A stretch of DNA of 64,000 nucleotides, from the IMG/VR virus record IMGVR_UViG_3300017917_001573, positions 30,972 to 94,971 of that record; one strand, written 5' to 3'. Shown piece by piece: positions 1 to 64,000 of this stretch; the first letter of the stretch is position 1; the number at the start of each line of letters is the position of its first letter. This stretch comes from a virus. The translations under genes were made by a program, and so were the position numbers. The notes below the pieces were generated by a model, which was given only the letters and a program-made list of their open reading frames with translations, did not search any database and was not told the DNA's origin.

Positions 1-3000
1 TAGACCTAATATTCAGGCAGCAGATGCTTTAACAGAAGTTGATGATAGATTGGTACTATACAATATTACAGAAACAGTAGAACCTAATTTACAACGTGTA
101 ACAAACAATGTAAAACTTACGTGGTCTGCTGCTGCATTGCCTACTCAAATTGTATCTAAATCTTACAAAGATGGCGTATTTGCTGCAAACCATAAAGGTT
201 ATATGGGTGGAGAAGTATATCCATTTTCTTTTCAGTATGTATATGATGATGGTTCAGAATCTAGTTTATATCATATTCCAGGCAGAAAATTACAACCGTC
301 TGATTTAAAAGAAGATCTTTCTGTATTAGACTTTCCACAATCTACATCTTGTGATGATACTACATATCCATATTGGAAGTTGTATGACACATCTACTGTA
401 AAAATTACTAAACAATGGCAAGACATTAAAGATGGAAAAATAAATAATCTTATACAAAGTGGTAAGGACAAATTTGTATCAGATGGTGTTGTAAAACTGA
501 CTACCTTTTTTAATGATGGGTACTTTGAATTTTCTGGAAATCCTACAAATGGAGAGTATGTGACCATTACATTTAGAGATAATGATACTAAATCAGATAC
601 AGATTTTGATTTTGTATTTGTAAATACATTACCTACTGGTACATTCTACAAAACTAATATTGACAACACTTCTTCATACTACATTTTATATGGTGTAATA
701 AATGTTTTAATTGGTGCAACAGATGCAGAAACATTTGAAAACTTTGGTAAAGCTGTTGATTTATATAATGAAATATTTAGTTATGATATGCCTGTACCTT
801 ATAGACAAGGTACATACAATACCTATACTATTTCAGGAGCAAGTGTATCTTTTTCTTTTGTAAAACGTTCTACTAATAATGGATATTTTGTAAGACTTGG
901 AACAGGATCTACATCTATTTTTAATGAAACAACAGCATCTTCTTGTCAAGGTTTGTCTAATCAACAAACATATTTGTCTAATCTTATAGATAATGCCACA
1001 ATTAATTTTAAAACAAATACAGTAGATCCAGCAAATATTTTAAATAGTATTGTATCTAATCAATCATTTTATACAGATTATCCTATATCCTATGATTTGT
1101 ATGATAGTGCAAATAATCTAGCTTACACTATCTATGAATTTACAGGAGAGTTTTATGTTACTACAACATATGAAGTAGAATATAACACATCTGTACCGTC
1201 CATTGCCTTACTATTAAAATATGTAGAATGTAATCCTATTACAGCATATGAAGGAGATTTTCAATACTGGGAATCCACTGAATACTATCCTTGTGATACA
1301 GAAGTATGGGGAGAATTAGCTGGTACACCTATTAGACATCATAAATTCCCAGAACGTTATACAGTTCCACATTTCCAAAATCTATTGGATATATCAGACA
1401 AGTATGGTTTAAATTATACATTCCTACATCCATTTGCTGTAAAAGTAGACCATTCTTCTGTACTACAATCTATTAAGGATTCTGTTGAACAAGGTATTAT
1501 ATCTAAGAAAGATGCATCTAGAATTGTAGGATATAAATTGTATAGAGGTAATCGTGTAAATGATGCTTCTGTAATTGCTAAAGGTCTTTTGTATGATGTA
1601 TGGGAACACAATAAAAAATTGTCTGCTGATACTTCACAAAAGTTCTTTTATCAAAACTATCCATTTAATGACTTACATGCTGACCCATTTATTCTAACAA
1701 ACAATGCTCACATGAGTTCCTTAAGTGATTCTCAATCCATAGATTATATTAAAAATTCTAGTAATTGGATTAGACCTCTGAATGATGGCGAATTCAATAA
1801 TAGGTTTACATTATTATCTCCAGATACAAGTTTTTGGAATATTCCTCTTTCTGGTAGATTACATGTAGATATGGAAGTATATGGTAAAGCTAAAGGACAC
1901 TATTATCCAGTATTTGATCATGCTAAATATAGACGTTTAAAAAATAGAGCGCATATTGGTTCTTGGGGTATTGCTGGTACATTAGCCACACTAGACAATT
2001 TAACAATTGGTACTACTGTAAATATTAAAGCTGGACAAATTCTACCAGAAACTGTCCAACTACAAGAAAGTATTCAAAAGCTTTTAGAATTAGGTACACC
2101 ACTCAGACAATACGTATATCAATACAATGGTGTTGGTGAATACAACAGGTGTATACTAAATCCTGTAAAAGGTCAATTGTGGAGAGACATTGATATTGCT
2201 ACATATTTAGACAGAGATATTGTAAATGTTGGAGATGTTAATCAATTCAACAATTTCAATAGAGAATCTTCTATGTATCTAAAATTAAACAACAATATTA
2301 GATCAACTACAATCAAAGATAATTCTAGATATAAACCATCTGAATTAAAAATTAATCCAGAAGATTTTACACAACGAGATATTTCATCTTATTATGTATC
2401 TATCAAAAGACAGCTACCTGATCAGTATGGACAAGTTCATTCTATTGATTATTGTTATACTGGACAAATGTGGTTTATTAATCAACAGTTATTTCAAAAC
2501 CTAAACTCTATCACACCCAATACTACAAAATCTGTAATATCTAATACTACAGAATATAACGATAGTGTATTTGGTGGAGATGTGTATATTACAAAATTTG
2601 CATCCATTCGCTCACATAGTTATTTTGTAGACAACAGAAAAGGTTTTGTAAATGATTCTGGACAAGGTGTATCTGTAAACTATTCTCAACTATCCAATGT
2701 TGGTTATCCTGCGTATTTCTTAGATACAGAATTTACAGGTTTTGTATCAGACAACAATGAGATTTCTGAATCACAAGCTGAGATATTTGAACAATATGCT
2801 ACAGAACAACAAAACGATTTAGATTCTACTACTAAAACAGGCGATAATGTACAAACATCAGGTTTGAGAAAGACATTCAAAAAAATGAAACTTGCTATTA
2901 AATCTATGCTTACGTCTTTAATTAATCCTGCTAGAGAAGTATTGGATTATTCTGAAACAGATCAATCTAACATTATTGGACAACAAGGTATTATGTATCT

Positions 3001-4579
3001 AGCGTCTATTGGTATTCCTACCTTTTATGTTGAGTCTGTTATCAATACGGAAATGAGACATTCTGGAGAAAATTATGATGAAGATTTTTATCCTCGTATT
3101 TCATCAGATGTACCAGATACATTCTTAGTACGTAAACCATTGGACAAAGACAACACGTATTTATACAACAGAGATTTCTCAAATCAAAATGTAGACAATG
3201 TTGCATTTCCAATGTCTATAAACTATTCTCCAAGAGATAATAAAAAGTATTATGCTAACAGAGCTGTATGGTCACAAAAAGGTTCTATTGAAGAAACATT
3301 ACATAATTATGCATTATTTAGAGTAAATGATTACAAGGATTTCAATACTAAAATTACATCTATTGCAGGTGTCTCTGGTGGTAAAACAGTTGTAACATTC
3401 CCTAATAAAACACACATCTACAATGCATATTCTACCATAGACTCTAATAACAATACCAAAGCTCTATACTTTGGTACAGGAGATTTGTTTGAAAATGGAC
3501 AATCTTTAGTAGATTCTGTAACAGGATATTCTGGTTCTCAAGTAAAACAGTTTCTTTCTTGTGAAGTGGGTTCTTTTTGGGTAGATAATATTAGAGGCGC
3601 AATCTTTTCTTTTACAGATACATTGTCTGAAATATCTTTGTCTAACAAAGAATGGTTTAGAAAATATTTACCTTTCCAAATCATTAAACATTTTCCTAAT
3701 TGTAAAATAGACAATACCTATCACTACAACAAAGTAGGTATGACTATTGGATATGACAATACATTCAATAGAGTTCTATTTACAAAACATGATTATATTC
3801 CTCTAATCAATGGTATTACATACAATGAAACATCTCACCGTTTTTATGTAAATAATAAAGAAGTATTTTTAGAAGACACCAATTATTTTAGGAATGTATC
3901 ATTCACTATTTCATACGATGCACATATGAAAGAATGGAGTTCATTCCATTCATACAAACCTTCTACATACTTACATAATCAAAACAAGTTTCTTAGTATA
4001 CTAAATAACAGAACATACATTCATAACATTCAAGATAAATCATATCAAATTGTATATGGTAAATTGGAACCCTTCATTGTTGAAACACCTATATTTAATG
4101 GTACAACAGATATGTTACAATATGTAGAAAGTTATACTACTGTATATGAAAAAACGCTAAAAGGTACTATACAAGTATTTGATAAGTTTTACAATAAAGC
4201 AATTGTACACAACAAATATCAAACAACAGGTTTATTAAATCTTGTATACAAAGATGAAACCAACGATGATTTAGCTATAACTCATCCTTTTAGACGTATA
4301 GACTCTACCGACATTTTGTATTCTAACAAAGACAATGTTTATACCTTTAATCATATTTGGAATATTTTGAAACAACAAAAAGAAGTATTTATTCCAAATA
4401 CAAAAGATCTAATTATACGAGATTTGAATTTAACTCAATCTGATTATAGTATAGATCAAGATCAAATGGATAGAATAAGAGGCAAAGAATGTTTTGTTAG
4501 ACTTATACAAGACTATACAGACAAATATCAGTTGATTACTGTATTTAATACAAATCATTCTCAACCTTCCGTTTATTAA
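1..4579 (+). CDS. Tail stabilisation / muzzle protein (crAss-like), 5'-truncated
   Basis: Frame is open from position 2 (RPNIQAADALTEVDDRLVLYN...), so the true start lies upstream of the window. Motifs GYMGGEVYPF, YWESTEYYPC, PIRHHKFP, RGNRVNDASVIAKG, FGGDVYI and SFTISYD..W.SFHSY.P resemble crAss-like stabilisation proteins. Lies immediately before the cargo genes. Confidence 0.8.
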   Translation, partial: RPNIQAADALTEVDDRLVLYNITETVEPNLQRVTNNVKLTWSAAALPTQIVSKSYKDGVFAANHKGYMGGEVYPFSFQYVYDDGSESSLYHIPGRKLQPSDLKEDLSVLDFPQSTSCDDTTYPYWKLYDTSTVKITKQWQDIKDGKINNLIQSGKDKFVSDGVVKLTTFFNDGYFEFSGNPTNGEYVTITFRDNDTKSDTDFDFVFVNTLPTGTFYKTNIDNTSSYYILYGVINVLIGATDAETFENFGKAVDLYNEIFSYDMPVPYRQGTYNTYTISGASVSFSFVKRSTNNGYFVRLGTGSTSIFNETTASSCQGLSNQQTYLSNLIDNATINFKTNTVDPANILNSIVSNQSFYTDYPISYDLYDSANNLAYTIYEFTGEFYVTTTYEVEYNTSVPSIALLLKYVECNPITAYEGDFQYWESTEYYPCDTEVWGELAGTPIRHHKFPERYTVPHFQNLLDISDKYGLNYTFLHPFAVKVDHSSVLQSIKDSVEQGIISKKDASRIVGYKLYRGNRVNDASVIAKGLLYDVWEHNKKLSADTSQKFFYQNYPFNDLHADPFILTNNAHMSSLSDSQSIDYIKNSSNWIRPLNDGEFNNRFTLLSPDTSFWNIPLSGRLHVDMEVYGKAKGHYYPVFDHAKYRRLKNRAHIGSWGIAGTLATLDNLTIGTTVNIKAGQILPETVQLQESIQKLLELGTPLRQYVYQYNGVGEYNRCILNPVKGQLWRDIDIATYLDRDIVNVGDVNQFNNFNRESSMYLKLNNNIRSTTIKDNSRYKPSELKINPEDFTQRDISSYYVSIKRQLPDQYGQVHSIDYCYTGQMWFINQQLFQNLNSITPNTTKSVISNTTEYNDSVFGGDVYITKFASIRSHSYFVDNRKGFVNDSGQGVSVNYSQLSNVGYPAYFLDTEFTGFVSDNNEISESQAEIFEQYATEQQNDLDSTTKTGDNVQTSGLRKTFKKMKLAIKSMLTSLINPAREVLDYSETDQSNIIGQQGIMYLASIGIPTFYVESVINTEMRHSGENYDEDFYPRISSDVPDTFLVRKPLDKDNTYLYNRDFSNQNVDNVAFPMSINYSPRDNKKYYANRAVWSQKGSIEETLHNYALFRVNDYKDFNTKITSIAGVSGGKTVVTFPNKTHIYNAYSTIDSNNNTKALYFGTGDLFENGQSLVDSVTGYSGSQVKQFLSCEVGSFWVDNIRGAIFSFTDTLSEISLSNKEWFRKYLPFQIIKHFPNCKIDNTYHYNKVGMTIGYDNTFNRVLFTKHDYIPLINGITYNETSHRFYVNNKEVFLEDTNYFRNVSFTISYDAHMKEWSSFHSYKPSTYLHNQNKFLSILNNRTYIHNIQDKSYQIVYGKLEPFIVETPIFNGTTDMLQYVESYTTVYEKTLKGTIQVFDKFYNKAIVHNKYQTTGLLNLVYKDETNDDLAITHPFRRIDSTDILYSNKDNVYTFNHIWNILKQQKEVFIPNTKDLIIRDLNLTQSDYSIDQDQMDRIRGKECFVRLIQDYTDKYQLITVFNTNHSQPSVY

Positions 4580-4593
4580 TAAATTAAACAACT

Positions 4594-7500
4594 ATGTTGA
4601 TACCTAATAAAAATAAATCTAAATCCAGTGTTCCTCAAGAACAACGTCCTATAAGTAATGATTCAGACAAAGACATTACTCAAATGATGGATTTATGGAA
4701 TGTTATATCAGAAGGACCTACTACGGGTCCTTCTTTTGATAATCTATCAAACACACTATCTAATACTACAAATACAATTAAATCTAAAGTAAATAAATTT
4801 GTCCAAACACCACAAGCAAAAAAACTTTCTGATTTAGGACATCTTTCTTTAGATATTGGAGCAGGTGTATTACCTATGTTGAATTCTTATATGGATTCTC
4901 AAAATGCAGTACAACAAGCAAATGATACTATTCAATCAAATGTATTTGGTCAAGTATCCCCTAAGAAACGTTTTAATATGGATTTTGTAGGAGAGAATGA
5001 TCCACTGTTTGCATTACATGCTAAAGATGGTGCATCTATTGGAACAAGTATGGATGGTAGTGTGCCAGTAAATGCAGAAGGTGGAGAACTATATTTGAAA
5101 CCTTCTACTGGAGAAGTATTACCAATTGAAGGTAAATCACATGCTGAAGGTGGTGTTAACTTTAAAGCTGAAGATGGATCTTTTGTATTGTCTGATACTT
5201 TAAAAATATCTAAAGAAGACCTTGAAAAGTATGTAGGAATTAAAGTTAAAACAAAAGAATTTACTATTGCGGAAGTAGTTAAACGATTTCCACATCATTT
5301 TGATGTATCCAAAGAACAAGAAATGCTAGACAATCAAGCATTAGATCCAATACAAAAAAATACTATTGGTTTTAATATGAAACAAAAGTTAGAAAAGCTT
5401 TCTAAACTTTTAGCATACCAACAAGAAAAGAATGGTAACAATGGTGAAGAAATGATGATGTATGGTGGTGAAGCAACATATGCAAAAGAAGGTGCTAGTA
5501 TACAGGATTATCTTGTTAAAAAAGGTATTGATGGGTCTTACGAAAATAGAAAAAAATTATTTTCTTCTATTATACCAAATTATTCTGGTACAGCAGAACA
5601 AAATACACTATTATTATCTAAATTTGAATCTGGAGAAATAAAAGTGGATTCTTCTAATAATATTATCGCAAAAAAAAATAACAATAATCTTTTTGGTACA
5701 GGTGATTATATGAAAGATGTAATTAAAAATAATTCAAAATATAATCCAAATCCTACAACAACAGAAACAACTCGCTATAATTCAATATCTAAGTTTAATA
5801 AAACAACTCAGGATATAATAATGGAAGTTGCAAAAAGAAATAATGGAAAAGTTCTTATTACAGATAAAGGATCAAAACAAACTATTGCAGGAACAATAAA
5901 AAATGGTAAAATTGATCTTATTGCGTTTCCTGTTTTAACAGGACAACAAGATAAACCTGGTCAATATCCTGATGGATACACATTTAATGAGGCTTCTAAA
6001 AATAAAAATGTTAGAATTACACCAACGGGGGCATTTTCTGTAAATAAACAAGATATATATGGTGAAACAGGTTTTAATTTAAATGGTCTTATGGATGCGT
6101 ATCATATAACTTATCCTGATGAGAAAAAAATAAGAGAACCCAAATATAGTGATAATAATCCAAACAATAATAATATGAGTTGGGGCTGTGTTAATTGTAG
6201 AAAAAAAGATATTGACTTTTTATCTGCAAATTTTAATACAAATGATTCAGCATATATTATTGATACACGACTTCCATATGAGGAAAATATAAATATAATA
6301 AATACAAATTTTCACGTAAAGAAAAAAGAAATGGGTGGTCAAAATAATATCATTGCTAAAAAAGGCTCTAAAAATAAATACCAAGAAGCACAATCTAATT
6401 TTACTGTACAAGATAAAGCAGAATTTAATAAACAATTAGAAGAAGCTGTTAAAAGAGGTGATAAAACATTTAATTTTAAAGGTTTGTCATATGCTGCAAA
6501 ACAAGATCCCAATTACAAGTCTGGTATGATGAAAAACAGTAACGGATTAACATTGGGTGATAATTATACAGATGATGATGCTAAAGCGTATTATGGAAAT
6601 CCTAATGCTACTCAATTTCCAGCTTCAAATTTAAGATCTAAAAACTCTTCTGTTCAGACTACTAAAAATGCAGGTTATGCAACAGTAGATATGTCAAATC
6701 CAGATTATCAAATGGATTTTAGAAATAGACATTCTGATGTATGGCAACAATTTAATATGGGTGATTGGAAAGCATCTGATTATATGGATCGTACTAAAGT
6801 AAAAGCTGTACAAGAAGCACTCAATAAAAAAGGATACAATATTAAAACCGATGGTTATTTTGGACAAGAAACATTTCAAGTACCTGGCACAATGGGTAAT
6901 CTTGAGCCTCTTAATGCACTTCTTGATATTGCAGAAAGTCCTTTTGTACCTAAAGAAACGATTACATCTAGTACACCTGATTCTAATCGTGCTAAACCAA
7001 AACCTAAACAAGATTTGTATAAAGCTAGACTTAAAGCATCTGATTATTTAAATCTTATTGATGACCCATCTAGCACAAATTACCATCCTGTATACAACAA
7101 TGATGAAGTTAACCCAAATTTGATTTCTTTAAGATCAGCAAAAAATGATATTGCATCTCAATTCAATACACTTGTTAATTCTAATACAGGAAATCCTTCT
7201 GTAGATAATTTAAGAAAAAATGCTGGTTTTGCAGAAGTAATGAAAGCTAATTCACAAATTGCAGAACAAGAAAACAATACTAACGCTGGAATACTAAATC
7301 AATTTGCTCAATACAACAATGGTATAAAACAACAAAACATGCAATTGCAACAAGCAGCAAATCATCAATTTGTTACAGAAAACAATCAGGATTTAGCTGC
7401 TAGACTTGATGCAAAACGTAAAAAGTTTTTAGACTTTGCTGAAAATGCTAGAAAAGTAGACCAATACAATGCACAATTAAATTTACTACAAAAAACATTT

Positions 7501-7716
7501 GGTGATCATTTTAAAATTGTAAATACTCCAGATGGACCTGGTATAGAACGTAACGGAAAAATTGTTAACTTTGATGGATTAAATAATATCACTCAACTAA
7601 TGCAATGGCAACAAGCATTACAAACAAATCCATATTCAAAAACAGAAGATGCAGACAATGGAAAAACAACTAAGAAAAAAATGGGTGGTAAGAATACTAA
7701 AAAACGATTACTGTAA
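4594..7716 (+). CDS. Modular virion cargo protein with DUF3597-like, L,D-transpeptidase (YkuD)-like and peptidoglycan-binding domains
   Basis: crAss cargo core NAEGGE..GKSHAEGGV..FVLSD; SIQDYLVKKGIDGSYENRKKL..YSGTAEQN (DUF3597-like); ITPTG..AYH..SWGCVN (YkuD-like H..SxGC); VKAVQEALNKKGY...DGYFGQET (PG-binding-1-like). Confidence 0.7.
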   Translation: MLIPNKNKSKSSVPQEQRPISNDSDKDITQMMDLWNVISEGPTTGPSFDNLSNTLSNTTNTIKSKVNKFVQTPQAKKLSDLGHLSLDIGAGVLPMLNSYMDSQNAVQQANDTIQSNVFGQVSPKKRFNMDFVGENDPLFALHAKDGASIGTSMDGSVPVNAEGGELYLKPSTGEVLPIEGKSHAEGGVNFKAEDGSFVLSDTLKISKEDLEKYVGIKVKTKEFTIAEVVKRFPHHFDVSKEQEMLDNQALDPIQKNTIGFNMKQKLEKLSKLLAYQQEKNGNNGEEMMMYGGEATYAKEGASIQDYLVKKGIDGSYENRKKLFSSIIPNYSGTAEQNTLLLSKFESGEIKVDSSNNIIAKKNNNNLFGTGDYMKDVIKNNSKYNPNPTTTETTRYNSISKFNKTTQDIIMEVAKRNNGKVLITDKGSKQTIAGTIKNGKIDLIAFPVLTGQQDKPGQYPDGYTFNEASKNKNVRITPTGAFSVNKQDIYGETGFNLNGLMDAYHITYPDEKKIREPKYSDNNPNNNNMSWGCVNCRKKDIDFLSANFNTNDSAYIIDTRLPYEENINIINTNFHVKKKEMGGQNNIIAKKGSKNKYQEAQSNFTVQDKAEFNKQLEEAVKRGDKTFNFKGLSYAAKQDPNYKSGMMKNSNGLTLGDNYTDDDAKAYYGNPNATQFPASNLRSKNSSVQTTKNAGYATVDMSNPDYQMDFRNRHSDVWQQFNMGDWKASDYMDRTKVKAVQEALNKKGYNIKTDGYFGQETFQVPGTMGNLEPLNALLDIAESPFVPKETITSSTPDSNRAKPKPKQDLYKARLKASDYLNLIDDPSSTNYHPVYNNDEVNPNLISLRSAKNDIASQFNTLVNSNTGNPSVDNLRKNAGFAEVMKANSQIAEQENNTNAGILNQFAQYNNGIKQQNMQLQQAANHQFVTENNQDLAARLDAKRKKFLDFAENARKVDQYNAQLNLLQKTFGDHFKIVNTPDGPGIERNGKIVNFDGLNNITQLMQWQQALQTNPYSKTEDADNGKTTKKKMGGKNTKKRLL

Positions 7717-10319
7717 TGAATAGATTTTCTAAAATAGTAGATTCTCCAAAATGGGAAGCAGATGTTCCTATTGAAATGTTACAAAAGGCTCTTTTGTATA
7801 AAGAAGATTTGTTCAATAAAAATCAAAGTATTGTTGCACAAACATTACAAGCATCTAAAAAAATTGGTGACAGTATTATCAATGATGAAGCTCGTGCTAA
7901 GTTTAATGAACAGTACTCTAAGATTAAAGACAATATCAATTCTAAATATTCATCTGATGTAGATTTATCTGATATGAATGTACTAAGTACAATCACATCA
8001 GAATTTTCTCCATTGGTAGACAACCATGAATTAACCAGCACTATTTCAAAAGAACTTACTATTAGAGATAGTATGAACCTAATGAACAAGTTTAAATTAG
8101 ATAACGATGAACGATATAGTGCTGAACATGAAAGAACATTTCAATTAGAACTTCAGCAATATAAACAAAGTCCTATGGGTGCTAATTTGAATCCTTCATA
8201 CAGAACAGCCTATGATGCAGATGGTGAAATACAAAAATTAATTGCGGCATACAAACCAGACCATGTAAAAACAACTAGAGTTAAACCAGGTGGTTATTTG
8301 TATGAAGAAGAAGATGCTTCTGTAAATCAAGAAAAATTATATAATTATATACAAGCAAATCTTTCTAATCAAGGAAAAGAAGAATTGTTATATAGAGGTT
8401 ATGGTCAATATTTGGCTAACTATGCTATGAATCCAGATCCTTTAACTAAAAATTTATATAAAGCAGGTTTAGTAGAATCATATCAATTCCAAGTACAGTC
8501 TAAATTAAAAGCACTTGATGTAGACATGACTTCTACAAAAGCATCATTGTTGATTCATAAAGATAACCCTGAGTTAATTTCAACACTTACACAAAAACTA
8601 AGTGAACAAGAAAATGATAAAAAAGAACTTACTAATAAATTAAACTTTACATCTAATCCTAATAACGTATCAGATAAAATGCTTTTGGGTTTAGCATCTG
8701 ACACACATTTTTTGAATACCATTGGTGTAAAAGCTGCTACAAATGCACACATTGATAATTCCAAAGATATTAAAGTAGATGAAACATATTTTAAACAACG
8801 TACATTAAATTTAGAACAAGCTAAAGTAAATGAGTCTATTAGGCAACATAATTACGAACACCAAGATCGTATGTTAGAACTACAAGCTAAATATGGTAAT
8901 ACAACAAGTCCATTTGGTGGTTCACAAGATGGTGTTGTTATTGGAGATGGTCCAGTTAATCCTGATGAAGCTAGAACAGTGTATGGTCAAGTTGTTTCTA
9001 ATATAGAGAATACATTTCAACAAGGTTTGCAACAAATTCAAACAGAATTCTTTGATGATTATCTAAATTCTATTATTACAAATGGTACAGATGCTCAACG
9101 TAAAGCTGTTATTAGTATGCTTCCTAAAGATAGACAAAAAGCATTTGCTAGTAGATCAGCTAGATTAACAGCAGATGATGTATTTGCTTTAGAAAACAAT
9201 GCTACGTTAGTATCAGAATTTAATAATACCGTTACTAATTATATGAAGATGCCTCCAGAAAAACGTCCTAACTATGGTTGGATTAAAGATTGGAATAATA
9301 ATCCTCAACGTATTGCATGGCAAACAGCATATGACAAACACGCTAGACTACAAGAAAAACTGACAAAAGATTTTAACGATGATGTAACTATTGTAGATCC
9401 TAAAACAAACAAAAAACGTAAACTTACTAGTACGGAACAATTTAAATTAGCTAATTTAATGAAAGAAATTGAATCTGCTAATTATGGTGGTTTAACGGAT
9501 TATGCAACATTGAGTAATTTAAAAGGTGAGCAAGAGCAACAAGATAAACTTTTGAAAAAAGGTATTTTTGCAAATAAAGCTGAATTAGAATATTATCTCG
9601 ATATTGTACATAATACAATGGTTGGAGAAACAACGGGGATTGGTTCTCAAATTGTAAATGCATTAGGTGGACCATTAAAAATGAGTCCGTTGTCTCCAGG
9701 AGGATCGGGAGGAGCCGAAGGATGGTTAAATAGTGCATCCAAAAAATTAAAAAGTGCAGATTTAAATAACATTGGTCAACTACCTAGTATAACACTTAGA
9801 TACAACAAAAAAAATGCTGGTGATGTACAACGTAACACAAATCTTATTGCACACATAAACAAAGATCTTCAATCAAAAGGATTAACTTTGTTACCAGATG
9901 AAGCTGTAATTACAGCTTTTACTTACAATAGTGTGACATATAGTCTTGGTTCAACAAGTACTACGGAAGATGGTGAAAAAACATATTCTCCTGCAATGAA
10001 AACTGTTCCTATTGATGGGTTTAAAATACCTGGTGTTAGAGAAATACTTGCACAAGGTATGACAGAAATTGAAGCAAAAATTCCTAACTCTACTTCTGGT
10101 AGAATGATTTATGGTACAGGTAATCATAATGTTTCTGCTACTACAACAAAAGAAGGACGAGTAAAAGTGAATATTGATGGAAAAGAATTTGCAGATTATC
10201 AATTGGCTGCTATTATGAAACTACAACCTAAATCTTGGGCGGATGTGGTAAACTTTTTCAATGCTATGCCTCCTGTAGAACAAGAACGATTTATTAATCA
10301 ATTAAACACTCAACAATAA
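7716..10319 (+). CDS. Virion cargo/ejection protein, helical, function unknown
   Basis: 867 aa, start overlaps the previous stop (TAATG), coiled-coil rich, no Cys seen, in the crAss cargo-gene position. Confidence 0.6.
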   Translation: MNRFSKIVDSPKWEADVPIEMLQKALLYKEDLFNKNQSIVAQTLQASKKIGDSIINDEARAKFNEQYSKIKDNINSKYSSDVDLSDMNVLSTITSEFSPLVDNHELTSTISKELTIRDSMNLMNKFKLDNDERYSAEHERTFQLELQQYKQSPMGANLNPSYRTAYDADGEIQKLIAAYKPDHVKTTRVKPGGYLYEEEDASVNQEKLYNYIQANLSNQGKEELLYRGYGQYLANYAMNPDPLTKNLYKAGLVESYQFQVQSKLKALDVDMTSTKASLLIHKDNPELISTLTQKLSEQENDKKELTNKLNFTSNPNNVSDKMLLGLASDTHFLNTIGVKAATNAHIDNSKDIKVDETYFKQRTLNLEQAKVNESIRQHNYEHQDRMLELQAKYGNTTSPFGGSQDGVVIGDGPVNPDEARTVYGQVVSNIENTFQQGLQQIQTEFFDDYLNSIITNGTDAQRKAVISMLPKDRQKAFASRSARLTADDVFALENNATLVSEFNNTVTNYMKMPPEKRPNYGWIKDWNNNPQRIAWQTAYDKHARLQEKLTKDFNDDVTIVDPKTNKKRKLTSTEQFKLANLMKEIESANYGGLTDYATLSNLKGEQEQQDKLLKKGIFANKAELEYYLDIVHNTMVGETTGIGSQIVNALGGPLKMSPLSPGGSGGAEGWLNSASKKLKSADLNNIGQLPSITLRYNKKNAGDVQRNTNLIAHINKDLQSKGLTLLPDEAVITAFTYNSVTYSLGSTSTTEDGEKTYSPAMKTVPIDGFKIPGVREILAQGMTEIEAKIPNSTSGRMIYGTGNHNVSATTTKEGRVKVNIDGKEFADYQLAAIMKLQPKSWADVVNFFNAMPPVEQERFINQLNTQQ

Positions 10320-10322
10320 AAT

Positions 10323-13300
10323 ATGCCTACTACAACAGATATATCAAATATTATTACAGGTCAAAAACCTGTTTCTGTACAACTTGCAGAAATGCATTCT
10401 GATTTGTTAAACAATATCAGAGAAAATGTTATACCTATAACACCACAAGCATCAAGTAATTATGGATTAACACCAACTGCTGCACCACAACAAAAATCAT
10501 TTGCAGAAGTTGCAGCAGAAGTATTCAGTAATCCTATTAGAAACAGTACATTCGTTGCACCATATGAATATGCTAAAAAATATGATGATAAACAATTGGG
10601 ATTTAATGCTGCACGTTCTTTTGAAGACCAAGAAGATATGTATGCTGATAAATTGTATTCTAGTTTTGGTGGTGCATTGTTAGGTATTGGTAAAGGTGTT
10701 GCAAGTAGAGGTTTATCTATTATTCCTAAATTTTTAAGTTCCGCAGGTGTAATAGGTGGTTTTACAGCAGACATTTTTAGTGGGAATTTATACAACGGAA
10801 AATTAAATTACACCACTGATAACTTCTTTTTACATCTAATGGATGGTATAGATGAAGGATTAAGAGAAGTAATGCCTATATATGCAGACAAAGACTATTT
10901 TGAAGGTGGTTTACTTTCTAAAATGGGTACTATGAAATTTTGGGCAGATGACTTCTTTGATGGTGTAGCATTTGCTGTTTCTTCTTATGGTAACGTTGGT
11001 TTGCTAAATGCGGCAGGTAAACTTGGTAGATTAGGTAAACTTGGAAAAGCGGCAATGGCAGTAGAGGAAGGTGTTGATGCTTTATCAGATGCTGAACGTT
11101 TTGTACAAGGTAGTGAAACTATTAGAGAAGCTGCTACCTTGTCTGCTAAAGAAATGATGCAAGGTTTTACAAAAAACTACAAAGGTTTAGACATTAATTT
11201 TCTAGCATCAGATGCTGCAAAAGCTACTTTAAAAAACTGGGCTAAATCTGGTGGTTATGCTACATTTAATACTGTAACTGAAGCTGGAGCTGAAGCTAGA
11301 GACTTTAAAAAGCAATACAAACAACAATTAATTAACGAAGGTTTTTCTGAATCAGAAGCAAATGATATTGCATCAGAAAAAGCACTTAATGTATTCAACG
11401 GTAATATCATTGCTTTACTAGGCTCTAACATTATTGAGGTTAGAACAATGTTTCCATCTTTGTTTGGTACTACTGAAAATGCATTAGCAACAGCTAAACG
11501 AGCAATTGTTAATGGTGAAAAAGTAGCTACACAAAGTTTGGCTAAAACAATGCTAAAAGGTATTGGGTTGAATATTGCAGCAGAAGGCATGTATGAAGAA
11601 AACATTCAAACGTCTATACAACAATTTGAGAAATCTTCTTCCCCTGACAATACTTCATTTATGGATATGGCTACCAATTCTATAGCCACTATGCTAAATA
11701 ACATTGGTTATTTTGGATCAGCTCTAACAGGTTCATACAAAGACATGTCTGCTGATCAAAAAGAAGCAGTTGACTCAATTGTATTAGGTGCATTGATTGG
11801 TGGTTCTATGGGATCAAAAGGTTCTTATAGTGAACATAAATTATTAGAAAATCAAATCAAAACATTTGGTTCTCAATATGAAGGTTTAAAAAATAAACAA
11901 GCTGAAATCTTTTCTGTACTAGGAGAAGACTTGAAGAATATATACAAAAAACAAGTTGTTCAAAATCCAGATGGAACTACTACCGAAACATATCATGATG
12001 AGAATGGTAAATTAGTATTTGATGAAGACAAAATTGCAAAACTAGCATTCCTTAATATTGAAAATCAGAAGTTGGTAAATGAATACTTGTATCGCATTAC
12101 AAACAATGATAAAAAAGGTGCTGATATATTGTTAGATCAACTACATGCTAGATATGCATTTCAAACATTAACAAATCCTATTTGGGATGGGGATGCAGAT
12201 TTAGCATTGAAACATATGGAGAATTCATTGGATTCATTTGAAGACAAATCAAATCCATTGCTTGCTACATGGCAATCTAATAAAGAACGTATTAAAGAGT
12301 ATACAGAAATCTTTAAATCCATACAACAAGAACAACTCAATAAAAAGATTGATAATGTTGCAGACTTTCAATTTGCTAAGTTTGCTTTAGCATCTATGTT
12401 TTATGAAAAAACTAAACAATCTACATTATCAAGACAAGCAAATGAGTATAGAGAAGAACGTGCTGCATTAGATAACAAGTTTAAAGAACCTAAAGAGATT
12501 ATTGATGAAAATGGTAAGATTGTAGATAATCCTAACTATATAACTCCTACACAAGAGGAATCTTCAAAAATGTCTTATTTAAAAAATCAATTGTCTACAA
12601 TTCAATCTCTTGTAGATAGTTCAGAAAAGACTATAAACATGTTCAGAAGTGATTCTGAAAGAAAAGTTTTTTACAAAAGAATTTTCGAGAGACAATCTGA
12701 AATCAATGACTTATTTGACCAAAGCGATAAAGTAGATGAAGAGTTAAAAGAACTTGAAAAAGAGGTTAAAACAAAACAACAAGAACTCTCTGATTTAGAA
12801 AACAAAGAAGAACTTACTCCAGAAGAAGAAACTAAATTAAAAGAACTACAAGACGAAGTACAAAAACTATCTGATGATTATCAAAACAAATATGAATCAC
12901 ATGCTGCATTTGTTGCAGATTTTGAATCAAAACATAGATTTGAAGGTGATATGTGGTTGGTTAAAAACTTTGATATAAAGAAAGGTGATTATCGTTCTTT
13001 TTCTGAACAACTAAAAGATATTGATAATACACCATTACAATACAAACCTTATCTTGAAGCATATCAAGATATGAAGTTGTCTGTAGAATTTCACAAGATT
13101 GTAAATGACTATTTGGAAAAAGCTAATATTTCTGTATCTGAATTAATTTCTACTGTTAATAATTTTATTCAAAATAAAAAAGACATTAGTGAAGAAGATT
13201 TAGCTTTACTTGATTCTTTGTATCAGATGATCAAACGTAAAAACGCTGATGACAAACAAAACAACGTATTAGTAGATTTAAAAAATGTAGTTCTTACTCC

Positions 13301-15989
13301 ATACTATCATCCTAAAATATCTAATGTAGTAGGTTTGTCAGCAGAACTATTGTACAGTGATTTAGATGAAAATGAGGAAACTATTGAAGAAGTTACAAAA
13401 GAACCTGTAAGTGTATTTAAAGAATCATATGAAAATTATTTACAAACTGTAGAAAGTTCAAAAAATAAAATTGCCGATATTCAATCTTTAATTGAATTTG
13501 AAAAACTATTAAAGAAAATGAAATTAGATGGTGGTCCTGTTTCTTTAAATAAAGGTTTTGTTACAAGTAAACGTAATTGGGCATTAAACAAGCAATCCAT
13601 AGGATACTACAAAACATCGACTAATCCATCTGATTTTGAATCACCATCTATCTTGTTGATTGATACACTTGGTCCGTTAGCTAGATTCTTTTTTGAAAGA
13701 GGTTATATACTAAATCAATTAGCATTAGCTCAATCTAAGTTTGAAGCATATGATGCATTGTCTGATAAATCTATGTATACAGAAAGTCCTACTGCTCTAC
13801 AAAATTTGTATACTACATTAAAAGCTTGGCAAAAACTAATTAAAGAAAAAGATAGAAAAAATACTGGTTTTTTTGATGGTTTATCTGATAACATTGATCA
13901 AGCATTAAACAATGTAGATACTATGTTGGATGCTGCAATGAAATCTGGAGACAATAGAATTGCAATGCAGAATAAAATGTTTATGTTGAATTTACAACAA
14001 CATTTTATATCTATGGGTTTTGATTTAACATCTGGTACACTTAAAGCGCATGCTACTAGTCCGTTAAATCAGTTTTTAAATCATCCTAGAATTAAACCAC
14101 TTTGGGAAGATAAAGATGTTGCATCTTTGACAGAATATGATTTTGAAACTATTGCTGTTGGATTAAGAACTGTAATGACACCTACTGAAATAAATACTAT
14201 AACTCAGCAATTAATTACATCTAATAAACAAACATACAGTGTATTTAAAAGTGTAATTGGAGAAAGATCAACTGTATATCCATCTGATTATATTGGTTAT
14301 TTTATGTTGGAACTATTTAAAGTAGAATCAGATAGTATTGATAAATTTAAACAACATCAAAATCTACTAATTCTATTAGAAGATTTAAAATCAGATAGTA
14401 CATCCAAATTTACCATAAGAGGTAAAGATTATACTAAAGATGAAATCATTAATCTTGTAGAAAATTTACTAACACACAATTTAAATGAAACCGCTATCTT
14501 AAACTTGAATACTGATTTTGTATACAAGAATTATTTGACAAAGCTTGATAAATATGAAAAAACTCAATCTATTGGTCTATCATCAGAACAAAGAATGAGT
14601 CACATGATTTTTTCTAAGTATTTGTCAATGAAAATCAATTACAAACCATTGATGTTAAATGCTGTTGCTGGTTCTGGTAAAACATCTACCTTTAAATGGT
14701 TGTTTGCTACAAATGAAATTACAGCAGAAAATACTCAATTCTTTGCTACAACAGATACTTCTGTATCTAGTCTACAAAATTCATTGTCTGCAAATAATGT
14801 AACTGTAAAAAATATATCGACAATAGATCCAAAGGCTGATTATTCTAATACTAAACATCTAGTAGTAGATGAAATTGGTTTAATTAGTGACAGTAATACA
14901 ACTACTCTTAGAAAAATTGCAGAAAAAAATCCTCACTTAAAAATTATATTTTTAGGTGACAACAACCAACTTCCAAAAAATGCAATTCAAGTATCTCATT
15001 TGTTTTCATTCCAATTACTTTACAATACACCTTTGACACTATCTTTTAGAGCAAAGGTTACATCTATATCTGATGCATTCTCTAAATTTAAAAACAAATC
15101 TACTGTACCAGATACAGTAACATTGTCTGCATCTGGACCTATTGGAAAATCTGTATATGGTGTACATTCTGTAAATGGAAATGATTCTGTGCAATCTGCA
15201 AAATTTGATGAACAAATTCAAATTGAAGTAGACAACAATGCTGATATATTGATTATTACCTCTACCGATAAAATTGATTCATACAAAAAGAAATTTCCTT
15301 CTGCTACTGTTGTTACACCAATTGATGCACAATCTCTTTCTAAAGACAAAGTATTTATTGATGTATCCTATGCAGACTATACATCTGCAAGAACTGGTGT
15401 ACCATATTATGCACAAAGTACCCAAGAAGTTAAGAATACATTGTTCAATACATTGATGTACGTGGCAATTAGTCGTGGTTCTGAGTATGTGATGATCAAA
15501 GATTATGACAATAGATTTTCTAATACAGAAGATACGAATTTACAACAATCTGTAGCAGACTCTATTCAAAAATCAGAAATTGAAATACAAAAAAACAAAG
15601 TTCTATTTCAAGATTGGATTAAAGATGAATTAGCTAAATTTGGTGCAAAACCAACTGTGTCTAATACTACACAAACCCAACCTCAACCACAGACACAACC
15701 TCAAACAGAACCTACTACTGAAACTGAATCAGAAACTGAATCTCAAACTGAAAATGAAACTCAAAATAATTCAAATTTATTTGAAGATACATTATCTGAT
15801 ACAGAAAAAGATTTAGTATCAAGATACCCAGAAGTATATGCTATATTAAAATGGGTATATGATACAAAAGGTAGTGAACAAATGCCTGACACTATGTACA
15901 AAGAAATGCTATCTTTGGTGTATCAAAGACTAACTGATGAAGAATCTACTTTGATTCAATCATACATTAAAAAGCAATCTGAATGTTAA
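10323..15989 (+). CDS. Large virion cargo protein: N-terminal hydrophobic/Gly-rich helices, coiled coil, C-terminal superfamily-1 helicase domain
   Basis: Walker A AVAGSGKTS, Walker B VVDEIG, motif III FLGDNNQLP, motif V TPIDAQS, motif VI LMYVAISRG. N-terminal EAGAEAR and EGMYEENIQ segments resemble crAss ejection proteins. Confidence 0.75.
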   Translation: MPTTTDISNIITGQKPVSVQLAEMHSDLLNNIRENVIPITPQASSNYGLTPTAAPQQKSFAEVAAEVFSNPIRNSTFVAPYEYAKKYDDKQLGFNAARSFEDQEDMYADKLYSSFGGALLGIGKGVASRGLSIIPKFLSSAGVIGGFTADIFSGNLYNGKLNYTTDNFFLHLMDGIDEGLREVMPIYADKDYFEGGLLSKMGTMKFWADDFFDGVAFAVSSYGNVGLLNAAGKLGRLGKLGKAAMAVEEGVDALSDAERFVQGSETIREAATLSAKEMMQGFTKNYKGLDINFLASDAAKATLKNWAKSGGYATFNTVTEAGAEARDFKKQYKQQLINEGFSESEANDIASEKALNVFNGNIIALLGSNIIEVRTMFPSLFGTTENALATAKRAIVNGEKVATQSLAKTMLKGIGLNIAAEGMYEENIQTSIQQFEKSSSPDNTSFMDMATNSIATMLNNIGYFGSALTGSYKDMSADQKEAVDSIVLGALIGGSMGSKGSYSEHKLLENQIKTFGSQYEGLKNKQAEIFSVLGEDLKNIYKKQVVQNPDGTTTETYHDENGKLVFDEDKIAKLAFLNIENQKLVNEYLYRITNNDKKGADILLDQLHARYAFQTLTNPIWDGDADLALKHMENSLDSFEDKSNPLLATWQSNKERIKEYTEIFKSIQQEQLNKKIDNVADFQFAKFALASMFYEKTKQSTLSRQANEYREERAALDNKFKEPKEIIDENGKIVDNPNYITPTQEESSKMSYLKNQLSTIQSLVDSSEKTINMFRSDSERKVFYKRIFERQSEINDLFDQSDKVDEELKELEKEVKTKQQELSDLENKEELTPEEETKLKELQDEVQKLSDDYQNKYESHAAFVADFESKHRFEGDMWLVKNFDIKKGDYRSFSEQLKDIDNTPLQYKPYLEAYQDMKLSVEFHKIVNDYLEKANISVSELISTVNNFIQNKKDISEEDLALLDSLYQMIKRKNADDKQNNVLVDLKNVVLTPYYHPKISNVVGLSAELLYSDLDENEETIEEVTKEPVSVFKESYENYLQTVESSKNKIADIQSLIEFEKLLKKMKLDGGPVSLNKGFVTSKRNWALNKQSIGYYKTSTNPSDFESPSILLIDTLGPLARFFFERGYILNQLALAQSKFEAYDALSDKSMYTESPTALQNLYTTLKAWQKLIKEKDRKNTGFFDGLSDNIDQALNNVDTMLDAAMKSGDNRIAMQNKMFMLNLQQHFISMGFDLTSGTLKAHATSPLNQFLNHPRIKPLWEDKDVASLTEYDFETIAVGLRTVMTPTEINTITQQLITSNKQTYSVFKSVIGERSTVYPSDYIGYFMLELFKVESDSIDKFKQHQNLLILLEDLKSDSTSKFTIRGKDYTKDEIINLVENLLTHNLNETAILNLNTDFVYKNYLTKLDKYEKTQSIGLSSEQRMSHMIFSKYLSMKINYKPLMLNAVAGSGKTSTFKWLFATNEITAENTQFFATTDTSVSSLQNSLSANNVTVKNISTIDPKADYSNTKHLVVDEIGLISDSNTTTLRKIAEKNPHLKIIFLGDNNQLPKNAIQVSHLFSFQLLYNTPLTLSFRAKVTSISDAFSKFKNKSTVPDTVTLSASGPIGKSVYGVHSVNGNDSVQSAKFDEQIQIEVDNNADILIITSTDKIDSYKKKFPSATVVTPIDAQSLSKDKVFIDVSYADYTSARTGVPYYAQSTQEVKNTLFNTLMYVAISRGSEYVMIKDYDNRFSNTEDTNLQQSVADSIQKSEIEIQKNKVLFQDWIKDELAKFGAKPTVSNTTQTQPQPQTQPQTEPTTETESETESQTENETQNNSNLFEDTLSDTEKDLVSRYPEVYAILKWVYDTKGSEQMPDTMYKEMLSLVYQRLTDEESTLIQSYIKKQSEC
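15720..15767 (+). repeat. Four degenerate 12-bp tandem units in a low-complexity T/Q/P/E linker
   Basis: gaaactgaatca gaaactgaatct caaactgaaaat gaaactcaaaat (ETES ETES QTEN ETQN), preceded by TQPQPQTQPQ. Confidence 0.8.
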
Positions 15990-15990
15990 T

Positions 15991-18900
15991 ATGAATTGTT
16001 TTACTGAATTAGACAGACTAGTTGTTTCAATCCAAGTATCAAAAGACCTGAAAGTTAATTTTGGGTCTTTTGATGTTCATATGAAACACATTTATACTAC
16101 AAAACCATTACCTAAATCAGAAGGTTTAGAATACTACGAAAAGTATACAGAGTTATATAATTCTGTAGCATCTATGCTAGGTTTAGAATCTAGTTTAAAT
16201 GTAGATGATGTTGTAGATTGGTACAATAAAAAACATAATCCTGTTACAGGACAAGGTTTACAATTTCCTTCAAGAGAACACATTAGACGTTCTAAAGACC
16301 AAGATGAAGAAAATGTGGGTAAATTTAAAGAAGGTGATGAAGTATTTTTAATCAAAGATGCAAATGGGAAAGTTGCTTTAGTAGGTAATCCAACTGCGTC
16401 TTTGTATAATGTACTTGCTGTATTGTCAGATGATGAACTAACATTTCGATTCAAAGCATATACACCACTTACAGTATCTTCTAGTATACTAGAAAACAAG
16501 ATAAATATTGAAAATGTATTTAATGCTCCAAAAGCAAAAGTAACTTTAGCAGAACCTGTAAAAACAGTATATGGAAATAATATACAAAATATTGAACCAG
16601 ATCAAGTACAAGGTTCTTTAAATGCTATTGCTACAATGTTTGATGACTTAAATGACACTCAAGGAACTATTCCGTTACTAAGTATTGCAACACATTCTAA
16701 TACAGATGAAGACTTTTTATTGGGTAGACCTGTTGTAAAAATGCTCACATTAGATAATAATGGACATTATAAAATGGTTCCATTCCAAGTAGCATTGAAC
16801 AAAGCGGCATTGTCAACAGATTCTCCTGTATACAAGATGATGCAAACATTTTATGATAATGCTGTTATATTAAATAATGCTGGATTTCCAATGGGTTCTA
16901 TTGAATTTGAAACATTGATTAAAGATGTAGCAAAATCATTTGTAAATGGAGAAATTTTATCCCAAAAGAAAAATGTACTTGTTTCTAAGTATGGACAAAG
17001 TGTATTTGATTCAGCATTGCAACTTGTGCAATTAACACATGGTCAAGAAAAAACTAAATATAGAAGTACATCTCTTGTAGATTTTTATACTACAGTAGGA
17101 TTAAACGATAATCAAATACAAAAAAGAAAAGAACAACTTAAAAATCTGTTTGATGATTTTCAATTAACCGATGAACAAGTTGATCAAATTTTAAATTTGA
17201 ATGATTTACTTTCAGGTAAAGTATTTGAAATTGTATTTGGTATAAAGAATTCTGATTCACCTAGAACTCCAAAAACTAAAACTGTTGAAAAAGATGGTCA
17301 AACATATTTGTATACAGATTTGTTAGAACAATTCAGAAAAAATATTCAACCATTGTTATCAGTAGAAACATCTGCTGGTGGTAGATATGAATTAAATCGT
17401 GTTGGAGATAAACTTGAAGAAAAACAAAAGATCAAAGGTGTTAGAACACCGCGTACTATTTTTACAAATAGAAACACAATTACCAAATATGAAAACGGTA
17501 AAGTTGTAGAATCTTATTATAGTCCACCATTAATGAAAAATGGATATGGACCATTGCAAAAAGCTCTTAAACAACTTATTGCTGCAAACCAAGAATCTTT
17601 CTCTGGTACTTCAAAAACAGAAGGTACATATGTACATAACTTATTAAAACCTTTTTTTACAACAAGAGGTTCTAATGAAACAAAAGTATTTATTACAAAA
17701 GGTTTCTTTACATCAGATGACAATACTAAAAAACTTTATTTAAAAGGTATATTTAAAACATTACGTGCATTAAGCAAAGACTACAATACTAAAAAATACG
17801 ATGATTTAGAAGATATGTCTAACCTTGAAAGTTTAGTAGAAGAGTTGGATATTATCGGTTTAGCAGAAGAAGATTTAGAAATGTTGTCTAATAACTTTAG
17901 TACATTCTATAATACAGAAAGACGATTTGAATCATTAAAAGATTACATTGATGCAGAATTAGAACAAATTCAACAACGTATTGAAAATGATAAAATCAAT
18001 TTATCTGCATTGGGTAATTTCTTAGATCAATCACATATTAATCCATCTACAAAAAGATTTAAAAAAGATGGTGAAAAGAAAGGTTCTTTCATTCGTAGTA
18101 ATCCTAGATTAGCAGGTGAAATAAATGATACATTTGAAAAACAATATATTGATTTATTATCTTTAGCATATACATACCATACTAATCCTGAATTTAAATC
18201 TTTTATGGACAACAATCCTTTTTTAGAAACAGGTTTTAAATTAAAAGATGAAACACTTACTAATACTGATCTTTTAGATAAGATAAATAGCATGCACAAA
18301 GAAACTGTTATTTCAGAATTTGAAAAATTAGTATCTTCTAATATAGAAACATCTGGTGTAATTAGAATTGAAAATTCCAAAGTTGATATAGATTTTAATT
18401 CAAATAATACTGTAAAAGAAGAATCTGTGTTAGAAGAACCAGCTCCTTCTACACAAACAGCTCCTGTTTCTACAAATACTAAAGCTGATATAGAAAGGAG
18501 AAGACAAGAAAAGTATAATACTCAGTACAATAATTTAGTTTCTGGTAATGTATTAGATAATCAAGGAGACCCTGTTTTTGAAGAAGATAAAGGAATAGGA
18601 GCTAATGGTTTATTTACTTTAACAGAAAAAAAATATGGTCATGGTCACGTCAGAACTAGTGGGTTAAATTCTTTAAAGGTTCTTGAAGACTTATTAGAAG
18701 GTGCTGAGTTTTCAGGGTGGTTTGGAGAAATTGGAGAAGGACCACATTCAACATGGGAGACTGGAAACTTTATAATTGTCTCTAATAATATCTATCCGAT
18801 TAAAAACGGTAAATTAAACCTAAATGAGGTTGAGATAATATTAAATGCTGGATTAACTCCTTTTGCTCAAGAGCTTGCAAACAAGTATCCTAATGTAATT

Positions 18901-19191
18901 ATTAAAGATTTTAATGGTAAAAAATATGACGCAGAACTAGATTCTTTAGAAGATACTACTCAACCTACAGATGCTAAAGCTGATATAGAAGGATTTAAAG
19001 ATTTTGTTAAAAATACTGACAACGTCACAGAACAAGACAATTCTGATACTGATACAGAAATCAATAGTTCCGAATTTGATGTATCGTATACTGATATTAA
19101 TGTAACAGATGAGAAAGAACCTAACTCAGAAATTAAACCAGAAGAAAATAACAATGAACCATTAGATCCTTGTGATGGATTTGGTTTTTAA
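15991..19191 (+). CDS. Large virion cargo protein, function unknown, with a repeat-flanked inserted domain
   Basis: 1066 aa between the helicase-bearing protein and the RNAP; acidic C-terminal tail; only two Cys (C3, C1061). Confidence 0.6.
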   Translation: MNCFTELDRLVVSIQVSKDLKVNFGSFDVHMKHIYTTKPLPKSEGLEYYEKYTELYNSVASMLGLESSLNVDDVVDWYNKKHNPVTGQGLQFPSREHIRRSKDQDEENVGKFKEGDEVFLIKDANGKVALVGNPTASLYNVLAVLSDDELTFRFKAYTPLTVSSSILENKINIENVFNAPKAKVTLAEPVKTVYGNNIQNIEPDQVQGSLNAIATMFDDLNDTQGTIPLLSIATHSNTDEDFLLGRPVVKMLTLDNNGHYKMVPFQVALNKAALSTDSPVYKMMQTFYDNAVILNNAGFPMGSIEFETLIKDVAKSFVNGEILSQKKNVLVSKYGQSVFDSALQLVQLTHGQEKTKYRSTSLVDFYTTVGLNDNQIQKRKEQLKNLFDDFQLTDEQVDQILNLNDLLSGKVFEIVFGIKNSDSPRTPKTKTVEKDGQTYLYTDLLEQFRKNIQPLLSVETSAGGRYELNRVGDKLEEKQKIKGVRTPRTIFTNRNTITKYENGKVVESYYSPPLMKNGYGPLQKALKQLIAANQESFSGTSKTEGTYVHNLLKPFFTTRGSNETKVFITKGFFTSDDNTKKLYLKGIFKTLRALSKDYNTKKYDDLEDMSNLESLVEELDIIGLAEEDLEMLSNNFSTFYNTERRFESLKDYIDAELEQIQQRIENDKINLSALGNFLDQSHINPSTKRFKKDGEKKGSFIRSNPRLAGEINDTFEKQYIDLLSLAYTYHTNPEFKSFMDNNPFLETGFKLKDETLTNTDLLDKINSMHKETVISEFEKLVSSNIETSGVIRIENSKVDIDFNSNNTVKEESVLEEPAPSTQTAPVSTNTKADIERRRQEKYNTQYNNLVSGNVLDNQGDPVFEEDKGIGANGLFTLTEKKYGHGHVRTSGLNSLKVLEDLLEGAEFSGWFGEIGEGPHSTWETGNFIIVSNNIYPIKNGKLNLNEVEIILNAGLTPFAQELANKYPNVIIKDFNGKKYDAELDSLEDTTQPTDAKADIEGFKDFVKNTDNVTEQDNSDTDTEINSSEFDVSYTDINVTDEKEPNSEIKPEENNNEPLDPCDGFGF
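18470..18990 (+). repeat. 26-bp imperfect direct repeat pair flanking a 165-codon in-frame cassette
   Basis: ctacaaatactaaagctgatatagaa (18470-18495) vs ctacagatgctaaagctgatatagaa (18965-18990); 24/26 identical, 495 bp apart. Confidence 0.9.
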
Positions 19192-19194
19192 TTG

Positions 19195-19202
19195 TAACTT
19201 TG
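19195..19202 (+). promoter_or_regulatory. Bacteroidota sigma-A -7 box (TAnnTTTG) upstream of the RNAP gene
   Basis: TAACTTTG in the 31-bp intergenic gap before ATG 19223; no well-spaced -33 TTTG. Confidence 0.5.
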
Positions 19203-19222
19203 AAAAATATTAATATAACGAT

Positions 19223-22200
19223 ATGAGTTGTAAAGTAAAATCAATCGAACAAAAATACAGAGATGTTGCACCAAACATTGCAAACGATCTCCAAGACAAT
19301 TATTCTCAAACACTAGACCTGGTTAAACAATCGGGTCTAGTTACATTTGTAGATGGTAAATTTGTAACAAATAAACCTAATGAACTACAAGCATATTTAA
19401 GTACATACAATAAAACAGTAGATATTAAAGATGGTGTAGTATACACCAATCCATTACAGTCTACTATGTTAGAAGGTGGAATGTTAGAATCAGAAGCATT
19501 GAAATATGCTAAATCTATTTTACCTAGTTTGAAAAACAATGAATTATTGTTTGTAACAAGTTTAGCATTAAATGCAAAATTTCATACAGATGCTACTGGA
19601 GCATACAAAAATGGTTTAGTATATATTGCTTCAAACAATGGTGTAGTAGGTAAGTCTGTAATTCGACATGAAGTATTCCATAAAATTTGGAATGAATATT
19701 TATCACCTGCTGAAAAAGATTCTTTATTTAATTACTATAACAAAGACTTTAAAGCAAAAAATCTTTTTGAATTTGAGGAAATGCTTGCAGAAAAATACCA
19801 AGATTATGTATCTACAAAGAAACATAAATCATCTGTTATTAAAACAATCTTCAATAAAATTCTAAGATTCTTTGGTTTAATTACTGCTAATACAGAATCT
19901 ATTTCTAAATTCTTTGATCAAGTTGATTCAGGTGTTTTTAGTATACAAAAAGATGTTGCTGATAATACACCACGCTTTATGAAAAAAGTAGTAGAGAAAA
20001 TGGGTTCTGTACAACGATATGAATTTGGTTTAGAACTAGTTAAAAGTTTTGCAACAGAAGCTTTTGGAAAAGGTTTTGCTACTTCTTTTGTAATAGATGG
20101 TAAGAATAAATTCTTAAATATTCCATCATCAGACATTACAAACTTTCGCCTATACTCCAAAGCTGTCTTAAATCATATTAAAACAAATCCTGCATTTATT
20201 CAAAATTCAAAACTTATTGGTTCTGTATTTGATAATCCTAAGTTTGCTGATTTTAGAGAGTTGGTATTAAAAGATGCAAAAGCGGGTGAAACAAATACGG
20301 TATCACAAAAAGATAGTTTATTAGATGCTGTACAAAAACACTTTGATGAATTGTTTGCAGATGCTTTTGGTATTAAACCAGAAAAACTAAATCTTACAAA
20401 AGAAGAACTAGAAGAACTAGAAAATAATTTGATTGAAAAAGATGAAGAAGAAACTGGTAATCTTTCTCAAGAAATTAAAGATAAAACAAACATTGATGGA
20501 TTTGAAAATAGTTCTCAACGTATCAAAGTATTCTTGAGTACAATAAATGTATTAGACAATGTATTAGACAAGGAATTAGATGATGAATCTAAAGTCAAAT
20601 ACATGAATGCTAAACGTGTATATGCAGCATTGGTAACAGCTATGCAGTATACAAACAAATTAGCTAAAAATGAATCATTTGGTACACAACTAGAAAAGAG
20701 TATACAAAATGGTAGACAAGGTTCTGATAAAAAAACTCTTGATGCAGTATTAAAAAAATTAGCTGCTATTGAAAAATCTATTGCAGATAGAAACAAAAGC
20801 AATTCTTCACCACTTTATTTTTTTAATGCAAATGAAGCACTTATTGTAAATAGTATCTATACAGATACAGAGTTGAGCAAAAAACAAAAACTTACTAATA
20901 AACTGTATCATTTTGATTTTGGTATGTATGACAATTTAGAAATTGTAGATGTATCTAATGATAAATTAAAAGATGGACAGTTTGTTGTAAAAGCATATCA
21001 CATTGCTACAAATAAAATATACTATGCATTATGTGATGGAAAAGTTAGCAAAGAACCTTCTGAATTCAATAAAGCGTTTGTAGAACGTGTTCACAAACTG
21101 TTAGTTGAAAAAAAGACACCTCTAGTACAGAAAGAAAAATCTCTTATTGAATCTATTGTATCTGATTTAACAGGTACTGTAAACAATGATTTGTATACAT
21201 CATTGACAAGTCATTTCTATTCTATTGTAGAACGTAACATTGCATTTATTAAATCTAAGTCTGAGTTTGAAAAGAAACAAATTCTTACAGATGAAGATGG
21301 TGAACCAATTGATATTGACATTGATGATATTGATGAAAATACACCTGTTGAAAAACAAAGACCTATACGAACTGGTAAAATTATAAAGTCTACTGGTTCT
21401 GCTGATATTCCAATTCAAGCTGCAAAGTTTGTTAATGATTTAAATGCTGCAATATTAGAACCACAAAACGGTTTAAAAAATGCAGAGATATTATTGAATG
21501 CATTAAAAACAGAATATAAAGAATCTGATAAACAAGCATTTTCTTTGTATAAAGCAGGTGTAATTGCAGCGTTTACAAATGCTAAATTAAAAAAATCTTA
21601 TGCTGACGCGTACTTCAAAGCTATTGAAAGAAAAGATGCCAACTCTTTTACAAAAGGTGATTTAATTGAATTTTTAACACTTGTTTCAAAATTTGATAAA
21701 AATAAAGGCACACTTGATCAATACATTAATAATGATGAATTAAGTAAAAAGATTTCTACTCCAGCAAATGAAATTGCAAGAAGTATTGTAAGTGGTTTTG
21801 ATATTCCAAATGCAGTAAGTAAAACGATTGGTGGTAAAAAACAATACAAATTTGTTCGTTCTAATACTATCATGCGTAATCTAAAACAATTAGAATCGTA
21901 TGGTAATAATCGTGTATACTCTAAGAATGATGTAAATGCTGAGAATGTATTACCTGCTTGGGCAAGTAACACAAATAATTCATACTCCGTAAACCCATAT
22001 GTTGATCCTACTACAAAATCAGATTTTAAAATTACAGAACATTTTTTAGTAGGTGGAGATGAATATAAGAATGCAAATGGATATGTTAATACTACTCCCT
22101 GGGCAAATTTAACTACTAAACAAAGACATATTCAAGTTCTTCAATACGCATGGGGACATGGTAAATTTAAAGAAGACGCACACCATATCTTTTTACCTCA

Positions 22201-25200
22201 ACAAGGTGATGCTACAACAGCATATGTAGCACAAGTTCCTCTTACGTTTAATACACGTCTTGCATTAGAAAGAACTCTAATGATGCAAGCTAAAAAACTT
22301 ACTAAAGAAGAACAGATTGAAAAACTAGGTTATTCACTAAAAAAATATAATTTCAATGACATTGTTGATTTTGAATTGATGGATGAAGCAGTAAAGAAAG
22401 TAACATCTAAAATCAAAAATCAAACATTTACATCAATGACTGAAAGATGTAGATTTCTTTTGGATCCAGCTAATAAAAATCTTTTAGATGAACTAGAAAA
22501 AGAATTTGAAAAACTTATTCTTAAAGAAGTAGATAAAGAAATTCAGTTTATTGCACAAAACAAATATCATTTTACAGATAACTTTTTTGGAAATGATGTA
22601 TTTGCTACACAAGTAAAAAATGCAAAAACTCCAGAAGAAGCAGCCAACATTTTAAGTAAAGATGTTGACTTTTTGCGTGTTATTAAAAAAATTCTATATT
22701 CGCATTCATACAATGGATATTTCATCAATCAATATTTGAATGGTGATTCAGAAACATATGGTGATGCTGCTGGTACATTAAAACGTAGAGATAGTAATGG
22801 TTCACCAAAAGAAAGTATGCGTATTTCAAATGGTACAGCCGTAAATACAACTGGGGCAAGAGTTAAATTTAGAGCAGCTGTTGTAAAAGATATAAATATT
22901 TTTGGGAACCTAGAAGATGTGGCAGAGAAAGAAGAAAAAGAGGGAAAAGAATTAGACCCAAATCTAAAGAAATGGACTTCTGAAATGTTGCTAAATGAAT
23001 TAGGTTTTACTAAAGAATCAGATCCAGATTTGTTTAATGAATGGGAAGGTGATTACAAACCATCTGATGGTCAAGGTATTCACATTAAACGTAGAAACAA
23101 TGAAATTAGAAGAAACTATGGTACTGAAACAAATTATGGTAGAATTCTAAAACCTTTGATCAATGATAGATACACCAGAAATGGATTTGAAACTCCCTTT
23201 ATTGGAAAGTATTCTAGTATCCTACTAGATGAAAGTGTTGCTAAAGTTTCTCCAATTGCTAAACAGATTATGGATTGGATGGAAAAACACAACATTGATG
23301 AACTATTATTTGATAGTGCTATCAAATGTGGTCAAATGGATTCTCAGTATCAGATAGATTTGAATGATATTCTAAACGACACTGTACCACAATCACATAT
23401 GGATAGTGCTATTGTTGAACTTAACAATGATGCATACGGATTGCAATTAGATCCTATTTCTACTGCTACAAAAGTTACATATCCATCGCAACTATTTTAT
23501 TTCCCACGTATTACACAAGATTTAAAAGAATTTAAAACTGGTGTTAATCCCATTGATATGTATCAGTATATGGCTGATCTAATTGATTTTAGAAAAAGTG
23601 TAGATGATAGAAAAACTAAGTTTGGAGATAAATACAATAGAACAGTATTGTTGAATAAAATCAAAGGTCAATTAGATGCTAAAAATCTAATGGGTAACGA
23701 CTTACTTCAAGATTTATTGAATGCATTTGTTAAACAGAAAAAAGGAAATATTGCATTTAACTTACCAGTATTCTCTGAATTCTTAGAAAATGCGATTCTT
23801 GGAGGTAGATATAAAAATGTAGTACAAACCAAATTCAAAGGTAAAAAGAACGTTCTAGTTTCTTCTGTACTAACAAACAACTATGGTTATAAATTTGATG
23901 AAAATACTGAATCTAAAATACCTAATCTAAAAACTTACAAAAATGATAAAGGTGAAATTGTATCACAAGCTGTTGTTCCAAAAGGAAAGTACATAACTAA
24001 GTCAGATGGAAAAAAGGTATGGAAAGGTTTGATTCCAGAAGAAGTACAAAACAAAATGATTGCTAATCAAAAAGCAGGTAAAGACATTTTAGATGGTGTT
24101 ACTGAACAATTTATTTTGTTCGGTTTCCGTATTCCTTCAACTGGTATCCACTCTGCATTACCATTAGAAATTGTAGGTTTTTATGATGATAAAGGTACAA
24201 ATGGTATTATTGTTCCACCAGATGTAGTACAGAAACATGGATCTGACTTTGACGTAGATAGCTTGTTTACTATTGCATTGGATGAATTTCAAGAAGATTT
24301 CAAGGTTGGAGATACTACATACAGAAAAAATACTGTAGTTGGTGAGAATGGTTCTTTAGAAGATATGTTGAAAGAGTATGCTGAGAAACCTACTTCAGAA
24401 TTAGAAGAGTATATTACAAAAGCATATCAGAACAAGATTGCATCAGAAATGAAAAAAATCTTTGTTCATAAACACAATGCTCACATGATGACTACTACCA
24501 TTAATATGCAACCATACAAAGATGTTATTGAAAGATTGTATGGTAAAAAACAAAAGATCACAGATCCATCTACTATTAATGGTATGTTGAAACAAGTTGA
24601 AGTAGCAATGGCTGGTGTAACAGGTACAGGTATTTCTGCATCTGCATTAAAATTCTTAGGTTACATTTATGAAGCTGGAGAAAATGGTATTCCTAAATTT
24701 AATCCTAAAGTATTGGAAACTATTTCTTTTGTATCTAATGGTCAAACAAAAGTTATTGATCAAGTAACTATTGACAGAGATGCTGTAAAAGAATTGGATG
24801 GTCTAGTAAACTTGAACATTGATAACATTAAAGAGTTAGGTCTAGATGCATTGAATTTGGATACTAATACTATTACATTGTTTATTGCAATGAGAATGGT
24901 AGGTTTAGATTTGAATCAATCTTCTAAAATCATGACTTCTAAATTAATGCGTTATCTCCGAGATAACAATTTAAAAGTCAATACCGATATGTTAGTTACA
25001 TTTGGAATAACGGAAGAAGCTTTTTCAGATAAAAATATTAAACTTGATTTAGATGCATTGTTTGATCCTAAAAACAAAAAACTGTTTAATACAGATTTTA
25101 ACTGGTCTGGATCTGAATATGATTATTCTGAATTTACAGATGCACAAAAGGAATTAACTAAACAATTACTTGTATTCTTGTATAGAATGAGTCAGGTTTC

Positions 25201-27256
25201 TAATATGGCACTTGAAGTAAATACATTAATTGATGCTGTAGCTAAACCTAGAACAACAGTTGAGCAAGCAGAAAATCTAATTGATATATACAACAAATTG
25301 AATGATGAAAAAGGAACACTTCCAGAAGATTATTCTTTTATTGCACAATTAGAACCACATTTACAAGAACTACTTAAAGAACAAGAATCTACAACTGTTT
25401 CTAATACATACATTTTTGATATTCCAAATTTCTTTAAAGTAAACCCACATATCAAAGCTGCTGCAAAATCTGTTATTGCAGAATATGATTTTATGTCTAG
25501 AAACTTTCCATTCTATTCTTCTAAAATTAAACAGTTTATTATTGATAATCCAATACTAAGAAAAGTTAGACTTTCTGAAATTCAAACAGATGATAGAATG
25601 TTAAAAAGACAAGAGCTTATAAAATTTGTAATGTCTGCATTTTCTAAATCAAAACAAGTTAAACCTGTATACATCAATAAGACATTGTTTTCTGGTACAG
25701 ATGCTTTTTACAACATGAGTGCTAAACGTTTAAAAGCCGCTAAAGAAATACTAAAAGACAATTACTTTTTAAAAGTAATCAATCCTACTTCAAAAGGTAT
25801 TTTTAAATTAGAATCTAAATTAGCTGAATTGTACAACCAAAATGCAATTAAAGAATCTTTTGATGAATTGAGATACCTTAAAGAAGAAATTCAAATTATT
25901 CCATATGAAACAAGTATTCAATTAGAAAAAGAATTAGCTGATTACAATGTTACTGCTGAACTTAAAAAAACACTTATTGAGTATGCTAAAGAAAAAGGTG
26001 TATTGGAAACTGTAGACAATATGAACGATATTCAAGAAGGGTATAGAATATTGAATTATACATTTACAAAAATGGATACGTATCAAGAAAATTCATATGC
26101 TGATATTATTTTTGAACAAGTTCTTTTAGATGATGGTTTAACTAACACTTCTCAATCGTTGACTAGATATATTTCAGATGATATTATGATGAAGTATGCA
26201 AAGAATTTTACATCCTTGTTGTCTATAATGAACTCTGCAAACGTAGATCATATGTTGGAAGATTTTACATTAGAATTTATGGTTAAACATAAAAACTTAT
26301 ATACAAATCTTAATTTGAGATCATTAGAAAAAACAAAAACACAATATGTATACGATGATAGTAAGCATCCTAAAGCACTACAAGTACATAGTGGTATGCA
26401 TTCAGAATTGGGTTTTTATGATGCTAGTTTTCCAATAAAAGATAAAAATGATGTTAGACTTAATACAGCTAAAAAACTTATTGAGTATGATGGTGCTATT
26501 ATGAAATTAATTGGACAAGAAGGTGGAACATTGTATTATAGAAAAATTGCTACTTTACCAAAAGGAGAAAATAGAAAGATGTCTTATTCAATGAATGATA
26601 AAATGATTTCATATCAACGTTTGATTAACATGGCAGATGAATTATATCTATCCGCCAATGTTGATCCAGAAATGTTTGAGATAGAAGAAAAACTTGCTAA
26701 TTTATCAGACTATGTTAAAGAAGCTTTTGATACTAAACAAATTGATGAAACAAACAACTATTACAAAGCACTAAAGCATTTTGTACAAAATGTGGTTGGA
26801 ACTAAATTCTCAAACAAAGATACTGTATTAAACGTATTGAAAAGTGACATTAAGTATACACCAATTGATATTATTGAGTTTGCTAAAGATAAACCTATTA
26901 TTCCTGTAAAAGAGAATAAAACTACTATTAAAATAATTAGTACAGAACGACCTGACGATAAAACTAGTGTACAGTTGTTTAACCAATTACGTATTCAATC
27001 AAAAGATTTTACATTGTTTAGAGATCCTAACATTCAAGGTGGTTATTTAGTGACACATCTAATTAGCGATATTGGAATTAAAAACCCAACTCTTTACGAA
27101 TATCATATTACAGAATTGGATGTAAAAGGTGTAACTTTGGAATTGACTCCTGTTAATAGCACAACAGATACATTTAACTTTTCAAATATAGATAAAGTAA
27201 CTGATATGCTAAACGGAGACAAAGAAACTACAATTAAACCATCTTGTAAACTATAA
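19223..27256 (+). CDS. Virion-packaged single-chain two-barrel DNA-dependent RNA polymerase with N-terminal zincin domain
   Basis: Catalytic loop GSDFDVDSLF (DFDVD at 24245-24259), preceded by FRIPSTG; also KRRDSNGSP and PSDGQG motifs; HEVFH...EEMLAE zincin (19667-19681). Matches the crAss/phi14:2 gp66-type RNAP architecture. Confidence 0.9.
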   Translation: MSCKVKSIEQKYRDVAPNIANDLQDNYSQTLDLVKQSGLVTFVDGKFVTNKPNELQAYLSTYNKTVDIKDGVVYTNPLQSTMLEGGMLESEALKYAKSILPSLKNNELLFVTSLALNAKFHTDATGAYKNGLVYIASNNGVVGKSVIRHEVFHKIWNEYLSPAEKDSLFNYYNKDFKAKNLFEFEEMLAEKYQDYVSTKKHKSSVIKTIFNKILRFFGLITANTESISKFFDQVDSGVFSIQKDVADNTPRFMKKVVEKMGSVQRYEFGLELVKSFATEAFGKGFATSFVIDGKNKFLNIPSSDITNFRLYSKAVLNHIKTNPAFIQNSKLIGSVFDNPKFADFRELVLKDAKAGETNTVSQKDSLLDAVQKHFDELFADAFGIKPEKLNLTKEELEELENNLIEKDEEETGNLSQEIKDKTNIDGFENSSQRIKVFLSTINVLDNVLDKELDDESKVKYMNAKRVYAALVTAMQYTNKLAKNESFGTQLEKSIQNGRQGSDKKTLDAVLKKLAAIEKSIADRNKSNSSPLYFFNANEALIVNSIYTDTELSKKQKLTNKLYHFDFGMYDNLEIVDVSNDKLKDGQFVVKAYHIATNKIYYALCDGKVSKEPSEFNKAFVERVHKLLVEKKTPLVQKEKSLIESIVSDLTGTVNNDLYTSLTSHFYSIVERNIAFIKSKSEFEKKQILTDEDGEPIDIDIDDIDENTPVEKQRPIRTGKIIKSTGSADIPIQAAKFVNDLNAAILEPQNGLKNAEILLNALKTEYKESDKQAFSLYKAGVIAAFTNAKLKKSYADAYFKAIERKDANSFTKGDLIEFLTLVSKFDKNKGTLDQYINNDELSKKISTPANEIARSIVSGFDIPNAVSKTIGGKKQYKFVRSNTIMRNLKQLESYGNNRVYSKNDVNAENVLPAWASNTNNSYSVNPYVDPTTKSDFKITEHFLVGGDEYKNANGYVNTTPWANLTTKQRHIQVLQYAWGHGKFKEDAHHIFLPQQGDATTAYVAQVPLTFNTRLALERTLMMQAKKLTKEEQIEKLGYSLKKYNFNDIVDFELMDEAVKKVTSKIKNQTFTSMTERCRFLLDPANKNLLDELEKEFEKLILKEVDKEIQFIAQNKYHFTDNFFGNDVFATQVKNAKTPEEAANILSKDVDFLRVIKKILYSHSYNGYFINQYLNGDSETYGDAAGTLKRRDSNGSPKESMRISNGTAVNTTGARVKFRAAVVKDINIFGNLEDVAEKEEKEGKELDPNLKKWTSEMLLNELGFTKESDPDLFNEWEGDYKPSDGQGIHIKRRNNEIRRNYGTETNYGRILKPLINDRYTRNGFETPFIGKYSSILLDESVAKVSPIAKQIMDWMEKHNIDELLFDSAIKCGQMDSQYQIDLNDILNDTVPQSHMDSAIVELNNDAYGLQLDPISTATKVTYPSQLFYFPRITQDLKEFKTGVNPIDMYQYMADLIDFRKSVDDRKTKFGDKYNRTVLLNKIKGQLDAKNLMGNDLLQDLLNAFVKQKKGNIAFNLPVFSEFLENAILGGRYKNVVQTKFKGKKNVLVSSVLTNNYGYKFDENTESKIPNLKTYKNDKGEIVSQAVVPKGKYITKSDGKKVWKGLIPEEVQNKMIANQKAGKDILDGVTEQFILFGFRIPSTGIHSALPLEIVGFYDDKGTNGIIVPPDVVQKHGSDFDVDSLFTIALDEFQEDFKVGDTTYRKNTVVGENGSLEDMLKEYAEKPTSELEEYITKAYQNKIASEMKKIFVHKHNAHMMTTTINMQPYKDVIERLYGKKQKITDPSTINGMLKQVEVAMAGVTGTGISASALKFLGYIYEAGENGIPKFNPKVLETISFVSNGQTKVIDQVTIDRDAVKELDGLVNLNIDNIKELGLDALNLDTNTITLFIAMRMVGLDLNQSSKIMTSKLMRYLRDNNLKVNTDMLVTFGITEEAFSDKNIKLDLDALFDPKNKKLFNTDFNWSGSEYDYSEFTDAQKELTKQLLVFLYRMSQVSNMALEVNTLIDAVAKPRTTVEQAENLIDIYNKLNDEKGTLPEDYSFIAQLEPHLQELLKEQESTTVSNTYIFDIPNFFKVNPHIKAAAKSVIAEYDFMSRNFPFYSSKIKQFIIDNPILRKVRLSEIQTDDRMLKRQELIKFVMSAFSKSKQVKPVYINKTLFSGTDAFYNMSAKRLKAAKEILKDNYFLKVINPTSKGIFKLESKLAELYNQNAIKESFDELRYLKEEIQIIPYETSIQLEKELADYNVTAELKKTLIEYAKEKGVLETVDNMNDIQEGYRILNYTFTKMDTYQENSYADIIFEQVLLDDGLTNTSQSLTRYISDDIMMKYAKNFTSLLSIMNSANVDHMLEDFTLEFMVKHKNLYTNLNLRSLEKTKTQYVYDDSKHPKALQVHSGMHSELGFYDASFPIKDKNDVRLNTAKKLIEYDGAIMKLIGQEGGTLYYRKIATLPKGENRKMSYSMNDKMISYQRLINMADELYLSANVDPEMFEIEEKLANLSDYVKEAFDTKQIDETNNYYKALKHFVQNVVGTKFSNKDTVLNVLKSDIKYTPIDIIEFAKDKPIIPVKENKTTIKIISTERPDDKTSVQLFNQLRIQSKDFTLFRDPNIQGGYLVTHLISDIGIKNPTLYEYHITELDVKGVTLELTPVNSTTDTFNFSNIDKVTDMLNGDKETTIKPSCKL

Positions 27257-27261
27257 CAATT

Positions 27262-30200
27262 ATGTGTGGTACAGACGAAGCTAAAGAAAACCTTATTCTA
27301 CAGGTTCAAAAAATAATTCCAAACTTTAAACATTTAAATCCTGCTTTTAAACAAGAGCAGGATTTAATCATTGTTGATCAACGTAATCAATCCGAGTTGT
27401 ATGCTGCTATTGAAGCATCTAACACAACACTATTTCAATTAACCAATATTGAAAATATAATTGGTGAACCACGATTTCATAAACCTGGTAAAGTAGAATT
27501 ACCTTTAAATCTTACACCAAAAAATATTAGAAATAGGTACATTCAACTTGAACAACAAAGAGATCCTCAACTTTCAGATGAATTACAAGAAGCATACGAT
27601 TTAGCAAAAAAGGAATTTGCTGAAAAAGAATCATTCGATTATATCGTAGATGGTGATGTAAAACCTATTTATGATAATATGGAAAGTAAAACTGTTCAAT
27701 CAAGTATAAAAGTATTTCGACACTTGTCCATTAAAGAAGGTTCTACACTTGAACCATTACCATTTACAGATAGATTGGCTTCTATATTTGGTGATAGAAA
27801 GAAAATGAGTGTTAAAGAAATTATTAATGAAATGATTCAAAACACCAAAGTAAATGATGCACATGGTTATCACAATATCATGTACAACTTCATTTCAAAT
27901 CACATTGGTGATTTTGATGTATACATCAAACCCTTAAAGAAAACTGTTCGAGGACAATATGTATACAGTATGTCTGGTGAAAGAATTGAACTAAATATAG
28001 ATGGTGTAAACGAACGTGTTTTTCTACATGAACTTATGCATGCTGCTACTGCAAGAATTCTTAGAGTATATGAATCAAATCCTGAACAGTTAACAGCTGA
28101 TCAAAAGAATGCTATTTCTGAACTACAAACTATTTTCTCTGAACTATTGGAACAAAAACCATCTTTGGGTAAACAATATGGTTTTACTAACTTAGATGAA
28201 TTTATTGCAGAATTCTTTTCAAATGATTCATTTAGAGAATCAGTTGGAAATATGAAGTTATCTAAATCTTATAAAATTAGATACAAACTTGCAGAACTAA
28301 TTGGTAGACTATTGGGTTTCTTAAATTTTGAACCATATACTAAAAAAGTAGGAGTTGTTGTTATTGATAGAGTATTGATGTTGGCACAAGGTAATTCTGC
28401 ATACAATACAGATGTAGAAGTAGAACTTCAATCTATTTCTCAAAATGAAGAATGGGATATACCATTGGATCAAAATGGAAAACAAGAAGATTTCTACGAA
28501 AACTCTAATACTAAAGAACGTAGAAAGCGTATTACTTCTGCAAACAATGGTTTGTTAAATCTAATGGCTAACAAGACCAATACAGAAGATTATTTAGTAT
28601 CCATCAACTATACAGAAGATGAAATAAAAAATAATGTTGAAAAAGTAACTACACGTTTTCCTAATAAAAAACTTACACCTACTGCATTTAGAGAAGAACT
28701 TAAAAAGTTTTCCAAAATAGATCAGTTGCAAGGTAGTATTAGAGAGTTATTGATTCAATTTGATATTACTAAACAACAAGAACTAAAAGATAAAGCAGAC
28801 AGACTAATTGAAGAATTACAACAATTAGATCCAGAAAAAGTGGTAGACATGTCTTTTTTAAATAGAGGTAGTGAATTTAACGTTCTGGATGAACTATACA
28901 AAAAAATAGGATATACTGGTCAACGTACAGATGTTCCTGCTGAAAAAAGAAACAATATGAATTTTGGTGTAAAAGTTACATCAAAAACATTAGGTTATAT
29001 GGGTACACTTGACTTTGTTATTGATAAACCAGATGGTTCAGTTTCATTTATAGAAATGAAAACAGGTAACTCTTTTCTTAAAGAAAAATCATTTGTATCT
29101 CTTTATTTACATGGTATTGCAGAAGGTGTTCCTATCAGTAATTTGAACAATGCTCAACTACAATTGATGTGGTATATGTTTTTGTACAAGCTACAAAATC
29201 CTAGTAAAACAATTTCAAGTGGTAAAATATTGTATGCTAATAGTGGAAAAACAATTGAATCTAGTGATGCTGTATTTGAATTAGAAAATGATGTATTTAT
29301 CAAATTGATTCATAATTTCTTATTAGATACTAAATTCTTAACCGACAATGGTTTTCCACAAGATTTGTATGAAAAATTGGAACAAGAATATATTGCAAAT
29401 GGTGGTAAATCATTTGATGAATTGTTCATGCCTCAAACATACTACAATGATAGTCCTGAAATTGATTTAAATACTTCAACATTATCAGCAGATGATATTA
29501 TTGAACAAAGTGAAAAAGATATTCTATATAATTCAAAAGGTCTACCATTATCGAAAGGTTCCGAAACTATATATAAAGAACAAAAAGAAACACTTGCTAA
29601 TAAAGCTCTTGTAGTATTGAGAAGATATTCTTCTGAGGCATTGGATTATTCTAGTGCTAATTCTCCATTTAGATTGTTGTATCAAATGAATGATTGGAAC
29701 CAATCTACACTTCAAGCCTTTTCTTTGTATACAGAAAAGAATAGACAATTATATAGTAAAGAATTAACTGAACGTTTGACTACTGTTGAGAATTTTAGAA
29801 AGAAAATCTTTGGTAGTAATATGAAAGGTTTTGTATGGAATTCTAAAAAAACATATGGTCATTTATTTACGGAACATGTTGTATTAGATAGTGAAGGTAA
29901 TGAATTGAGAAAAGAAAAACGTTTATTGCATGCAAATGAAACTGATCCTGAAAATAAAGCTAGATGGAATAGTTTATCACCACAAGAAAAAGAATTCTTA
30001 GATTACTATCATAGACGAATGAAATATTATTATCATCCTGAAACAGGTTTGTTTGCACAAAAGAATATCAATGATATTACAATGTCTAAACAAAACATTT
30101 CTGATATTGATGTAATAAATAAAACAGTTCGTTCAACAGACCCTTTTGTATACTACGAAGGTTGGTATCCTAAAGTAGTTTTAAAGGATACGAATGAAAT

Positions 30201-32112
30201 TTCTGAAAACCTAAACATGCAAGGTGCTAAAGAAAAAATCAAATCTATTGCAAAAGATATTCGTAACAAATTTCTATTAACAGAAAAGAAATCTGAAGTA
30301 GCTTCTCAACCATTGGCATTGTTGTATCTAGGTTCACCATATGCTCTAAATAATCTAAGTGATATTTATTCAGTGGATCCATTTTATGCACTTTCTGAAT
30401 TGGAAAATGCTAACTTGTATAAGAAACACATGGAAAAAGTGTTTCACGTAGGTAGAGCATTAACACTAGGTTTTTCTGAAAATACACATACAGATAGATA
30501 TGGATTGGCTACTAAAACATCAGAAGATATTTCAAGATGGTTAAAAGATTGGTTAGATGTAAATGTTTTAAAACTTCGATCTAAAACAGAATTGTCTAGT
30601 CCAATTAACTTTGCTAAAAATAAAAAAGAAGAAGATGGTTCTACTAAACAAAAACAATATGAAGTAAATGTATCAGGTCTTGTAAATACTACAACATCTC
30701 TTTCAGCAAATGCATTGATGACATTTCGTATATTTGGTGCAGTAGGTAACTTTACTACTTCTCAAATGCTAAACTTTAGAAAACGTATTAGCAACCAAGT
30801 TTTAAAATCATTGGGTACAGATGAATCATACTTAGATTATTCTTTTGGTAAAGGTCAAGGATATTTCAAGTCAAATTCTAAAACAGTAGCTTATCTCAAA
30901 GATTCTATAACAGGTAACTTAGAGAATAATACTATGCATCATTTAGCATTGCTTTGCAATATTCCAGTTGCATTTGATGTATCTGAGAAAATGGATAACC
31001 TTGTAAAAAGTAAAAAGTCATCTATTACAAGTATTTGGGACAAAGCAAAATATTCTATGTTGAATGCATCTGAAAATGCAAACACTGTACATATGTTTAG
31101 TGCATACTTACATAACATCAAAGTTAATGGTACACCTATCATAAACTATTATGATATGTTTGAACAAACAGAAGATGGTCAGTTAGCAGATACAGAACAC
31201 AATAGAACATTACTACAACAAAAGATTCAAGAATTTGGTAAAGAAAATGTAGATATTACATTGGTTCCAGGTACAGCAACAGGCAAAGTTGCAACATACT
31301 TTGGACCTATCAGGTTTAAACAAAAAATATCTTCTGGTGGTGCTACATCTTATATAGATGTTAGAGGTTTAACTACAGAAGAAATTGCAAAAGCTAAAGC
31401 TATTTATGACAGAGCGCATGGTGAATACCGTGATAAAATGGCTATGGAAGTAAATGGTCTTGCTACTATGTTTACTATGTTGCATAGATTCTTCCCTCGT
31501 ATTCTAAAAAACATTTTTGAACAACGTAAATCACTCGCTTCAATGGGTAGATATGAAACTGTATATGATGAACTTTTACAACAAGATGTAAAAGTATGGG
31601 TCAATGGTACAGTTGAAGGTTCTCTTAGAATGTTTGTAAGTTTATTGATGATGTTTGGTACAAATGGTGGAATTAATGGTGTTAAGAAATATTGGAATAC
31701 ACTAGACATTGAACAAAAGAAACATTTAATGGGAGCATTGGTTGGTGTTGCTCAATGGATTGCTGCATATGGAATTTATGTTTTAGCATTCTCTGATGAT
31801 GATGATGATAACTATATTAAAAAATGGTTTAAGCGTTATACAGTAGATAACCCACTTCAAGATATTAACCCTAACTCTTTGTTAGAATCAGCTAAATCAG
31901 TAACTGTTCCAGTACCAGTAGATATTCTACATAGATTTACATCTGGTTCTACAGAAATTATGTTTGCTACAGGAAACTATTTAATTGGTAATGATGAAGA
32001 AGCTTTTACTCAACGTGGTGATTTAAGAGGTTGGAACAACTTTAAGAAAACACTTCCTAATGCATCTTGGGCATTTGACTTAGTAGATAAATTAGAAACT
32101 ATTGGTGAATAA
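27262..32112 (+). CDS. Large virion cargo protein with zincin metallopeptidase, PD-(D/E)xK nuclease-like domain and C-terminal hydrophobic helix
   Basis: VFLHELMHA...NLDEFIAE; GTLDFVIDKPDGSVSFIEMKTG...QLMWY; LMGALVGVAQWIAAYGIYVLAF followed by SDDDDD. Confidence 0.75.
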   Translation: MCGTDEAKENLILQVQKIIPNFKHLNPAFKQEQDLIIVDQRNQSELYAAIEASNTTLFQLTNIENIIGEPRFHKPGKVELPLNLTPKNIRNRYIQLEQQRDPQLSDELQEAYDLAKKEFAEKESFDYIVDGDVKPIYDNMESKTVQSSIKVFRHLSIKEGSTLEPLPFTDRLASIFGDRKKMSVKEIINEMIQNTKVNDAHGYHNIMYNFISNHIGDFDVYIKPLKKTVRGQYVYSMSGERIELNIDGVNERVFLHELMHAATARILRVYESNPEQLTADQKNAISELQTIFSELLEQKPSLGKQYGFTNLDEFIAEFFSNDSFRESVGNMKLSKSYKIRYKLAELIGRLLGFLNFEPYTKKVGVVVIDRVLMLAQGNSAYNTDVEVELQSISQNEEWDIPLDQNGKQEDFYENSNTKERRKRITSANNGLLNLMANKTNTEDYLVSINYTEDEIKNNVEKVTTRFPNKKLTPTAFREELKKFSKIDQLQGSIRELLIQFDITKQQELKDKADRLIEELQQLDPEKVVDMSFLNRGSEFNVLDELYKKIGYTGQRTDVPAEKRNNMNFGVKVTSKTLGYMGTLDFVIDKPDGSVSFIEMKTGNSFLKEKSFVSLYLHGIAEGVPISNLNNAQLQLMWYMFLYKLQNPSKTISSGKILYANSGKTIESSDAVFELENDVFIKLIHNFLLDTKFLTDNGFPQDLYEKLEQEYIANGGKSFDELFMPQTYYNDSPEIDLNTSTLSADDIIEQSEKDILYNSKGLPLSKGSETIYKEQKETLANKALVVLRRYSSEALDYSSANSPFRLLYQMNDWNQSTLQAFSLYTEKNRQLYSKELTERLTTVENFRKKIFGSNMKGFVWNSKKTYGHLFTEHVVLDSEGNELRKEKRLLHANETDPENKARWNSLSPQEKEFLDYYHRRMKYYYHPETGLFAQKNINDITMSKQNISDIDVINKTVRSTDPFVYYEGWYPKVVLKDTNEISENLNMQGAKEKIKSIAKDIRNKFLLTEKKSEVASQPLALLYLGSPYALNNLSDIYSVDPFYALSELENANLYKKHMEKVFHVGRALTLGFSENTHTDRYGLATKTSEDISRWLKDWLDVNVLKLRSKTELSSPINFAKNKKEEDGSTKQKQYEVNVSGLVNTTTSLSANALMTFRIFGAVGNFTTSQMLNFRKRISNQVLKSLGTDESYLDYSFGKGQGYFKSNSKTVAYLKDSITGNLENNTMHHLALLCNIPVAFDVSEKMDNLVKSKKSSITSIWDKAKYSMLNASENANTVHMFSAYLHNIKVNGTPIINYYDMFEQTEDGQLADTEHNRTLLQQKIQEFGKENVDITLVPGTATGKVATYFGPIRFKQKISSGGATSYIDVRGLTTEEIAKAKAIYDRAHGEYRDKMAMEVNGLATMFTMLHRFFPRILKNIFEQRKSLASMGRYETVYDELLQQDVKVWVNGTVEGSLRMFVSLLMMFGTNGGINGVKKYWNTLDIEQKKHLMGALVGVAQWIAAYGIYVLAFSDDDDDNYIKKWFKRYTVDNPLQDINPNSLLESAKSVTVPVPVDILHRFTSGSTEIMFATGNYLIGNDEEAFTQRGDLRGWNNFKKTLPNASWAFDLVDKLETIGE

Positions 32113-32127
32113 TTTAAAAGTCTGTTG

Positions 32128-32135
32128 TATATTTG
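32128..32135 (+). promoter_or_regulatory. Bacteroidota -7 promoter box
   Basis: TATATTTG in the intergenic gap, 36 bp before ATG 32172, followed by an A-rich leader. Confidence 0.55.
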
Positions 32136-32171
32136 TATCACTTAAACAAGTAAACATTTAAACTTAAAATA

Positions 32172-32510
32172 ATGGAAGAAAAAGATCAACCAGAAGTACA
32201 AATGGAAGAATCTACAATGGTAGAAGAAAATCCAACTGCTAATACACCAGAAACAGAAGAAGATCCAATTATTGGTTATAATATTGATGATGCAGCTAGT
32301 GTTACACTTTCTGGTAAACAATTTAAATTGTTTAATGCAGCACTTATGATGAGTCAAACATTGATGCAACAATATGTTCAACAACGTTTGATTAACGAAA
32401 TGCCAGCTCAACAAGAAATGGATGAAGTTGTAAAGAATCTGAAAAAGATTGGTAAACTAAAACCCATTCGACAATCAGATACAATTAAAAAATCTGAACC
32501 AGTTAATTAA
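32172..32510 (+). CDS. Hypothetical protein with acidic N-terminus
   Basis: 112 aa, A-rich leader, own promoter box and downstream terminator. Confidence 0.75.
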   Translation: MEEKDQPEVQMEESTMVEENPTANTPETEEDPIIGYNIDDAASVTLSGKQFKLFNAALMMSQTLMQQYVQQRLINEMPAQQEMDEVVKNLKKIGKLKPIRQSDTIKKSEPVN

Positions 32511-32512
32511 TA

Positions 32513-32540
32513 AAAAAGGGAGTTATTAAACTCCCTTTTT
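32513..32540. terminator. Bidirectional intrinsic terminator between the convergent genome halves
   Basis: aaaaagggagtt-atta-aactcccttttt, with A-tract before and T-tract after. Confidence 0.85.
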
Positions 32541-32870
32541 CTTTTTATGAATACTTTGTAATTTGTCCTTCTTATATTGTTGTATCTCTACTTTATTTAA
32601 TCCGTTGTTAGTATATAAGATTTCTAGTCTTGCTTGAATATCTGCGATCTCTTTATGTATTTCTTGTATACTAGAAGAAGGATGATTATTCACATACTGA
32701 ATAATTGCTAAAGCTGTTTCTGAACATTCTTCGGCAAGTTTCAATAAATCAAATGTACAATCCACTTTTAGTATGTGATTTTCTTTGTCTATCTTAATTT
32801 CATCCCAACCTTGTAATTGTCTAAATTTATGATTAGGGTTCATTTCTTCACTTTCTTGAGTTATGTTCAT
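32526..32870 (-). CDS. MazG-like NTP pyrophosphohydrolase
   Basis: KLAEECSE...KEIADIQ (ExxE...ExxD). Confidence 0.6.
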   Translation of the reverse strand: MNITQESEEMNPNHKFRQLQGWDEIKIDKENHILKVDCTFDLLKLAEECSETALAIIQYVNNHPSSSIQEIHKEIADIQARLEILYTNNGLNKVEIQQYKKDKLQSIHKKKKGV

Positions 32871-33057
32871 CTTGAATATATTTCTGTTTCATTTTTTCTA
32901 AATACAAGATTGCATCCATATGTTCTTCTTGTGCATGGTTAATCCATTCTACCATACTCAAATCATCTCTATCTAATGTTACACTATATTTAGCAATACC
33001 TATTTCAGAACGTTGTTTAAACTTATTTATTACTGATTCTACAATTGAGTCTTTCAT
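32848..33057 (-). CDS. Small conserved phage protein, possible all-alpha NTP-PPase family
   Basis: RSEIGIAKY..TLDRDDL...W..HAQEEHMDAILY pattern. Confidence 0.5.
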   Translation of the reverse strand: MKDSIVESVINKFKQRSEIGIAKYSVTLDRDDLSMVEWINHAQEEHMDAILYLEKMKQKYIQDEHNSRK

Positions 33058-33084
33058 TTCTTTTTTTGTTTATATATTAAATTA

Positions 33085-33108
33085 AATAGGGGTATTTCTA
33101 CCCCTATT
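33085..33108 (-). terminator. Intrinsic terminator after nrdA
   Basis: Minus strand aataggggta-GAAA-tacccctatt followed by a T-rich tail. Confidence 0.7.
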
Positions 33109-33111
33109 GTT

Positions 33112-34827
33112 TTACTCACAATAAATACAATCACTAAACGTTGTACTTGACATACTACGAGATGCAATTGATTCTGTACGCACATAGTATAGAGATTTCA
33201 AACCTTCTTCCCATGCTGTAAGATGAACTTTGTTAACCCATTTAGGATCTACATCTGCTGGGAAAAATAGATTTGTACTAATACCTTGATCAATAAACTT
33301 TTGAATTAGAGCAATTTGTTTAACTAATTCCAATTGATTAATTTCATATGCTGTTAAGAATACTTCTTTTTCTTCATCAGTTAAGAAATGTAGATGTTGT
33401 ACAGAACCTTTATTATCAATACTTACACTATTGTATGTTTCCATGTTGTTGTATTCTGGATACTTTGTTTCCAACAAGTGTTTGAATTGTGGATTCATAC
33501 GAATAAATGTACCTTTTGCAGTTTTGTGTACATAAATATTGGCAATGATAGGTTCAATACCTTGTGACACACCACCTGCAATAATAGATGATGTAGTATT
33601 AGGAGCAATTGCAAAGTGTGTCAAATTTCTATTTGTATCACACCATTCTGGTGAACCTAATAATTTAGCATACGTTTCTGTATACAAATCTTTACCTGCT
33701 TCAAAAGCTTTTCCTAGTTTATGAATTAAACCTCTTGTAAAGAACGATACATATGGTTGATTATTTTGTTGTATATAAGATGCAAATCCTAATACACCCA
33801 AACCTAGACTTCTAGACTTTTCTGCAAATCTTACAGCATTTTGAAAACCTGGTTTATGTCTAGCCAATTCAACAAAATCCGTAATTACACAATCCAAAAA
33901 CAATAAACAATCTGGAATAAACGATTCCACATTTAACCATTTATCAAAGTGTACCATGTTCACACTACTCAAGCAACATACTACAGTATGTTTTGCATCT
34001 GATGGTAACATAATTTCTGAACACAAATTTGTACCATCAATTTTAAGTTTACGAGAAATCATGTCTTGAGGTCTTTGATTGTGAGCATTGTGGTAATACA
34101 TAATGTATGGTTCACCAGTTTTCATTCTAAGAGAAATAATCTCTGCCCACAAATCTCTTGATTTTTGATCACCATTTTTCAATGATTCCATAAAGAAATC
34201 ATCAATAGTTACACAATGATGTACATTTAAACATTGTCTATTTACATCACCTTTTGGTTGACGCATTCTAAGAAATTCTTCAATATCACCATGTCTAACT
34301 GGCAAATTGATTACTTGTGAACCACGTCTTGTTGAACCTTGTGATGCTGCAATAATAGCTGAGTCATTTACTTTAATAAAAGGAATTACACCTTCTGAAA
34401 AACCACCTACTGAAATAGGTGTACCTTTTGCTCTAACTTTATCATATACTGTACCTAAACCACCACCTGCTTTTGTAAGCATTGCTAATTCATGTACTTT
34501 ATCATAAATACTATCCAAAGTATCATCTGGACGCTGAATAAAACAGCTAATTCCTAAACCTCTTGTTGTTCCAATGTTTGATGCGACAGGTGTAGACATT
34601 GCTAACCAACCATTCCACAAATAATCTAACCATCTCAATCTAATATCTGAGATTTGTGATTCACTAAATTTTGTAGTATCCAACCTTGATGCTAATTGAT
34701 TAGTAACCCTCTTGTACATATCAAGAGGTGTTTCATTTTCAAGTAGATGTTGTTTACTTAATGTTTTTAAACCTTCTTCTGTCATCCATTCAGGGTAATC
34801 AATTCCCTGTTTCCAATTATTAATCAT
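33112..34827 (-). CDS. nrdA: Ribonucleotide reductase class I alpha subunit (short, no ATP cone)
   Basis: GISCF, TNLCSEI, VCCLSS, APNTTSS, SLYYVR, C-terminal CxxC. Confidence 0.95.
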   Translation of the reverse strand: MINNWKQGIDYPEWMTEEGLKTLSKQHLLENETPLDMYKRVTNQLASRLDTTKFSESQISDIRLRWLDYLWNGWLAMSTPVASNIGTTRGLGISCFIQRPDDTLDSIYDKVHELAMLTKAGGGLGTVYDKVRAKGTPISVGGFSEGVIPFIKVNDSAIIAASQGSTRRGSQVINLPVRHGDIEEFLRMRQPKGDVNRQCLNVHHCVTIDDFFMESLKNGDQKSRDLWAEIISLRMKTGEPYIMYYHNAHNQRPQDMISRKLKIDGTNLCSEIMLPSDAKHTVVCCLSSVNMVHFDKWLNVESFIPDCLLFLDCVITDFVELARHKPGFQNAVRFAEKSRSLGLGVLGFASYIQQNNQPYVSFFTRGLIHKLGKAFEAGKDLYTETYAKLLGSPEWCDTNRNLTHFAIAPNTTSSIIAGGVSQGIEPIIANIYVHKTAKGTFIRMNPQFKHLLETKYPEYNNMETYNSVSIDNKGSVQHLHFLTDEEKEVFLTAYEINQLELVKQIALIQKFIDQGISTNLFFPADVDPKWVNKVHLTAWEEGLKSLYYVRTESIASRSMSSTTFSDCIYCE

Positions 34828-35774
34828 TAAAACAAATCGTTTGAACTATAGTTTACTTCTGTATACTCAGAGACTCTTACAGCAAAGAAATCTCCAAACT
34901 CTTTACCTGCTGCTAACATATCAAACCATGACATTTTTAGCAATTCTTCTTGGTCTACTTTAAAATATTCTGAATTATATCCAAGTTGTCCAAGTTTTGT
35001 GTTTAATCTATGTGCTACATAATTCTTTAGCATACTAGATGTGATTGTTCTAATTGTACCATCTTTAAATAGGTTATCAATAAACTCACATTCTAGTTTA
35101 TATACGGTGTCTGCTGCATCAAATATATCATCTAATACTCTTTCTCTTAATCCATCATTTTCTGTACATAATGTATTAAACAACCAACAACCACCCATAC
35201 TATGTAAATTCTCATCACGTACAGAGAAACTTACAATTTGACTAACACCTTTCATTAGGTTGAGTGTTTGAAAACTTAGTAGTACAGCAAATGAAGAAAA
35301 TAACATTGTGCCTTCTGCAAATGCAGAAAAGATTGCCAATGATTTAGCCTTAGATTCTAAGTCTGGTGCTTTAGTATCAATGAAATAGTCTATTTTATTT
35401 TTTGTAGTTTCATCATACAAAAAAGCTTTGAAATCATCCAACCCTAATTCTTCATTAATCATAGAATATGAATCCATATGAATGTTTTCAAAATAACTAA
35501 ATGTCCCAGACATCATTGCTATTTCTGGTTTAGGAAACCATTCTGCAACCCTTCTCCAGTAGTCACCTACCAATACTTCCATTTGTGTGAACCCTTTTAG
35601 GATTCCACCAATTACATTTTTTTCAGTTTGAGTTAGATCGTTTTTCCAATTTTGGAGATCCTCAGCTAGTTTAATTTCACTTTTTACCCAATGTACAGAC
35701 TGTTGTGTTTCGTAAAACTTGTATGCCTGTGGATACTCGAAGGGTCTGTAATATACCCGTTGTTCTTGTAACAT
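34827..35774 (-). CDS. nrdB: Ribonucleotide reductase beta subunit
   Basis: YRPFEYP, ENIHMDSY, AEG..LFSSF, RDENLH. Confidence 0.95.
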   Translation of the reverse strand: MLQEQRVYYRPFEYPQAYKFYETQQSVHWVKSEIKLAEDLQNWKNDLTQTEKNVIGGILKGFTQMEVLVGDYWRRVAEWFPKPEIAMMSGTFSYFENIHMDSYSMINEELGLDDFKAFLYDETTKNKIDYFIDTKAPDLESKAKSLAIFSAFAEGTMLFSSFAVLLSFQTLNLMKGVSQIVSFSVRDENLHSMGGCWLFNTLCTENDGLRERVLDDIFDAADTVYKLECEFIDNLFKDGTIRTITSSMLKNYVAHRLNTKLGQLGYNSEYFKVDQEELLKMSWFDMLAAGKEFGDFFAVRVSEYTEVNYSSNDLF

Positions 35775-35851
35775 AAAATTTATTTTGTTTTAAAATTATT
35801 TCGTAATTAAGTTGTGCGTTGTAATTCCCATAATACAAAACCCCATCAGGT

Positions 35852-36265
35852 TTAGAAAAATGGGTTACAAATATAATTCTCAAAATTAGAAGTTAAGTTT
35901 TGTTCTAGAATAGCTCTTTCTTCATTAAGGTTTCTAATGAGAGCTTCATCCTGAGAGAACTTTTCTTTATATCTAGCATTTAATTTATTGATATTAATTG
36001 CAAGAACTTCTGCCTGATCAATGTTTAGTACACGATAAAATTTACCAAGATACCAATTAATATCTCCCAATTCTTCTTTAATATTTACTAGGTCAATAGG
36101 TTTTCCATATGCAACATATTTTTTAAATACATCCATAAGTTCACCTACTTCTGTTACCAATCCCATCAAAGGATGCAATTGATTAAGTAATTCTGTATCT
36201 AGATTTGCATCTGTTCTAGATGCTAGTAGTTGATAGTCTTTCCAATTTTCAATTTTATTGATCAT
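35852..36265 (-). CDS. MazG-like NTP pyrophosphohydrolase
   Basis: GLVTEVGELMD..KK...EELGDINWY...NINKLNARY. Confidence 0.85.
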   Translation of the reverse strand: MINKIENWKDYQLLASRTDANLDTELLNQLHPLMGLVTEVGELMDVFKKYVAYGKPIDLVNIKEELGDINWYLGKFYRVLNIDQAEVLAININKLNARYKEKFSQDEALIRNLNEERAILEQNLTSNFENYICNPFF

Positions 36266-36287
36266 TTTATTTTTGGTTTATTTTTTT

Positions 36288-36467
36288 TTAATTTACATAT
36301 CTACCTTTTAATTCCATATACTCCAAATACATACTTTCATATGTTTCCATACTTACATTTTCTGTATTCATTATATAGTACAAGTCCAACATTTTTTGAA
36401 TTTCTTGTTGTTCAAATTCTTGTTCTAAAAACAAATCTATGTCTGTTGGTTCTTGAAATAAACTCAT
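36288..36467 (-). CDS. Small acidic protein (59 aa), missing from the ORF track
   Basis: Manual translation MSLFQEPTDIDLFLEQEFEQQEIQKMLDLYYIMNTENVSMETYESMYLEYMELKGRYVN*; abuts the upstream stop at 36468 and fills the gap. Confidence 0.7.
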   Translation of the reverse strand: MSLFQEPTDIDLFLEQEFEQQEIQKMLDLYYIMNTENVSMETYESMYLEYMELKGRYVN

Positions 36468-36770
36468 TTAGGATAGTTTGAAAATATAACTTACTTTTTC
36501 ATTCTCGTAGTATACATCTTTTGCAGATGTTATACTAGAAACTTCTTTGTTACCTACTGGATAACCGATACTAATGTATGGTCCACCTTCTGGATCAACA
36601 GCACTAATAGTAACATTGTCATCATCAAATAATGAACCTTGTGTTATAACTCTTGAATAAATAGATTTCTTATCAAGAATTAAATATGCTGTATCTGATC
36701 CATATACTAATTTATTTTTGTATTCATACCTGTTAGGTAATTCCAATACTTTTGTTGGTTTATTTTTCAT
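36468..36770 (-). CDS. Hypothetical protein
   Basis: Track ORF 36468-36809; likely start at MKNKPTK (36770), overlapping the upstream stop; VDPEGGPYISIG motif. Confidence 0.6.
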   Translation of the reverse strand: MKNKPTKVLELPNRYEYKNKLVYGSDTAYLILDKKSIYSRVITQGSLFDDDNVTISAVDPEGGPYISIGYPVGNKEVSSITSAKDVYYENEKVSYIFKLS

Positions 36771-36963
36771 AGTATTTGTTGTATTCATCTTCAATGTAAC
36801 ATTCTTCAACAGTAGTTAAACCCCATCTTTCTGTTACACGTTTACCAAATTCTAACATTTCTTTTTTATGTAACTCTTTTGCTTTTTCAATAATGTCAGA
36901 AGGAATACCTCTACAAGGAGCCTCCAACTGTCTTATCAACCATTCTATAGATTTATGTTTCAT
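36760..36963 (-). CDS. Hypothetical phage protein
   Basis: 67 aa, ATGA-coupled, SIEWL...AKELHK pattern. Confidence 0.6.
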   Translation of the reverse strand: MKHKSIEWLIRQLEAPCRGIPSDIIEKAKELHKKEMLEFGKRVTERWGLTTVEECYIEDEYNKYYEK

Positions 36964-37391
36964 AGTGCTTTCAATCTATCTAATACATCTTGTGCAGTAT
37001 GTCCATCATATTCAAACAATGCTGTTTCTACTTCTGGAATTTTAAATAAATCCCAATCTTCTGCTTTGTAATGATTTGTAATTTGACCAGTTGGTAACAT
37101 TGCACATACTATAAACCATCCACCACCAAAACAAAGTTCTCCATCATGATGTTTCCATGATTTATGTACGTTGTATTTTTTTCTCACAGGCGGTTGTTCT
37201 TCTGGAAATTTGGATAAATCTATGAATTGCAATACATCAAGTTGTTTTCCCCACTCATTAAAAAGTGCAGCATTATACATTTTTCTGAATTCATATAGTT
37301 CATTGAAACTATGATAACCATCGTGTATTTTTTCTATTTCTCTAGATGGTAAATTTAAAATTGCATTTTGTAAGTCTTGAATATTATTCAT
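36960..37391 (-). CDS. Conserved phage protein (WDGH-like family)
   Basis: DGYHSFNELY..HKSWKHHDG..GWFIV..LPTGQITNHY..WDLF..YDGHT. Confidence 0.65.
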   Translation of the reverse strand: MNNIQDLQNAILNLPSREIEKIHDGYHSFNELYEFRKMYNAALFNEWGKQLDVLQFIDLSKFPEEQPPVRKKYNVHKSWKHHDGELCFGGGWFIVCAMLPTGQITNHYKAEDWDLFKIPEVETALFEYDGHTAQDVLDRLKAL

Positions 37392-37590
37392 GTATTAAAT
37401 ATTCTAATAATTTGTTGTTTACTGAATCACCTATTGTTTCATATTTTTTAGATATTCCTAAATCAATGTCTAATCTTGATATGTTGTATTTAGATATGGT
37501 TTGTTCAATCCAATACTCTTTTGTATTAAATTCAACAAACCCATCTAAACTACATAAATATTTTACTTGTATTTGATTTGTGGGATCCAT
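37384..37590 (-). CDS. Hypothetical protein
   Basis: 68 aa, tiles between ung and the next gene. Confidence 0.55.
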   Translation of the reverse strand: MDPTNQIQVKYLCSLDGFVEFNTKEYWIEQTISKYNISRLDIDLGISKKYETIGDSVNNKLLEYLIHE

Positions 37591-38273
37591 TCAATAGGTG
37601 TTTGATTTGTTTGTATAAGATATTCATTTGTTTTAGAATATAATTTAGATCCATAAAATCCAGCTTTACCACCAGAGTATGCTTCGGCAGCAGGATGTGG
37701 TAATTCTAAAATTAAATGCTCTTCTGGATTAGGAATATCATTAATTATTTTTTGAGCATCTTTACCCAATAAAATAAACACAATATTCTTTTTCTTCAAA
37801 CACAAATTATGGATAACAGTTGATGTAAACTTTTCCCAATTTATATCAGAGTCTTTGTAGTATCCGGCTTGTGCTTGTCTAACCATCAATACTCTATTCA
37901 ATAAGAATACACCTTGTTCTGCCCAATCTGTTAAATTAGATATTGATCTAGGTTCTCCTAAATCATTTTCTAATTCTTTGAACAGTACTCTAAGTGATGC
38001 TGGAATAGTTTTCAAACATGAAAATGCTAAACCATGAGCATGACCTTTTGTAGGATATGGGTCTTGCCCCAGTAACACTACTTTAATATCACTTACAGGA
38101 ACAGATTTGAATGCATTAAATAAATCTTGTGGTTCTGGTAATACATCTGATTGTGCTTTATACTCAAAAGATACTTTGTTCATTAACTCAGGAAATTCAT
38201 TTTCCCAATACTCAGGCATTACATCATACCAACCACTACTAAAATTTTCTTTAACTAACTGTGGATAATTCAT
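37563..38273 (-). CDS. ung: Uracil-DNA glycosylase, family 1
   Basis: VVLLGQDPYP, AHGLAFS, WAEQGVFLLN, PHPAA. Confidence 0.95.
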   Translation of the reverse strand: MNYPQLVKENFSSGWYDVMPEYWENEFPELMNKVSFEYKAQSDVLPEPQDLFNAFKSVPVSDIKVVLLGQDPYPTKGHAHGLAFSCLKTIPASLRVLFKELENDLGEPRSISNLTDWAEQGVFLLNRVLMVRQAQAGYYKDSDINWEKFTSTVIHNLCLKKKNIVFILLGKDAQKIINDIPNPEEHLILELPHPAAEAYSGGKAGFYGSKLYSKTNEYLIQTNQTPIEWIPQIKYK

Positions 38274-38847
38274 TGCTCATCATTTCGTCCAACGTTTTAA
38301 AATTGTAAGGTTTAGGTTTTTCCATTAATTCTGTAGATGTGATTTTCATATCAAAGTGTTCTTCTAAGAATTGCAAATACCTATTACCATTTGGTATACG
38401 TGTACCCAATGTAACAAGACCTTTTTTATTAAGTTCTTGTTCATCAAAAGAATGTATCATTGCCCATATAATAGGGTGACTAGTATGTGTATTACCTCTA
38501 CAAATATGTAGTCCATTATTGTACATCTTGGTAATAAGTTTATTTGATATTGCTGTATACTTACCTTGATAGAAATTATGAAAATCTTCTATATAACAAG
38601 AAGGTATATTGAATAGATATAGTATTCCATGTTCCAATGTATAATCTGCTTTAAAGTCTTTCAATTCGAGTAAATATTCTTTCTCGGTATTGTACAATAA
38701 AGCAATTGTTTCTTCATCTACAAAAGATGCACTAATTAAATTAGAAGATAAATAACTATGATTGCATTCAATCATACCTGCAATAAAAAAGAGACACATT
38801 GGTTCAGAATGGGTCTCTTTGTAAAAAAATTGATTGTATTGATTCAT
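38251..38847 (-). CDS. Hypothetical protein
   Basis: 198-aa ORF in operon context, no recognised catalytic motif. Confidence 0.65.
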   Translation of the reverse strand: MNQYNQFFYKETHSEPMCLFFIAGMIECNHSYLSSNLISASFVDEETIALLYNTEKEYLLELKDFKADYTLEHGILYLFNIPSCYIEDFHNFYQGKYTAISNKLITKMYNNGLHICRGNTHTSHPIIWAMIHSFDEQELNKKGLVTLGTRIPNGNRYLQFLEEHFDMKITSTELMEKPKPYNFKTLDEMMSNELSTVS

Positions 38848-38892
38848 TTTTAATAAGTTTAGTTTATCTCTAAACTAAATCTTTTAATTGAA

Positions 38893-39927
38893 TCATTCAT
38901 ACAAATTTAATGGAATAGAATTGTTTTGTAGTATGTAATCATATTGTTCTTTAGTATATGTATACATTTCAGTAGAAGTATGCCAATGATAATTATTGAT
39001 CATTTCTTCCCATCCTCTGTATACAAATCTATTTTCAATATTTAATTTACCACCTAGTTTAGCTCCTAATAAATCATTAAAATCTAAATGATAAGCTAAA
39101 GATTTAGATGGTTCTTTTACAGATGCTACTACAAAATAGAAGTTTTCATCTAATGTAAAATCTTTTAGTATAGAATGTGTTTCCATAAATTTAGAAAATA
39201 CATGCCTATAAAAAGAACCTTGTACATCATATCTAAACTTCAATACAGATTTTGGAAAAGCAGTTAAATAATCACCTGTTGATTTAATATCAATTAAACG
39301 TACTCTTTTAAGTGCAAAATTTACCTGACAAATATCAATTAGAATTTTTAAATAATCTCCATGTTCATCACTGTATACTTTAATAGGAACGTTATTGTAT
39401 GTAACCCAATCATCAGTGTCCGTTACAAATTGTTTAGTCCAATCATTTTCTAGTATTGACTTAGCCATTATTTCCCCAATCATTGCATCTTCCATACTAA
39501 TGATAGGTTTTTCACCTTTGTTTATAATTTGTAATAGATCATAATAATCTTGTCCATACTTACGAATAGCTTTTGCTCTAGCATCTACACCATACTTAGC
39601 TTGGTATTCATGTTCTACACCAATATCAGAAATACTTTGATCATTTGTAAAATCAACACCTCTTACAGTACATACTTCAATAATCTTTTTAATTGGATCT
39701 TTGGGTATTTTGGTTTTGTTAATAAAGAAGTTTTTCATTGTTTCTTCTCTACCATAATAAATACAATCTTCCATAAACTTACCTAGTACTAAAGGTACCG
39801 ATGGATCAGAATCATCCTTTTCTACATTTAAAGAAAAAGGAACATTTTTAAGGAGAGATTGATTTAATGCCATTTCACTTCGATAATTCTCTAAAGATAA
39901 GTTCCAATTTAAGTCTGTTTTGTTCAT
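38893..39927 (-). CDS. PD-(D/E)xK exonuclease (RecE/Cas4-like)
   Basis: LKILIDI...LIDIKST...YDVQGSFY. Confidence 0.8.
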   Translation of the reverse strand: MNKTDLNWNLSLENYRSEMALNQSLLKNVPFSLNVEKDDSDPSVPLVLGKFMEDCIYYGREETMKNFFINKTKIPKDPIKKIIEVCTVRGVDFTNDQSISDIGVEHEYQAKYGVDARAKAIRKYGQDYYDLLQIINKGEKPIISMEDAMIGEIMAKSILENDWTKQFVTDTDDWVTYNNVPIKVYSDEHGDYLKILIDICQVNFALKRVRLIDIKSTGDYLTAFPKSVLKFRYDVQGSFYRHVFSKFMETHSILKDFTLDENFYFVVASVKEPSKSLAYHLDFNDLLGAKLGGKLNIENRFVYRGWEEMINNYHWHTSTEMYTYTKEQYDYILQNNSIPLNLYE

Positions 39928-40327
39928 CTAATTCTTCTTTTAATTTGTCAAAAGCTTTTGCTTTGACGGATTTAATATGTAATTGTTCAATCAACTTTAA
40001 AAAATCATCGTAAAGCAAAATACTATATTTACCTTTTGTTGCATAACCATGAATCATTTGTTCAGTGTTTTTGTATACAACAACTCTGATGCTACCATCG
40101 TTTAAAATTTCATTCAATATTTTTTTATAATCAACAGGTTTAGATGTTACTTTACATTGTACTCTAAACAAATCATTTGTAAGATCTGATTTATTTACAT
40201 GATTCTCAATTTCATCTTGAATTAATTCAATACCCAATCTTGAAAAATCATATTTAACTTCATCTTCAAATAATTTACCTACCATATTTCCCGTTGTTTC
40301 ACTATTTAATTTTTGTTCATTATCCAT
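39875..40327 (-). CDS. Putative PD-(D/E)xK-fold endonuclease / resolvase
   Basis: GKLFEDEV...SDL....RVQCK. Confidence 0.5.
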   Translation of the reverse strand: MDNEQKLNSETTGNMVGKLFEDEVKYDFSRLGIELIQDEIENHVNKSDLTNDLFRVQCKVTSKPVDYKKILNEILNDGSIRVVVYKNTEQMIHGYATKGKYSILLYDDFLKLIEQLHIKSVKAKAFDKLKEELDEQNRLKLELIFRELSK

Positions 40328-40334
40328 ACTTTAT

Positions 40335-40748
40335 TTATAATACCGTAATATATACACCTGTATTTTCTTTGTCTACATGTTCACCAAGAAATACAGGTAT
40401 ACACACTTTTGTGTTGTCATCTTCTAACCAACCATACTCAACCATTAAATCAAATGGTAATTGAACAATGTTATGAAAGTCCCATCTACGTCTAGAATCT
40501 CTAACTAAATAAAAACCTATTTTATAAGGTTTTCTTTTCCCTTTTTGCATACTAAGAAATTTGTTTTTTAATTCTTCGTTTGTAAAATATTTTTTAGTTA
40601 GCAATTTATATTTCTGAACTAATGGTGAAGAGATTAATATTTCTCCAGTCCATTGTTTTCCATTCTTTGAGGAAGCTGTATTAGTTGGTATGAAAACACA
40701 ACTTTCTAAACTCACTGTCTTGTTAATATTAATTTTAATTGTATTCAT
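40335..40748 (-). CDS. RusA-like Holliday junction resolvase
   Basis: SSKN, RRRWDFHN....FDLM...GWLEDDN. Confidence 0.65.
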   Translation of the reverse strand: MNTIKININKTVSLESCVFIPTNTASSKNGKQWTGEILISSPLVQKYKLLTKKYFTNEELKNKFLSMQKGKRKPYKIGFYLVRDSRRRWDFHNIVQLPFDLMVEYGWLEDDNTKVCIPVFLGEHVDKENTGVYITVL

Positions 40749-40752
40749 ACAT

Positions 40753-40760
40753 CAAAATTA
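40753..40760 (-). promoter_or_regulatory. Possible -7 promoter box
   Basis: TAATTTTG on the minus strand in a 29-bp gap, 4 nt before ATG 40748. Confidence 0.35.
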
Positions 40761-40777
40761 CAACAAGACTTTCTTAC

Positions 40778-41365
40778 CTACAAGTTATATAAATTTTTAA
40801 CTTGTAACCATACGATTGCTTGTAACTCAGAAGGTAATAAATTCACCTTTTTAGCTACATTTTTATATACAGAAGAAAATTGATTGTATTCTTTGATACT
40901 TAACCTACCATCTGTTTTGCGTTCTAAATCTAGAATTGCAGCTCTGATGGCATGTGTATCAATGGTTACATAGTTTTCATTGTTTGGATATTTTATGTTC
41001 CAATAAAAGTTTTGTGTTTTTGGACCATTTAATATTTCAACAATTCTTTTACCATCTTCTGTACTAAGAATCCTTTTTATTTTATCCAACATAGGTTCTG
41101 TTGCTCCAACTGATCCATGCAATAAATACTGTTTAACTCTACGTTTATTTAATTCCCATTCACATCTTGGAGATAACGCTGATGTTATACCAATAATTTG
41201 ATTGTGTGTAAGCATAAACTCACAAGCTAATTCAAATGTATAATCATGTGCAGTTGGATACCACATTTTACCTTGTTCTATAATATCTCTCGATGCTTGT
41301 GCATATAAAGAAAGAATATTGTTTTGTAATACAATTTCGTCATAATGTTGTTTTTCGTATATCAT
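40778..41365 (-). CDS. Helix-hairpin-helix DNA glycosylase-like protein
   Basis: ALSP..W, NGPKT (HhH-like Lys), VTIDTHA (cf. EndoIII VDTH), ELQAIVW. Confidence 0.5.
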   Translation of the reverse strand: MIYEKQHYDEIVLQNNILSLYAQASRDIIEQGKMWYPTAHDYTFELACEFMLTHNQIIGITSALSPRCEWELNKRRVKQYLLHGSVGATEPMLDKIKRILSTEDGKRIVEILNGPKTQNFYWNIKYPNNENYVTIDTHAIRAAILDLERKTDGRLSIKEYNQFSSVYKNVAKKVNLLPSELQAIVWLQVKNLYNL

Positions 41366-41368
41366 TTG

Positions 41369-41614
41369 TTAATGCATTTTTTTAACTGTTTCTATGAGAT
41401 TTAGTAACATTTTTTCTTTTGATGAACAAGGTATATTATCGTATGACACTTTTACAATTCTATTATTATATTTAGTTACATAATATTTGCAACCATTTAC
41501 TGAATCAAAATATTGTATCCTATTGCCAGTATACTTGTAAAACACACCATACCATAAACGATTTGCATAAGCAATTGCAATTAAATCTCCTTTTTTAAAA
41601 TCGGTAATTTCCAT
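41369..41614 (-). CDS. Hypothetical protein
   Basis: 81 aa, tiles the operon. Confidence 0.6.
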   Translation of the reverse strand: MEITDFKKGDLIAIAYANRLWYGVFYKYTGNRIQYFDSVNGCKYYVTKYNNRIVKVSYDNIPCSSKEKMLLNLIETVKKMH

Positions 41615-41630
41615 TTATTCATTTAAATTA

Positions 41631-41658
41631 AAAAGAGGGATAATATTATCCCTCTTTT
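41631..41658. terminator. Perfect 28-bp palindrome / intrinsic terminator after rIIB
   Basis: aaaagagggataatattatccctctttt equals its own reverse complement. Confidence 0.8.
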
Positions 41659-41679
41659 GTTAAACACGCATTTAAATTA

Positions 41680-42888
41680 TTAACAAGACACAACTACTCT
41701 TTTTTCCAAAGATACTTTTGCGCTATTCAACATCTCTTTTACAGATTTAATTTGATTAACTGTATATTCTTCTGGTACAAAACCATCTCTTTCAGTAGAA
41801 TATAGTTTTTCAGAAATCATCTGTTCCATTTCTTCTACTACATTGTTGAAATGTTCATCATCCAATACTTCCAAAGATTTTTCTTTGTATCCTTCATATT
41901 CTTCTTGAGACAATTCTTTCACGATATAAATAGAAGTCGATCTAATTTTTTGTGCGCCATCTTCTGGTACAGAAAGAACATCATATGGATTAACTAGACA
42001 CAATAGATTAGTATCACCATAAGAGAATGATTTTTTATTATAAGACCATGCTGCTGAGTGAATACCTTTGGAACAAGTATTTCTAGAATTAGTATCACAA
42101 TATTCTTTTGGAATACGTGTTGTTTTACCTACTTGATAATACATATTATCTGTATATTGTGTACCATCCAAATACCAAACGTGTTTAGAATGATGTGCAG
42201 CTTTATACCATACTTCTGATGTAGATACTTTCACTTCTTCTTTAGTATTATATTTTGTATACAACTCTGCAAGATTACCTACTGCCCCTAAACTTCTAGA
42301 ACTTACTTTAAATGTATTACCGTCTGTATGTACATAAAAGTTTTGCGGATTTTTATGCCATTGTTTTCTAACCATTCTATACAAATCTTCGTATGGATTA
42401 GCTACATCAACTAATTCAGTTGTGGTTTTCTGTTCTTTGTAACCTTGACGTAATGTTACAATCAATCCATTTTTAGAAAGTACAAAACCTGTATTTTCTA
42501 AAAAAGCACACAATTCATTTCTTACACGAATATTTGGATTCAATACTAGAAGTTTCCAAAAGTTTTCTACTGATTGTTTGTATTCATCGGAACCATTGGT
42601 CCAAGCATTTACAATAGCTTTTGGTACAGGTACATCAATACCTTTCATATACAACAAATTGTCGATGATTTCAAAACAACTATCTTCTGTAGATACACTA
42701 TTGACTAATTTTTTATCAGAACCTTTTGGAAGATTTACTTGATTAATTAGAGCAATTGCATCATCAATTTTATTTTCTAAAATAAGACTTTTTACAGCTT
42801 CAATATTTTGATTGGTAACATATGTTACACCATCTACAATAAGCGTTAAACTGTTTGGTCTAGCAATAAATTTAAAAGTTTGTTCCAT
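41680..42888 (-). CDS. rIIB: rIIB-like protein
   Basis: FWKLLVLNPN, CDTNSRNTCSKGIH, VNPYDVLSVP..KIR; adjacent to rIIA. Confidence 0.85.
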   Translation of the reverse strand: MEQTFKFIARPNSLTLIVDGVTYVTNQNIEAVKSLILENKIDDAIALINQVNLPKGSDKKLVNSVSTEDSCFEIIDNLLYMKGIDVPVPKAIVNAWTNGSDEYKQSVENFWKLLVLNPNIRVRNELCAFLENTGFVLSKNGLIVTLRQGYKEQKTTTELVDVANPYEDLYRMVRKQWHKNPQNFYVHTDGNTFKVSSRSLGAVGNLAELYTKYNTKEEVKVSTSEVWYKAAHHSKHVWYLDGTQYTDNMYYQVGKTTRIPKEYCDTNSRNTCSKGIHSAAWSYNKKSFSYGDTNLLCLVNPYDVLSVPEDGAQKIRSTSIYIVKELSQEEYEGYKEKSLEVLDDEHFNNVVEEMEQMISEKLYSTERDGFVPEEYTVNQIKSVKEMLNSAKVSLEKRVVVSC

Positions 42889-42909
42889 TTTATTTATTTA
42901 ATTTTTGTT

Positions 42910-45324
42910 TTACTGATTTTGTTGATAATAGTCGTAAATCTTATCAATATAAGATGTTACATATTCTTTTGGTTTTACTTGAAATATGTTTTTTAAGCGT
43001 ATACTAAAACTACCTGATAGGAAATCATAATCTGTATATACAGAAATACCTAATTCTTTTATTTTATTGAATAACTCTAGTTTGAGAGTATTTTCATCAA
43101 TGTAATAATTATCGCTTGCTTTTTCATCAATCTTTTTATCATACTCTAACGCTAATTCATTTAATACATCCAAATGTTTTGCTAAAATATGTTCTTTTTG
43201 ATGTTTATGTTTTACAATTTTGCAATTAGGGAATACGTTTTTAATACGTTTTATTTCAGTAGTTTTATCTACCGATTTTTCAAATGGTAAATCAATATTA
43301 AACTTTCCAGAATATATGTTACATAGTCTTTCAATATCATCTTCTTGTACACCTTCATATACATATTCATCAACGTGATATGATTTAAAGTATCTAGGAA
43401 TGATTGAAATAAATTTATCCAATGTAATACAATTCTGATAATTTTCCAAGATATATTTCTTCAACTTAGTTGAACATAAAATCACTTCAAACAAATCATA
43501 TTTTCCGTAGTATTTTTTAAAAAGAATATATTGATTGTACGGATCAAATATTTTAGAAATATTGGTTATACCATTTCTGTATACAAAAGATTTTTTAGAA
43601 TATAAACTTTGAGAATCATCTCTATCTAAAATAATGAATTTCTTTATAGAGTTTTGATCTGTAATTTTATCGTATATATCAGAAAATTTACTGTATTTTA
43701 AATTCTTGTAAAAGCGAGTTCCAATTGACATACCTGTAACTTTGTAATCACCCCAAGTTTTTTTTACACTTTCTGATTTTGCTTTACGTTCTTTATCACT
43801 ACTTCTCTCTGGTTTAGTAGGTTCTATATCATCCAAATAAATAGAATTACTTTCAATTTGTTTATACCACCATTCTAAATATTCAAAGAAGTGTTTAATA
43901 AACAATTTTCTGTTAGTGCATGTTTTAGCATACGACACATCTTGATTATCTATTTTTTTAAGTATAAACTTGATAAGTTTCTTTTTCTTAGTATTAGACA
44001 ATACAAAATTGGATTTATCTATGATATATTGAAATTTAACATCATTGTTTTCTAGTGTTTTGATTTTATTTCTTTTATAATCATCAAATAAAACCACTTT
44101 ATCTGTAAAGTTAATACTATTGATTATATCCTCAAGTGAAAGATATGCAGATGTAACTCTTTGTTGATGAGCTAAATAGTTTTTACAATTACTAAAAAAC
44201 TTTTCTGCGTATATACGAGATGAAATAAATGCATCAAATAATCTTTCGCTTGCTCCAAAATCGGTAATATATGGTTTTAAAACATTGTTATCAATAATAG
44301 AAGAACAGTTAAATGTTACTTGTGATCCATCAAAATGACTAAGTTTGTACTGATAGTTGATACCAACTTTTACAAAATCAGAAATATGTGTAATAGCTTT
44401 ATTGTTTTCAATTAGTTGATCTGTAAGTTCTTGTTTGAATCGTTCTAACTTTTCTTCAAAAGCATTAACGCTTTTTTCATCCCAAATAATTTGCTCTCTG
44501 TTTGGTACAACACTTAATTCGCCAATTTCAAATCTCAAACAAATATTAGGAGACATATTATACAAATTATGTTTTCTAATTAAATCATCTGAAATAGGGT
44601 ATCTTACTGGACCTAACAACAATCCCATTTTATGAAATCTTGTATAGTTCTGATCAATATAAGAAAACGTCTTTTGTTTAAAAATAGTAAAGTTATTTTC
44701 TAAAAAGTCATAATACAGATTTTCAAAGAAACAGGTTTGTGCAAATGTTTTAGTTTTAAAGTTGTCTTTGTCTGAATGTTTAATTGGAATTCTGATTTCA
44801 ATACCTGTTTTAGAATCTTCTTTAAACTCTTCTGTATGCAACATATCTCTTTTCAATTCACTGGTCATAGGATCTACATACAAGATATATTTTGTAATAG
44901 TACCTTCGTAGTATGAATCTATGAAGAATTCTTCTGTATAAGAAAATGCAGATTTCATACCAATACCAAAACCACCAATCAAATCATTACTATTTCTTTT
45001 TGAACTAGACAATAAGTTTGTATACAACTCAATGTCTGATTGACACAAACCTTTACCATAATCTCTTACACAATAATATAATCCTGATTCTGATTCATCA
45101 AAATAAACCATAATAGGTTCAGTAGAATTATTTTCTTTATTTGCATCTGCTGCATTCGAAATATATTCTCTACAAATAGATCCAATAGGATCAGAATACA
45201 AATTCTTGGTCATCATTCTAACCATCATTTGCATACTCTGAGCATCGTTAACAATACCAATTGTTGATCCACCTAAACCTTGTGCTACCGCACCTTGTTG
45301 TTTTTGTTCATGTTGTATAATCAT
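42910..45324 (-). CDS. rIIA: rIIA-like protein with GHKL (Hsp90-like) ATPase domain
   Basis: LYSDP...REYISNAADA, RDYGKGL, IGGFGIGMKSAFSY, PNREQI. Confidence 0.85.
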   Translation of the reverse strand: MIIQHEQKQQGAVAQGLGGSTIGIVNDAQSMQMMVRMMTKNLYSDPIGSICREYISNAADANKENNSTEPIMVYFDESESGLYYCVRDYGKGLCQSDIELYTNLLSSSKRNSNDLIGGFGIGMKSAFSYTEEFFIDSYYEGTITKYILYVDPMTSELKRDMLHTEEFKEDSKTGIEIRIPIKHSDKDNFKTKTFAQTCFFENLYYDFLENNFTIFKQKTFSYIDQNYTRFHKMGLLLGPVRYPISDDLIRKHNLYNMSPNICLRFEIGELSVVPNREQIIWDEKSVNAFEEKLERFKQELTDQLIENNKAITHISDFVKVGINYQYKLSHFDGSQVTFNCSSIIDNNVLKPYITDFGASERLFDAFISSRIYAEKFFSNCKNYLAHQQRVTSAYLSLEDIINSINFTDKVVLFDDYKRNKIKTLENNDVKFQYIIDKSNFVLSNTKKKKLIKFILKKIDNQDVSYAKTCTNRKLFIKHFFEYLEWWYKQIESNSIYLDDIEPTKPERSSDKERKAKSESVKKTWGDYKVTGMSIGTRFYKNLKYSKFSDIYDKITDQNSIKKFIILDRDDSQSLYSKKSFVYRNGITNISKIFDPYNQYILFKKYYGKYDLFEVILCSTKLKKYILENYQNCITLDKFISIIPRYFKSYHVDEYVYEGVQEDDIERLCNIYSGKFNIDLPFEKSVDKTTEIKRIKNVFPNCKIVKHKHQKEHILAKHLDVLNELALEYDKKIDEKASDNYYIDENTLKLELFNKIKELGISVYTDYDFLSGSFSIRLKNIFQVKPKEYVTSYIDKIYDYYQQNQ

Positions 45325-45623
45325 ATATTTTTATCTCTTTCTAATTTTAATTTTTCTTTCAATTGTTTACTTAAAATTCCAAATTCTTTGTATTGATCCA
45401 AATCCCATCTTTGTATATCTATAATATCATCAAGTATACATATCACTTGTTGTAATTGCTCTTTTTCATATGTCGTAAGCATTTTGGAATATATAAGTGA
45501 ATTTATACAAGTTCGTATGTAACCAATTTGTCTACTTCTTCTATAGTTTCTTTGTCTACAAAGAGACTGTTTATCAGAAGGGACTGGATTCGTCTTCCAA
45601 ATAACATTCGGCATTATGTTCAT
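45321..45623 (-). CDS. Hypothetical protein
   Basis: About 100 aa, ATGA-coupled to rIIA; start uncertain. Confidence 0.55.
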   Translation of the reverse strand: MNIMPNVIWKTNPVPSDKQSLCRQRNYRRSRQIGYIRTCINSLIYSKMLTTYEKEQLQQVICILDDIIDIQRWDLDQYKEFGILSKQLKEKLKLERDKNI

Positions 45624-46638
45624 TTCCTATAATTTTTTCTAGTTTAGATTCTATTAAATCAGAGAGTTCTTGTAATCCATATTTTTCACTATAATCAGAT
45701 GGGTCTTTAGGTTCTGTTTTAGGATTGTTTATATAATACCATCCTGTAAGTTGAGTTAACTTAATAGATGCTTTTACACCAGCTTCATCATTATCTGTAT
45801 ATACTACAATGTATTTAAACCTTGATGATAGTTCATCTTTTAATTCTAGTATAGAAGTGTATGAATTTTCTGATGTAGGTGATATACAATCATACCCTAA
45901 TTCTTCAAGAACCATAATATCCTTTTTTGATTTAGTGATTATAAGGACATTTCCATAAGCTGGAATATTGTTGTAATTCTCTATTACACCATATGGATAA
46001 TTGTTTCTGAATTTATCATCACTTTTTGTATATGGTCTGTACAATTTATGGTATTCTTTACCTTTGTATTTTTCTGTATATACAAAACAAGGATTTAATT
46101 TATTGTACTGATATTCAATAGTAATCTGTTTACCTTTTTGTTTAAATATTTTCTGAGCTTGTTTGACATGCTTTTCCATAGTATTTAATCCAATATTGTA
46201 TTTAGAATAAAATGTTGGATCCAATGGTCTATACTCAATAATGTATGAAACATCATGTTTTACTTTCTGTCTTTTGGAGATCTTGTCAAAGTCATGTTTT
46301 ATATTAGTAGTATCTATGTTATTGAGTTCATCTAAATCTAAAGAGGTAGGTCTTTTAATTAGACCCAATTCAAATTTAGAGTTAATCATTTCATATACTT
46401 CCTGATAGGATATGTCATATAGTATACTAAAAAATTTAAATACATCTCCTGAATTACCATCTCCGAAATCTTTGTACATAATTTCTGCATCATCATTCTC
46501 AAAGAAAGCAAATGAAGGTTTGTTATCATCTCTAAATGGAGAATGAATTGCATAATCTAATGTAAAGTCTTCAAACAATTCTTCAAAAATATCGTAACTG
46601 TGAATTCTACTTAAAATAGAATCTTTTCCTAAATACAT
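45574..46638 (-). CDS. DnaG-type DNA primase (crAss-like)
   Basis: Degenerate Zn-finger SPFRDDNKPSF..YKDFG; TOPRIM IITKSKKD, DNDEAG, KDPSD. Confidence 0.85.
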   Translation of the reverse strand: MYLGKDSILSRIHSYDIFEELFEDFTLDYAIHSPFRDDNKPSFAFFENDDAEIMYKDFGDGNSGDVFKFFSILYDISYQEVYEMINSKFELGLIKRPTSLDLDELNNIDTTNIKHDFDKISKRQKVKHDVSYIIEYRPLDPTFYSKYNIGLNTMEKHVKQAQKIFKQKGKQITIEYQYNKLNPCFVYTEKYKGKEYHKLYRPYTKSDDKFRNNYPYGVIENYNNIPAYGNVLIITKSKKDIMVLEELGYDCISPTSENSYTSILELKDELSSRFKYIVVYTDNDEAGVKASIKLTQLTGWYYINNPKTEPKDPSDYSEKYGLQELSDLIESKLEKIIGNEHNAECYLEDESSPF

Positions 46639-46652
46639 ATGTACAAATAAAA

Positions 46653-46676
46653 AAGAGGGTGAGAAATCACCCTCTT
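46653..46676 (-). terminator. Intrinsic terminator after the SSB gene
   Basis: aagagggtga-gaaa-tcaccctctt, with a T-tract on the minus strand. Confidence 0.8.
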
Positions 46677-46698
46677 AATCTAACGAATTAATTAACTA

Positions 46699-47622
46699 TT
46701 AACCAAAGAAACTAGCTGTTACTTCTGGTGCTGGAGTATGTGTATTTGCAGCTTGGGTAGCTTGTTTCATCATATACGCATCATCAAATTTCTTGATTAG
46801 TGTAGAATCTTGGAAACAATTTCTATCACCCCAGTTGTATGTAATACTATCAGCATCCTTAACAACAGCTTCTCTTTCAATTTGTCTATATTGAGAAACA
46901 GTTGCATCAATGTTTAGGAATTTCTTCATAAACAAAGAATAGTATTGTTTACCTTCATCTGTTGTACGTACACCAGTTAGAACTTTTACACCACCTGCTT
47001 TACCAGCAGCAGTACTGAAAATCTTTTGGAATTGTTCAATACCTTCTGTACTAAGTGTAACCAATTTATCAAAATATGGTTTAAAGTCTACTGAATTACC
47101 TTTACCATCAGCTTTCCATGCTACATCAAGATTTAGGTAATTAAGTACAAAACTATATACATCATATTCTCCTTCTCGTGCAATTCTAGCACCATTTTCA
47201 GAGAAATAACGTGTACCAGTTTTTTTACCTACTGCTTCAACTTGTGTTTGTACATCAACATTGTACATAGATTGACCATGATTGTTGATGATTTTATATT
47301 TACCACTACCTGAAACATCTTCACGAGTAGAAAGGTTAAATGTCATTGGTACAATAAATTGTGGTACATCATTTCCTTCTGTATCTTGACACGGTTGTGA
47401 TTGCAAATAAATTACCAATTTGTTGTACATTTTATCTCCTACTTTTTGATTTACATAGTTAGGTGCAGACACACCATCGTAATTCAAAAGTGTTTTGAGT
47501 TGTTCATGATTAGGATTGATAGCTACTACACGGTAAGGAATAACACCTGTATATTTTACTGATTCATAAACTTTCTTTTTATTCTCATCTGATACATTAA
47601 AGAGATCAATATTATTTGACAT
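46699..47622 (-). CDS. Putative single-stranded DNA-binding protein (crAss-like)
   Basis: YTG....VVAINP motif, flexible tail ending FFG, lies between the AAA ATPase and the primase. Confidence 0.55.
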   Translation of the reverse strand: MSNNIDLFNVSDENKKKVYESVKYTGVIPYRVVAINPNHEQLKTLLNYDGVSAPNYVNQKVGDKMYNKLVIYLQSQPCQDTEGNDVPQFIVPMTFNLSTREDVSGSGKYKIINNHGQSMYNVDVQTQVEAVGKKTGTRYFSENGARIAREGEYDVYSFVLNYLNLDVAWKADGKGNSVDFKPYFDKLVTLSTEGIEQFQKIFSTAAGKAGGVKVLTGVRTTDEGKQYYSLFMKKFLNIDATVSQYRQIEREAVVKDADSITYNWGDRNCFQDSTLIKKFDDAYMMKQATQAANTHTPAPEVTASFFG

Positions 47623-47682
47623 AATTTTATTTTTTAAATTGTTTTACGATATTTTGTTTTTACTGTTTATTTCTGATTTCAA

Positions 47683-48351
47683 TTAAGAATAATATTCTTC
47701 CATTGCTTTGAATACAAGAGACAAATCATTTGGGATAGTGTTTGTTTCAAACATACCTTTTGGAGATTTGGCTGGAAACTTATCTAAACGATTTGTAATG
47801 AATTCATAAATGTTTTCACCTTTATCATTTTGTGTAACTCTTGTATACAAACAAGTAGTAAACAAACCTTCAAGGTTAATTGTATTGTCAACCATTTGAC
47901 CAATAGTTTTCATTTTATATTCTGAAATTGCACCATTGTCCATTACTGGTTCTGAATGTGATAGATATACAATATTCAAATCTGGTCTAAATGAAGTTGC
48001 TGCATTGAAGATTTTAAACATATTGCCTGCAATTTCAGAAAATTTATTGTAACCATTTTCTTTTGCACGGTTCATATACTCAATACTCATTACATACTGA
48101 GTATCATCAATGATTACATTTTTGATATGTAATGCTTTGTCATTGATTTCTTTTAGCATTGCTTCGATAGTAGGTGCAGATTTAGTTTCAAGATAATTCT
48201 TTTTTGTTGAATTATAAATTGATTTTGAACCTTTCCACGGTAGAGGTTTACCTACTACGTTAATGATAAATGTTTCGTCTGGATTCAATGATTCACATGA
48301 GGTAGATTTACCTGATCCAGATGGTCCAATAATACCAATAAGATTTGCCAT
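47683..48351 (-). CDS. AAA/RecA-like ATPase (Sak4/AAA_24-like)
   Basis: GPSGSGKST, IIDDTQY, KTIGQMVD..EGLF, AKSPKGMF. Confidence 0.85.
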   Translation of the reverse strand: MANLIGIIGPSGSGKSTSCESLNPDETFIINVVGKPLPWKGSKSIYNSTKKNYLETKSAPTIEAMLKEINDKALHIKNVIIDDTQYVMSIEYMNRAKENGYNKFSEIAGNMFKIFNAATSFRPDLNIVYLSHSEPVMDNGAISEYKMKTIGQMVDNTINLEGLFTTCLYTRVTQNDKGENIYEFITNRLDKFPAKSPKGMFETNTIPNDLSLVFKAMEEYYS

Positions 48352-48392
48352 TTTTTTTTATTTATTTAAGTTTACTTTTATTTTTCTTCTTA

Positions 48393-49628
48393 CTAAGATA
48401 CAACATTTTTCTTGTTTTTCAAATTGTTATATGCATCCAATACTGTTACATCTGTTCTTATAAATGCATCTAATTCAATCTTTTGTGCTTCATTGTCTAA
48501 GATTTTTTCTCCATTATCTAATGCTTTAGGTAATTCTTTAAATCTAAGATTTGCACCATCGAATAGATAACACTTAGTTACTGCAACAGAACCATATCTA
48601 TTTTTAACAATTTCAATTTCTCTAAAGTTGTTACCTAACAATTTAAGATTATATCCTTTGTATGAGTCAACGTGATGTCTATGTGGATCAAACAATGTTA
48701 ACGCACTCAAACAATCTCGTTGTGTAGTTTTACAATCTGCAAGATTACTCAAACTAGGTTTTACTTTGTTAATGTTTGCACTATTATCTGATGTACTATA
48801 CTGCATTCTTTCTTCTGCTTGAGCTTGTTGTTGTACTGCAATTACAGAAAAATTAAACAACTTAGAATAGGTTAAACGACACTTATCAAATGAGAAATTT
48901 TCCATTGTGAGACGTTTATCATATCCAAATTGCTTTTCTGGAGTAAGTAATGAAATATGATCAAATACTAACATTGTATGTAGTGTAGGATCATGTTGTT
49001 CATATCTTTCTCTTTTCTTAATAATTTCTGTAACAGGATTTCCTGTTGCATCTAAAACGGGATTTCCATTCTTATCAGACTTAACTATCTCAATATCAGA
49101 AGTTATAATTGTACCATGTTCAAGTGCATACTTCTCAATTTCCTTGTGTACTCCATAAGGATTTGTGATTTGATCATACATTTCAACATTTTCCAACATA
49201 GCATCTACAATACGTTCATTAGATTCTAATACAGCAATCATTTCATCTGTAATAGGTTTATCATCTACTACATTCAACAGTGTAAACATATCTAAGCGTA
49301 ATTGATGCTTCATATATGTTACATACAATTGAAATGAATCATAAAACTGTTGTTTAGTTTCTTCAAATCCAAACCACAATATTTTGTAATTATAGGATGG
49401 ATTTATTTTCTTGTATATGAAAGCATTGATGATTGTCATAAACTTAGTAATCTGAGTTTTACCTACACCAGAAAATGTAGTAATCAACAAATATTCACCT
49501 CTTACAATTGCAGGATAATATTTAGACAAATCTGGCATAATATGTTTTAATGGTAAACCATTTACAATACCAGAATCTCTATCTTTCTTACGTTGTTTGT
49601 ATACATCTTTGTATGCACTACTGTTCAT
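48393..49628 (-). CDS. DnaB-like replicative helicase
   Basis: SGVGKT, FEE, VFDHISL, VQQQ, KNRYG. Confidence 0.85.
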   Translation of the reverse strand: MNSSAYKDVYKQRKKDRDSGIVNGLPLKHIMPDLSKYYPAIVRGEYLLITTFSGVGKTQITKFMTIINAFIYKKINPSYNYKILWFGFEETKQQFYDSFQLYVTYMKHQLRLDMFTLLNVVDDKPITDEMIAVLESNERIVDAMLENVEMYDQITNPYGVHKEIEKYALEHGTIITSDIEIVKSDKNGNPVLDATGNPVTEIIKKRERYEQHDPTLHTMLVFDHISLLTPEKQFGYDKRLTMENFSFDKCRLTYSKLFNFSVIAVQQQAQAEERMQYSTSDNSANINKVKPSLSNLADCKTTQRDCLSALTLFDPHRHHVDSYKGYNLKLLGNNFREIEIVKNRYGSVAVTKCYLFDGANLRFKELPKALDNGEKILDNEAQKIELDAFIRTDVTVLDAYNNLKNKKNVVS

Positions 49629-50131
49629 AGATCTAAACTTCTCCTATCTTCATACGGTACTTCTTTTTCTTGATACTGCAATTCTTCTTCATAACAAAAC
49701 AACCATACATTTTCATCTAAGTATTTTGTTAGAGTTACTGGAAATGCGGTATGTTTGTAGTATTTGTAAGTTGCCTTACAGAATACTTCAAAATCAATTG
49801 GATTTCCACTAGAATCAGTTTCTTGAGATAAGATATTAGATAGACGTTTTTCATTTTCTTTAGTAGCCTTGAATACAGCATAAGAACCTGAATTATTTTT
49901 TGCAGTAGATGCTACACCATTTTCTTTAAGGTATTTAATTAGACCTTTCAATAAATTGATTTCTCCAGAACCAAATTGATTTTTGATTTGTTGAATTCTG
50001 TCTAATTTCAAATCTCTCAAATACTTATTAGATAGTGCAATATGATTGGTTGTAACCAACACATAATTGTTAGATACTAAAAAATCATGAACTTGTTCCA
50101 GTGTTAATGATGTTGGTGTAATGTCCGACAT
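49625..50131 (-). CDS. Hypothetical protein (possible helicase-associated factor)
   Basis: 168 aa between the two helicases, overlapping both. Confidence 0.6.
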   Translation of the reverse strand: MSDITPTSLTLEQVHDFLVSNNYVLVTTNHIALSNKYLRDLKLDRIQQIKNQFGSGEINLLKGLIKYLKENGVASTAKNNSGSYAVFKATKENEKRLSNILSQETDSSGNPIDFEVFCKATYKYYKHTAFPVTLTKYLDENVWLFCYEEELQYQEKEVPYEDRRSLDL

Positions 50132-51350
50132 AATAAATATATTTTGGGTTAATATCTTCTAAAGCTGTGTTTACATACTCATCGTCTTTTGTACCAACAC
50201 ATCTAAATACATATAGTACAGGTAGTGTACTTCTAAGAACTCTACCCAATATTTGATTTAGTGATACAGAAGAATTGTCTACTTGTACAAAAACACCTAC
50301 TTGAATGTCTTCCAGATTAACACCTGATTTAAACATTCCTTTAGCAAAAATATGATTTAGTTTTTTTGAATTGTAATCTGTTATAACTTTTTTAGGAACA
50401 ACATTTGTTTTTGAATGAATTACAATTCCATCTGAAACATTATTACCTATCTCATCAGCTTGTTCAATAGAATTACAAAACCAAATGGTTCTATAATTTT
50501 TATTTTGTTCTAACAGATCTAATGCAACAGGTAATTTAATTTTACCTAAGAATGTTTTTCTTTGACCAGCTTTTCTTTGCCATTGAATTTGTGCATACTG
50601 AGCTTTAATTGCAAAAGATTGCTTCTTAGCAAAATCTACTTCATTACTCAATATTTCATAATATTCCTTTTCTGTACAAGAAATGTTTAGAGTATAGAAC
50701 TTTTGAGATTTCAATAGTTTTAGTTTTTCAAACATTTCTTTGTATGTACAATCTATTGTTGGACCTTTTACAGCTTGTTTACCACCTTTTATTTTAGTAT
50801 ATACATACTGTTTGTCTTTTGACAAAGGTATGTCTACTACAAAGATTTTAGGTTCTGGTAAAATGTTATTATCAATAGCATCAGATGTGCTGAACTTAAT
50901 CCAGTTTACATCTTGTTTAAGTAGTCTATGTCTCTTATACAATTCTTTTTTTACATAATCTGGAATTGTTCCAGACAAGTAAATTATCTTTTTTGTTTTA
51001 GCTAATATCTGTTCTAATTGAATAGATGTACTTGGTCCAAAACAGTTAATATGAATTTCGTCCATAATAACCCAATCATAAGATTCAGAAATATGTTTGT
51101 TTGCAGATGCATAACAATCCATTGCATAGTCTAATTGAATATTATGTTTTTTCATTTCTAATTCCCATGAAACTTTGTGAGATGTTTCAGCTACTAAGAT
51201 TAAACCTTTAGAATCTTTGTATACACTATTTACAATAGCATTCAAAGAACAAAGCGTTTTACCTGTACCTGTACCATACTCCAAAACCGTTACATCATTT
51301 TTATTTACAGATTCGGAAGCCCACTGTTTTAAATCTTCTCTTGTTGTCAT
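50085..51350 (-). CDS. Superfamily-2 helicase
   Basis: GTGTGKT, MDEIH, LSGT, SGVNL, QILGRVLR. Confidence 0.9.
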   Translation of the reverse strand: MTTREDLKQWASESVNKNDVTVLEYGTGTGKTLCSLNAIVNSVYKDSKGLILVAETSHKVSWELEMKKHNIQLDYAMDCYASANKHISESYDWVIMDEIHINCFGPSTSIQLEQILAKTKKIIYLSGTIPDYVKKELYKRHRLLKQDVNWIKFSTSDAIDNNILPEPKIFVVDIPLSKDKQYVYTKIKGGKQAVKGPTIDCTYKEMFEKLKLLKSQKFYTLNISCTEKEYYEILSNEVDFAKKQSFAIKAQYAQIQWQRKAGQRKTFLGKIKLPVALDLLEQNKNYRTIWFCNSIEQADEIGNNVSDGIVIHSKTNVVPKKVITDYNSKKLNHIFAKGMFKSGVNLEDIQVGVFVQVDNSSVSLNQILGRVLRSTLPVLYVFRCVGTKDDEYVNTALEDINPKYIYYVGHYTNIINTGTSS

Positions 51351-51351
51351 T

Positions 51352-51768
51352 TCATAATTTCATTATTGAAATATGCTTACTTAAAAAATTAATCACATCA
51401 TCACTTTGTGGATTGTCATACTTTTCAATATAGAACACTTGTTGTATACCACATTGTAAAATCATCTTTGCACAATCCATACAAGGAGATAATGTACAAA
51501 ACATAATAGCACCATCAGAAGATTGTGTAGATCTACACAATTTAGTTAGTGCATTTGTTTCAGCATGAAGTACACTAGATTTAGTTTTACTATCACACTC
51601 ACATACATTAGCTTCTCCTGATACAGTACCATTGTACCCAAATGCTAATATGTTTTGTCCACTACTATCTACTATAACACAACCTACTTTTGCTCGTATA
51701 CAATACGATTCTTGAGCAATACGCAATGTTAAATCTTTGTATAACAGTCGTTTTTTTAATGTCAACAT
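51352..51768 (-). CDS. dCMP deaminase
   Basis: KVGC, GYNG, HAETNA, SPCMDC. Confidence 0.95.
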   Translation of the reverse strand: MLTLKKRLLYKDLTLRIAQESYCIRAKVGCVIVDSSGQNILAFGYNGTVSGEANVCECDSKTKSSVLHAETNALTKLCRSTQSSDGAIMFCTLSPCMDCAKMILQCGIQQVFYIEKYDNPQSDDVINFLSKHISIMKL

Positions 51769-53891
51769 ATTTCAAACGGTTTAATTGCTTGTACAATACT
51801 TTTAGCATCTTCTATATAATACTCATAGTTGATGTTGTATTCTGTCATAGGTTTTTCAAAATAATCATTGAACAATACTACAGATTGATCAGCACAATGT
51901 GAGTTTTGTTCCATCACTACTTCTCCAATCTTAGGTAATGTATCTAGTTTCTTTTTCAATTTAGTATCATCAGATACAGATTTAGTTTTTTTGTCTAACC
52001 ATTCTTGGTCTACTGTAATAAATCTTCTCTTAACAAGATGTGTTCCTTTATATGTATTGTCTGAGATATGCTCATAGTTAGATACAAAGAAACGTACTGA
52101 TGCTTGTTGAACTTGTTCACTAATTACATTTACTTGTGATTTAGGTGTCTTGTATTGTTTCCCTGTTTTTGGAGAATGTGTCAATATGGTTTTTTCCACC
52201 TCTTGTATATAATTGGTGTATGAATCATCAATTTTAATTGCTGTACAAAAATCATATATGTCTAAATGATTCTTAACAGTATCTTCAATAGGTGTACCAT
52301 ACAACAAATAGTTTTGTACTGCAATAGCTGAAATAGGTTTATTAAAACCTTTTAGAATACCATTTTGTGGAACAAATGCTTCACCTTTAACTTTTACTCT
52401 TTTTTCAATAGGTTTGTCACCAGCTTTAATCAACAAGTAATTGTTTACATCTTTGTAATATACTTGTTCAATTTCCATTAACTCATAACTAATCCCTGTG
52501 TATACAGAAAACTGTTTTACTATTTCCATGTAGATATTTTTTCTGTCAATTGGTACAATTGCAGAAATACCATCTGTATTTGAGTAAAAAACAGTAAATC
52601 CATTTAATTCAAGTGTTTCAATTAACATCAATAAATACAATTGACCGTTGATTGTAACTTTGAGTTGAGCAAGCTTATCTTTTAAGAAGTATGTAAGAGA
52701 ATCCAATAAACCATAAATAGTGTTTGCTGAAATTTTTAATCCAGCAGCTTTAATAGTAGCTTCTCGTATTTGTTGTTGTGTGTATGTATCATCTTTTGAT
52801 TCTACAATAGATTTTGCTAAAAGTCTATCTTCCACAATTAACTTTACCACTTTGAGAAATTCTTCTTTGTCCAAGTGTTCTGGACAAATACCCAATGTGA
52901 TCAATAACAAAGGATAAAATGAACCAAAGTCAAAATCCCATAATTCATGTGTTTCAGTTTTTTTGAATGATGTATTCTTCAAAGCACCATGAATACCACC
53001 TGCTGCAATTGTGTGTACACAAATATCAGATTGAAAGTTTCTACCAAATCCTTTTGTAACTTCATCATAAAATTCAGTACGTAGTAAATCTTGTAAAAAC
53101 AAGTTATACTTTTCTGTCTTGAATTTAATTTTGTCTGATACTACATCAACCATTTTAATATGTGGTCGCATAGTAAGACGTTTATTAGGTTTGTTTGGAT
53201 AATAACTGTCAAAGATTACTTTTGCAATAGTAGAATCTGCTGCACTAATCAAATTAACATTGTATACAGATTCTAAGTCTTGTCTTAGTTTAATTCTTTC
53301 TTGTACTGCAACAAATATTTTTTTGGGTATTTCAACGTCATTTTTGTTGTACTCAATTACTTTATCAATGTTCTCTTCTAATACATTTTCATAGTGTTTA
53401 TAGGGTAAATCTTGTAATTTAGGATGTTTTAGATTTACACCTACTAACTTTAATCCTTTAACACTATAACCTTCTCTAATTACTTCCAATAAATCAATAG
53501 ATTTAAACGGTACAGAATATTTGTATTTGAATAAACTCGCTTTTCTTTCATATGTTATTTGAGAAAAATCTTTGTTTTTTCTTTTTCCAAATTCAATTAT
53601 AAATTGAGCAAATTCATACAAAATTTTAGATATTTCTAATCCGTTGTATTCTACAAAATATTGTTCATTTTGTAGAATGAAATTTAGAATAACATCATCA
53701 AATGCAGCATTGTTATACCCTACAAAATATGTCTGTTGTTTTATAGTTTTTCCCAAATATTGTAGTATACTACGAATATCATTTTTTCTTGAAGATATTT
53801 CAAATATAGTCCAAGATTGATTTTGTAGTATACTACATGTGAAGCAATTAGGAAACGTTTCTATGTCGTAAAACAACACATCTAACGTCAT
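51762..53891 (-). CDS. Family B DNA polymerase with 3'-5' exonuclease
   Basis: YDIET, GYNN..FD, YNKND; DFGSFYP, KISANTIYG, SNTDG. Confidence 0.92.
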   Translation of the reverse strand: MTLDVLFYDIETFPNCFTCSILQNQSWTIFEISSRKNDIRSILQYLGKTIKQQTYFVGYNNAAFDDVILNFILQNEQYFVEYNGLEISKILYEFAQFIIEFGKRKNKDFSQITYERKASLFKYKYSVPFKSIDLLEVIREGYSVKGLKLVGVNLKHPKLQDLPYKHYENVLEENIDKVIEYNKNDVEIPKKIFVAVQERIKLRQDLESVYNVNLISAADSTIAKVIFDSYYPNKPNKRLTMRPHIKMVDVVSDKIKFKTEKYNLFLQDLLRTEFYDEVTKGFGRNFQSDICVHTIAAGGIHGALKNTSFKKTETHELWDFDFGSFYPLLLITLGICPEHLDKEEFLKVVKLIVEDRLLAKSIVESKDDTYTQQQIREATIKAAGLKISANTIYGLLDSLTYFLKDKLAQLKVTINGQLYLLMLIETLELNGFTVFYSNTDGISAIVPIDRKNIYMEIVKQFSVYTGISYELMEIEQVYYKDVNNYLLIKAGDKPIEKRVKVKGEAFVPQNGILKGFNKPISAIAVQNYLLYGTPIEDTVKNHLDIYDFCTAIKIDDSYTNYIQEVEKTILTHSPKTGKQYKTPKSQVNVISEQVQQASVRFFVSNYEHISDNTYKGTHLVKRRFITVDQEWLDKKTKSVSDDTKLKKKLDTLPKIGEVVMEQNSHCADQSVVLFNDYFEKPMTEYNINYEYYIEDAKSIVQAIKPFEIC

Positions 53892-54430
53892 AGTTTAAGA
53901 TCTGAATTATAGTTAGTGTTGATTACATCATAATAATCTGAAAAGTCACCAGGACGTATTACAAATGTCACATCTACATCATAAATATTCAATAGTGATT
54001 CTGCTAAAAACAAAATCATAACTGGATTAATTCCACCGATTCCACAACCAATCATAGGTAAACCAATTTTTAGATTTGTATTTCTCAGTTTATTTTTTTC
54101 TGACACGTACCAAAAAAGTTTTTTTAAAGCTAAAAAAACAAAATCTATATCTGCATTTTTTCCAGTATTGTATTGTGTGTACATATTTGCAACATAAATA
54201 CGTTTATTATTTGCATTTATTCTAGGTAATACTTCAATTGTACCAGCTTTATTTAAATCACCTCTGTATGATAATTGTTCAAGTTTACTATCTAATGTAT
54301 TGTATTTTTCTTTCATCAATTTAGCAATACCTGCATCTTGCATACAAAAACAATTACAACCATGTCCAATTACATCAAAATCACCTTGATCTACTAATTC
54401 AAATAGATCACCATTTATAATTTTCATCAT
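53888..54430 (-). CDS. Macro-domain ADP-ribose hydrolase (T4 Tk.4-like)
   Basis: INGDLF, HGCNCF..M.AGIA, NMYTQ, PMIGCGIGG. Confidence 0.9.
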   Translation of the reverse strand: MMKIINGDLFELVDQGDFDVIGHGCNCFCMQDAGIAKLMKEKYNTLDSKLEQLSYRGDLNKAGTIEVLPRINANNKRIYVANMYTQYNTGKNADIDFVFLALKKLFWYVSEKNKLRNTNLKIGLPMIGCGIGGINPVMILFLAESLLNIYDVDVTFVIRPGDFSDYYDVINTNYNSDLKL

Positions 54431-54436
54431 TTTAAT

Positions 54437-54628
54437 TTATTCTTCTGCTTCTATTACTGTTAATCCTAACTCTCTTGCTGCATAATTTATATGCTTACTT
54501 GTAGTAACACTCCAATAACCAAGTTTTACTAAATAAGGAGTGTCAATTTTTGCTACTCTTGTTTTATAAGAGTATACCCACTCTGTATCATAGGATAGGT
54601 TTGTTTTATATTTTTGAAATTTTTTCAT
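54437..54628 (-). CDS. Conserved small phage protein
   Basis: YSYKTRVA..YWSVTTSKHIN. Confidence 0.65.
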   Translation of the reverse strand: MKKFQKYKTNLSYDTEWVYSYKTRVAKIDTPYLVKLGYWSVTTSKHINYAARELGLTVIEAEE

Positions 54629-55263
54629 AAACCAAAAGCTTTAATGGTATGTTGGAAAGGATTACCTTCAATATTTTTAACTAAGTCTAACATTTGTTGT
54701 GCAAGTTCTCTAGTTTCAGCTTGAGTATCTGGTTTTAGACGAAGATCAAATAAATGTAAAAAAGCTAATAAACTACCAGTCCAAATAAATGTTGTATTAA
54801 GGTTAAGTGGTAATATAGTTCTTGCTTGTTCTTTAGATACTCCTAATTCAAGAAGTTTTTTATAAGCTGTTGTGCATACATCGTGTACTTGATTTTGTAT
54901 AAAATTAGCGTCTTCTTGATTTTCAATTAACCCTTCACTACCTTGCTTACTATTAGTAGATTGTTTTCTCCACTCTTTAATAGTAGTATAACTATCACTA
55001 AAATCCACATATCTACCACTAATACTGTTAGCACTTAATCCAACTTGATGTTTAAAAAGCTGTCTTTCAACATAAATCGGACAAGTGATTCTAAATTGTA
55101 ATTGAGGATGTCTAAATGGAGCAATATGTTTGTGTTTTACCAAATATTTAATTAATCTTTCATCGTTGTCATCAAATACAATTTTACTTTTACCATAAGA
55201 TACTCTTGCAGCATTAACAACCATTAAATCATCACCAAAGTGTGATAATAATTCTACGTTCAT
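54625..55263 (-). CDS. thyX: Flavin-dependent thymidylate synthase
   Basis: VNAARVSY, H.APF.H, RQLFKHQ....SISGRY, KEQAR..LP, LR....Q.E.R. Confidence 0.95.
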   Translation of the reverse strand: MNVELLSHFGDDLMVVNAARVSYGKSKIVFDDNDERLIKYLVKHKHIAPFRHPQLQFRITCPIYVERQLFKHQVGLSANSISGRYVDFSDSYTTIKEWRKQSTNSKQGSEGLIENQEDANFIQNQVHDVCTTAYKKLLELGVSKEQARTILPLNLNTTFIWTGSLLAFLHLFDLRLKPDTQAETRELAQQMLDLVKNIEGNPFQHTIKAFGL

Positions 55264-55757
55264 AAATAATATTTTTTTAAAGTATGATTAAACTTTATAA
55301 TTCCTTTTTGATATAATTCAAATGCTATTTTTTCAAGTGAATCATGTATTAATCGATGTTCCGATAAATTCTTACATAAAATCAAATTTGAAATATCATT
55401 ATTTTGTTTATCTCCATCAATATGATGAATTTGTTCTCCTGCACCACCTTTTACTGTTTTTAATTTTCTACCTATGTATTCTTCGTATATTAATATGTGT
55501 TTTCTTTTATACACTTGTCTACCTGATTTTAAAAACAAACCAGGTATTTTAACCATTATATACCCATCGGAACTAACATATTCTCCACCTTTCCATCTTT
55601 TACTATTGTTTTCTGAAAATTGAGGACGTTTAATATTTTTTTGAACACTTTTAGAATAGCAATCTTTACAGTAATCCGTCTTTTTTCTTTTTGTTGATTG
55701 TTTTGAAATAGTGTAATGTTTTTTACAACATTTACATACTACTTGTACTTTATCCAT
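55260..55757 (-). CDS. Free-standing HNH homing endonuclease
   Basis: N-terminal CKCC..CKDC, WKGG, HHIDGDKQNNDISNL....EH...H. Confidence 0.85.
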   Translation of the reverse strand: MDKVQVVCKCCKKHYTISKQSTKRKKTDYCKDCYSKSVQKNIKRPQFSENNSKRWKGGEYVSSDGYIMVKIPGLFLKSGRQVYKRKHILIYEEYIGRKLKTVKGGAGEQIHHIDGDKQNNDISNLILCKNLSEHRLIHDSLEKIAFELYQKGIIKFNHTLKKYYL

Positions 55758-55782
55758 ATACTTTATTGTTTTAATGTATATG

Positions 55783-55790
55783 CAAAGATA
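55783..55790 (-). promoter_or_regulatory. Bacteroidota -7 promoter box upstream of the HNH gene
   Basis: TATCTTTG(CA) on the minus strand, intergenic, 25 bp before ATG 55757. Confidence 0.6.
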
Positions 55791-55820
55791 CTTTAAAACT
55801 CAAATAATTCTACTGTATTT

Positions 55821-56141
55821 TTATTCATTGTCTTCTATTTTTACCAATTTTAAACCTATTCGTTCAAGTCTATCTTCTAATTTTAGAAAATTTGTATGTA
55901 GTTCATCTATTTTTTGACCTCCATAAGGTGTTACCCAAATTACATTTTTTGGACAAGTATGATCAATGTATTTAATACAAATTTCATTTTTTGAATTTAA
56001 AGCAAAACGTGAAAAGAAAAACGGTCTATTATTATGCATACAATATGTATTCAAATAATCTTTATATTTTTCATTCAATTTATCAACTTCTTTTTGTAGT
56101 TGATCTTTAGTTTTTTTATAACTATTAAATAACCACCACAT
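55821..56141 (-). CDS. Hypothetical protein
   Basis: 106 aa with a ttaaattATG leader. Confidence 0.65.
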   Translation of the reverse strand: MWWLFNSYKKTKDQLQKEVDKLNEKYKDYLNTYCMHNNRPFFFSRFALNSKNEICIKYIDHTCPKNVIWVTPYGGQKIDELHTNFLKLEDRLERIGLKLVKIEDNE

Positions 56142-56166
56142 AATTTAATTTTTTTTTAAAAAATGT

Positions 56167-57264
56167 TTATTCATAATCTTCTCTTTTAAAAGCAATTACA
56201 TAAGGAAATCTTAATCTACCAGCTGGTGTATAACCAAAAAATTTAATAGTACAAGATTTACCAATATAATCTTCTTTATTGTTCCAAATATCAGTAAGTG
56301 TTTTAAAATCAGCTTTTACATTACTTTCACAAGTCAATTTTTCATTAATTTTAACAACAACTTTACCAACAGTACCCGATCTATTACCAGTACCTTCAAT
56401 TACGTCTATAATTGTAAACTCAGAATCCATCCAGTTTTTATATTTCATTAACTGATATGTTCGTGTTTGTTCATAATTTTTAGATGATTCTCTAATAATA
56501 GTACCTTCATAACCTTGTTCTAAAAATCTATCGTGCATTCTTTTGATGTCTTCAACATCCGTAACTAAAAATGTAGGTACTAATACACAATTTTTAACAT
56601 CATGTGATTGAAAATATTCATACAAATAATTAAATCTTTCTTCAAAAGACCCTTCAATATCAGGACAATCATAAACATGATATTGAATAGTATTTTCAAT
56701 TTCATATTTTTCTTCAGAACTAAATGTTTTTTTCTTAACTAAAGATACAATTTTATTAAAATCGTCTTTTAAATCATGATTATAAAGCTCACCATCAAAC
56801 ATTACTTCAGGTTCATGAATATGATCTGTTACATAAAAAGGTTTACCATTTCTAGAATATGATGTTTGATTTTTACGAATACATCTAATACCATCTAGTT
56901 TAGGTTGTACATAGTATTTTTTATTAGACCAGTCTAATCGTTTTTCATCAAACTCTTGAGCTAACATTGGTGAAAAAGAAACATCAATATTTTCAGGGTC
57001 TAAACTATAACCTTCATCTAATTTTTTTTGAAAAATAGAGTTTACTGTTTTTAGTAGTTGTTCTTCTAATGTAGTTTCATTTGCTTTACCTATATTTTTA
57101 GGTTTCACAAAAGTAGGTTTTGTAGTTACAAGTTTGGTTTGACCATACTCATACCAATAAGAACCCTTATCTACATCATAAAAACAAACCCACTTTATCA
57201 ATTGATCTTTAGTTGATCTTTTGTATAAAGTGGGTAATGTTTTAATACTTATACTCATTCCCAA
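56167..57264 (-). CDS. ATP-dependent DNA ligase
   Basis: PMLA, QPKLDGIRC, FDGELY, GYEGTIIR, LRFP. Confidence 0.95.
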   Translation of the reverse strand: MGMSISIKTLPTLYKRSTKDQLIKWVCFYDVDKGSYWYEYGQTKLVTTKPTFVKPKNIGKANETTLEEQLLKTVNSIFQKKLDEGYSLDPENIDVSFSPMLAQEFDEKRLDWSNKKYYVQPKLDGIRCIRKNQTSYSRNGKPFYVTDHIHEPEVMFDGELYNHDLKDDFNKIVSLVKKKTFSSEEKYEIENTIQYHVYDCPDIEGSFEERFNYLYEYFQSHDVKNCVLVPTFLVTDVEDIKRMHDRFLEQGYEGTIIRESSKNYEQTRTYQLMKYKNWMDSEFTIIDVIEGTGNRSGTVGKVVVKINEKLTCESNVKADFKTLTDIWNNKEDYIGKSCTIKFFGYTPAGRLRFPYVIAFKREDYE

Positions 57265-57581
57265 GAAATAAATATTTTATAACCAGCTGGAAGAATATTT
57301 TCTACAGGAGCTCTTTCACAATGAGCATTCACATGATAACCAAGTTCTGAAAGTTTATCTGTAGGAACATTAATATTCTCAGCTAAATCTTCAGTCAAAC
57401 CATTTGAACTAGAAATATAATATGTAGTTTCTGTTCTATTTTTGTTGATAGGTCTAGAAATAATATCTAGAAGATGCTCATTGATTTTAACAAGAATTTC
57501 ATCAGCATTCAATTTAGCTTTCTCAATTGATTCATTTAAAAGAGTTTCTTGTTTTTGTCTAAGTTCTAGTGCACTAATCAT
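57255..57581 (-). CDS. Hypothetical protein
   Basis: 108 aa with a ttaaattATG leader. Confidence 0.65.
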   Translation of the reverse strand: MISALELRQKQETLLNESIEKAKLNADEILVKINEHLLDIISRPINKNRTETTYYISSSNGLTEDLAENINVPTDKLSELGYHVNAHCERAPVENILPAGYKIFISWE

Positions 57582-57597
57582 AATTTAAATTTAATTT

Positions 57598-58044
57598 TTA
57601 ACTAAATAAAGATTCTAACCAATCATTTAACACACTAGATGATTCATTAATTAAATGTGTGCATTGTTGTATAGGAGTATCTATATGATATTTCACATAT
57701 CCTCCAAAACTATTTTTGTTAGCACCCACTCTTAAATCCAAACCGTATTTAGTAGATGTATTTTTTAATGTTTTGTTTCCCGTATATCGAATCCAGAAAT
57801 GTCCACCACCAGATTTAGTTTTGTAATTAAACGTATTGTTTATTTCAAAAAGAACTGAATGTGGGATATTTAAGAATCCATTTTTACCGTTTTTATTGTC
57901 TACATCTAATATAACAATATTTTCAGATGGACATACTGCTAAAGCATATCCTTCTGGTATATCACCTTTAAAAAATGTATTGTCTGGTAACAATGACCAT
58001 TTAATCAAAGGTTTATTGTCTGGTTTAAGTAGAAATGATTTCAT
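57598..58044 (-). CDS. Stand-alone prim-pol (AEP-superfamily) catalytic domain
   Basis: KPLIKW, VILDVDNKNG, TKSGGGHFW, LDLR...GGYV. Confidence 0.8.
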   Translation of the reverse strand: MKSFLLKPDNKPLIKWSLLPDNTFFKGDIPEGYALAVCPSENIVILDVDNKNGKNGFLNIPHSVLFEINNTFNYKTKSGGGHFWIRYTGNKTLKNTSTKYGLDLRVGANKNSFGGYVKYHIDTPIQQCTHLINESSSVLNDWLESLFS

Positions 58045-58391
58045 TAGAAAATATATGTTCTTTTTGCTCCATCACATCTCCACCAATTACCATACTGATG
58101 GTCATATGTATAATCTAATACTTTATGCACTTCTTCTTCAAGTCCAGGTGTCCAAATAGATCTGTCATATACTTGTACAAAAGCATTCCAAAAAATACTT
58201 TTTACTTCATCATATGTTAAGTATTCCATGAATTCTACTTCATAAGAAAACATATTCAAATAATCTAAATATCCGCATGCAATAACAGCATCTGAATTTC
58301 TTCTACCTTCCGTAAATTCAAGATTATTTGCTTTAAAAAATGTAGCTAATTTTTCTGTAATTTCTTTTACAGCTTCTTCTTTTGTTCTCAT
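58044..58391 (-). CDS. Possible PriCT-like helical protein
   Basis: FTEGRRNS (GxRN-like); translationally coupled to the prim-pol gene. Confidence 0.4.
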   Translation of the reverse strand: MRTKEEAVKEITEKLATFFKANNLEFTEGRRNSDAVIACGYLDYLNMFSYEVEFMEYLTYDEVKSIFWNAFVQVYDRSIWTPGLEEEVHKVLDYTYDHQYGNWWRCDGAKRTYIF

Positions 58392-58392
58392 A

Positions 58393-58584
58393 TTATAGAT
58401 CGTTATAAGGGTTAGACTCTTTCCATTCTTCCAAGAATTCTTCTAGTTCAGATTTACCTAAACCTAGTTCTTCAAAAGAATCTTTTCTATAAATTCTTGC
58501 CCAAGTCTCTTTATTATTTGGTAAATCTAAAGAAGATTTACTTGGATTTTGTAGTGCATTTAATAAATCATCAATTGTTGCCAT
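58393..58584 (-). CDS. Hypothetical protein
   Basis: 63 aa, acidic, tiles the operon. Confidence 0.65.
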   Translation of the reverse strand: MATIDDLLNALQNPSKSSLDLPNNKETWARIYRKDSFEELGLGKSELEEFLEEWKESNPYNDL

Positions 58585-58586
58585 AC

Positions 58587-59336
58587 TTAAAGTTCTTTAA
58601 TTTTTGTTTGAAGTAATTTGATTTGTTCATCTGAAATTTCATGTGTTTCTAACCATACTTCACAAATCTGTTTTACAATTTGTGTATTTGTTTTTGCTAT
58701 TTCTAACTTATCATTAAAGGTTTCAGAAGAAAATACACTTTGATAGTCTTGTATACTGTCGATTAATTCCATGTATTTTAATACAACAGGATCGGTATTA
58801 TATCCTCTTTTGTGGTATTTGAGACAACGTTCTAATTGTCTCAATACTCTAGAAATACTCCATACTTCTGTATTGTAGTATGCAGGATTCCATTTGTTCC
58901 AATTTGCTTCTTTTCCTGGATTTCCAGTTAAGTCTAATTCTTGTTTTGTTTTTAGATCATAACCTTTACAAATAATATTTAAATCAAAAGACGACAATAC
59001 ACCAAAAATATTAGTGCAATCTTTTTTAAAAACAATATTAATTGGAACACATGTATTGTAAAAGAATTTAATGGTTTGTACACCTGACACATGTTTGTTA
59101 TTGAATGACTGTTTATGCATAAATTGTTCAGCTTTCCATACTTCAAGTGGATCTAAAATACAAAACATATCATTGTAGTACATAGCATAAAACAATTTAC
59201 CAAACGCTTTTTCTGAATACAGAAAAACATCTACATCTTGTCCTTCAAAATAATCTAATAAACAAGATCCTGTAATACATCCATCAACATCTTGTTGTTT
59301 TAACCATGCAATTGCATCGTTTATTTGTTCTTTCAT
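58587..59336 (-). CDS. Pol-beta-superfamily nucleotidyltransferase (CCA/poly(A)-polymerase head-like)
   Basis: ITGS.......DVDVF and FDLNI (cf. RDFTIN). Confidence 0.65.
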   Translation of the reverse strand: MKEQINDAIAWLKQQDVDGCITGSCLLDYFEGQDVDVFLYSEKAFGKLFYAMYYNDMFCILDPLEVWKAEQFMHKQSFNNKHVSGVQTIKFFYNTCVPINIVFKKDCTNIFGVLSSFDLNIICKGYDLKTKQELDLTGNPGKEANWNKWNPAYYNTEVWSISRVLRQLERCLKYHKRGYNTDPVVLKYMELIDSIQDYQSVFSSETFNDKLEIAKTNTQIVKQICEVWLETHEISDEQIKLLQTKIKEL

Positions 59337-59371
59337 ATTTGTTTAGTTTGAGTCTAGTATATAAAAATAAA

Positions 59372-59395
59372 AAGAGGGATATTTCTATCCCTCTT
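59372..59395 (-). terminator. Intrinsic terminator
   Basis: Minus strand aagagggata-GAAA-tatccctctt followed by tttatttt. Confidence 0.8.
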
Positions 59396-59417
59396 ATACA
59401 AAAAGCTTTCTTTAGTA

Positions 59418-59918
59418 TTAAAGAAGATCAATTACTTCCAATAATGCCGTTTTTACTTCGTCCAATGTATAAATACGATTTAGTTTAGTAATTCCTTCAT
59501 CGAAATACAATCCAAATTCTTCAAATTCTTGAAGTAGACCATAACCATTGTTATTCAAAAATGTATTTACTTTGTTAATCTTGTTAGACTCTTTTTGGAA
59601 ATTAGCAAAAGCTAGTGTTTCTTTCTTTTGTTTTTCAGCCAATTCTTGTTTTGGTGCAGTTGGAAGAGCAACAAATGAAATAGATTTTGAAGAATTCAAT
59701 TCTGCATCAACCAATCGTTTAATTTCTTCAATAGTAGTAACTTCATCAGAAACCAATTTCTTACCTTTAGCAATTTTAGCAAATGTTACAATGTACTCTG
59801 CGTGTTGTTGAACTTCTACAAATTTAGCATGTGTTACAGGTTTGTTACTTTCACCTACTGTCATGTAACCACCATTAATCAATTTAAGGTCTGCTGATTT
59901 TACAAATGTTTTGTTCAT
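59418..59918 (-). CDS. Hypothetical protein downstream of MoxR-vWA
   Basis: 166 aa, A-rich leader, followed by a terminator. Confidence 0.7.
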   Translation of the reverse strand: MNKTFVKSADLKLINGGYMTVGESNKPVTHAKFVEVQQHAEYIVTFAKIAKGKKLVSDEVTTIEEIKRLVDAELNSSKSISFVALPTAPKQELAEKQKKETLAFANFQKESNKINKVNTFLNNNGYGLLQEFEEFGLYFDEGITKLNRIYTLDEVKTALLEVIDLL

Positions 59919-59948
59919 AATTTTAAAATTTAATTTTGTTTTACTTTA

Positions 59949-60947
59949 TTAATTTAAATATTTAACCCAATCTTTGATATGAATTACTTCTGTTGGTTCA
60001 AACCAATCTGCATATCCCGCAAGGTTTTTATTGGATGTAGTATGCAAAGAAATAACTTTGTTCACTTTCCATTTGCACAATTCTTGACCTTGTTGTTTAC
60101 TAATAGTAGTAGCACGTCCCCAACCATAAGAAGGACTATGATCATCACCAAATACAATTGCTGTTTCATAATGACGTTCATCTGATGAAACAAGGTTTTT
60201 GAAGTATACTTGATCATTGTCCATACCATTAGAATATACAGTTTGCATATCTAAATCATACAATTCTTCATATGTGTAAAGTGTTGAAATAGAACCTGTA
60301 ATCAATACATCTGCATAGAATGATTCACACAATTGTTTACTCAATGTCAAACAAGTAGTAGATACAGCTCTAGGAATAGACCCAGAAATGTCAATAATGA
60401 TCAGATTTTTTTTTGGAGAGGTTAATTCCAATGTGCCATACATACCATCCAATTTCTTGTTGTACATATATGGATTGAATACATTGAAATTGTGAATATT
60501 TGTCTCAATTGCAGATTCCAAATCACTCAACCATAATGGAAAAACATTTAGGTTTTTTAGTACATTGATGTCTACAATACAACAATTGTCTCTTACAAAA
60601 TCTTTAAACAAAGATGTGTCTTCACCTAGTTTTGGAATTGTTAAATCTGGATCATCATATACAACACCTTCTTTTGTAAAATCCATATGTGTAGTTTTAT
60701 CAAAAGAAAAAGTTTTACAATCAATAAAACCATTGTCCTCTAAAATCTTTTTAAAATTAAAAGGATAACCTGTTCTAATTGCTTGTTGATACAATACTTC
60801 ATATTCTAACATACGAACAATGTATTTTTCCATACTAGCATCTGCTACAATAAAAGGTAAACCAATAGGAATATCTTTTATTTCTGATCTACTAGTTACA
60901 AACCACAGATCAGGTATTTTCAGTTTTTTACTTTCTAATAATTTCAT
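59949..60947 (-). CDS. vWA (MIDAS) domain protein
   Basis: IIIDISGSI (DxSxS), IVFGDD; adjacent to MoxR. Confidence 0.7.
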   Translation of the reverse strand: MKLLESKKLKIPDLWFVTSRSEIKDIPIGLPFIVADASMEKYIVRMLEYEVLYQQAIRTGYPFNFKKILEDNGFIDCKTFSFDKTTHMDFTKEGVVYDDPDLTIPKLGEDTSLFKDFVRDNCCIVDINVLKNLNVFPLWLSDLESAIETNIHNFNVFNPYMYNKKLDGMYGTLELTSPKKNLIIIDISGSIPRAVSTTCLTLSKQLCESFYADVLITGSISTLYTYEELYDLDMQTVYSNGMDNDQVYFKNLVSSDERHYETAIVFGDDHSPSYGWGRATTISKQQGQELCKWKVNKVISLHTTSNKNLAGYADWFEPTEVIHIKDWVKYLN

Positions 60948-60950
60948 AAT

Positions 60951-62027
60951 TTATTTATTTAAAAAATATTTTTTAAATTGTTCAGTTGTGATTTCTGTGT
61001 AACCTCTTTTTTGTAATGTTTTTATTGACATTTTATCACTATAATGCTTAAAATTACTGTGATAGTCCTCACAACAAATAATATCATTTAGTTCAAAATC
61101 AGCATCTGTTCTAACAAGCTCTTTATTATCTTGAAGCAATGAAATATTTGATTCTGTAACCTTTAATGCCCATTTATCAGGTAATACAAATGTGTCAACG
61201 TCAACTTCCTCAACTGATTCTTCTGGTACAACAATACTTTTACTAAATCGAATTAATTCTAACCAACTAATTGTTTCATTTGGTTCTAATACTCGATCGC
61301 CACCCAACTCAATTGGTTTATCCAAAGAGTTTTTGATAAATGTAGATAGAATAGGATTTAAGATATTATAGTAAGGTGTTGGAACATTATGAATCATCAT
61401 ATCAACATTTTTATCAATACTTCTTGCACTGTTAAAGTTATTGAGACCTTTGAAGTTTTCTGATTCTACAAGTTGTGAAAGTTTCATAGCAATGTTTTTA
61501 GGCATTCTATATTTATCCATGATATAAGGAATCCAAGCATTTTTGTCAAATTCAAATTCATACCATATAAATCTTTCTTTGATTTGTGGTGTCAATGGAA
61601 CCATACCTTGTGGATTAGCTGCTGCCACAATCATAATGTTAGGTAATTCTTTACCTGAAATCATAGTACGTTGTTCTAATACTGTCAAACAAGCATTTAG
61701 TACAGTAGGATTACCATTCAACAATTCATCAAAGAAAAGGATGTCTCCATCTTGTAGATTGTTAAGTCTATCGAAATCATAATAAACCATCTTTTGTTCA
61801 GTATGAGATGGGACACAAATACCACTAATTTCAAAAGGTGACATTTGAGATGTAATTAGTTCTACAACTTTTACACCTTTCTTTTTAGCTAATTGGTTTA
61901 CAAAGGTTGATTTACCAATTCCAGGGTTTCCAATAAATAATGGTACAATTGATTTTCGCAAACTCGGATTGTTGTAAATTCCTTCTAAAATAGGAAGCAT
62001 ATCTCCCATCTTAATTTTTTCAAACAT
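60951..62027 (-). CDS. MoxR-like AAA+ ATPase with an appended C-terminal domain
   Basis: GNPGIGKS, LFFDEL, VAAANP, KERF; tail LPDKWALKVTESN...YTEITTEQFKKY. Confidence 0.85.
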   Translation of the reverse strand: MFEKIKMGDMLPILEGIYNNPSLRKSIVPLFIGNPGIGKSTFVNQLAKKKGVKVVELITSQMSPFEISGICVPSHTEQKMVYYDFDRLNNLQDGDILFFDELLNGNPTVLNACLTVLEQRTMISGKELPNIMIVAAANPQGMVPLTPQIKERFIWYEFEFDKNAWIPYIMDKYRMPKNIAMKLSQLVESENFKGLNNFNSARSIDKNVDMMIHNVPTPYYNILNPILSTFIKNSLDKPIELGGDRVLEPNETISWLELIRFSKSIVVPEESVEEVDVDTFVLPDKWALKVTESNISLLQDNKELVRTDADFELNDIICCEDYHSNFKHYSDKMSIKTLQKRGYTEITTEQFKKYFLNK

Positions 62028-62041
62028 ATTTCTTTTTGTTT

Positions 62042-62254
62042 TTATTCTTTGTTTAAAGTTGTTTCAATATGATGTTTAACCTCTGTCCAATATTTGACAA
62101 AATCTTCATCATTGTTTGTTTGTAGAATTTCTTCTACTGTTATTAAAGCACATTGTTTTTCAAATTCACAAGTTCTAATATCAACAATATCATCTACTGG
62201 ATCTAAGTCAAGAAATTTACTAATAAGTTGAGCTGCTTTATTTAATGGTGGCAT
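62042..62254 (-). CDS. Hypothetical phage protein
   Basis: KQCALITVEEIL...YWTEVK pattern. Confidence 0.65.
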   Translation of the reverse strand: MPPLNKAAQLISKFLDLDPVDDIVDIRTCEFEKQCALITVEEILQTNNDEDFVKYWTEVKHHIETTLNKE

Positions 62255-62490
62255 ATTTCTGTTATTTTATTTTGTACTTCTTGTACTTGTTCAATAGTTA
62301 GACCCTTACAATAAAATCTACCCATACCAAACTTAGCTTTAATTTGTGAATAACTAAAGTTTGGTTGTTTAATAAATTCTTGAAATTTTGAGTCTAACCA
62401 TTGAACAAATTCTTCATCACTAATAGCTAATCCATAGTGACCTTTCTCAAGATATTGAGAGTATTTTTCATTGAACTGATTGGTTGTCAT
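62242..62490 (-). CDS. Conserved phage protein
   Basis: QIKAKFGMGRFY motif. Confidence 0.65.
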   Translation of the reverse strand: MTTNQFNEKYSQYLEKGHYGLAISDEEFVQWLDSKFQEFIKQPNFSYSQIKAKFGMGRFYCKGLTIEQVQEVQNKITEICHH

Positions 62491-62708
62491 GTTAATGACT
62501 TATTATGTAGTCGAACAATATGTTCTACAATGTCTTTTAATACCTTTCCACCTTGAATTGGATAAAAGGATTCTTCTGTATCACCATCCATAAATAAAAT
62601 AGGTGGGTCACATTCAACTCCTCTACACCAACATTGTTCACCTTGAACACATGTAACTACTTTCCATTTAACGGTAAGTGATTTTAATTTTGCTTCTTGA
62701 TATGTCAT
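62487..62708 (-). CDS. Hypothetical protein
   Basis: 73 aa, C..GEQCWCR and HIV.LHN. Confidence 0.6.
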   Translation of the reverse strand: MTYQEAKLKSLTVKWKVVTCVQGEQCWCRGVECDPPILFMDGDTEESFYPIQGGKVLKDIVEHIVRLHNKSLT

Positions 62709-62711
62709 AAA

Positions 62712-63371
62712 TTAATCAATTAAATTTTCAAGAACATATTTTAAAGCTGCGTCAGTTGCTTCTTGTGGTGAGTTAAAAAAATTGACTGATGTAGAAACAA
62801 AGGTTTTTCCCGTAGAAGGAGAACGAATACTATAAAACCATAAATCAGCTGTAGCATCTACACTAATCCATATATCATAATTAACACGAATCCATTCAAT
62901 AGCTACATATAAGGATGGTGCTGATACAATATCTTGATAAATACCAAAATCAAAGTCACCATCATTATAGTTTGGAAGAGTTGATTTAAGATTTTCAACT
63001 TCATCATAACTTAATTTTTCATACGAATATGAATTCATGTACATATTATATGCTTTTTCATCATTCATATAATCTTCACCACTATAACGTCTAACACTAA
63101 GTTTTCGAATGTCTTGATTGTAATTAAAGTATATTTCAGATTCGTTAGAAATGAAATCGGTGTCTTGAAATAATCGTACTGTCTTTTCATTTTCGTAAAC
63201 CTCATTTAATGAATTGCAGAAAGTTCCTCTATAAAAAGAAAATAACTCAAAATAATAGTCTTCACCATTGTCGTGCACATAACAATGAGGTGTTGGTAAA
63301 TTAAACCCTTTTTCTTTCAAAAGTTTACTTGCATCAACAGAACAATATTGTTCTTCAATCTCGTTGTTCAT
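62712..63371 (-). CDS. Hypothetical Bacteroidota-phage protein
   Basis: Track ORF extends to 63449; likelier start MNNEIEEQY (63371); KLLKEKGF...APS....EWIR...EATDAALKY. Confidence 0.6.
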   Translation of the reverse strand: MNNEIEEQYCSVDASKLLKEKGFNLPTPHCYVHDNGEDYYFELFSFYRGTFCNSLNEVYENEKTVRLFQDTDFISNESEIYFNYNQDIRKLSVRRYSGEDYMNDEKAYNMYMNSYSYEKLSYDEVENLKSTLPNYNDGDFDFGIYQDIVSAPSLYVAIEWIRVNYDIWISVDATADLWFYSIRSPSTGKTFVSTSVNFFNSPQEATDAALKYVLENLID

Positions 63372-63798
63372 TGTTTTCTTCATTTTCTTGAAATTTAAAA
63401 TTAGGCTCTGATATACCAGCAATACTACATATATCAGCAGGATATTCATCTACTGTATAATGTCTTTGAGATTGTTCACCAGAAGATACTCTATCTAAAT
63501 ATCTTTGATGTCTAATTTGTTGGTAAATATGAGTTGCTATTCTACAATCATCTCCTACAAACTCTTTGTTAAATATTCCTGGATATGCATTAGGTGCAAA
63601 TCCAAATAAAGATTTTAGCTCTTTAGATTTTTCATCAAATTCTCGTTGTAGATTTCTGTCCCATATTTGTTTTACTAAACTATTACATAAAGTAAGAGTA
63701 TCAAATTGTAACATACCTACTCTACCATAAAGTTCTAATGCACTTTCAATCAAACAAAGTTCTTCAAAACCAAGTTCAATAATATGTTTTTTACTCAT
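63355..63798 (-). CDS. Hypothetical protein
   Basis: 147 aa; ALELYGRVGMLQF. Confidence 0.65.
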   Translation of the reverse strand: MSKKHIIELGFEELCLIESALELYGRVGMLQFDTLTLCNSLVKQIWDRNLQREFDEKSKELKSLFGFAPNAYPGIFNKEFVGDDCRIATHIYQQIRHQRYLDRVSSGEQSQRHYTVDEYPADICSIAGISEPNFKFQENEENNEQRD

Positions 63799-64000
63799 AA
63801 CCTATTTCTTTTAAAAATTGAGGAAGTTGTGATGTGATGGATTCTTTATCTACACAATCGAATAATTCTCCACTACTACCATAATCATTAGTTATTGTAA
63901 CATTCTCAACAATTCTATTAGTATATTCTTCTAATAGTTGTTTAGCATATTCTTTTATTACAAAGAGTTCATCCCAAGTAGGTTTTCTACCAAACTGGTC
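63791..64000 (-). CDS. Hypothetical protein, 5'-truncated
   Basis: Open from the window end: DQFGRKPTWDELF...LKEIGYE*. Confidence 0.6.
   Translation of the reverse strand, partial: DQFGRKPTWDELFVIKEYAKQLLEEYTNRIVENVTITNDYGSSGELFDCVDKESITSQLPQFLKEIGYE

What the first reader, a model, noticed from the sequence alone, without database searches (positions are those of the whole stretch)
10323..32112. Cysteines at every junction of four giant ejection proteins: a candidate head-to-tail disulfide-linked RNAP delivery chain
Seen (manual count): the 1888, 1066, 2677 and 1616-aa proteins have only 1, 2, 5 and 2 Cys, 10 in 7247 aa. Six of these lie within 6 residues of a terminus, and only at internal junctions: ...QSEC* (15984) / MNC (15997); ...DPCDGFGF* (19171) / MSC (19229); ...PSCKL* (27245) / MC (27265). 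The two outer ends (N-terminus of the first protein, C-terminus of the last) have no Cys, and those regions carry the hydrophobic, membrane-like helices. Known: crAss-like phages package and eject these RNAP-associated proteins. Inference: the separately translated proteins are linked C-to-N in gene order by disulfides (or shared metal sites) into one chain of about 7,200 aa. That chain could be threaded through the tail in order and released in the reducing cytoplasm. I do not know of a description of this, but could not check the literature.
Basis: partly seen in the sequence, partly recalled or inferred. Interest (0 to 1): 0.92.

Follow-up and report, generated by a model that had tools for sequence, protein, structure and literature searches.

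The report
Cysteine-tipped junctions chain split crAss polymerase
Four giant proteins of this crAss-like phage are the pieces of one huge particle-borne RNA polymerase protein, and almost their only cysteines sit at the ends that face the next piece; relatives show such a pair at nearly every break and none where the protein is whole, which points to untested end-to-end disulfide links.

Summary
The 1888, 1066, 2677 and 1616-aa proteins hold 10 Cys in 7247 aa. Six of them sit 0-5 residues from the six inner termini, and the two outer ends have none (chance about 2e-12).

The 2677-aa protein is the crAss-type virion RNA polymerase (DFDxD motif; profile match to PDB 6VR4). In other phages, at least three of the four pieces map onto parts of one 6,000-6,700-aa chain with 0-6 Cys and none at its ends.

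In 80 related loci, 43 of 44 distinct junctions inside the polymerase block carry Cys on both sides. The split state changes at least 12 times on the tree, and the C-terminal Cys follows it (sign test p about 0.005). phi14:2 and crAss001, whose virion proteins are known, show the same pattern.

One published cryo-EM structure, of cyanophage A4, shows this same sequence signature as a real disulfide (gp27 Cys1715 to gp26 Cys5).

The head-to-tail link is therefore strongly supported by comparison. The bond itself, ordered threading and reductive release remain untested.

This scan has already noted the same pattern on at least 41 other genomes. I found no paper describing it for Crassvirales. 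The claim of membrane-like helices at both outer ends holds only for the C-terminal end.

The parts
10323..15989 (+). Piece 1 (1888 aa). It is the N-terminal module of the polymerase block. Its single Cys is the last residue (codon 15984-15986, ...KKQSEC*).
   Evidence: It maps to about residues 1-1662 of the fused 6105-aa protein of L014.
14652..14975 (+). SF1 helicase-like P-loop domain in piece 1 (residues 1444-1551).
   Evidence: Pfam AAA_30 1e-12, AAA_19 and Viral_helicase1.
15991..19191 (+). Piece 2 (1066 aa), with Cys3 (15997-15999, MNC...) and Cys1061 (19171-19173, ...DPCDGFGF*) and no other Cys. It is a lineage-specific middle piece.
   Evidence: It has no detectable counterpart in the fused forms, so it is placed by position only.
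18448..18990 (+). The only conserved part of piece 2 (about residues 820-1000). This domain lies at varied positions inside other 1.3-2.6k aa proteins and also stands alone as 177-202-aa proteins.
19223..27256 (+). Piece 3 (2677 aa), the crAss-type virion RNA polymerase. It has Cys3 (19229-19231, MSC...), Cys2675 (27245-27247, ...PSCKL*) and three inner Cys (604, 1076, 1369).
24245..24259 (+). DFDVD catalytic motif of the polymerase (residues 1675-1679).
   Evidence: Invariant in alignments A1 and A3. The profile matches PDB 6VR4 at E 4.7e-97.
19667..19681 (+). HExxH motif (residues 149-153) shortly after the N-terminal Cys of piece 3.
   Evidence: The same motif lies just after split site B in all 12 fused giants.
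27262..32112 (+). Piece 4 (1616 aa), the C-terminal module. It has Cys2 (27265-27267, MC...), one inner Cys (1232) and no Cys at its C-terminus.
   Evidence: It maps to about residues 4538-6096 of the fused reference. Cys2 is an invariant column of A2.
28027..28041 (+). HExxH motif (residues 256-260) of piece 4, Zincin-like. Piece 4 occupies the position that gp65 holds in phi14:2.
   Evidence: Drobysheva et al. report the Zincin-like domain in gp65.
31735..31791 (+). The only transmembrane-like segment in the four proteins (piece 4, residues 1492-1510).
7716..10319 (+). Context: an 867-aa Cys-free protein just upstream. Nearly all related loci have a Cys-free 580-880-aa protein at this place. 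It has no terminal Cys, so it lies outside the proposed chain.

Best explanation
The four genes encode the pieces of the crAss-type virion RNA polymerase 'polyprotein'. In many relatives this is one Cys-free chain of 6,000-6,700 aa. In this phage it is broken three times, and each break has a Cys within a few residues of both new ends.

Proposed mechanism, with each step marked:
- The C-terminal tail of piece n docks on the N-terminal module of piece n+1 (inferred).
- Once the particle is closed off from cytoplasmic reductants, or released, the two thiols form an inter-protein disulfide (inferred; shown only for the analogous pair in cyanophage A4).
- The pieces then behave as one covalently continuous thread of about 7,200 aa while stored and while extruded through portal and tail.
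- The links open in the reducing host cytoplasm and free the polymerase and its partners (inferred).

What is shown:
- The identity of the polymerase.
- The correspondence of pieces 1, 3 and 4 to parts of one fused chain.
- The near-perfect rule that a Cys pair appears where the chain is broken, and not where it is whole.
For: 1. Window: 6 of 10 Cys lie at the six inner ends and none at the outer ends, P about 2e-12.

2. Piece 3 is the crAss polymerase. DFDxD is invariant, and the profile hits 6VR4 (phi14:2 gp66) at E 4.7e-97.

3. Pieces 1, 3 and 4 map in order onto single 6,045-6,679-aa proteins of 12 loci. These hold 0-6 Cys each and none at their ends.

4. Survey of 80 loci from IMG/VR:
- ORFs of 1000 aa or more have 0.061% Cys, yet 50% have a Cys in the first 7 residues and 42% in the last 7. 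For 100-499-aa ORFs the figures are 6-7%.
- After removing duplicates, 43 junctions between neighbours of 1000 aa or more have Cys on both sides. One has its upstream Cys 14 residues from the end. The only junction with none lies outside the block.

5. Among polymerase-bearing proteins:
- 30 of 30 that are broken after the polymerase module end in Cys.
- 24 of 29 that continue past that site do not. The five that do lie in clades where a Cys-started next piece is seen (L080, L081); for L067, L074 and L076 the locus ends before the next gene.
- An N-terminal Cys is seen in 0 of 21 proteins fused upstream, against 13 of 16 split upstream.

6. Tree of the polymerase core: the split state changes at least 12 times. 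In 10 independent pairs the Cys goes the same way in 8-9 and the opposite way in 0, sign test p 0.004-0.008.

7. Cultured phages with virion proteomics:
- phi14:2: gp67 (single Cys, last residue), gp66 (only Cys3 and Cys2179), gp65 (single Cys3).
- crAss001: gp47 (single Cys2339 of 2341), gp50 (Cys5 and Cys2404, plus Cys1334), gp49 (single Cys5). Here gp47 lies on the other strand, so protein order matters rather than gene adjacency.

8. Precedent: the A4 cryo-EM structure shows a disulfide from gp27 Cys1715 to gp26 Cys5 on a docked C-terminal helix (PMC12002296). gp27 has a single Cys, 2 residues from its end, and gp26 has a single Cys5. Three relatives at about 25% identity keep both.

9. 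crAss001 virions do contain inter-subunit disulfides, in the gp57 dimer at the portal vertex and between tail hub and ring proteins (PMC10172136).

10. Lys is enriched 2.2-fold in the 8 residues before the C-terminal Cys. That fits a reactive thiolate.
Against: - No direct observation of the bond in any crAss-like virion. The crAss001 atlas did not resolve these proteins and does not mention cysteines.
- Recombinant phi14:2 gp66 is active alone, so the link is not needed for catalysis (established knowledge from Drobysheva et al.).
- Drobysheva et al. suggest that fused forms are cleaved into components. If that happens before packaging, a covalent link would not be generally required.
- Exceptions exist:
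  - L029 has a 1136|354 break without Cys, possibly a frameshift in the assembly.
  - In IAS virus, gp055 ends in Cys but gp056 has no N-terminal Cys; that record has ambiguous bases there.
  - In L035 and L039 the partner Cys lies 60-70 residues from the end.
- Piece 2 cannot be mapped on the fused forms by sequence.
- Disulfides cannot form in the reducing cytoplasm during assembly. Non-covalent docking must therefore come first, and it alone might suffice.
Confidence: 0.62

Rival explanations
1. The ends dock on each other without any covalent bond. The two Cys serve the interface in another way, for example by jointly holding a metal ion, or by acting as a 'cysteine switch' on the Zincin-like HExxH domain that follows two of the junctions.
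For: HExxH motifs lie 149 and 256 residues after the N-terminal Cys of pieces 3 and 4. In all 12 fused giants exactly two HExxH motifs lie just after split sites B and A. Conserved N-terminal modules follow the Cys and recur at different split sites. Compared with its fused sister, one split form has about 100 extra residues at the downstream N-terminus.
Against: There is only one Cys per end and no conserved His or second Cys nearby, so a normal four-ligand site is not available. Many Cys-started pieces have no HExxH at all, including piece 2 of this window. The A4 pair with the same signature is a disulfide in the structure.
Confidence: 0.15
2. Each terminal Cys bonds to something other than the neighbouring piece. 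Candidates are another copy of the same protein or a third virion part such as the portal, a capsid inner protein or another cargo protein.
For: crAss001 virions use disulfides elsewhere, including a gp57 dimer at the portal vertex. The model of about 6 copies of each polymerase-associated protein per virion would allow homotypic links.
Against: This does not explain why a C-terminal Cys on one piece almost always comes with an N-terminal Cys on the next (43 of 44 junctions). It also does not explain why fused forms need no Cys at all. The upstream Cys-free cargo proteins offer no partner.
Confidence: 0.08
3. The Cys are a footprint of how the gene was split, for example a mobile cassette or the remains of an intein (intein Cys1 and extein Cys+1), and have no present function.
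For: Some junctions hold an inserted gene: ferritin-like ORFs in L001, L051 and L063, and a 644-658-aa ORF in L035 and L039. The same N-terminal module families occur at different split sites.
Against: These proteins purge Cys almost completely (0.03-0.06%). A useless Cys would not persist across lineages with 20-30% identity and at least 11 changes of state on the tree. There is no Hint/intein domain, and the Cys sit 0-5 residues from the ends, which leaves no room for intein halves. Junction DNA is an ordinary TAA-n-ATG coupling with no shared element.
Confidence: 0.03

Closest known systems
Cyanopodophage A4 (Anabaena phage A-4L) pre-ejectosome: gp27 Cys1715 to gp26 Cys5 disulfide (PNAS 2025, PMC12002296)
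   Same: - Two consecutive, large, otherwise Cys-free internal or ejection proteins are involved.
- The upstream one has its only Cys 2 residues from the C-terminus, and the next gene's product has its only Cys at position 5.
- The structure shows the C-terminal helix docked in the next protein and locked by a disulfide.
- The signature is conserved in Pf-WMP3, Pf-WMP4 and TR020.
   Different: - There is no detectable sequence similarity to the window's proteins.
- A4 has a single link, not three in a row, and no RNA polymerase is involved.
- The paper treats the bond as a local stabiliser. It does not present it as a rule tied to gene fission or as a chain.
crAss-like virion RNA polymerase block: phi14:2 gp67-gp66-gp65 and crAss001 gp47-gp50-gp49
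   Same: - Homologous polymerase: profile match to 6VR4 at E 4.7e-97.
- Same position after the muzzle-like and cargo genes.
- Same junction-only Cys pattern.
- These proteins are found in virions by mass spectrometry.
   Different: - This window has four pieces instead of three, with an extra lineage-specific 1066-aa piece and a helicase-like domain in piece 1.
- It is very divergent: there are no PHROG hits, and tblastn identity to gut crAss polymerases is 26-47% over short stretches.
- The papers I could search describe fusion and splitting of these genes but say nothing on cysteines.
Cysteine suppression in ejected virion proteins of N4-like phages (Schitoviridae; N4 gp50, DEV gp71-gp73)
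   Same: Giant virion RNA polymerase and ejection proteins with nearly no Cys, explained by passage through the oxidising periplasm (PMC11445570).
   Different: There the polymerase is one unbroken protein and has no terminal Cys. Here the interior is equally depleted, but Cys are kept exactly at the breaks.

Membership tests
crAss-type virion RNA polymerase (phi14:2 gp66 family) | Catalytic DFDxD motif in a conserved core | tested here: met
   DFDVD at residues 1675-1679 of the 2677-aa protein, invariant in 27 and 20-sequence alignments.
crAss-type virion RNA polymerase (phi14:2 gp66 family) | Sequence homology to the solved enzyme | tested here: met
   The profile of the core (window sequence first) hits PDB 6VR4 at E 4.7e-97 over 853 profile positions. 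The single sequence alone gave no PDB hit.
crAss-type virion RNA polymerase (phi14:2 gp66 family) | Giant gene(s) at the end of the structural block, flanked by module genes that are fused to it in some phages | tested here: met
   The gene order is: muzzle-like virion protein, cargo-like proteins, then the four giants. Pieces 1, 3 and 4 map in order on fused 6.0-6.7k aa proteins.
crAss-type virion RNA polymerase (phi14:2 gp66 family) | Protein present in the virion and delivered to the host | not testable with these tools
   Known only for phi14:2 and crAss001 by mass spectrometry.
A4-type end-to-end disulfide between consecutive internal or ejection proteins | Upstream protein with a Cys within a few residues of its C-terminus, next protein with a Cys within the first about 6 residues, both otherwise Cys-poor | tested here: met
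   All three junctions of the window meet this. It was compared with A4 gp27 and gp26 read from NC_024358.
A4-type end-to-end disulfide between consecutive internal or ejection proteins | The pair is conserved in relatives and tied to the presence of a break | tested here: met
A4-type end-to-end disulfide between consecutive internal or ejection proteins | An S-S bond seen in the virion | not testable with these tools
A4-type end-to-end disulfide between consecutive internal or ejection proteins | Sequence homology to A4 gp27 and gp26 | tested here: not met
   blastp and phmmer gave nothing significant; the best hit was E 0.84, to the upstream 1040-aa protein. The likeness is in the signature, not in ancestry that can be detected.
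Split inteins (protein trans-splicing) | An N-intein of tens of residues after Cys1 at the upstream C-terminus, and a C-intein before Cys+1 at the downstream N-terminus (Hint fold) | tested here: not met
   The Cys lie 0-5 residues from the ends, and Pfam finds no Hint domain.

The most novel reading that the evidence does not exclude
The joints of the giant crAss polymerase protein are conditional links.

- In fused phages the joint is a peptide bond placed just before a Zincin-like domain that may cut it.
- In split phages the joint is a docked tail locked by a disulfide.
- In both cases the whole 6-7k aa assembly is packed and extruded as one thread and comes apart only inside the host.

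This window would then carry the longest such chain in this survey: four proteins and three disulfides. The ferritin-like genes that sit exactly in some junctions of relatives might supply the oxidant.
Probability: 0.3. Interest if true: 0.85.

Novelty: new variant of a known kind. Interest (0 to 1): 0.74.

Why it matters
Crassvirales are the most abundant phages of the human gut, and how they deliver several megadaltons of protein before their DNA is an open question. The crAss001 atlas states that the order of extrusion is probably set by packing and by interactions among cargo proteins, but it could not resolve them.

A simple sequence rule addresses this directly: a Cys pair wherever the polymerase protein is broken, and none where it is whole. 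It gives a concrete, cheap test in the two cultured systems, using non-reducing gels, disulfide mapping and Cys-to-Ser mutants.

The rule would also:
- Show that gene fission can be tolerated by replacing a peptide bond with a disulfide.
- Extend a single structural observation in a cyanophage to a general principle of protein ejection.
- Help annotation, since a giant Cys-free ORF ending in Cys predicts a partner starting with Cys, even across strand inversions.

Tried and rejected
Contexts came from the search for related loci and the phage collection instead.
No co-fold was made, and nothing can be said from that.

**Searches that gave little**
- PHROGs gave no hit for any of the four giants.
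- Pfam gave only a helicase-like domain in piece 1.
- phmmer of the polymerase alone against PDB gave nothing. The profile was needed.
- Piece 2 could not be mapped on fused forms by jackhmmer. An exhaustive search found only its 180-residue domain elsewhere.
- Residue-level alignment of junctions between sister fused and split forms failed because the linkers are not conserved.

**Ideas rejected**
- The intein idea, because of the position of the Cys and the lack of a Hint domain.
- The 'cysteine switch' as a general explanation, because many Cys-started pieces lack HExxH.
- A shared DNA element at junctions. They show only ordinary TAA-n-ATG coupling.

**Other negative checks**
- I looked for CxxC motifs of the thioredoxin or oxidase type among the window's ORFs and saw nothing suggestive. 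Only 64 of about 95 kb is in the window.
- Apparent exceptions in the first count were start-codon miscalls (L010, L068) or small genes inserted in the junction (L001, L051, L063).
- Loci L013, L037 and L064 are fragmented, perhaps because they use another genetic code. They were left out of the final junction count.
Full report
**1. The observation**

The plus strand of the window holds a run of very large genes.

| ORF | Length | Cys positions |
|---|---|---|
| 10323-15989 | 1888 aa | 1888 (the last residue) |
| 15991-19191 | 1066 aa | 3, 1061 |
| 19223-27256 | 2677 aa | 3, 604, 1076, 1369, 2675 |
| 27262-32112 | 1616 aa | 2, 1232 |

All six near-terminal Cys lie at the three inner junctions (QSEC*/MNC, DPCDGFGF*/MSC, PSCKL*/MC). 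The two outer ends have none.

The four proteins hold 0.138% Cys, against 1.47% in the minus-strand replication genes of the same window. The binomial chance of six or more of ten Cys falling in the 33 near-terminal positions is 1.8e-12.

The one detail that does not hold fully is the membrane-like helices at both outer ends. A transmembrane-like segment exists at residues 1492-1510 of the last protein. The N-terminal part of the first protein has nothing comparable.

**2. What the proteins are**

The window is a divergent crAss-like phage. Upstream lie:
- A muzzle-like virion protein (PHROG 37948).
- A 1040-aa protein with a cell-wall peptidase domain.
- An 867-aa Cys-free protein.

Downstream, on the other strand, lie DNA polymerase, helicases, rII-like genes and an aerobic ribonucleotide reductase.

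The four giants have no PHROG hit. Only a helicase-like P-loop domain is found, in the first.

The 2677-aa protein has weak tblastn hits to the annotated RNA polymerase of IAS virus and to other gut crAss phages. It carries an invariant DFDVD motif in an alignment with 26 homologs. A profile of its core matches the solved phi14:2 gp66 polymerase (PDB 6VR4) at E 4.7e-97. It is the crAss-type virion RNA polymerase.

**3. The four pieces and the fused chain of other phages**

A scan of IMG/VR with the polymerase alignment returned 80 loci. In twelve of them the whole block is a single protein of 6,045-6,679 aa.

Mapping by BLAST on one of these (L014, 6105 aa) gives the following:
- Piece 1 falls at about residues 1-1662.
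- Piece 3 falls at 2219-4712.
- Piece 4 falls at 4538-6096.

Piece 2 has no detectable counterpart. It is placed only by position, in the variable stretch between pieces 1 and 3.

Fusion and splitting of these genes are known (Drobysheva et al.).

The common split sites lie about 100-250 residues before two HExxH motifs. These motifs are present, exactly twice, in every fused giant. Pieces 3 and 4 of the window carry them at residues 149 and 256.

**4. The rule**

Across the 80 loci plus the window:

| ORF size | Cys content | Cys in first 7 residues | Cys in last 7 residues |
|---|---|---|---|
| 1000 aa or more | 0.061% | 50% | 42% |
| 100-499 aa | 1.1% | 6% | 7% |

Gene-by-gene diagrams show three cases:
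- Single fused giants have no terminal Cys and mostly 0-1 Cys in all.
- Two-piece forms have Cys on both sides of the one junction.
- Three-piece forms have Cys on both sides of both junctions and none at the outer ends.

I then corrected two start-codon miscalls, removed duplicates and set aside three fragmented loci. Of the junctions between same-strand neighbours of 1000 aa or more:
- 43 distinct junctions have Cys on both sides.
- One has its upstream Cys 14 residues from the end.
- The only one with none is the window's 1458|1040 junction, outside the polymerase block.

The N-terminal Cys sits at position 3 or 4 in 38 of 44 cases. The C-terminal Cys is followed by 0-2 residues in 41 of 43.

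Sorted by the polymerase-bearing protein:
- All 30 proteins that end shortly after the polymerase module end in Cys.
- 24 of 29 that continue past that site do not.
- Two of the five that do (L080, L081) are followed by a Cys-started 1270-aa piece. For the other three (L067, L074, L076) the locus ends before the next gene.
- No protein that is fused upstream has an N-terminal Cys (0 of 21). 13 of 16 that are split upstream do.

**5. Independence**

A tree of the polymerase core (58 rows) needs at least 12 changes of the split state and at least 11 of the C-terminal Cys.

In ten independent contrasts on well-supported branches, the Cys changed in the same direction in 8-9 and never in the opposite direction (sign test p 0.004-0.008). 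Sister pairs such as L025 (fused, no Cys) and L048 (4846|1563, Cys on both sides) show how fast the pair appears or disappears.

Homologs found in the large protein collections repeat the pattern:
- Many proteins of over 4,000 residues have a single Cys, at position 3 or 4.
- Relatives of pieces 2 and 4 keep their terminal Cys.

In the closest relative in IMG/VR (L001) the gene borders differ. The ends still read ...KKCN* and MSC....

**6. Cultured phages**

In phi14:2 (virion proteomics noted in the record):
- gp67 (1797 aa) has one Cys, its last residue.
- gp66, the polymerase, has only Cys3 and Cys2179.
- gp65 has only Cys3.

In crAss001:
- gp47 has one Cys, 2 residues from its end.
- gp50 has Cys5, Cys1334 and Cys2404.
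- gp49 has only Cys5.

Here gp47 is encoded on the opposite strand. The pattern therefore follows protein order in the fused chain, not gene adjacency. IAS virus and cr271_1 also fit, with one irregular junction in IAS where the record has ambiguous bases.

**7. What the Cys most likely do**

A single Cys on each side, with no conserved His or second Cys, fits a disulfide better than a metal site.

A published cryo-EM structure gives a direct precedent (PMC12002296). [quoted passage not shown]

I read the genes from NC_024358:
- gp27 is 1717 aa with that single Cys.
- gp26, the next gene, has a single Cys at position 5.

Three relatives at about 25% identity keep both. There is no detectable homology between these proteins and the window's, so the likeness is one of design.

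crAss001 virions contain other inter-subunit disulfides, including one at the inner portal vertex. Oxidised cysteines are therefore normal in these particles.

Cys depletion of ejected proteins is itself known for N4-like phages. That makes the retained terminal Cys all the more telling.

**8. Docking**

The residues after the N-terminal Cys form a few conserved module families, for example C-P-N-K-[NS]-[ST]-x-x-[WY]-K-x-L-V. These recur at different split sites.

One split form has about 100 extra residues at the downstream N-terminus compared with its fused sister. Lys is enriched before the C-terminal Cys.

Since a disulfide cannot form in the reducing cytoplasm during assembly, a non-covalent dock probably comes first and the bond locks it later. 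This is inference.

**9. Rivals**

- A metal bridge or a cysteine switch on the Zincin-like domain is not general, because many Cys-started pieces lack HExxH.
- Bonds to a third partner or to a second copy do not explain the pairing rule or the Cys-free fused forms.
- A neutral footprint of the fission event is unlikely, given the extreme purge of Cys elsewhere and the repeated changes of state on the tree.
- An intein origin fails on the position of the Cys and the lack of a Hint domain.

**10. Novelty**

I found no paper that describes terminal Cys in the crAss polymerase block. The crAss001 atlas and the phi14:2 polymerase paper do not mention cysteines in these proteins.

The A4 bond is a published example of the same kind of link. 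I therefore class this as a new variant of a known kind: several links in a row, tied to gene fission of a polymerase polyprotein.

This scan has already noted the same pattern on at least 41 other genomes, and earlier follow-ups reached the same reading and the same precedent. I re-tested both the rule and the precedent here. What this window adds is a four-piece chain with three junctions and an extra, lineage-specific piece.

**11. Limits**

- No structure prediction of a junction was possible.
- The bond, the order of extrusion and the release by reduction all need bench work.

Noticed in passing
L001:5439-5915, L051:8776-9264, L063:14058-14549: In three related loci a 158-163-aa ferritin-like gene (Pfam PF00210, E 1e-12 to 1e-17) sits exactly between the Cys-ended and the Cys-started giant. 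No other ORF in the 80 loci matches it. A di-iron protein at a junction that may need oxidation is curious; its role is unknown.
   Followed up: partly
window 19667-19681 and 28027-28041; all 12 fused giants in L005-L034: Every fused 6.0-6.7k aa protein has exactly two HExxH motifs. The two common split sites lie about 100-250 residues before them, so breaks fall at the N-terminal borders of two Zincin-like domains. This fits the published guess that fused forms are cut at these joints.
   Followed up: partly
window 18448-18990 (piece 2, residues about 820-1000): This is the only conserved part of the 1066-aa protein. The same domain of about 180 residues lies at very different positions inside 1.3-2.6k aa proteins of relatives, and it stands alone as 177-202-aa proteins. 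It looks like a mobile domain cassette. Another note of this scan (e1-6041757) saw direct repeats around it.
   Followed up: partly
L035:10839-12773 and L039:4635-6611: A 644-658-aa gene with a CxxC pair, and a weak YkuD (L,D-transpeptidase) match in L039, is inserted before a Cys-started giant. There the partner Cys lies 60-70 residues from the upstream C-terminus instead of at the end.
   Followed up: partly
window 4594-7716: The 1040-aa protein upstream of the chain has a cell-wall peptidase match (PHROG 2307, residues 288-357). Its only two Cys form a CVNC pair at 532-535. It is probably an ejected wall-degrading cargo protein.
   Followed up: no
L013, L037, L064: The polymerase block is broken into many short ORFs under table 11. 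This could be stop-codon reassignment, which is known in some crAss-like phages, or poor assembly. These loci were left out of the junction count.
   Followed up: no
L029 (1136|354 junction, overlap of 14 bases): This is the one break inside the block without any Cys on either side. It may be a frameshift error in the assembly rather than a real gene border.
   Followed up: no
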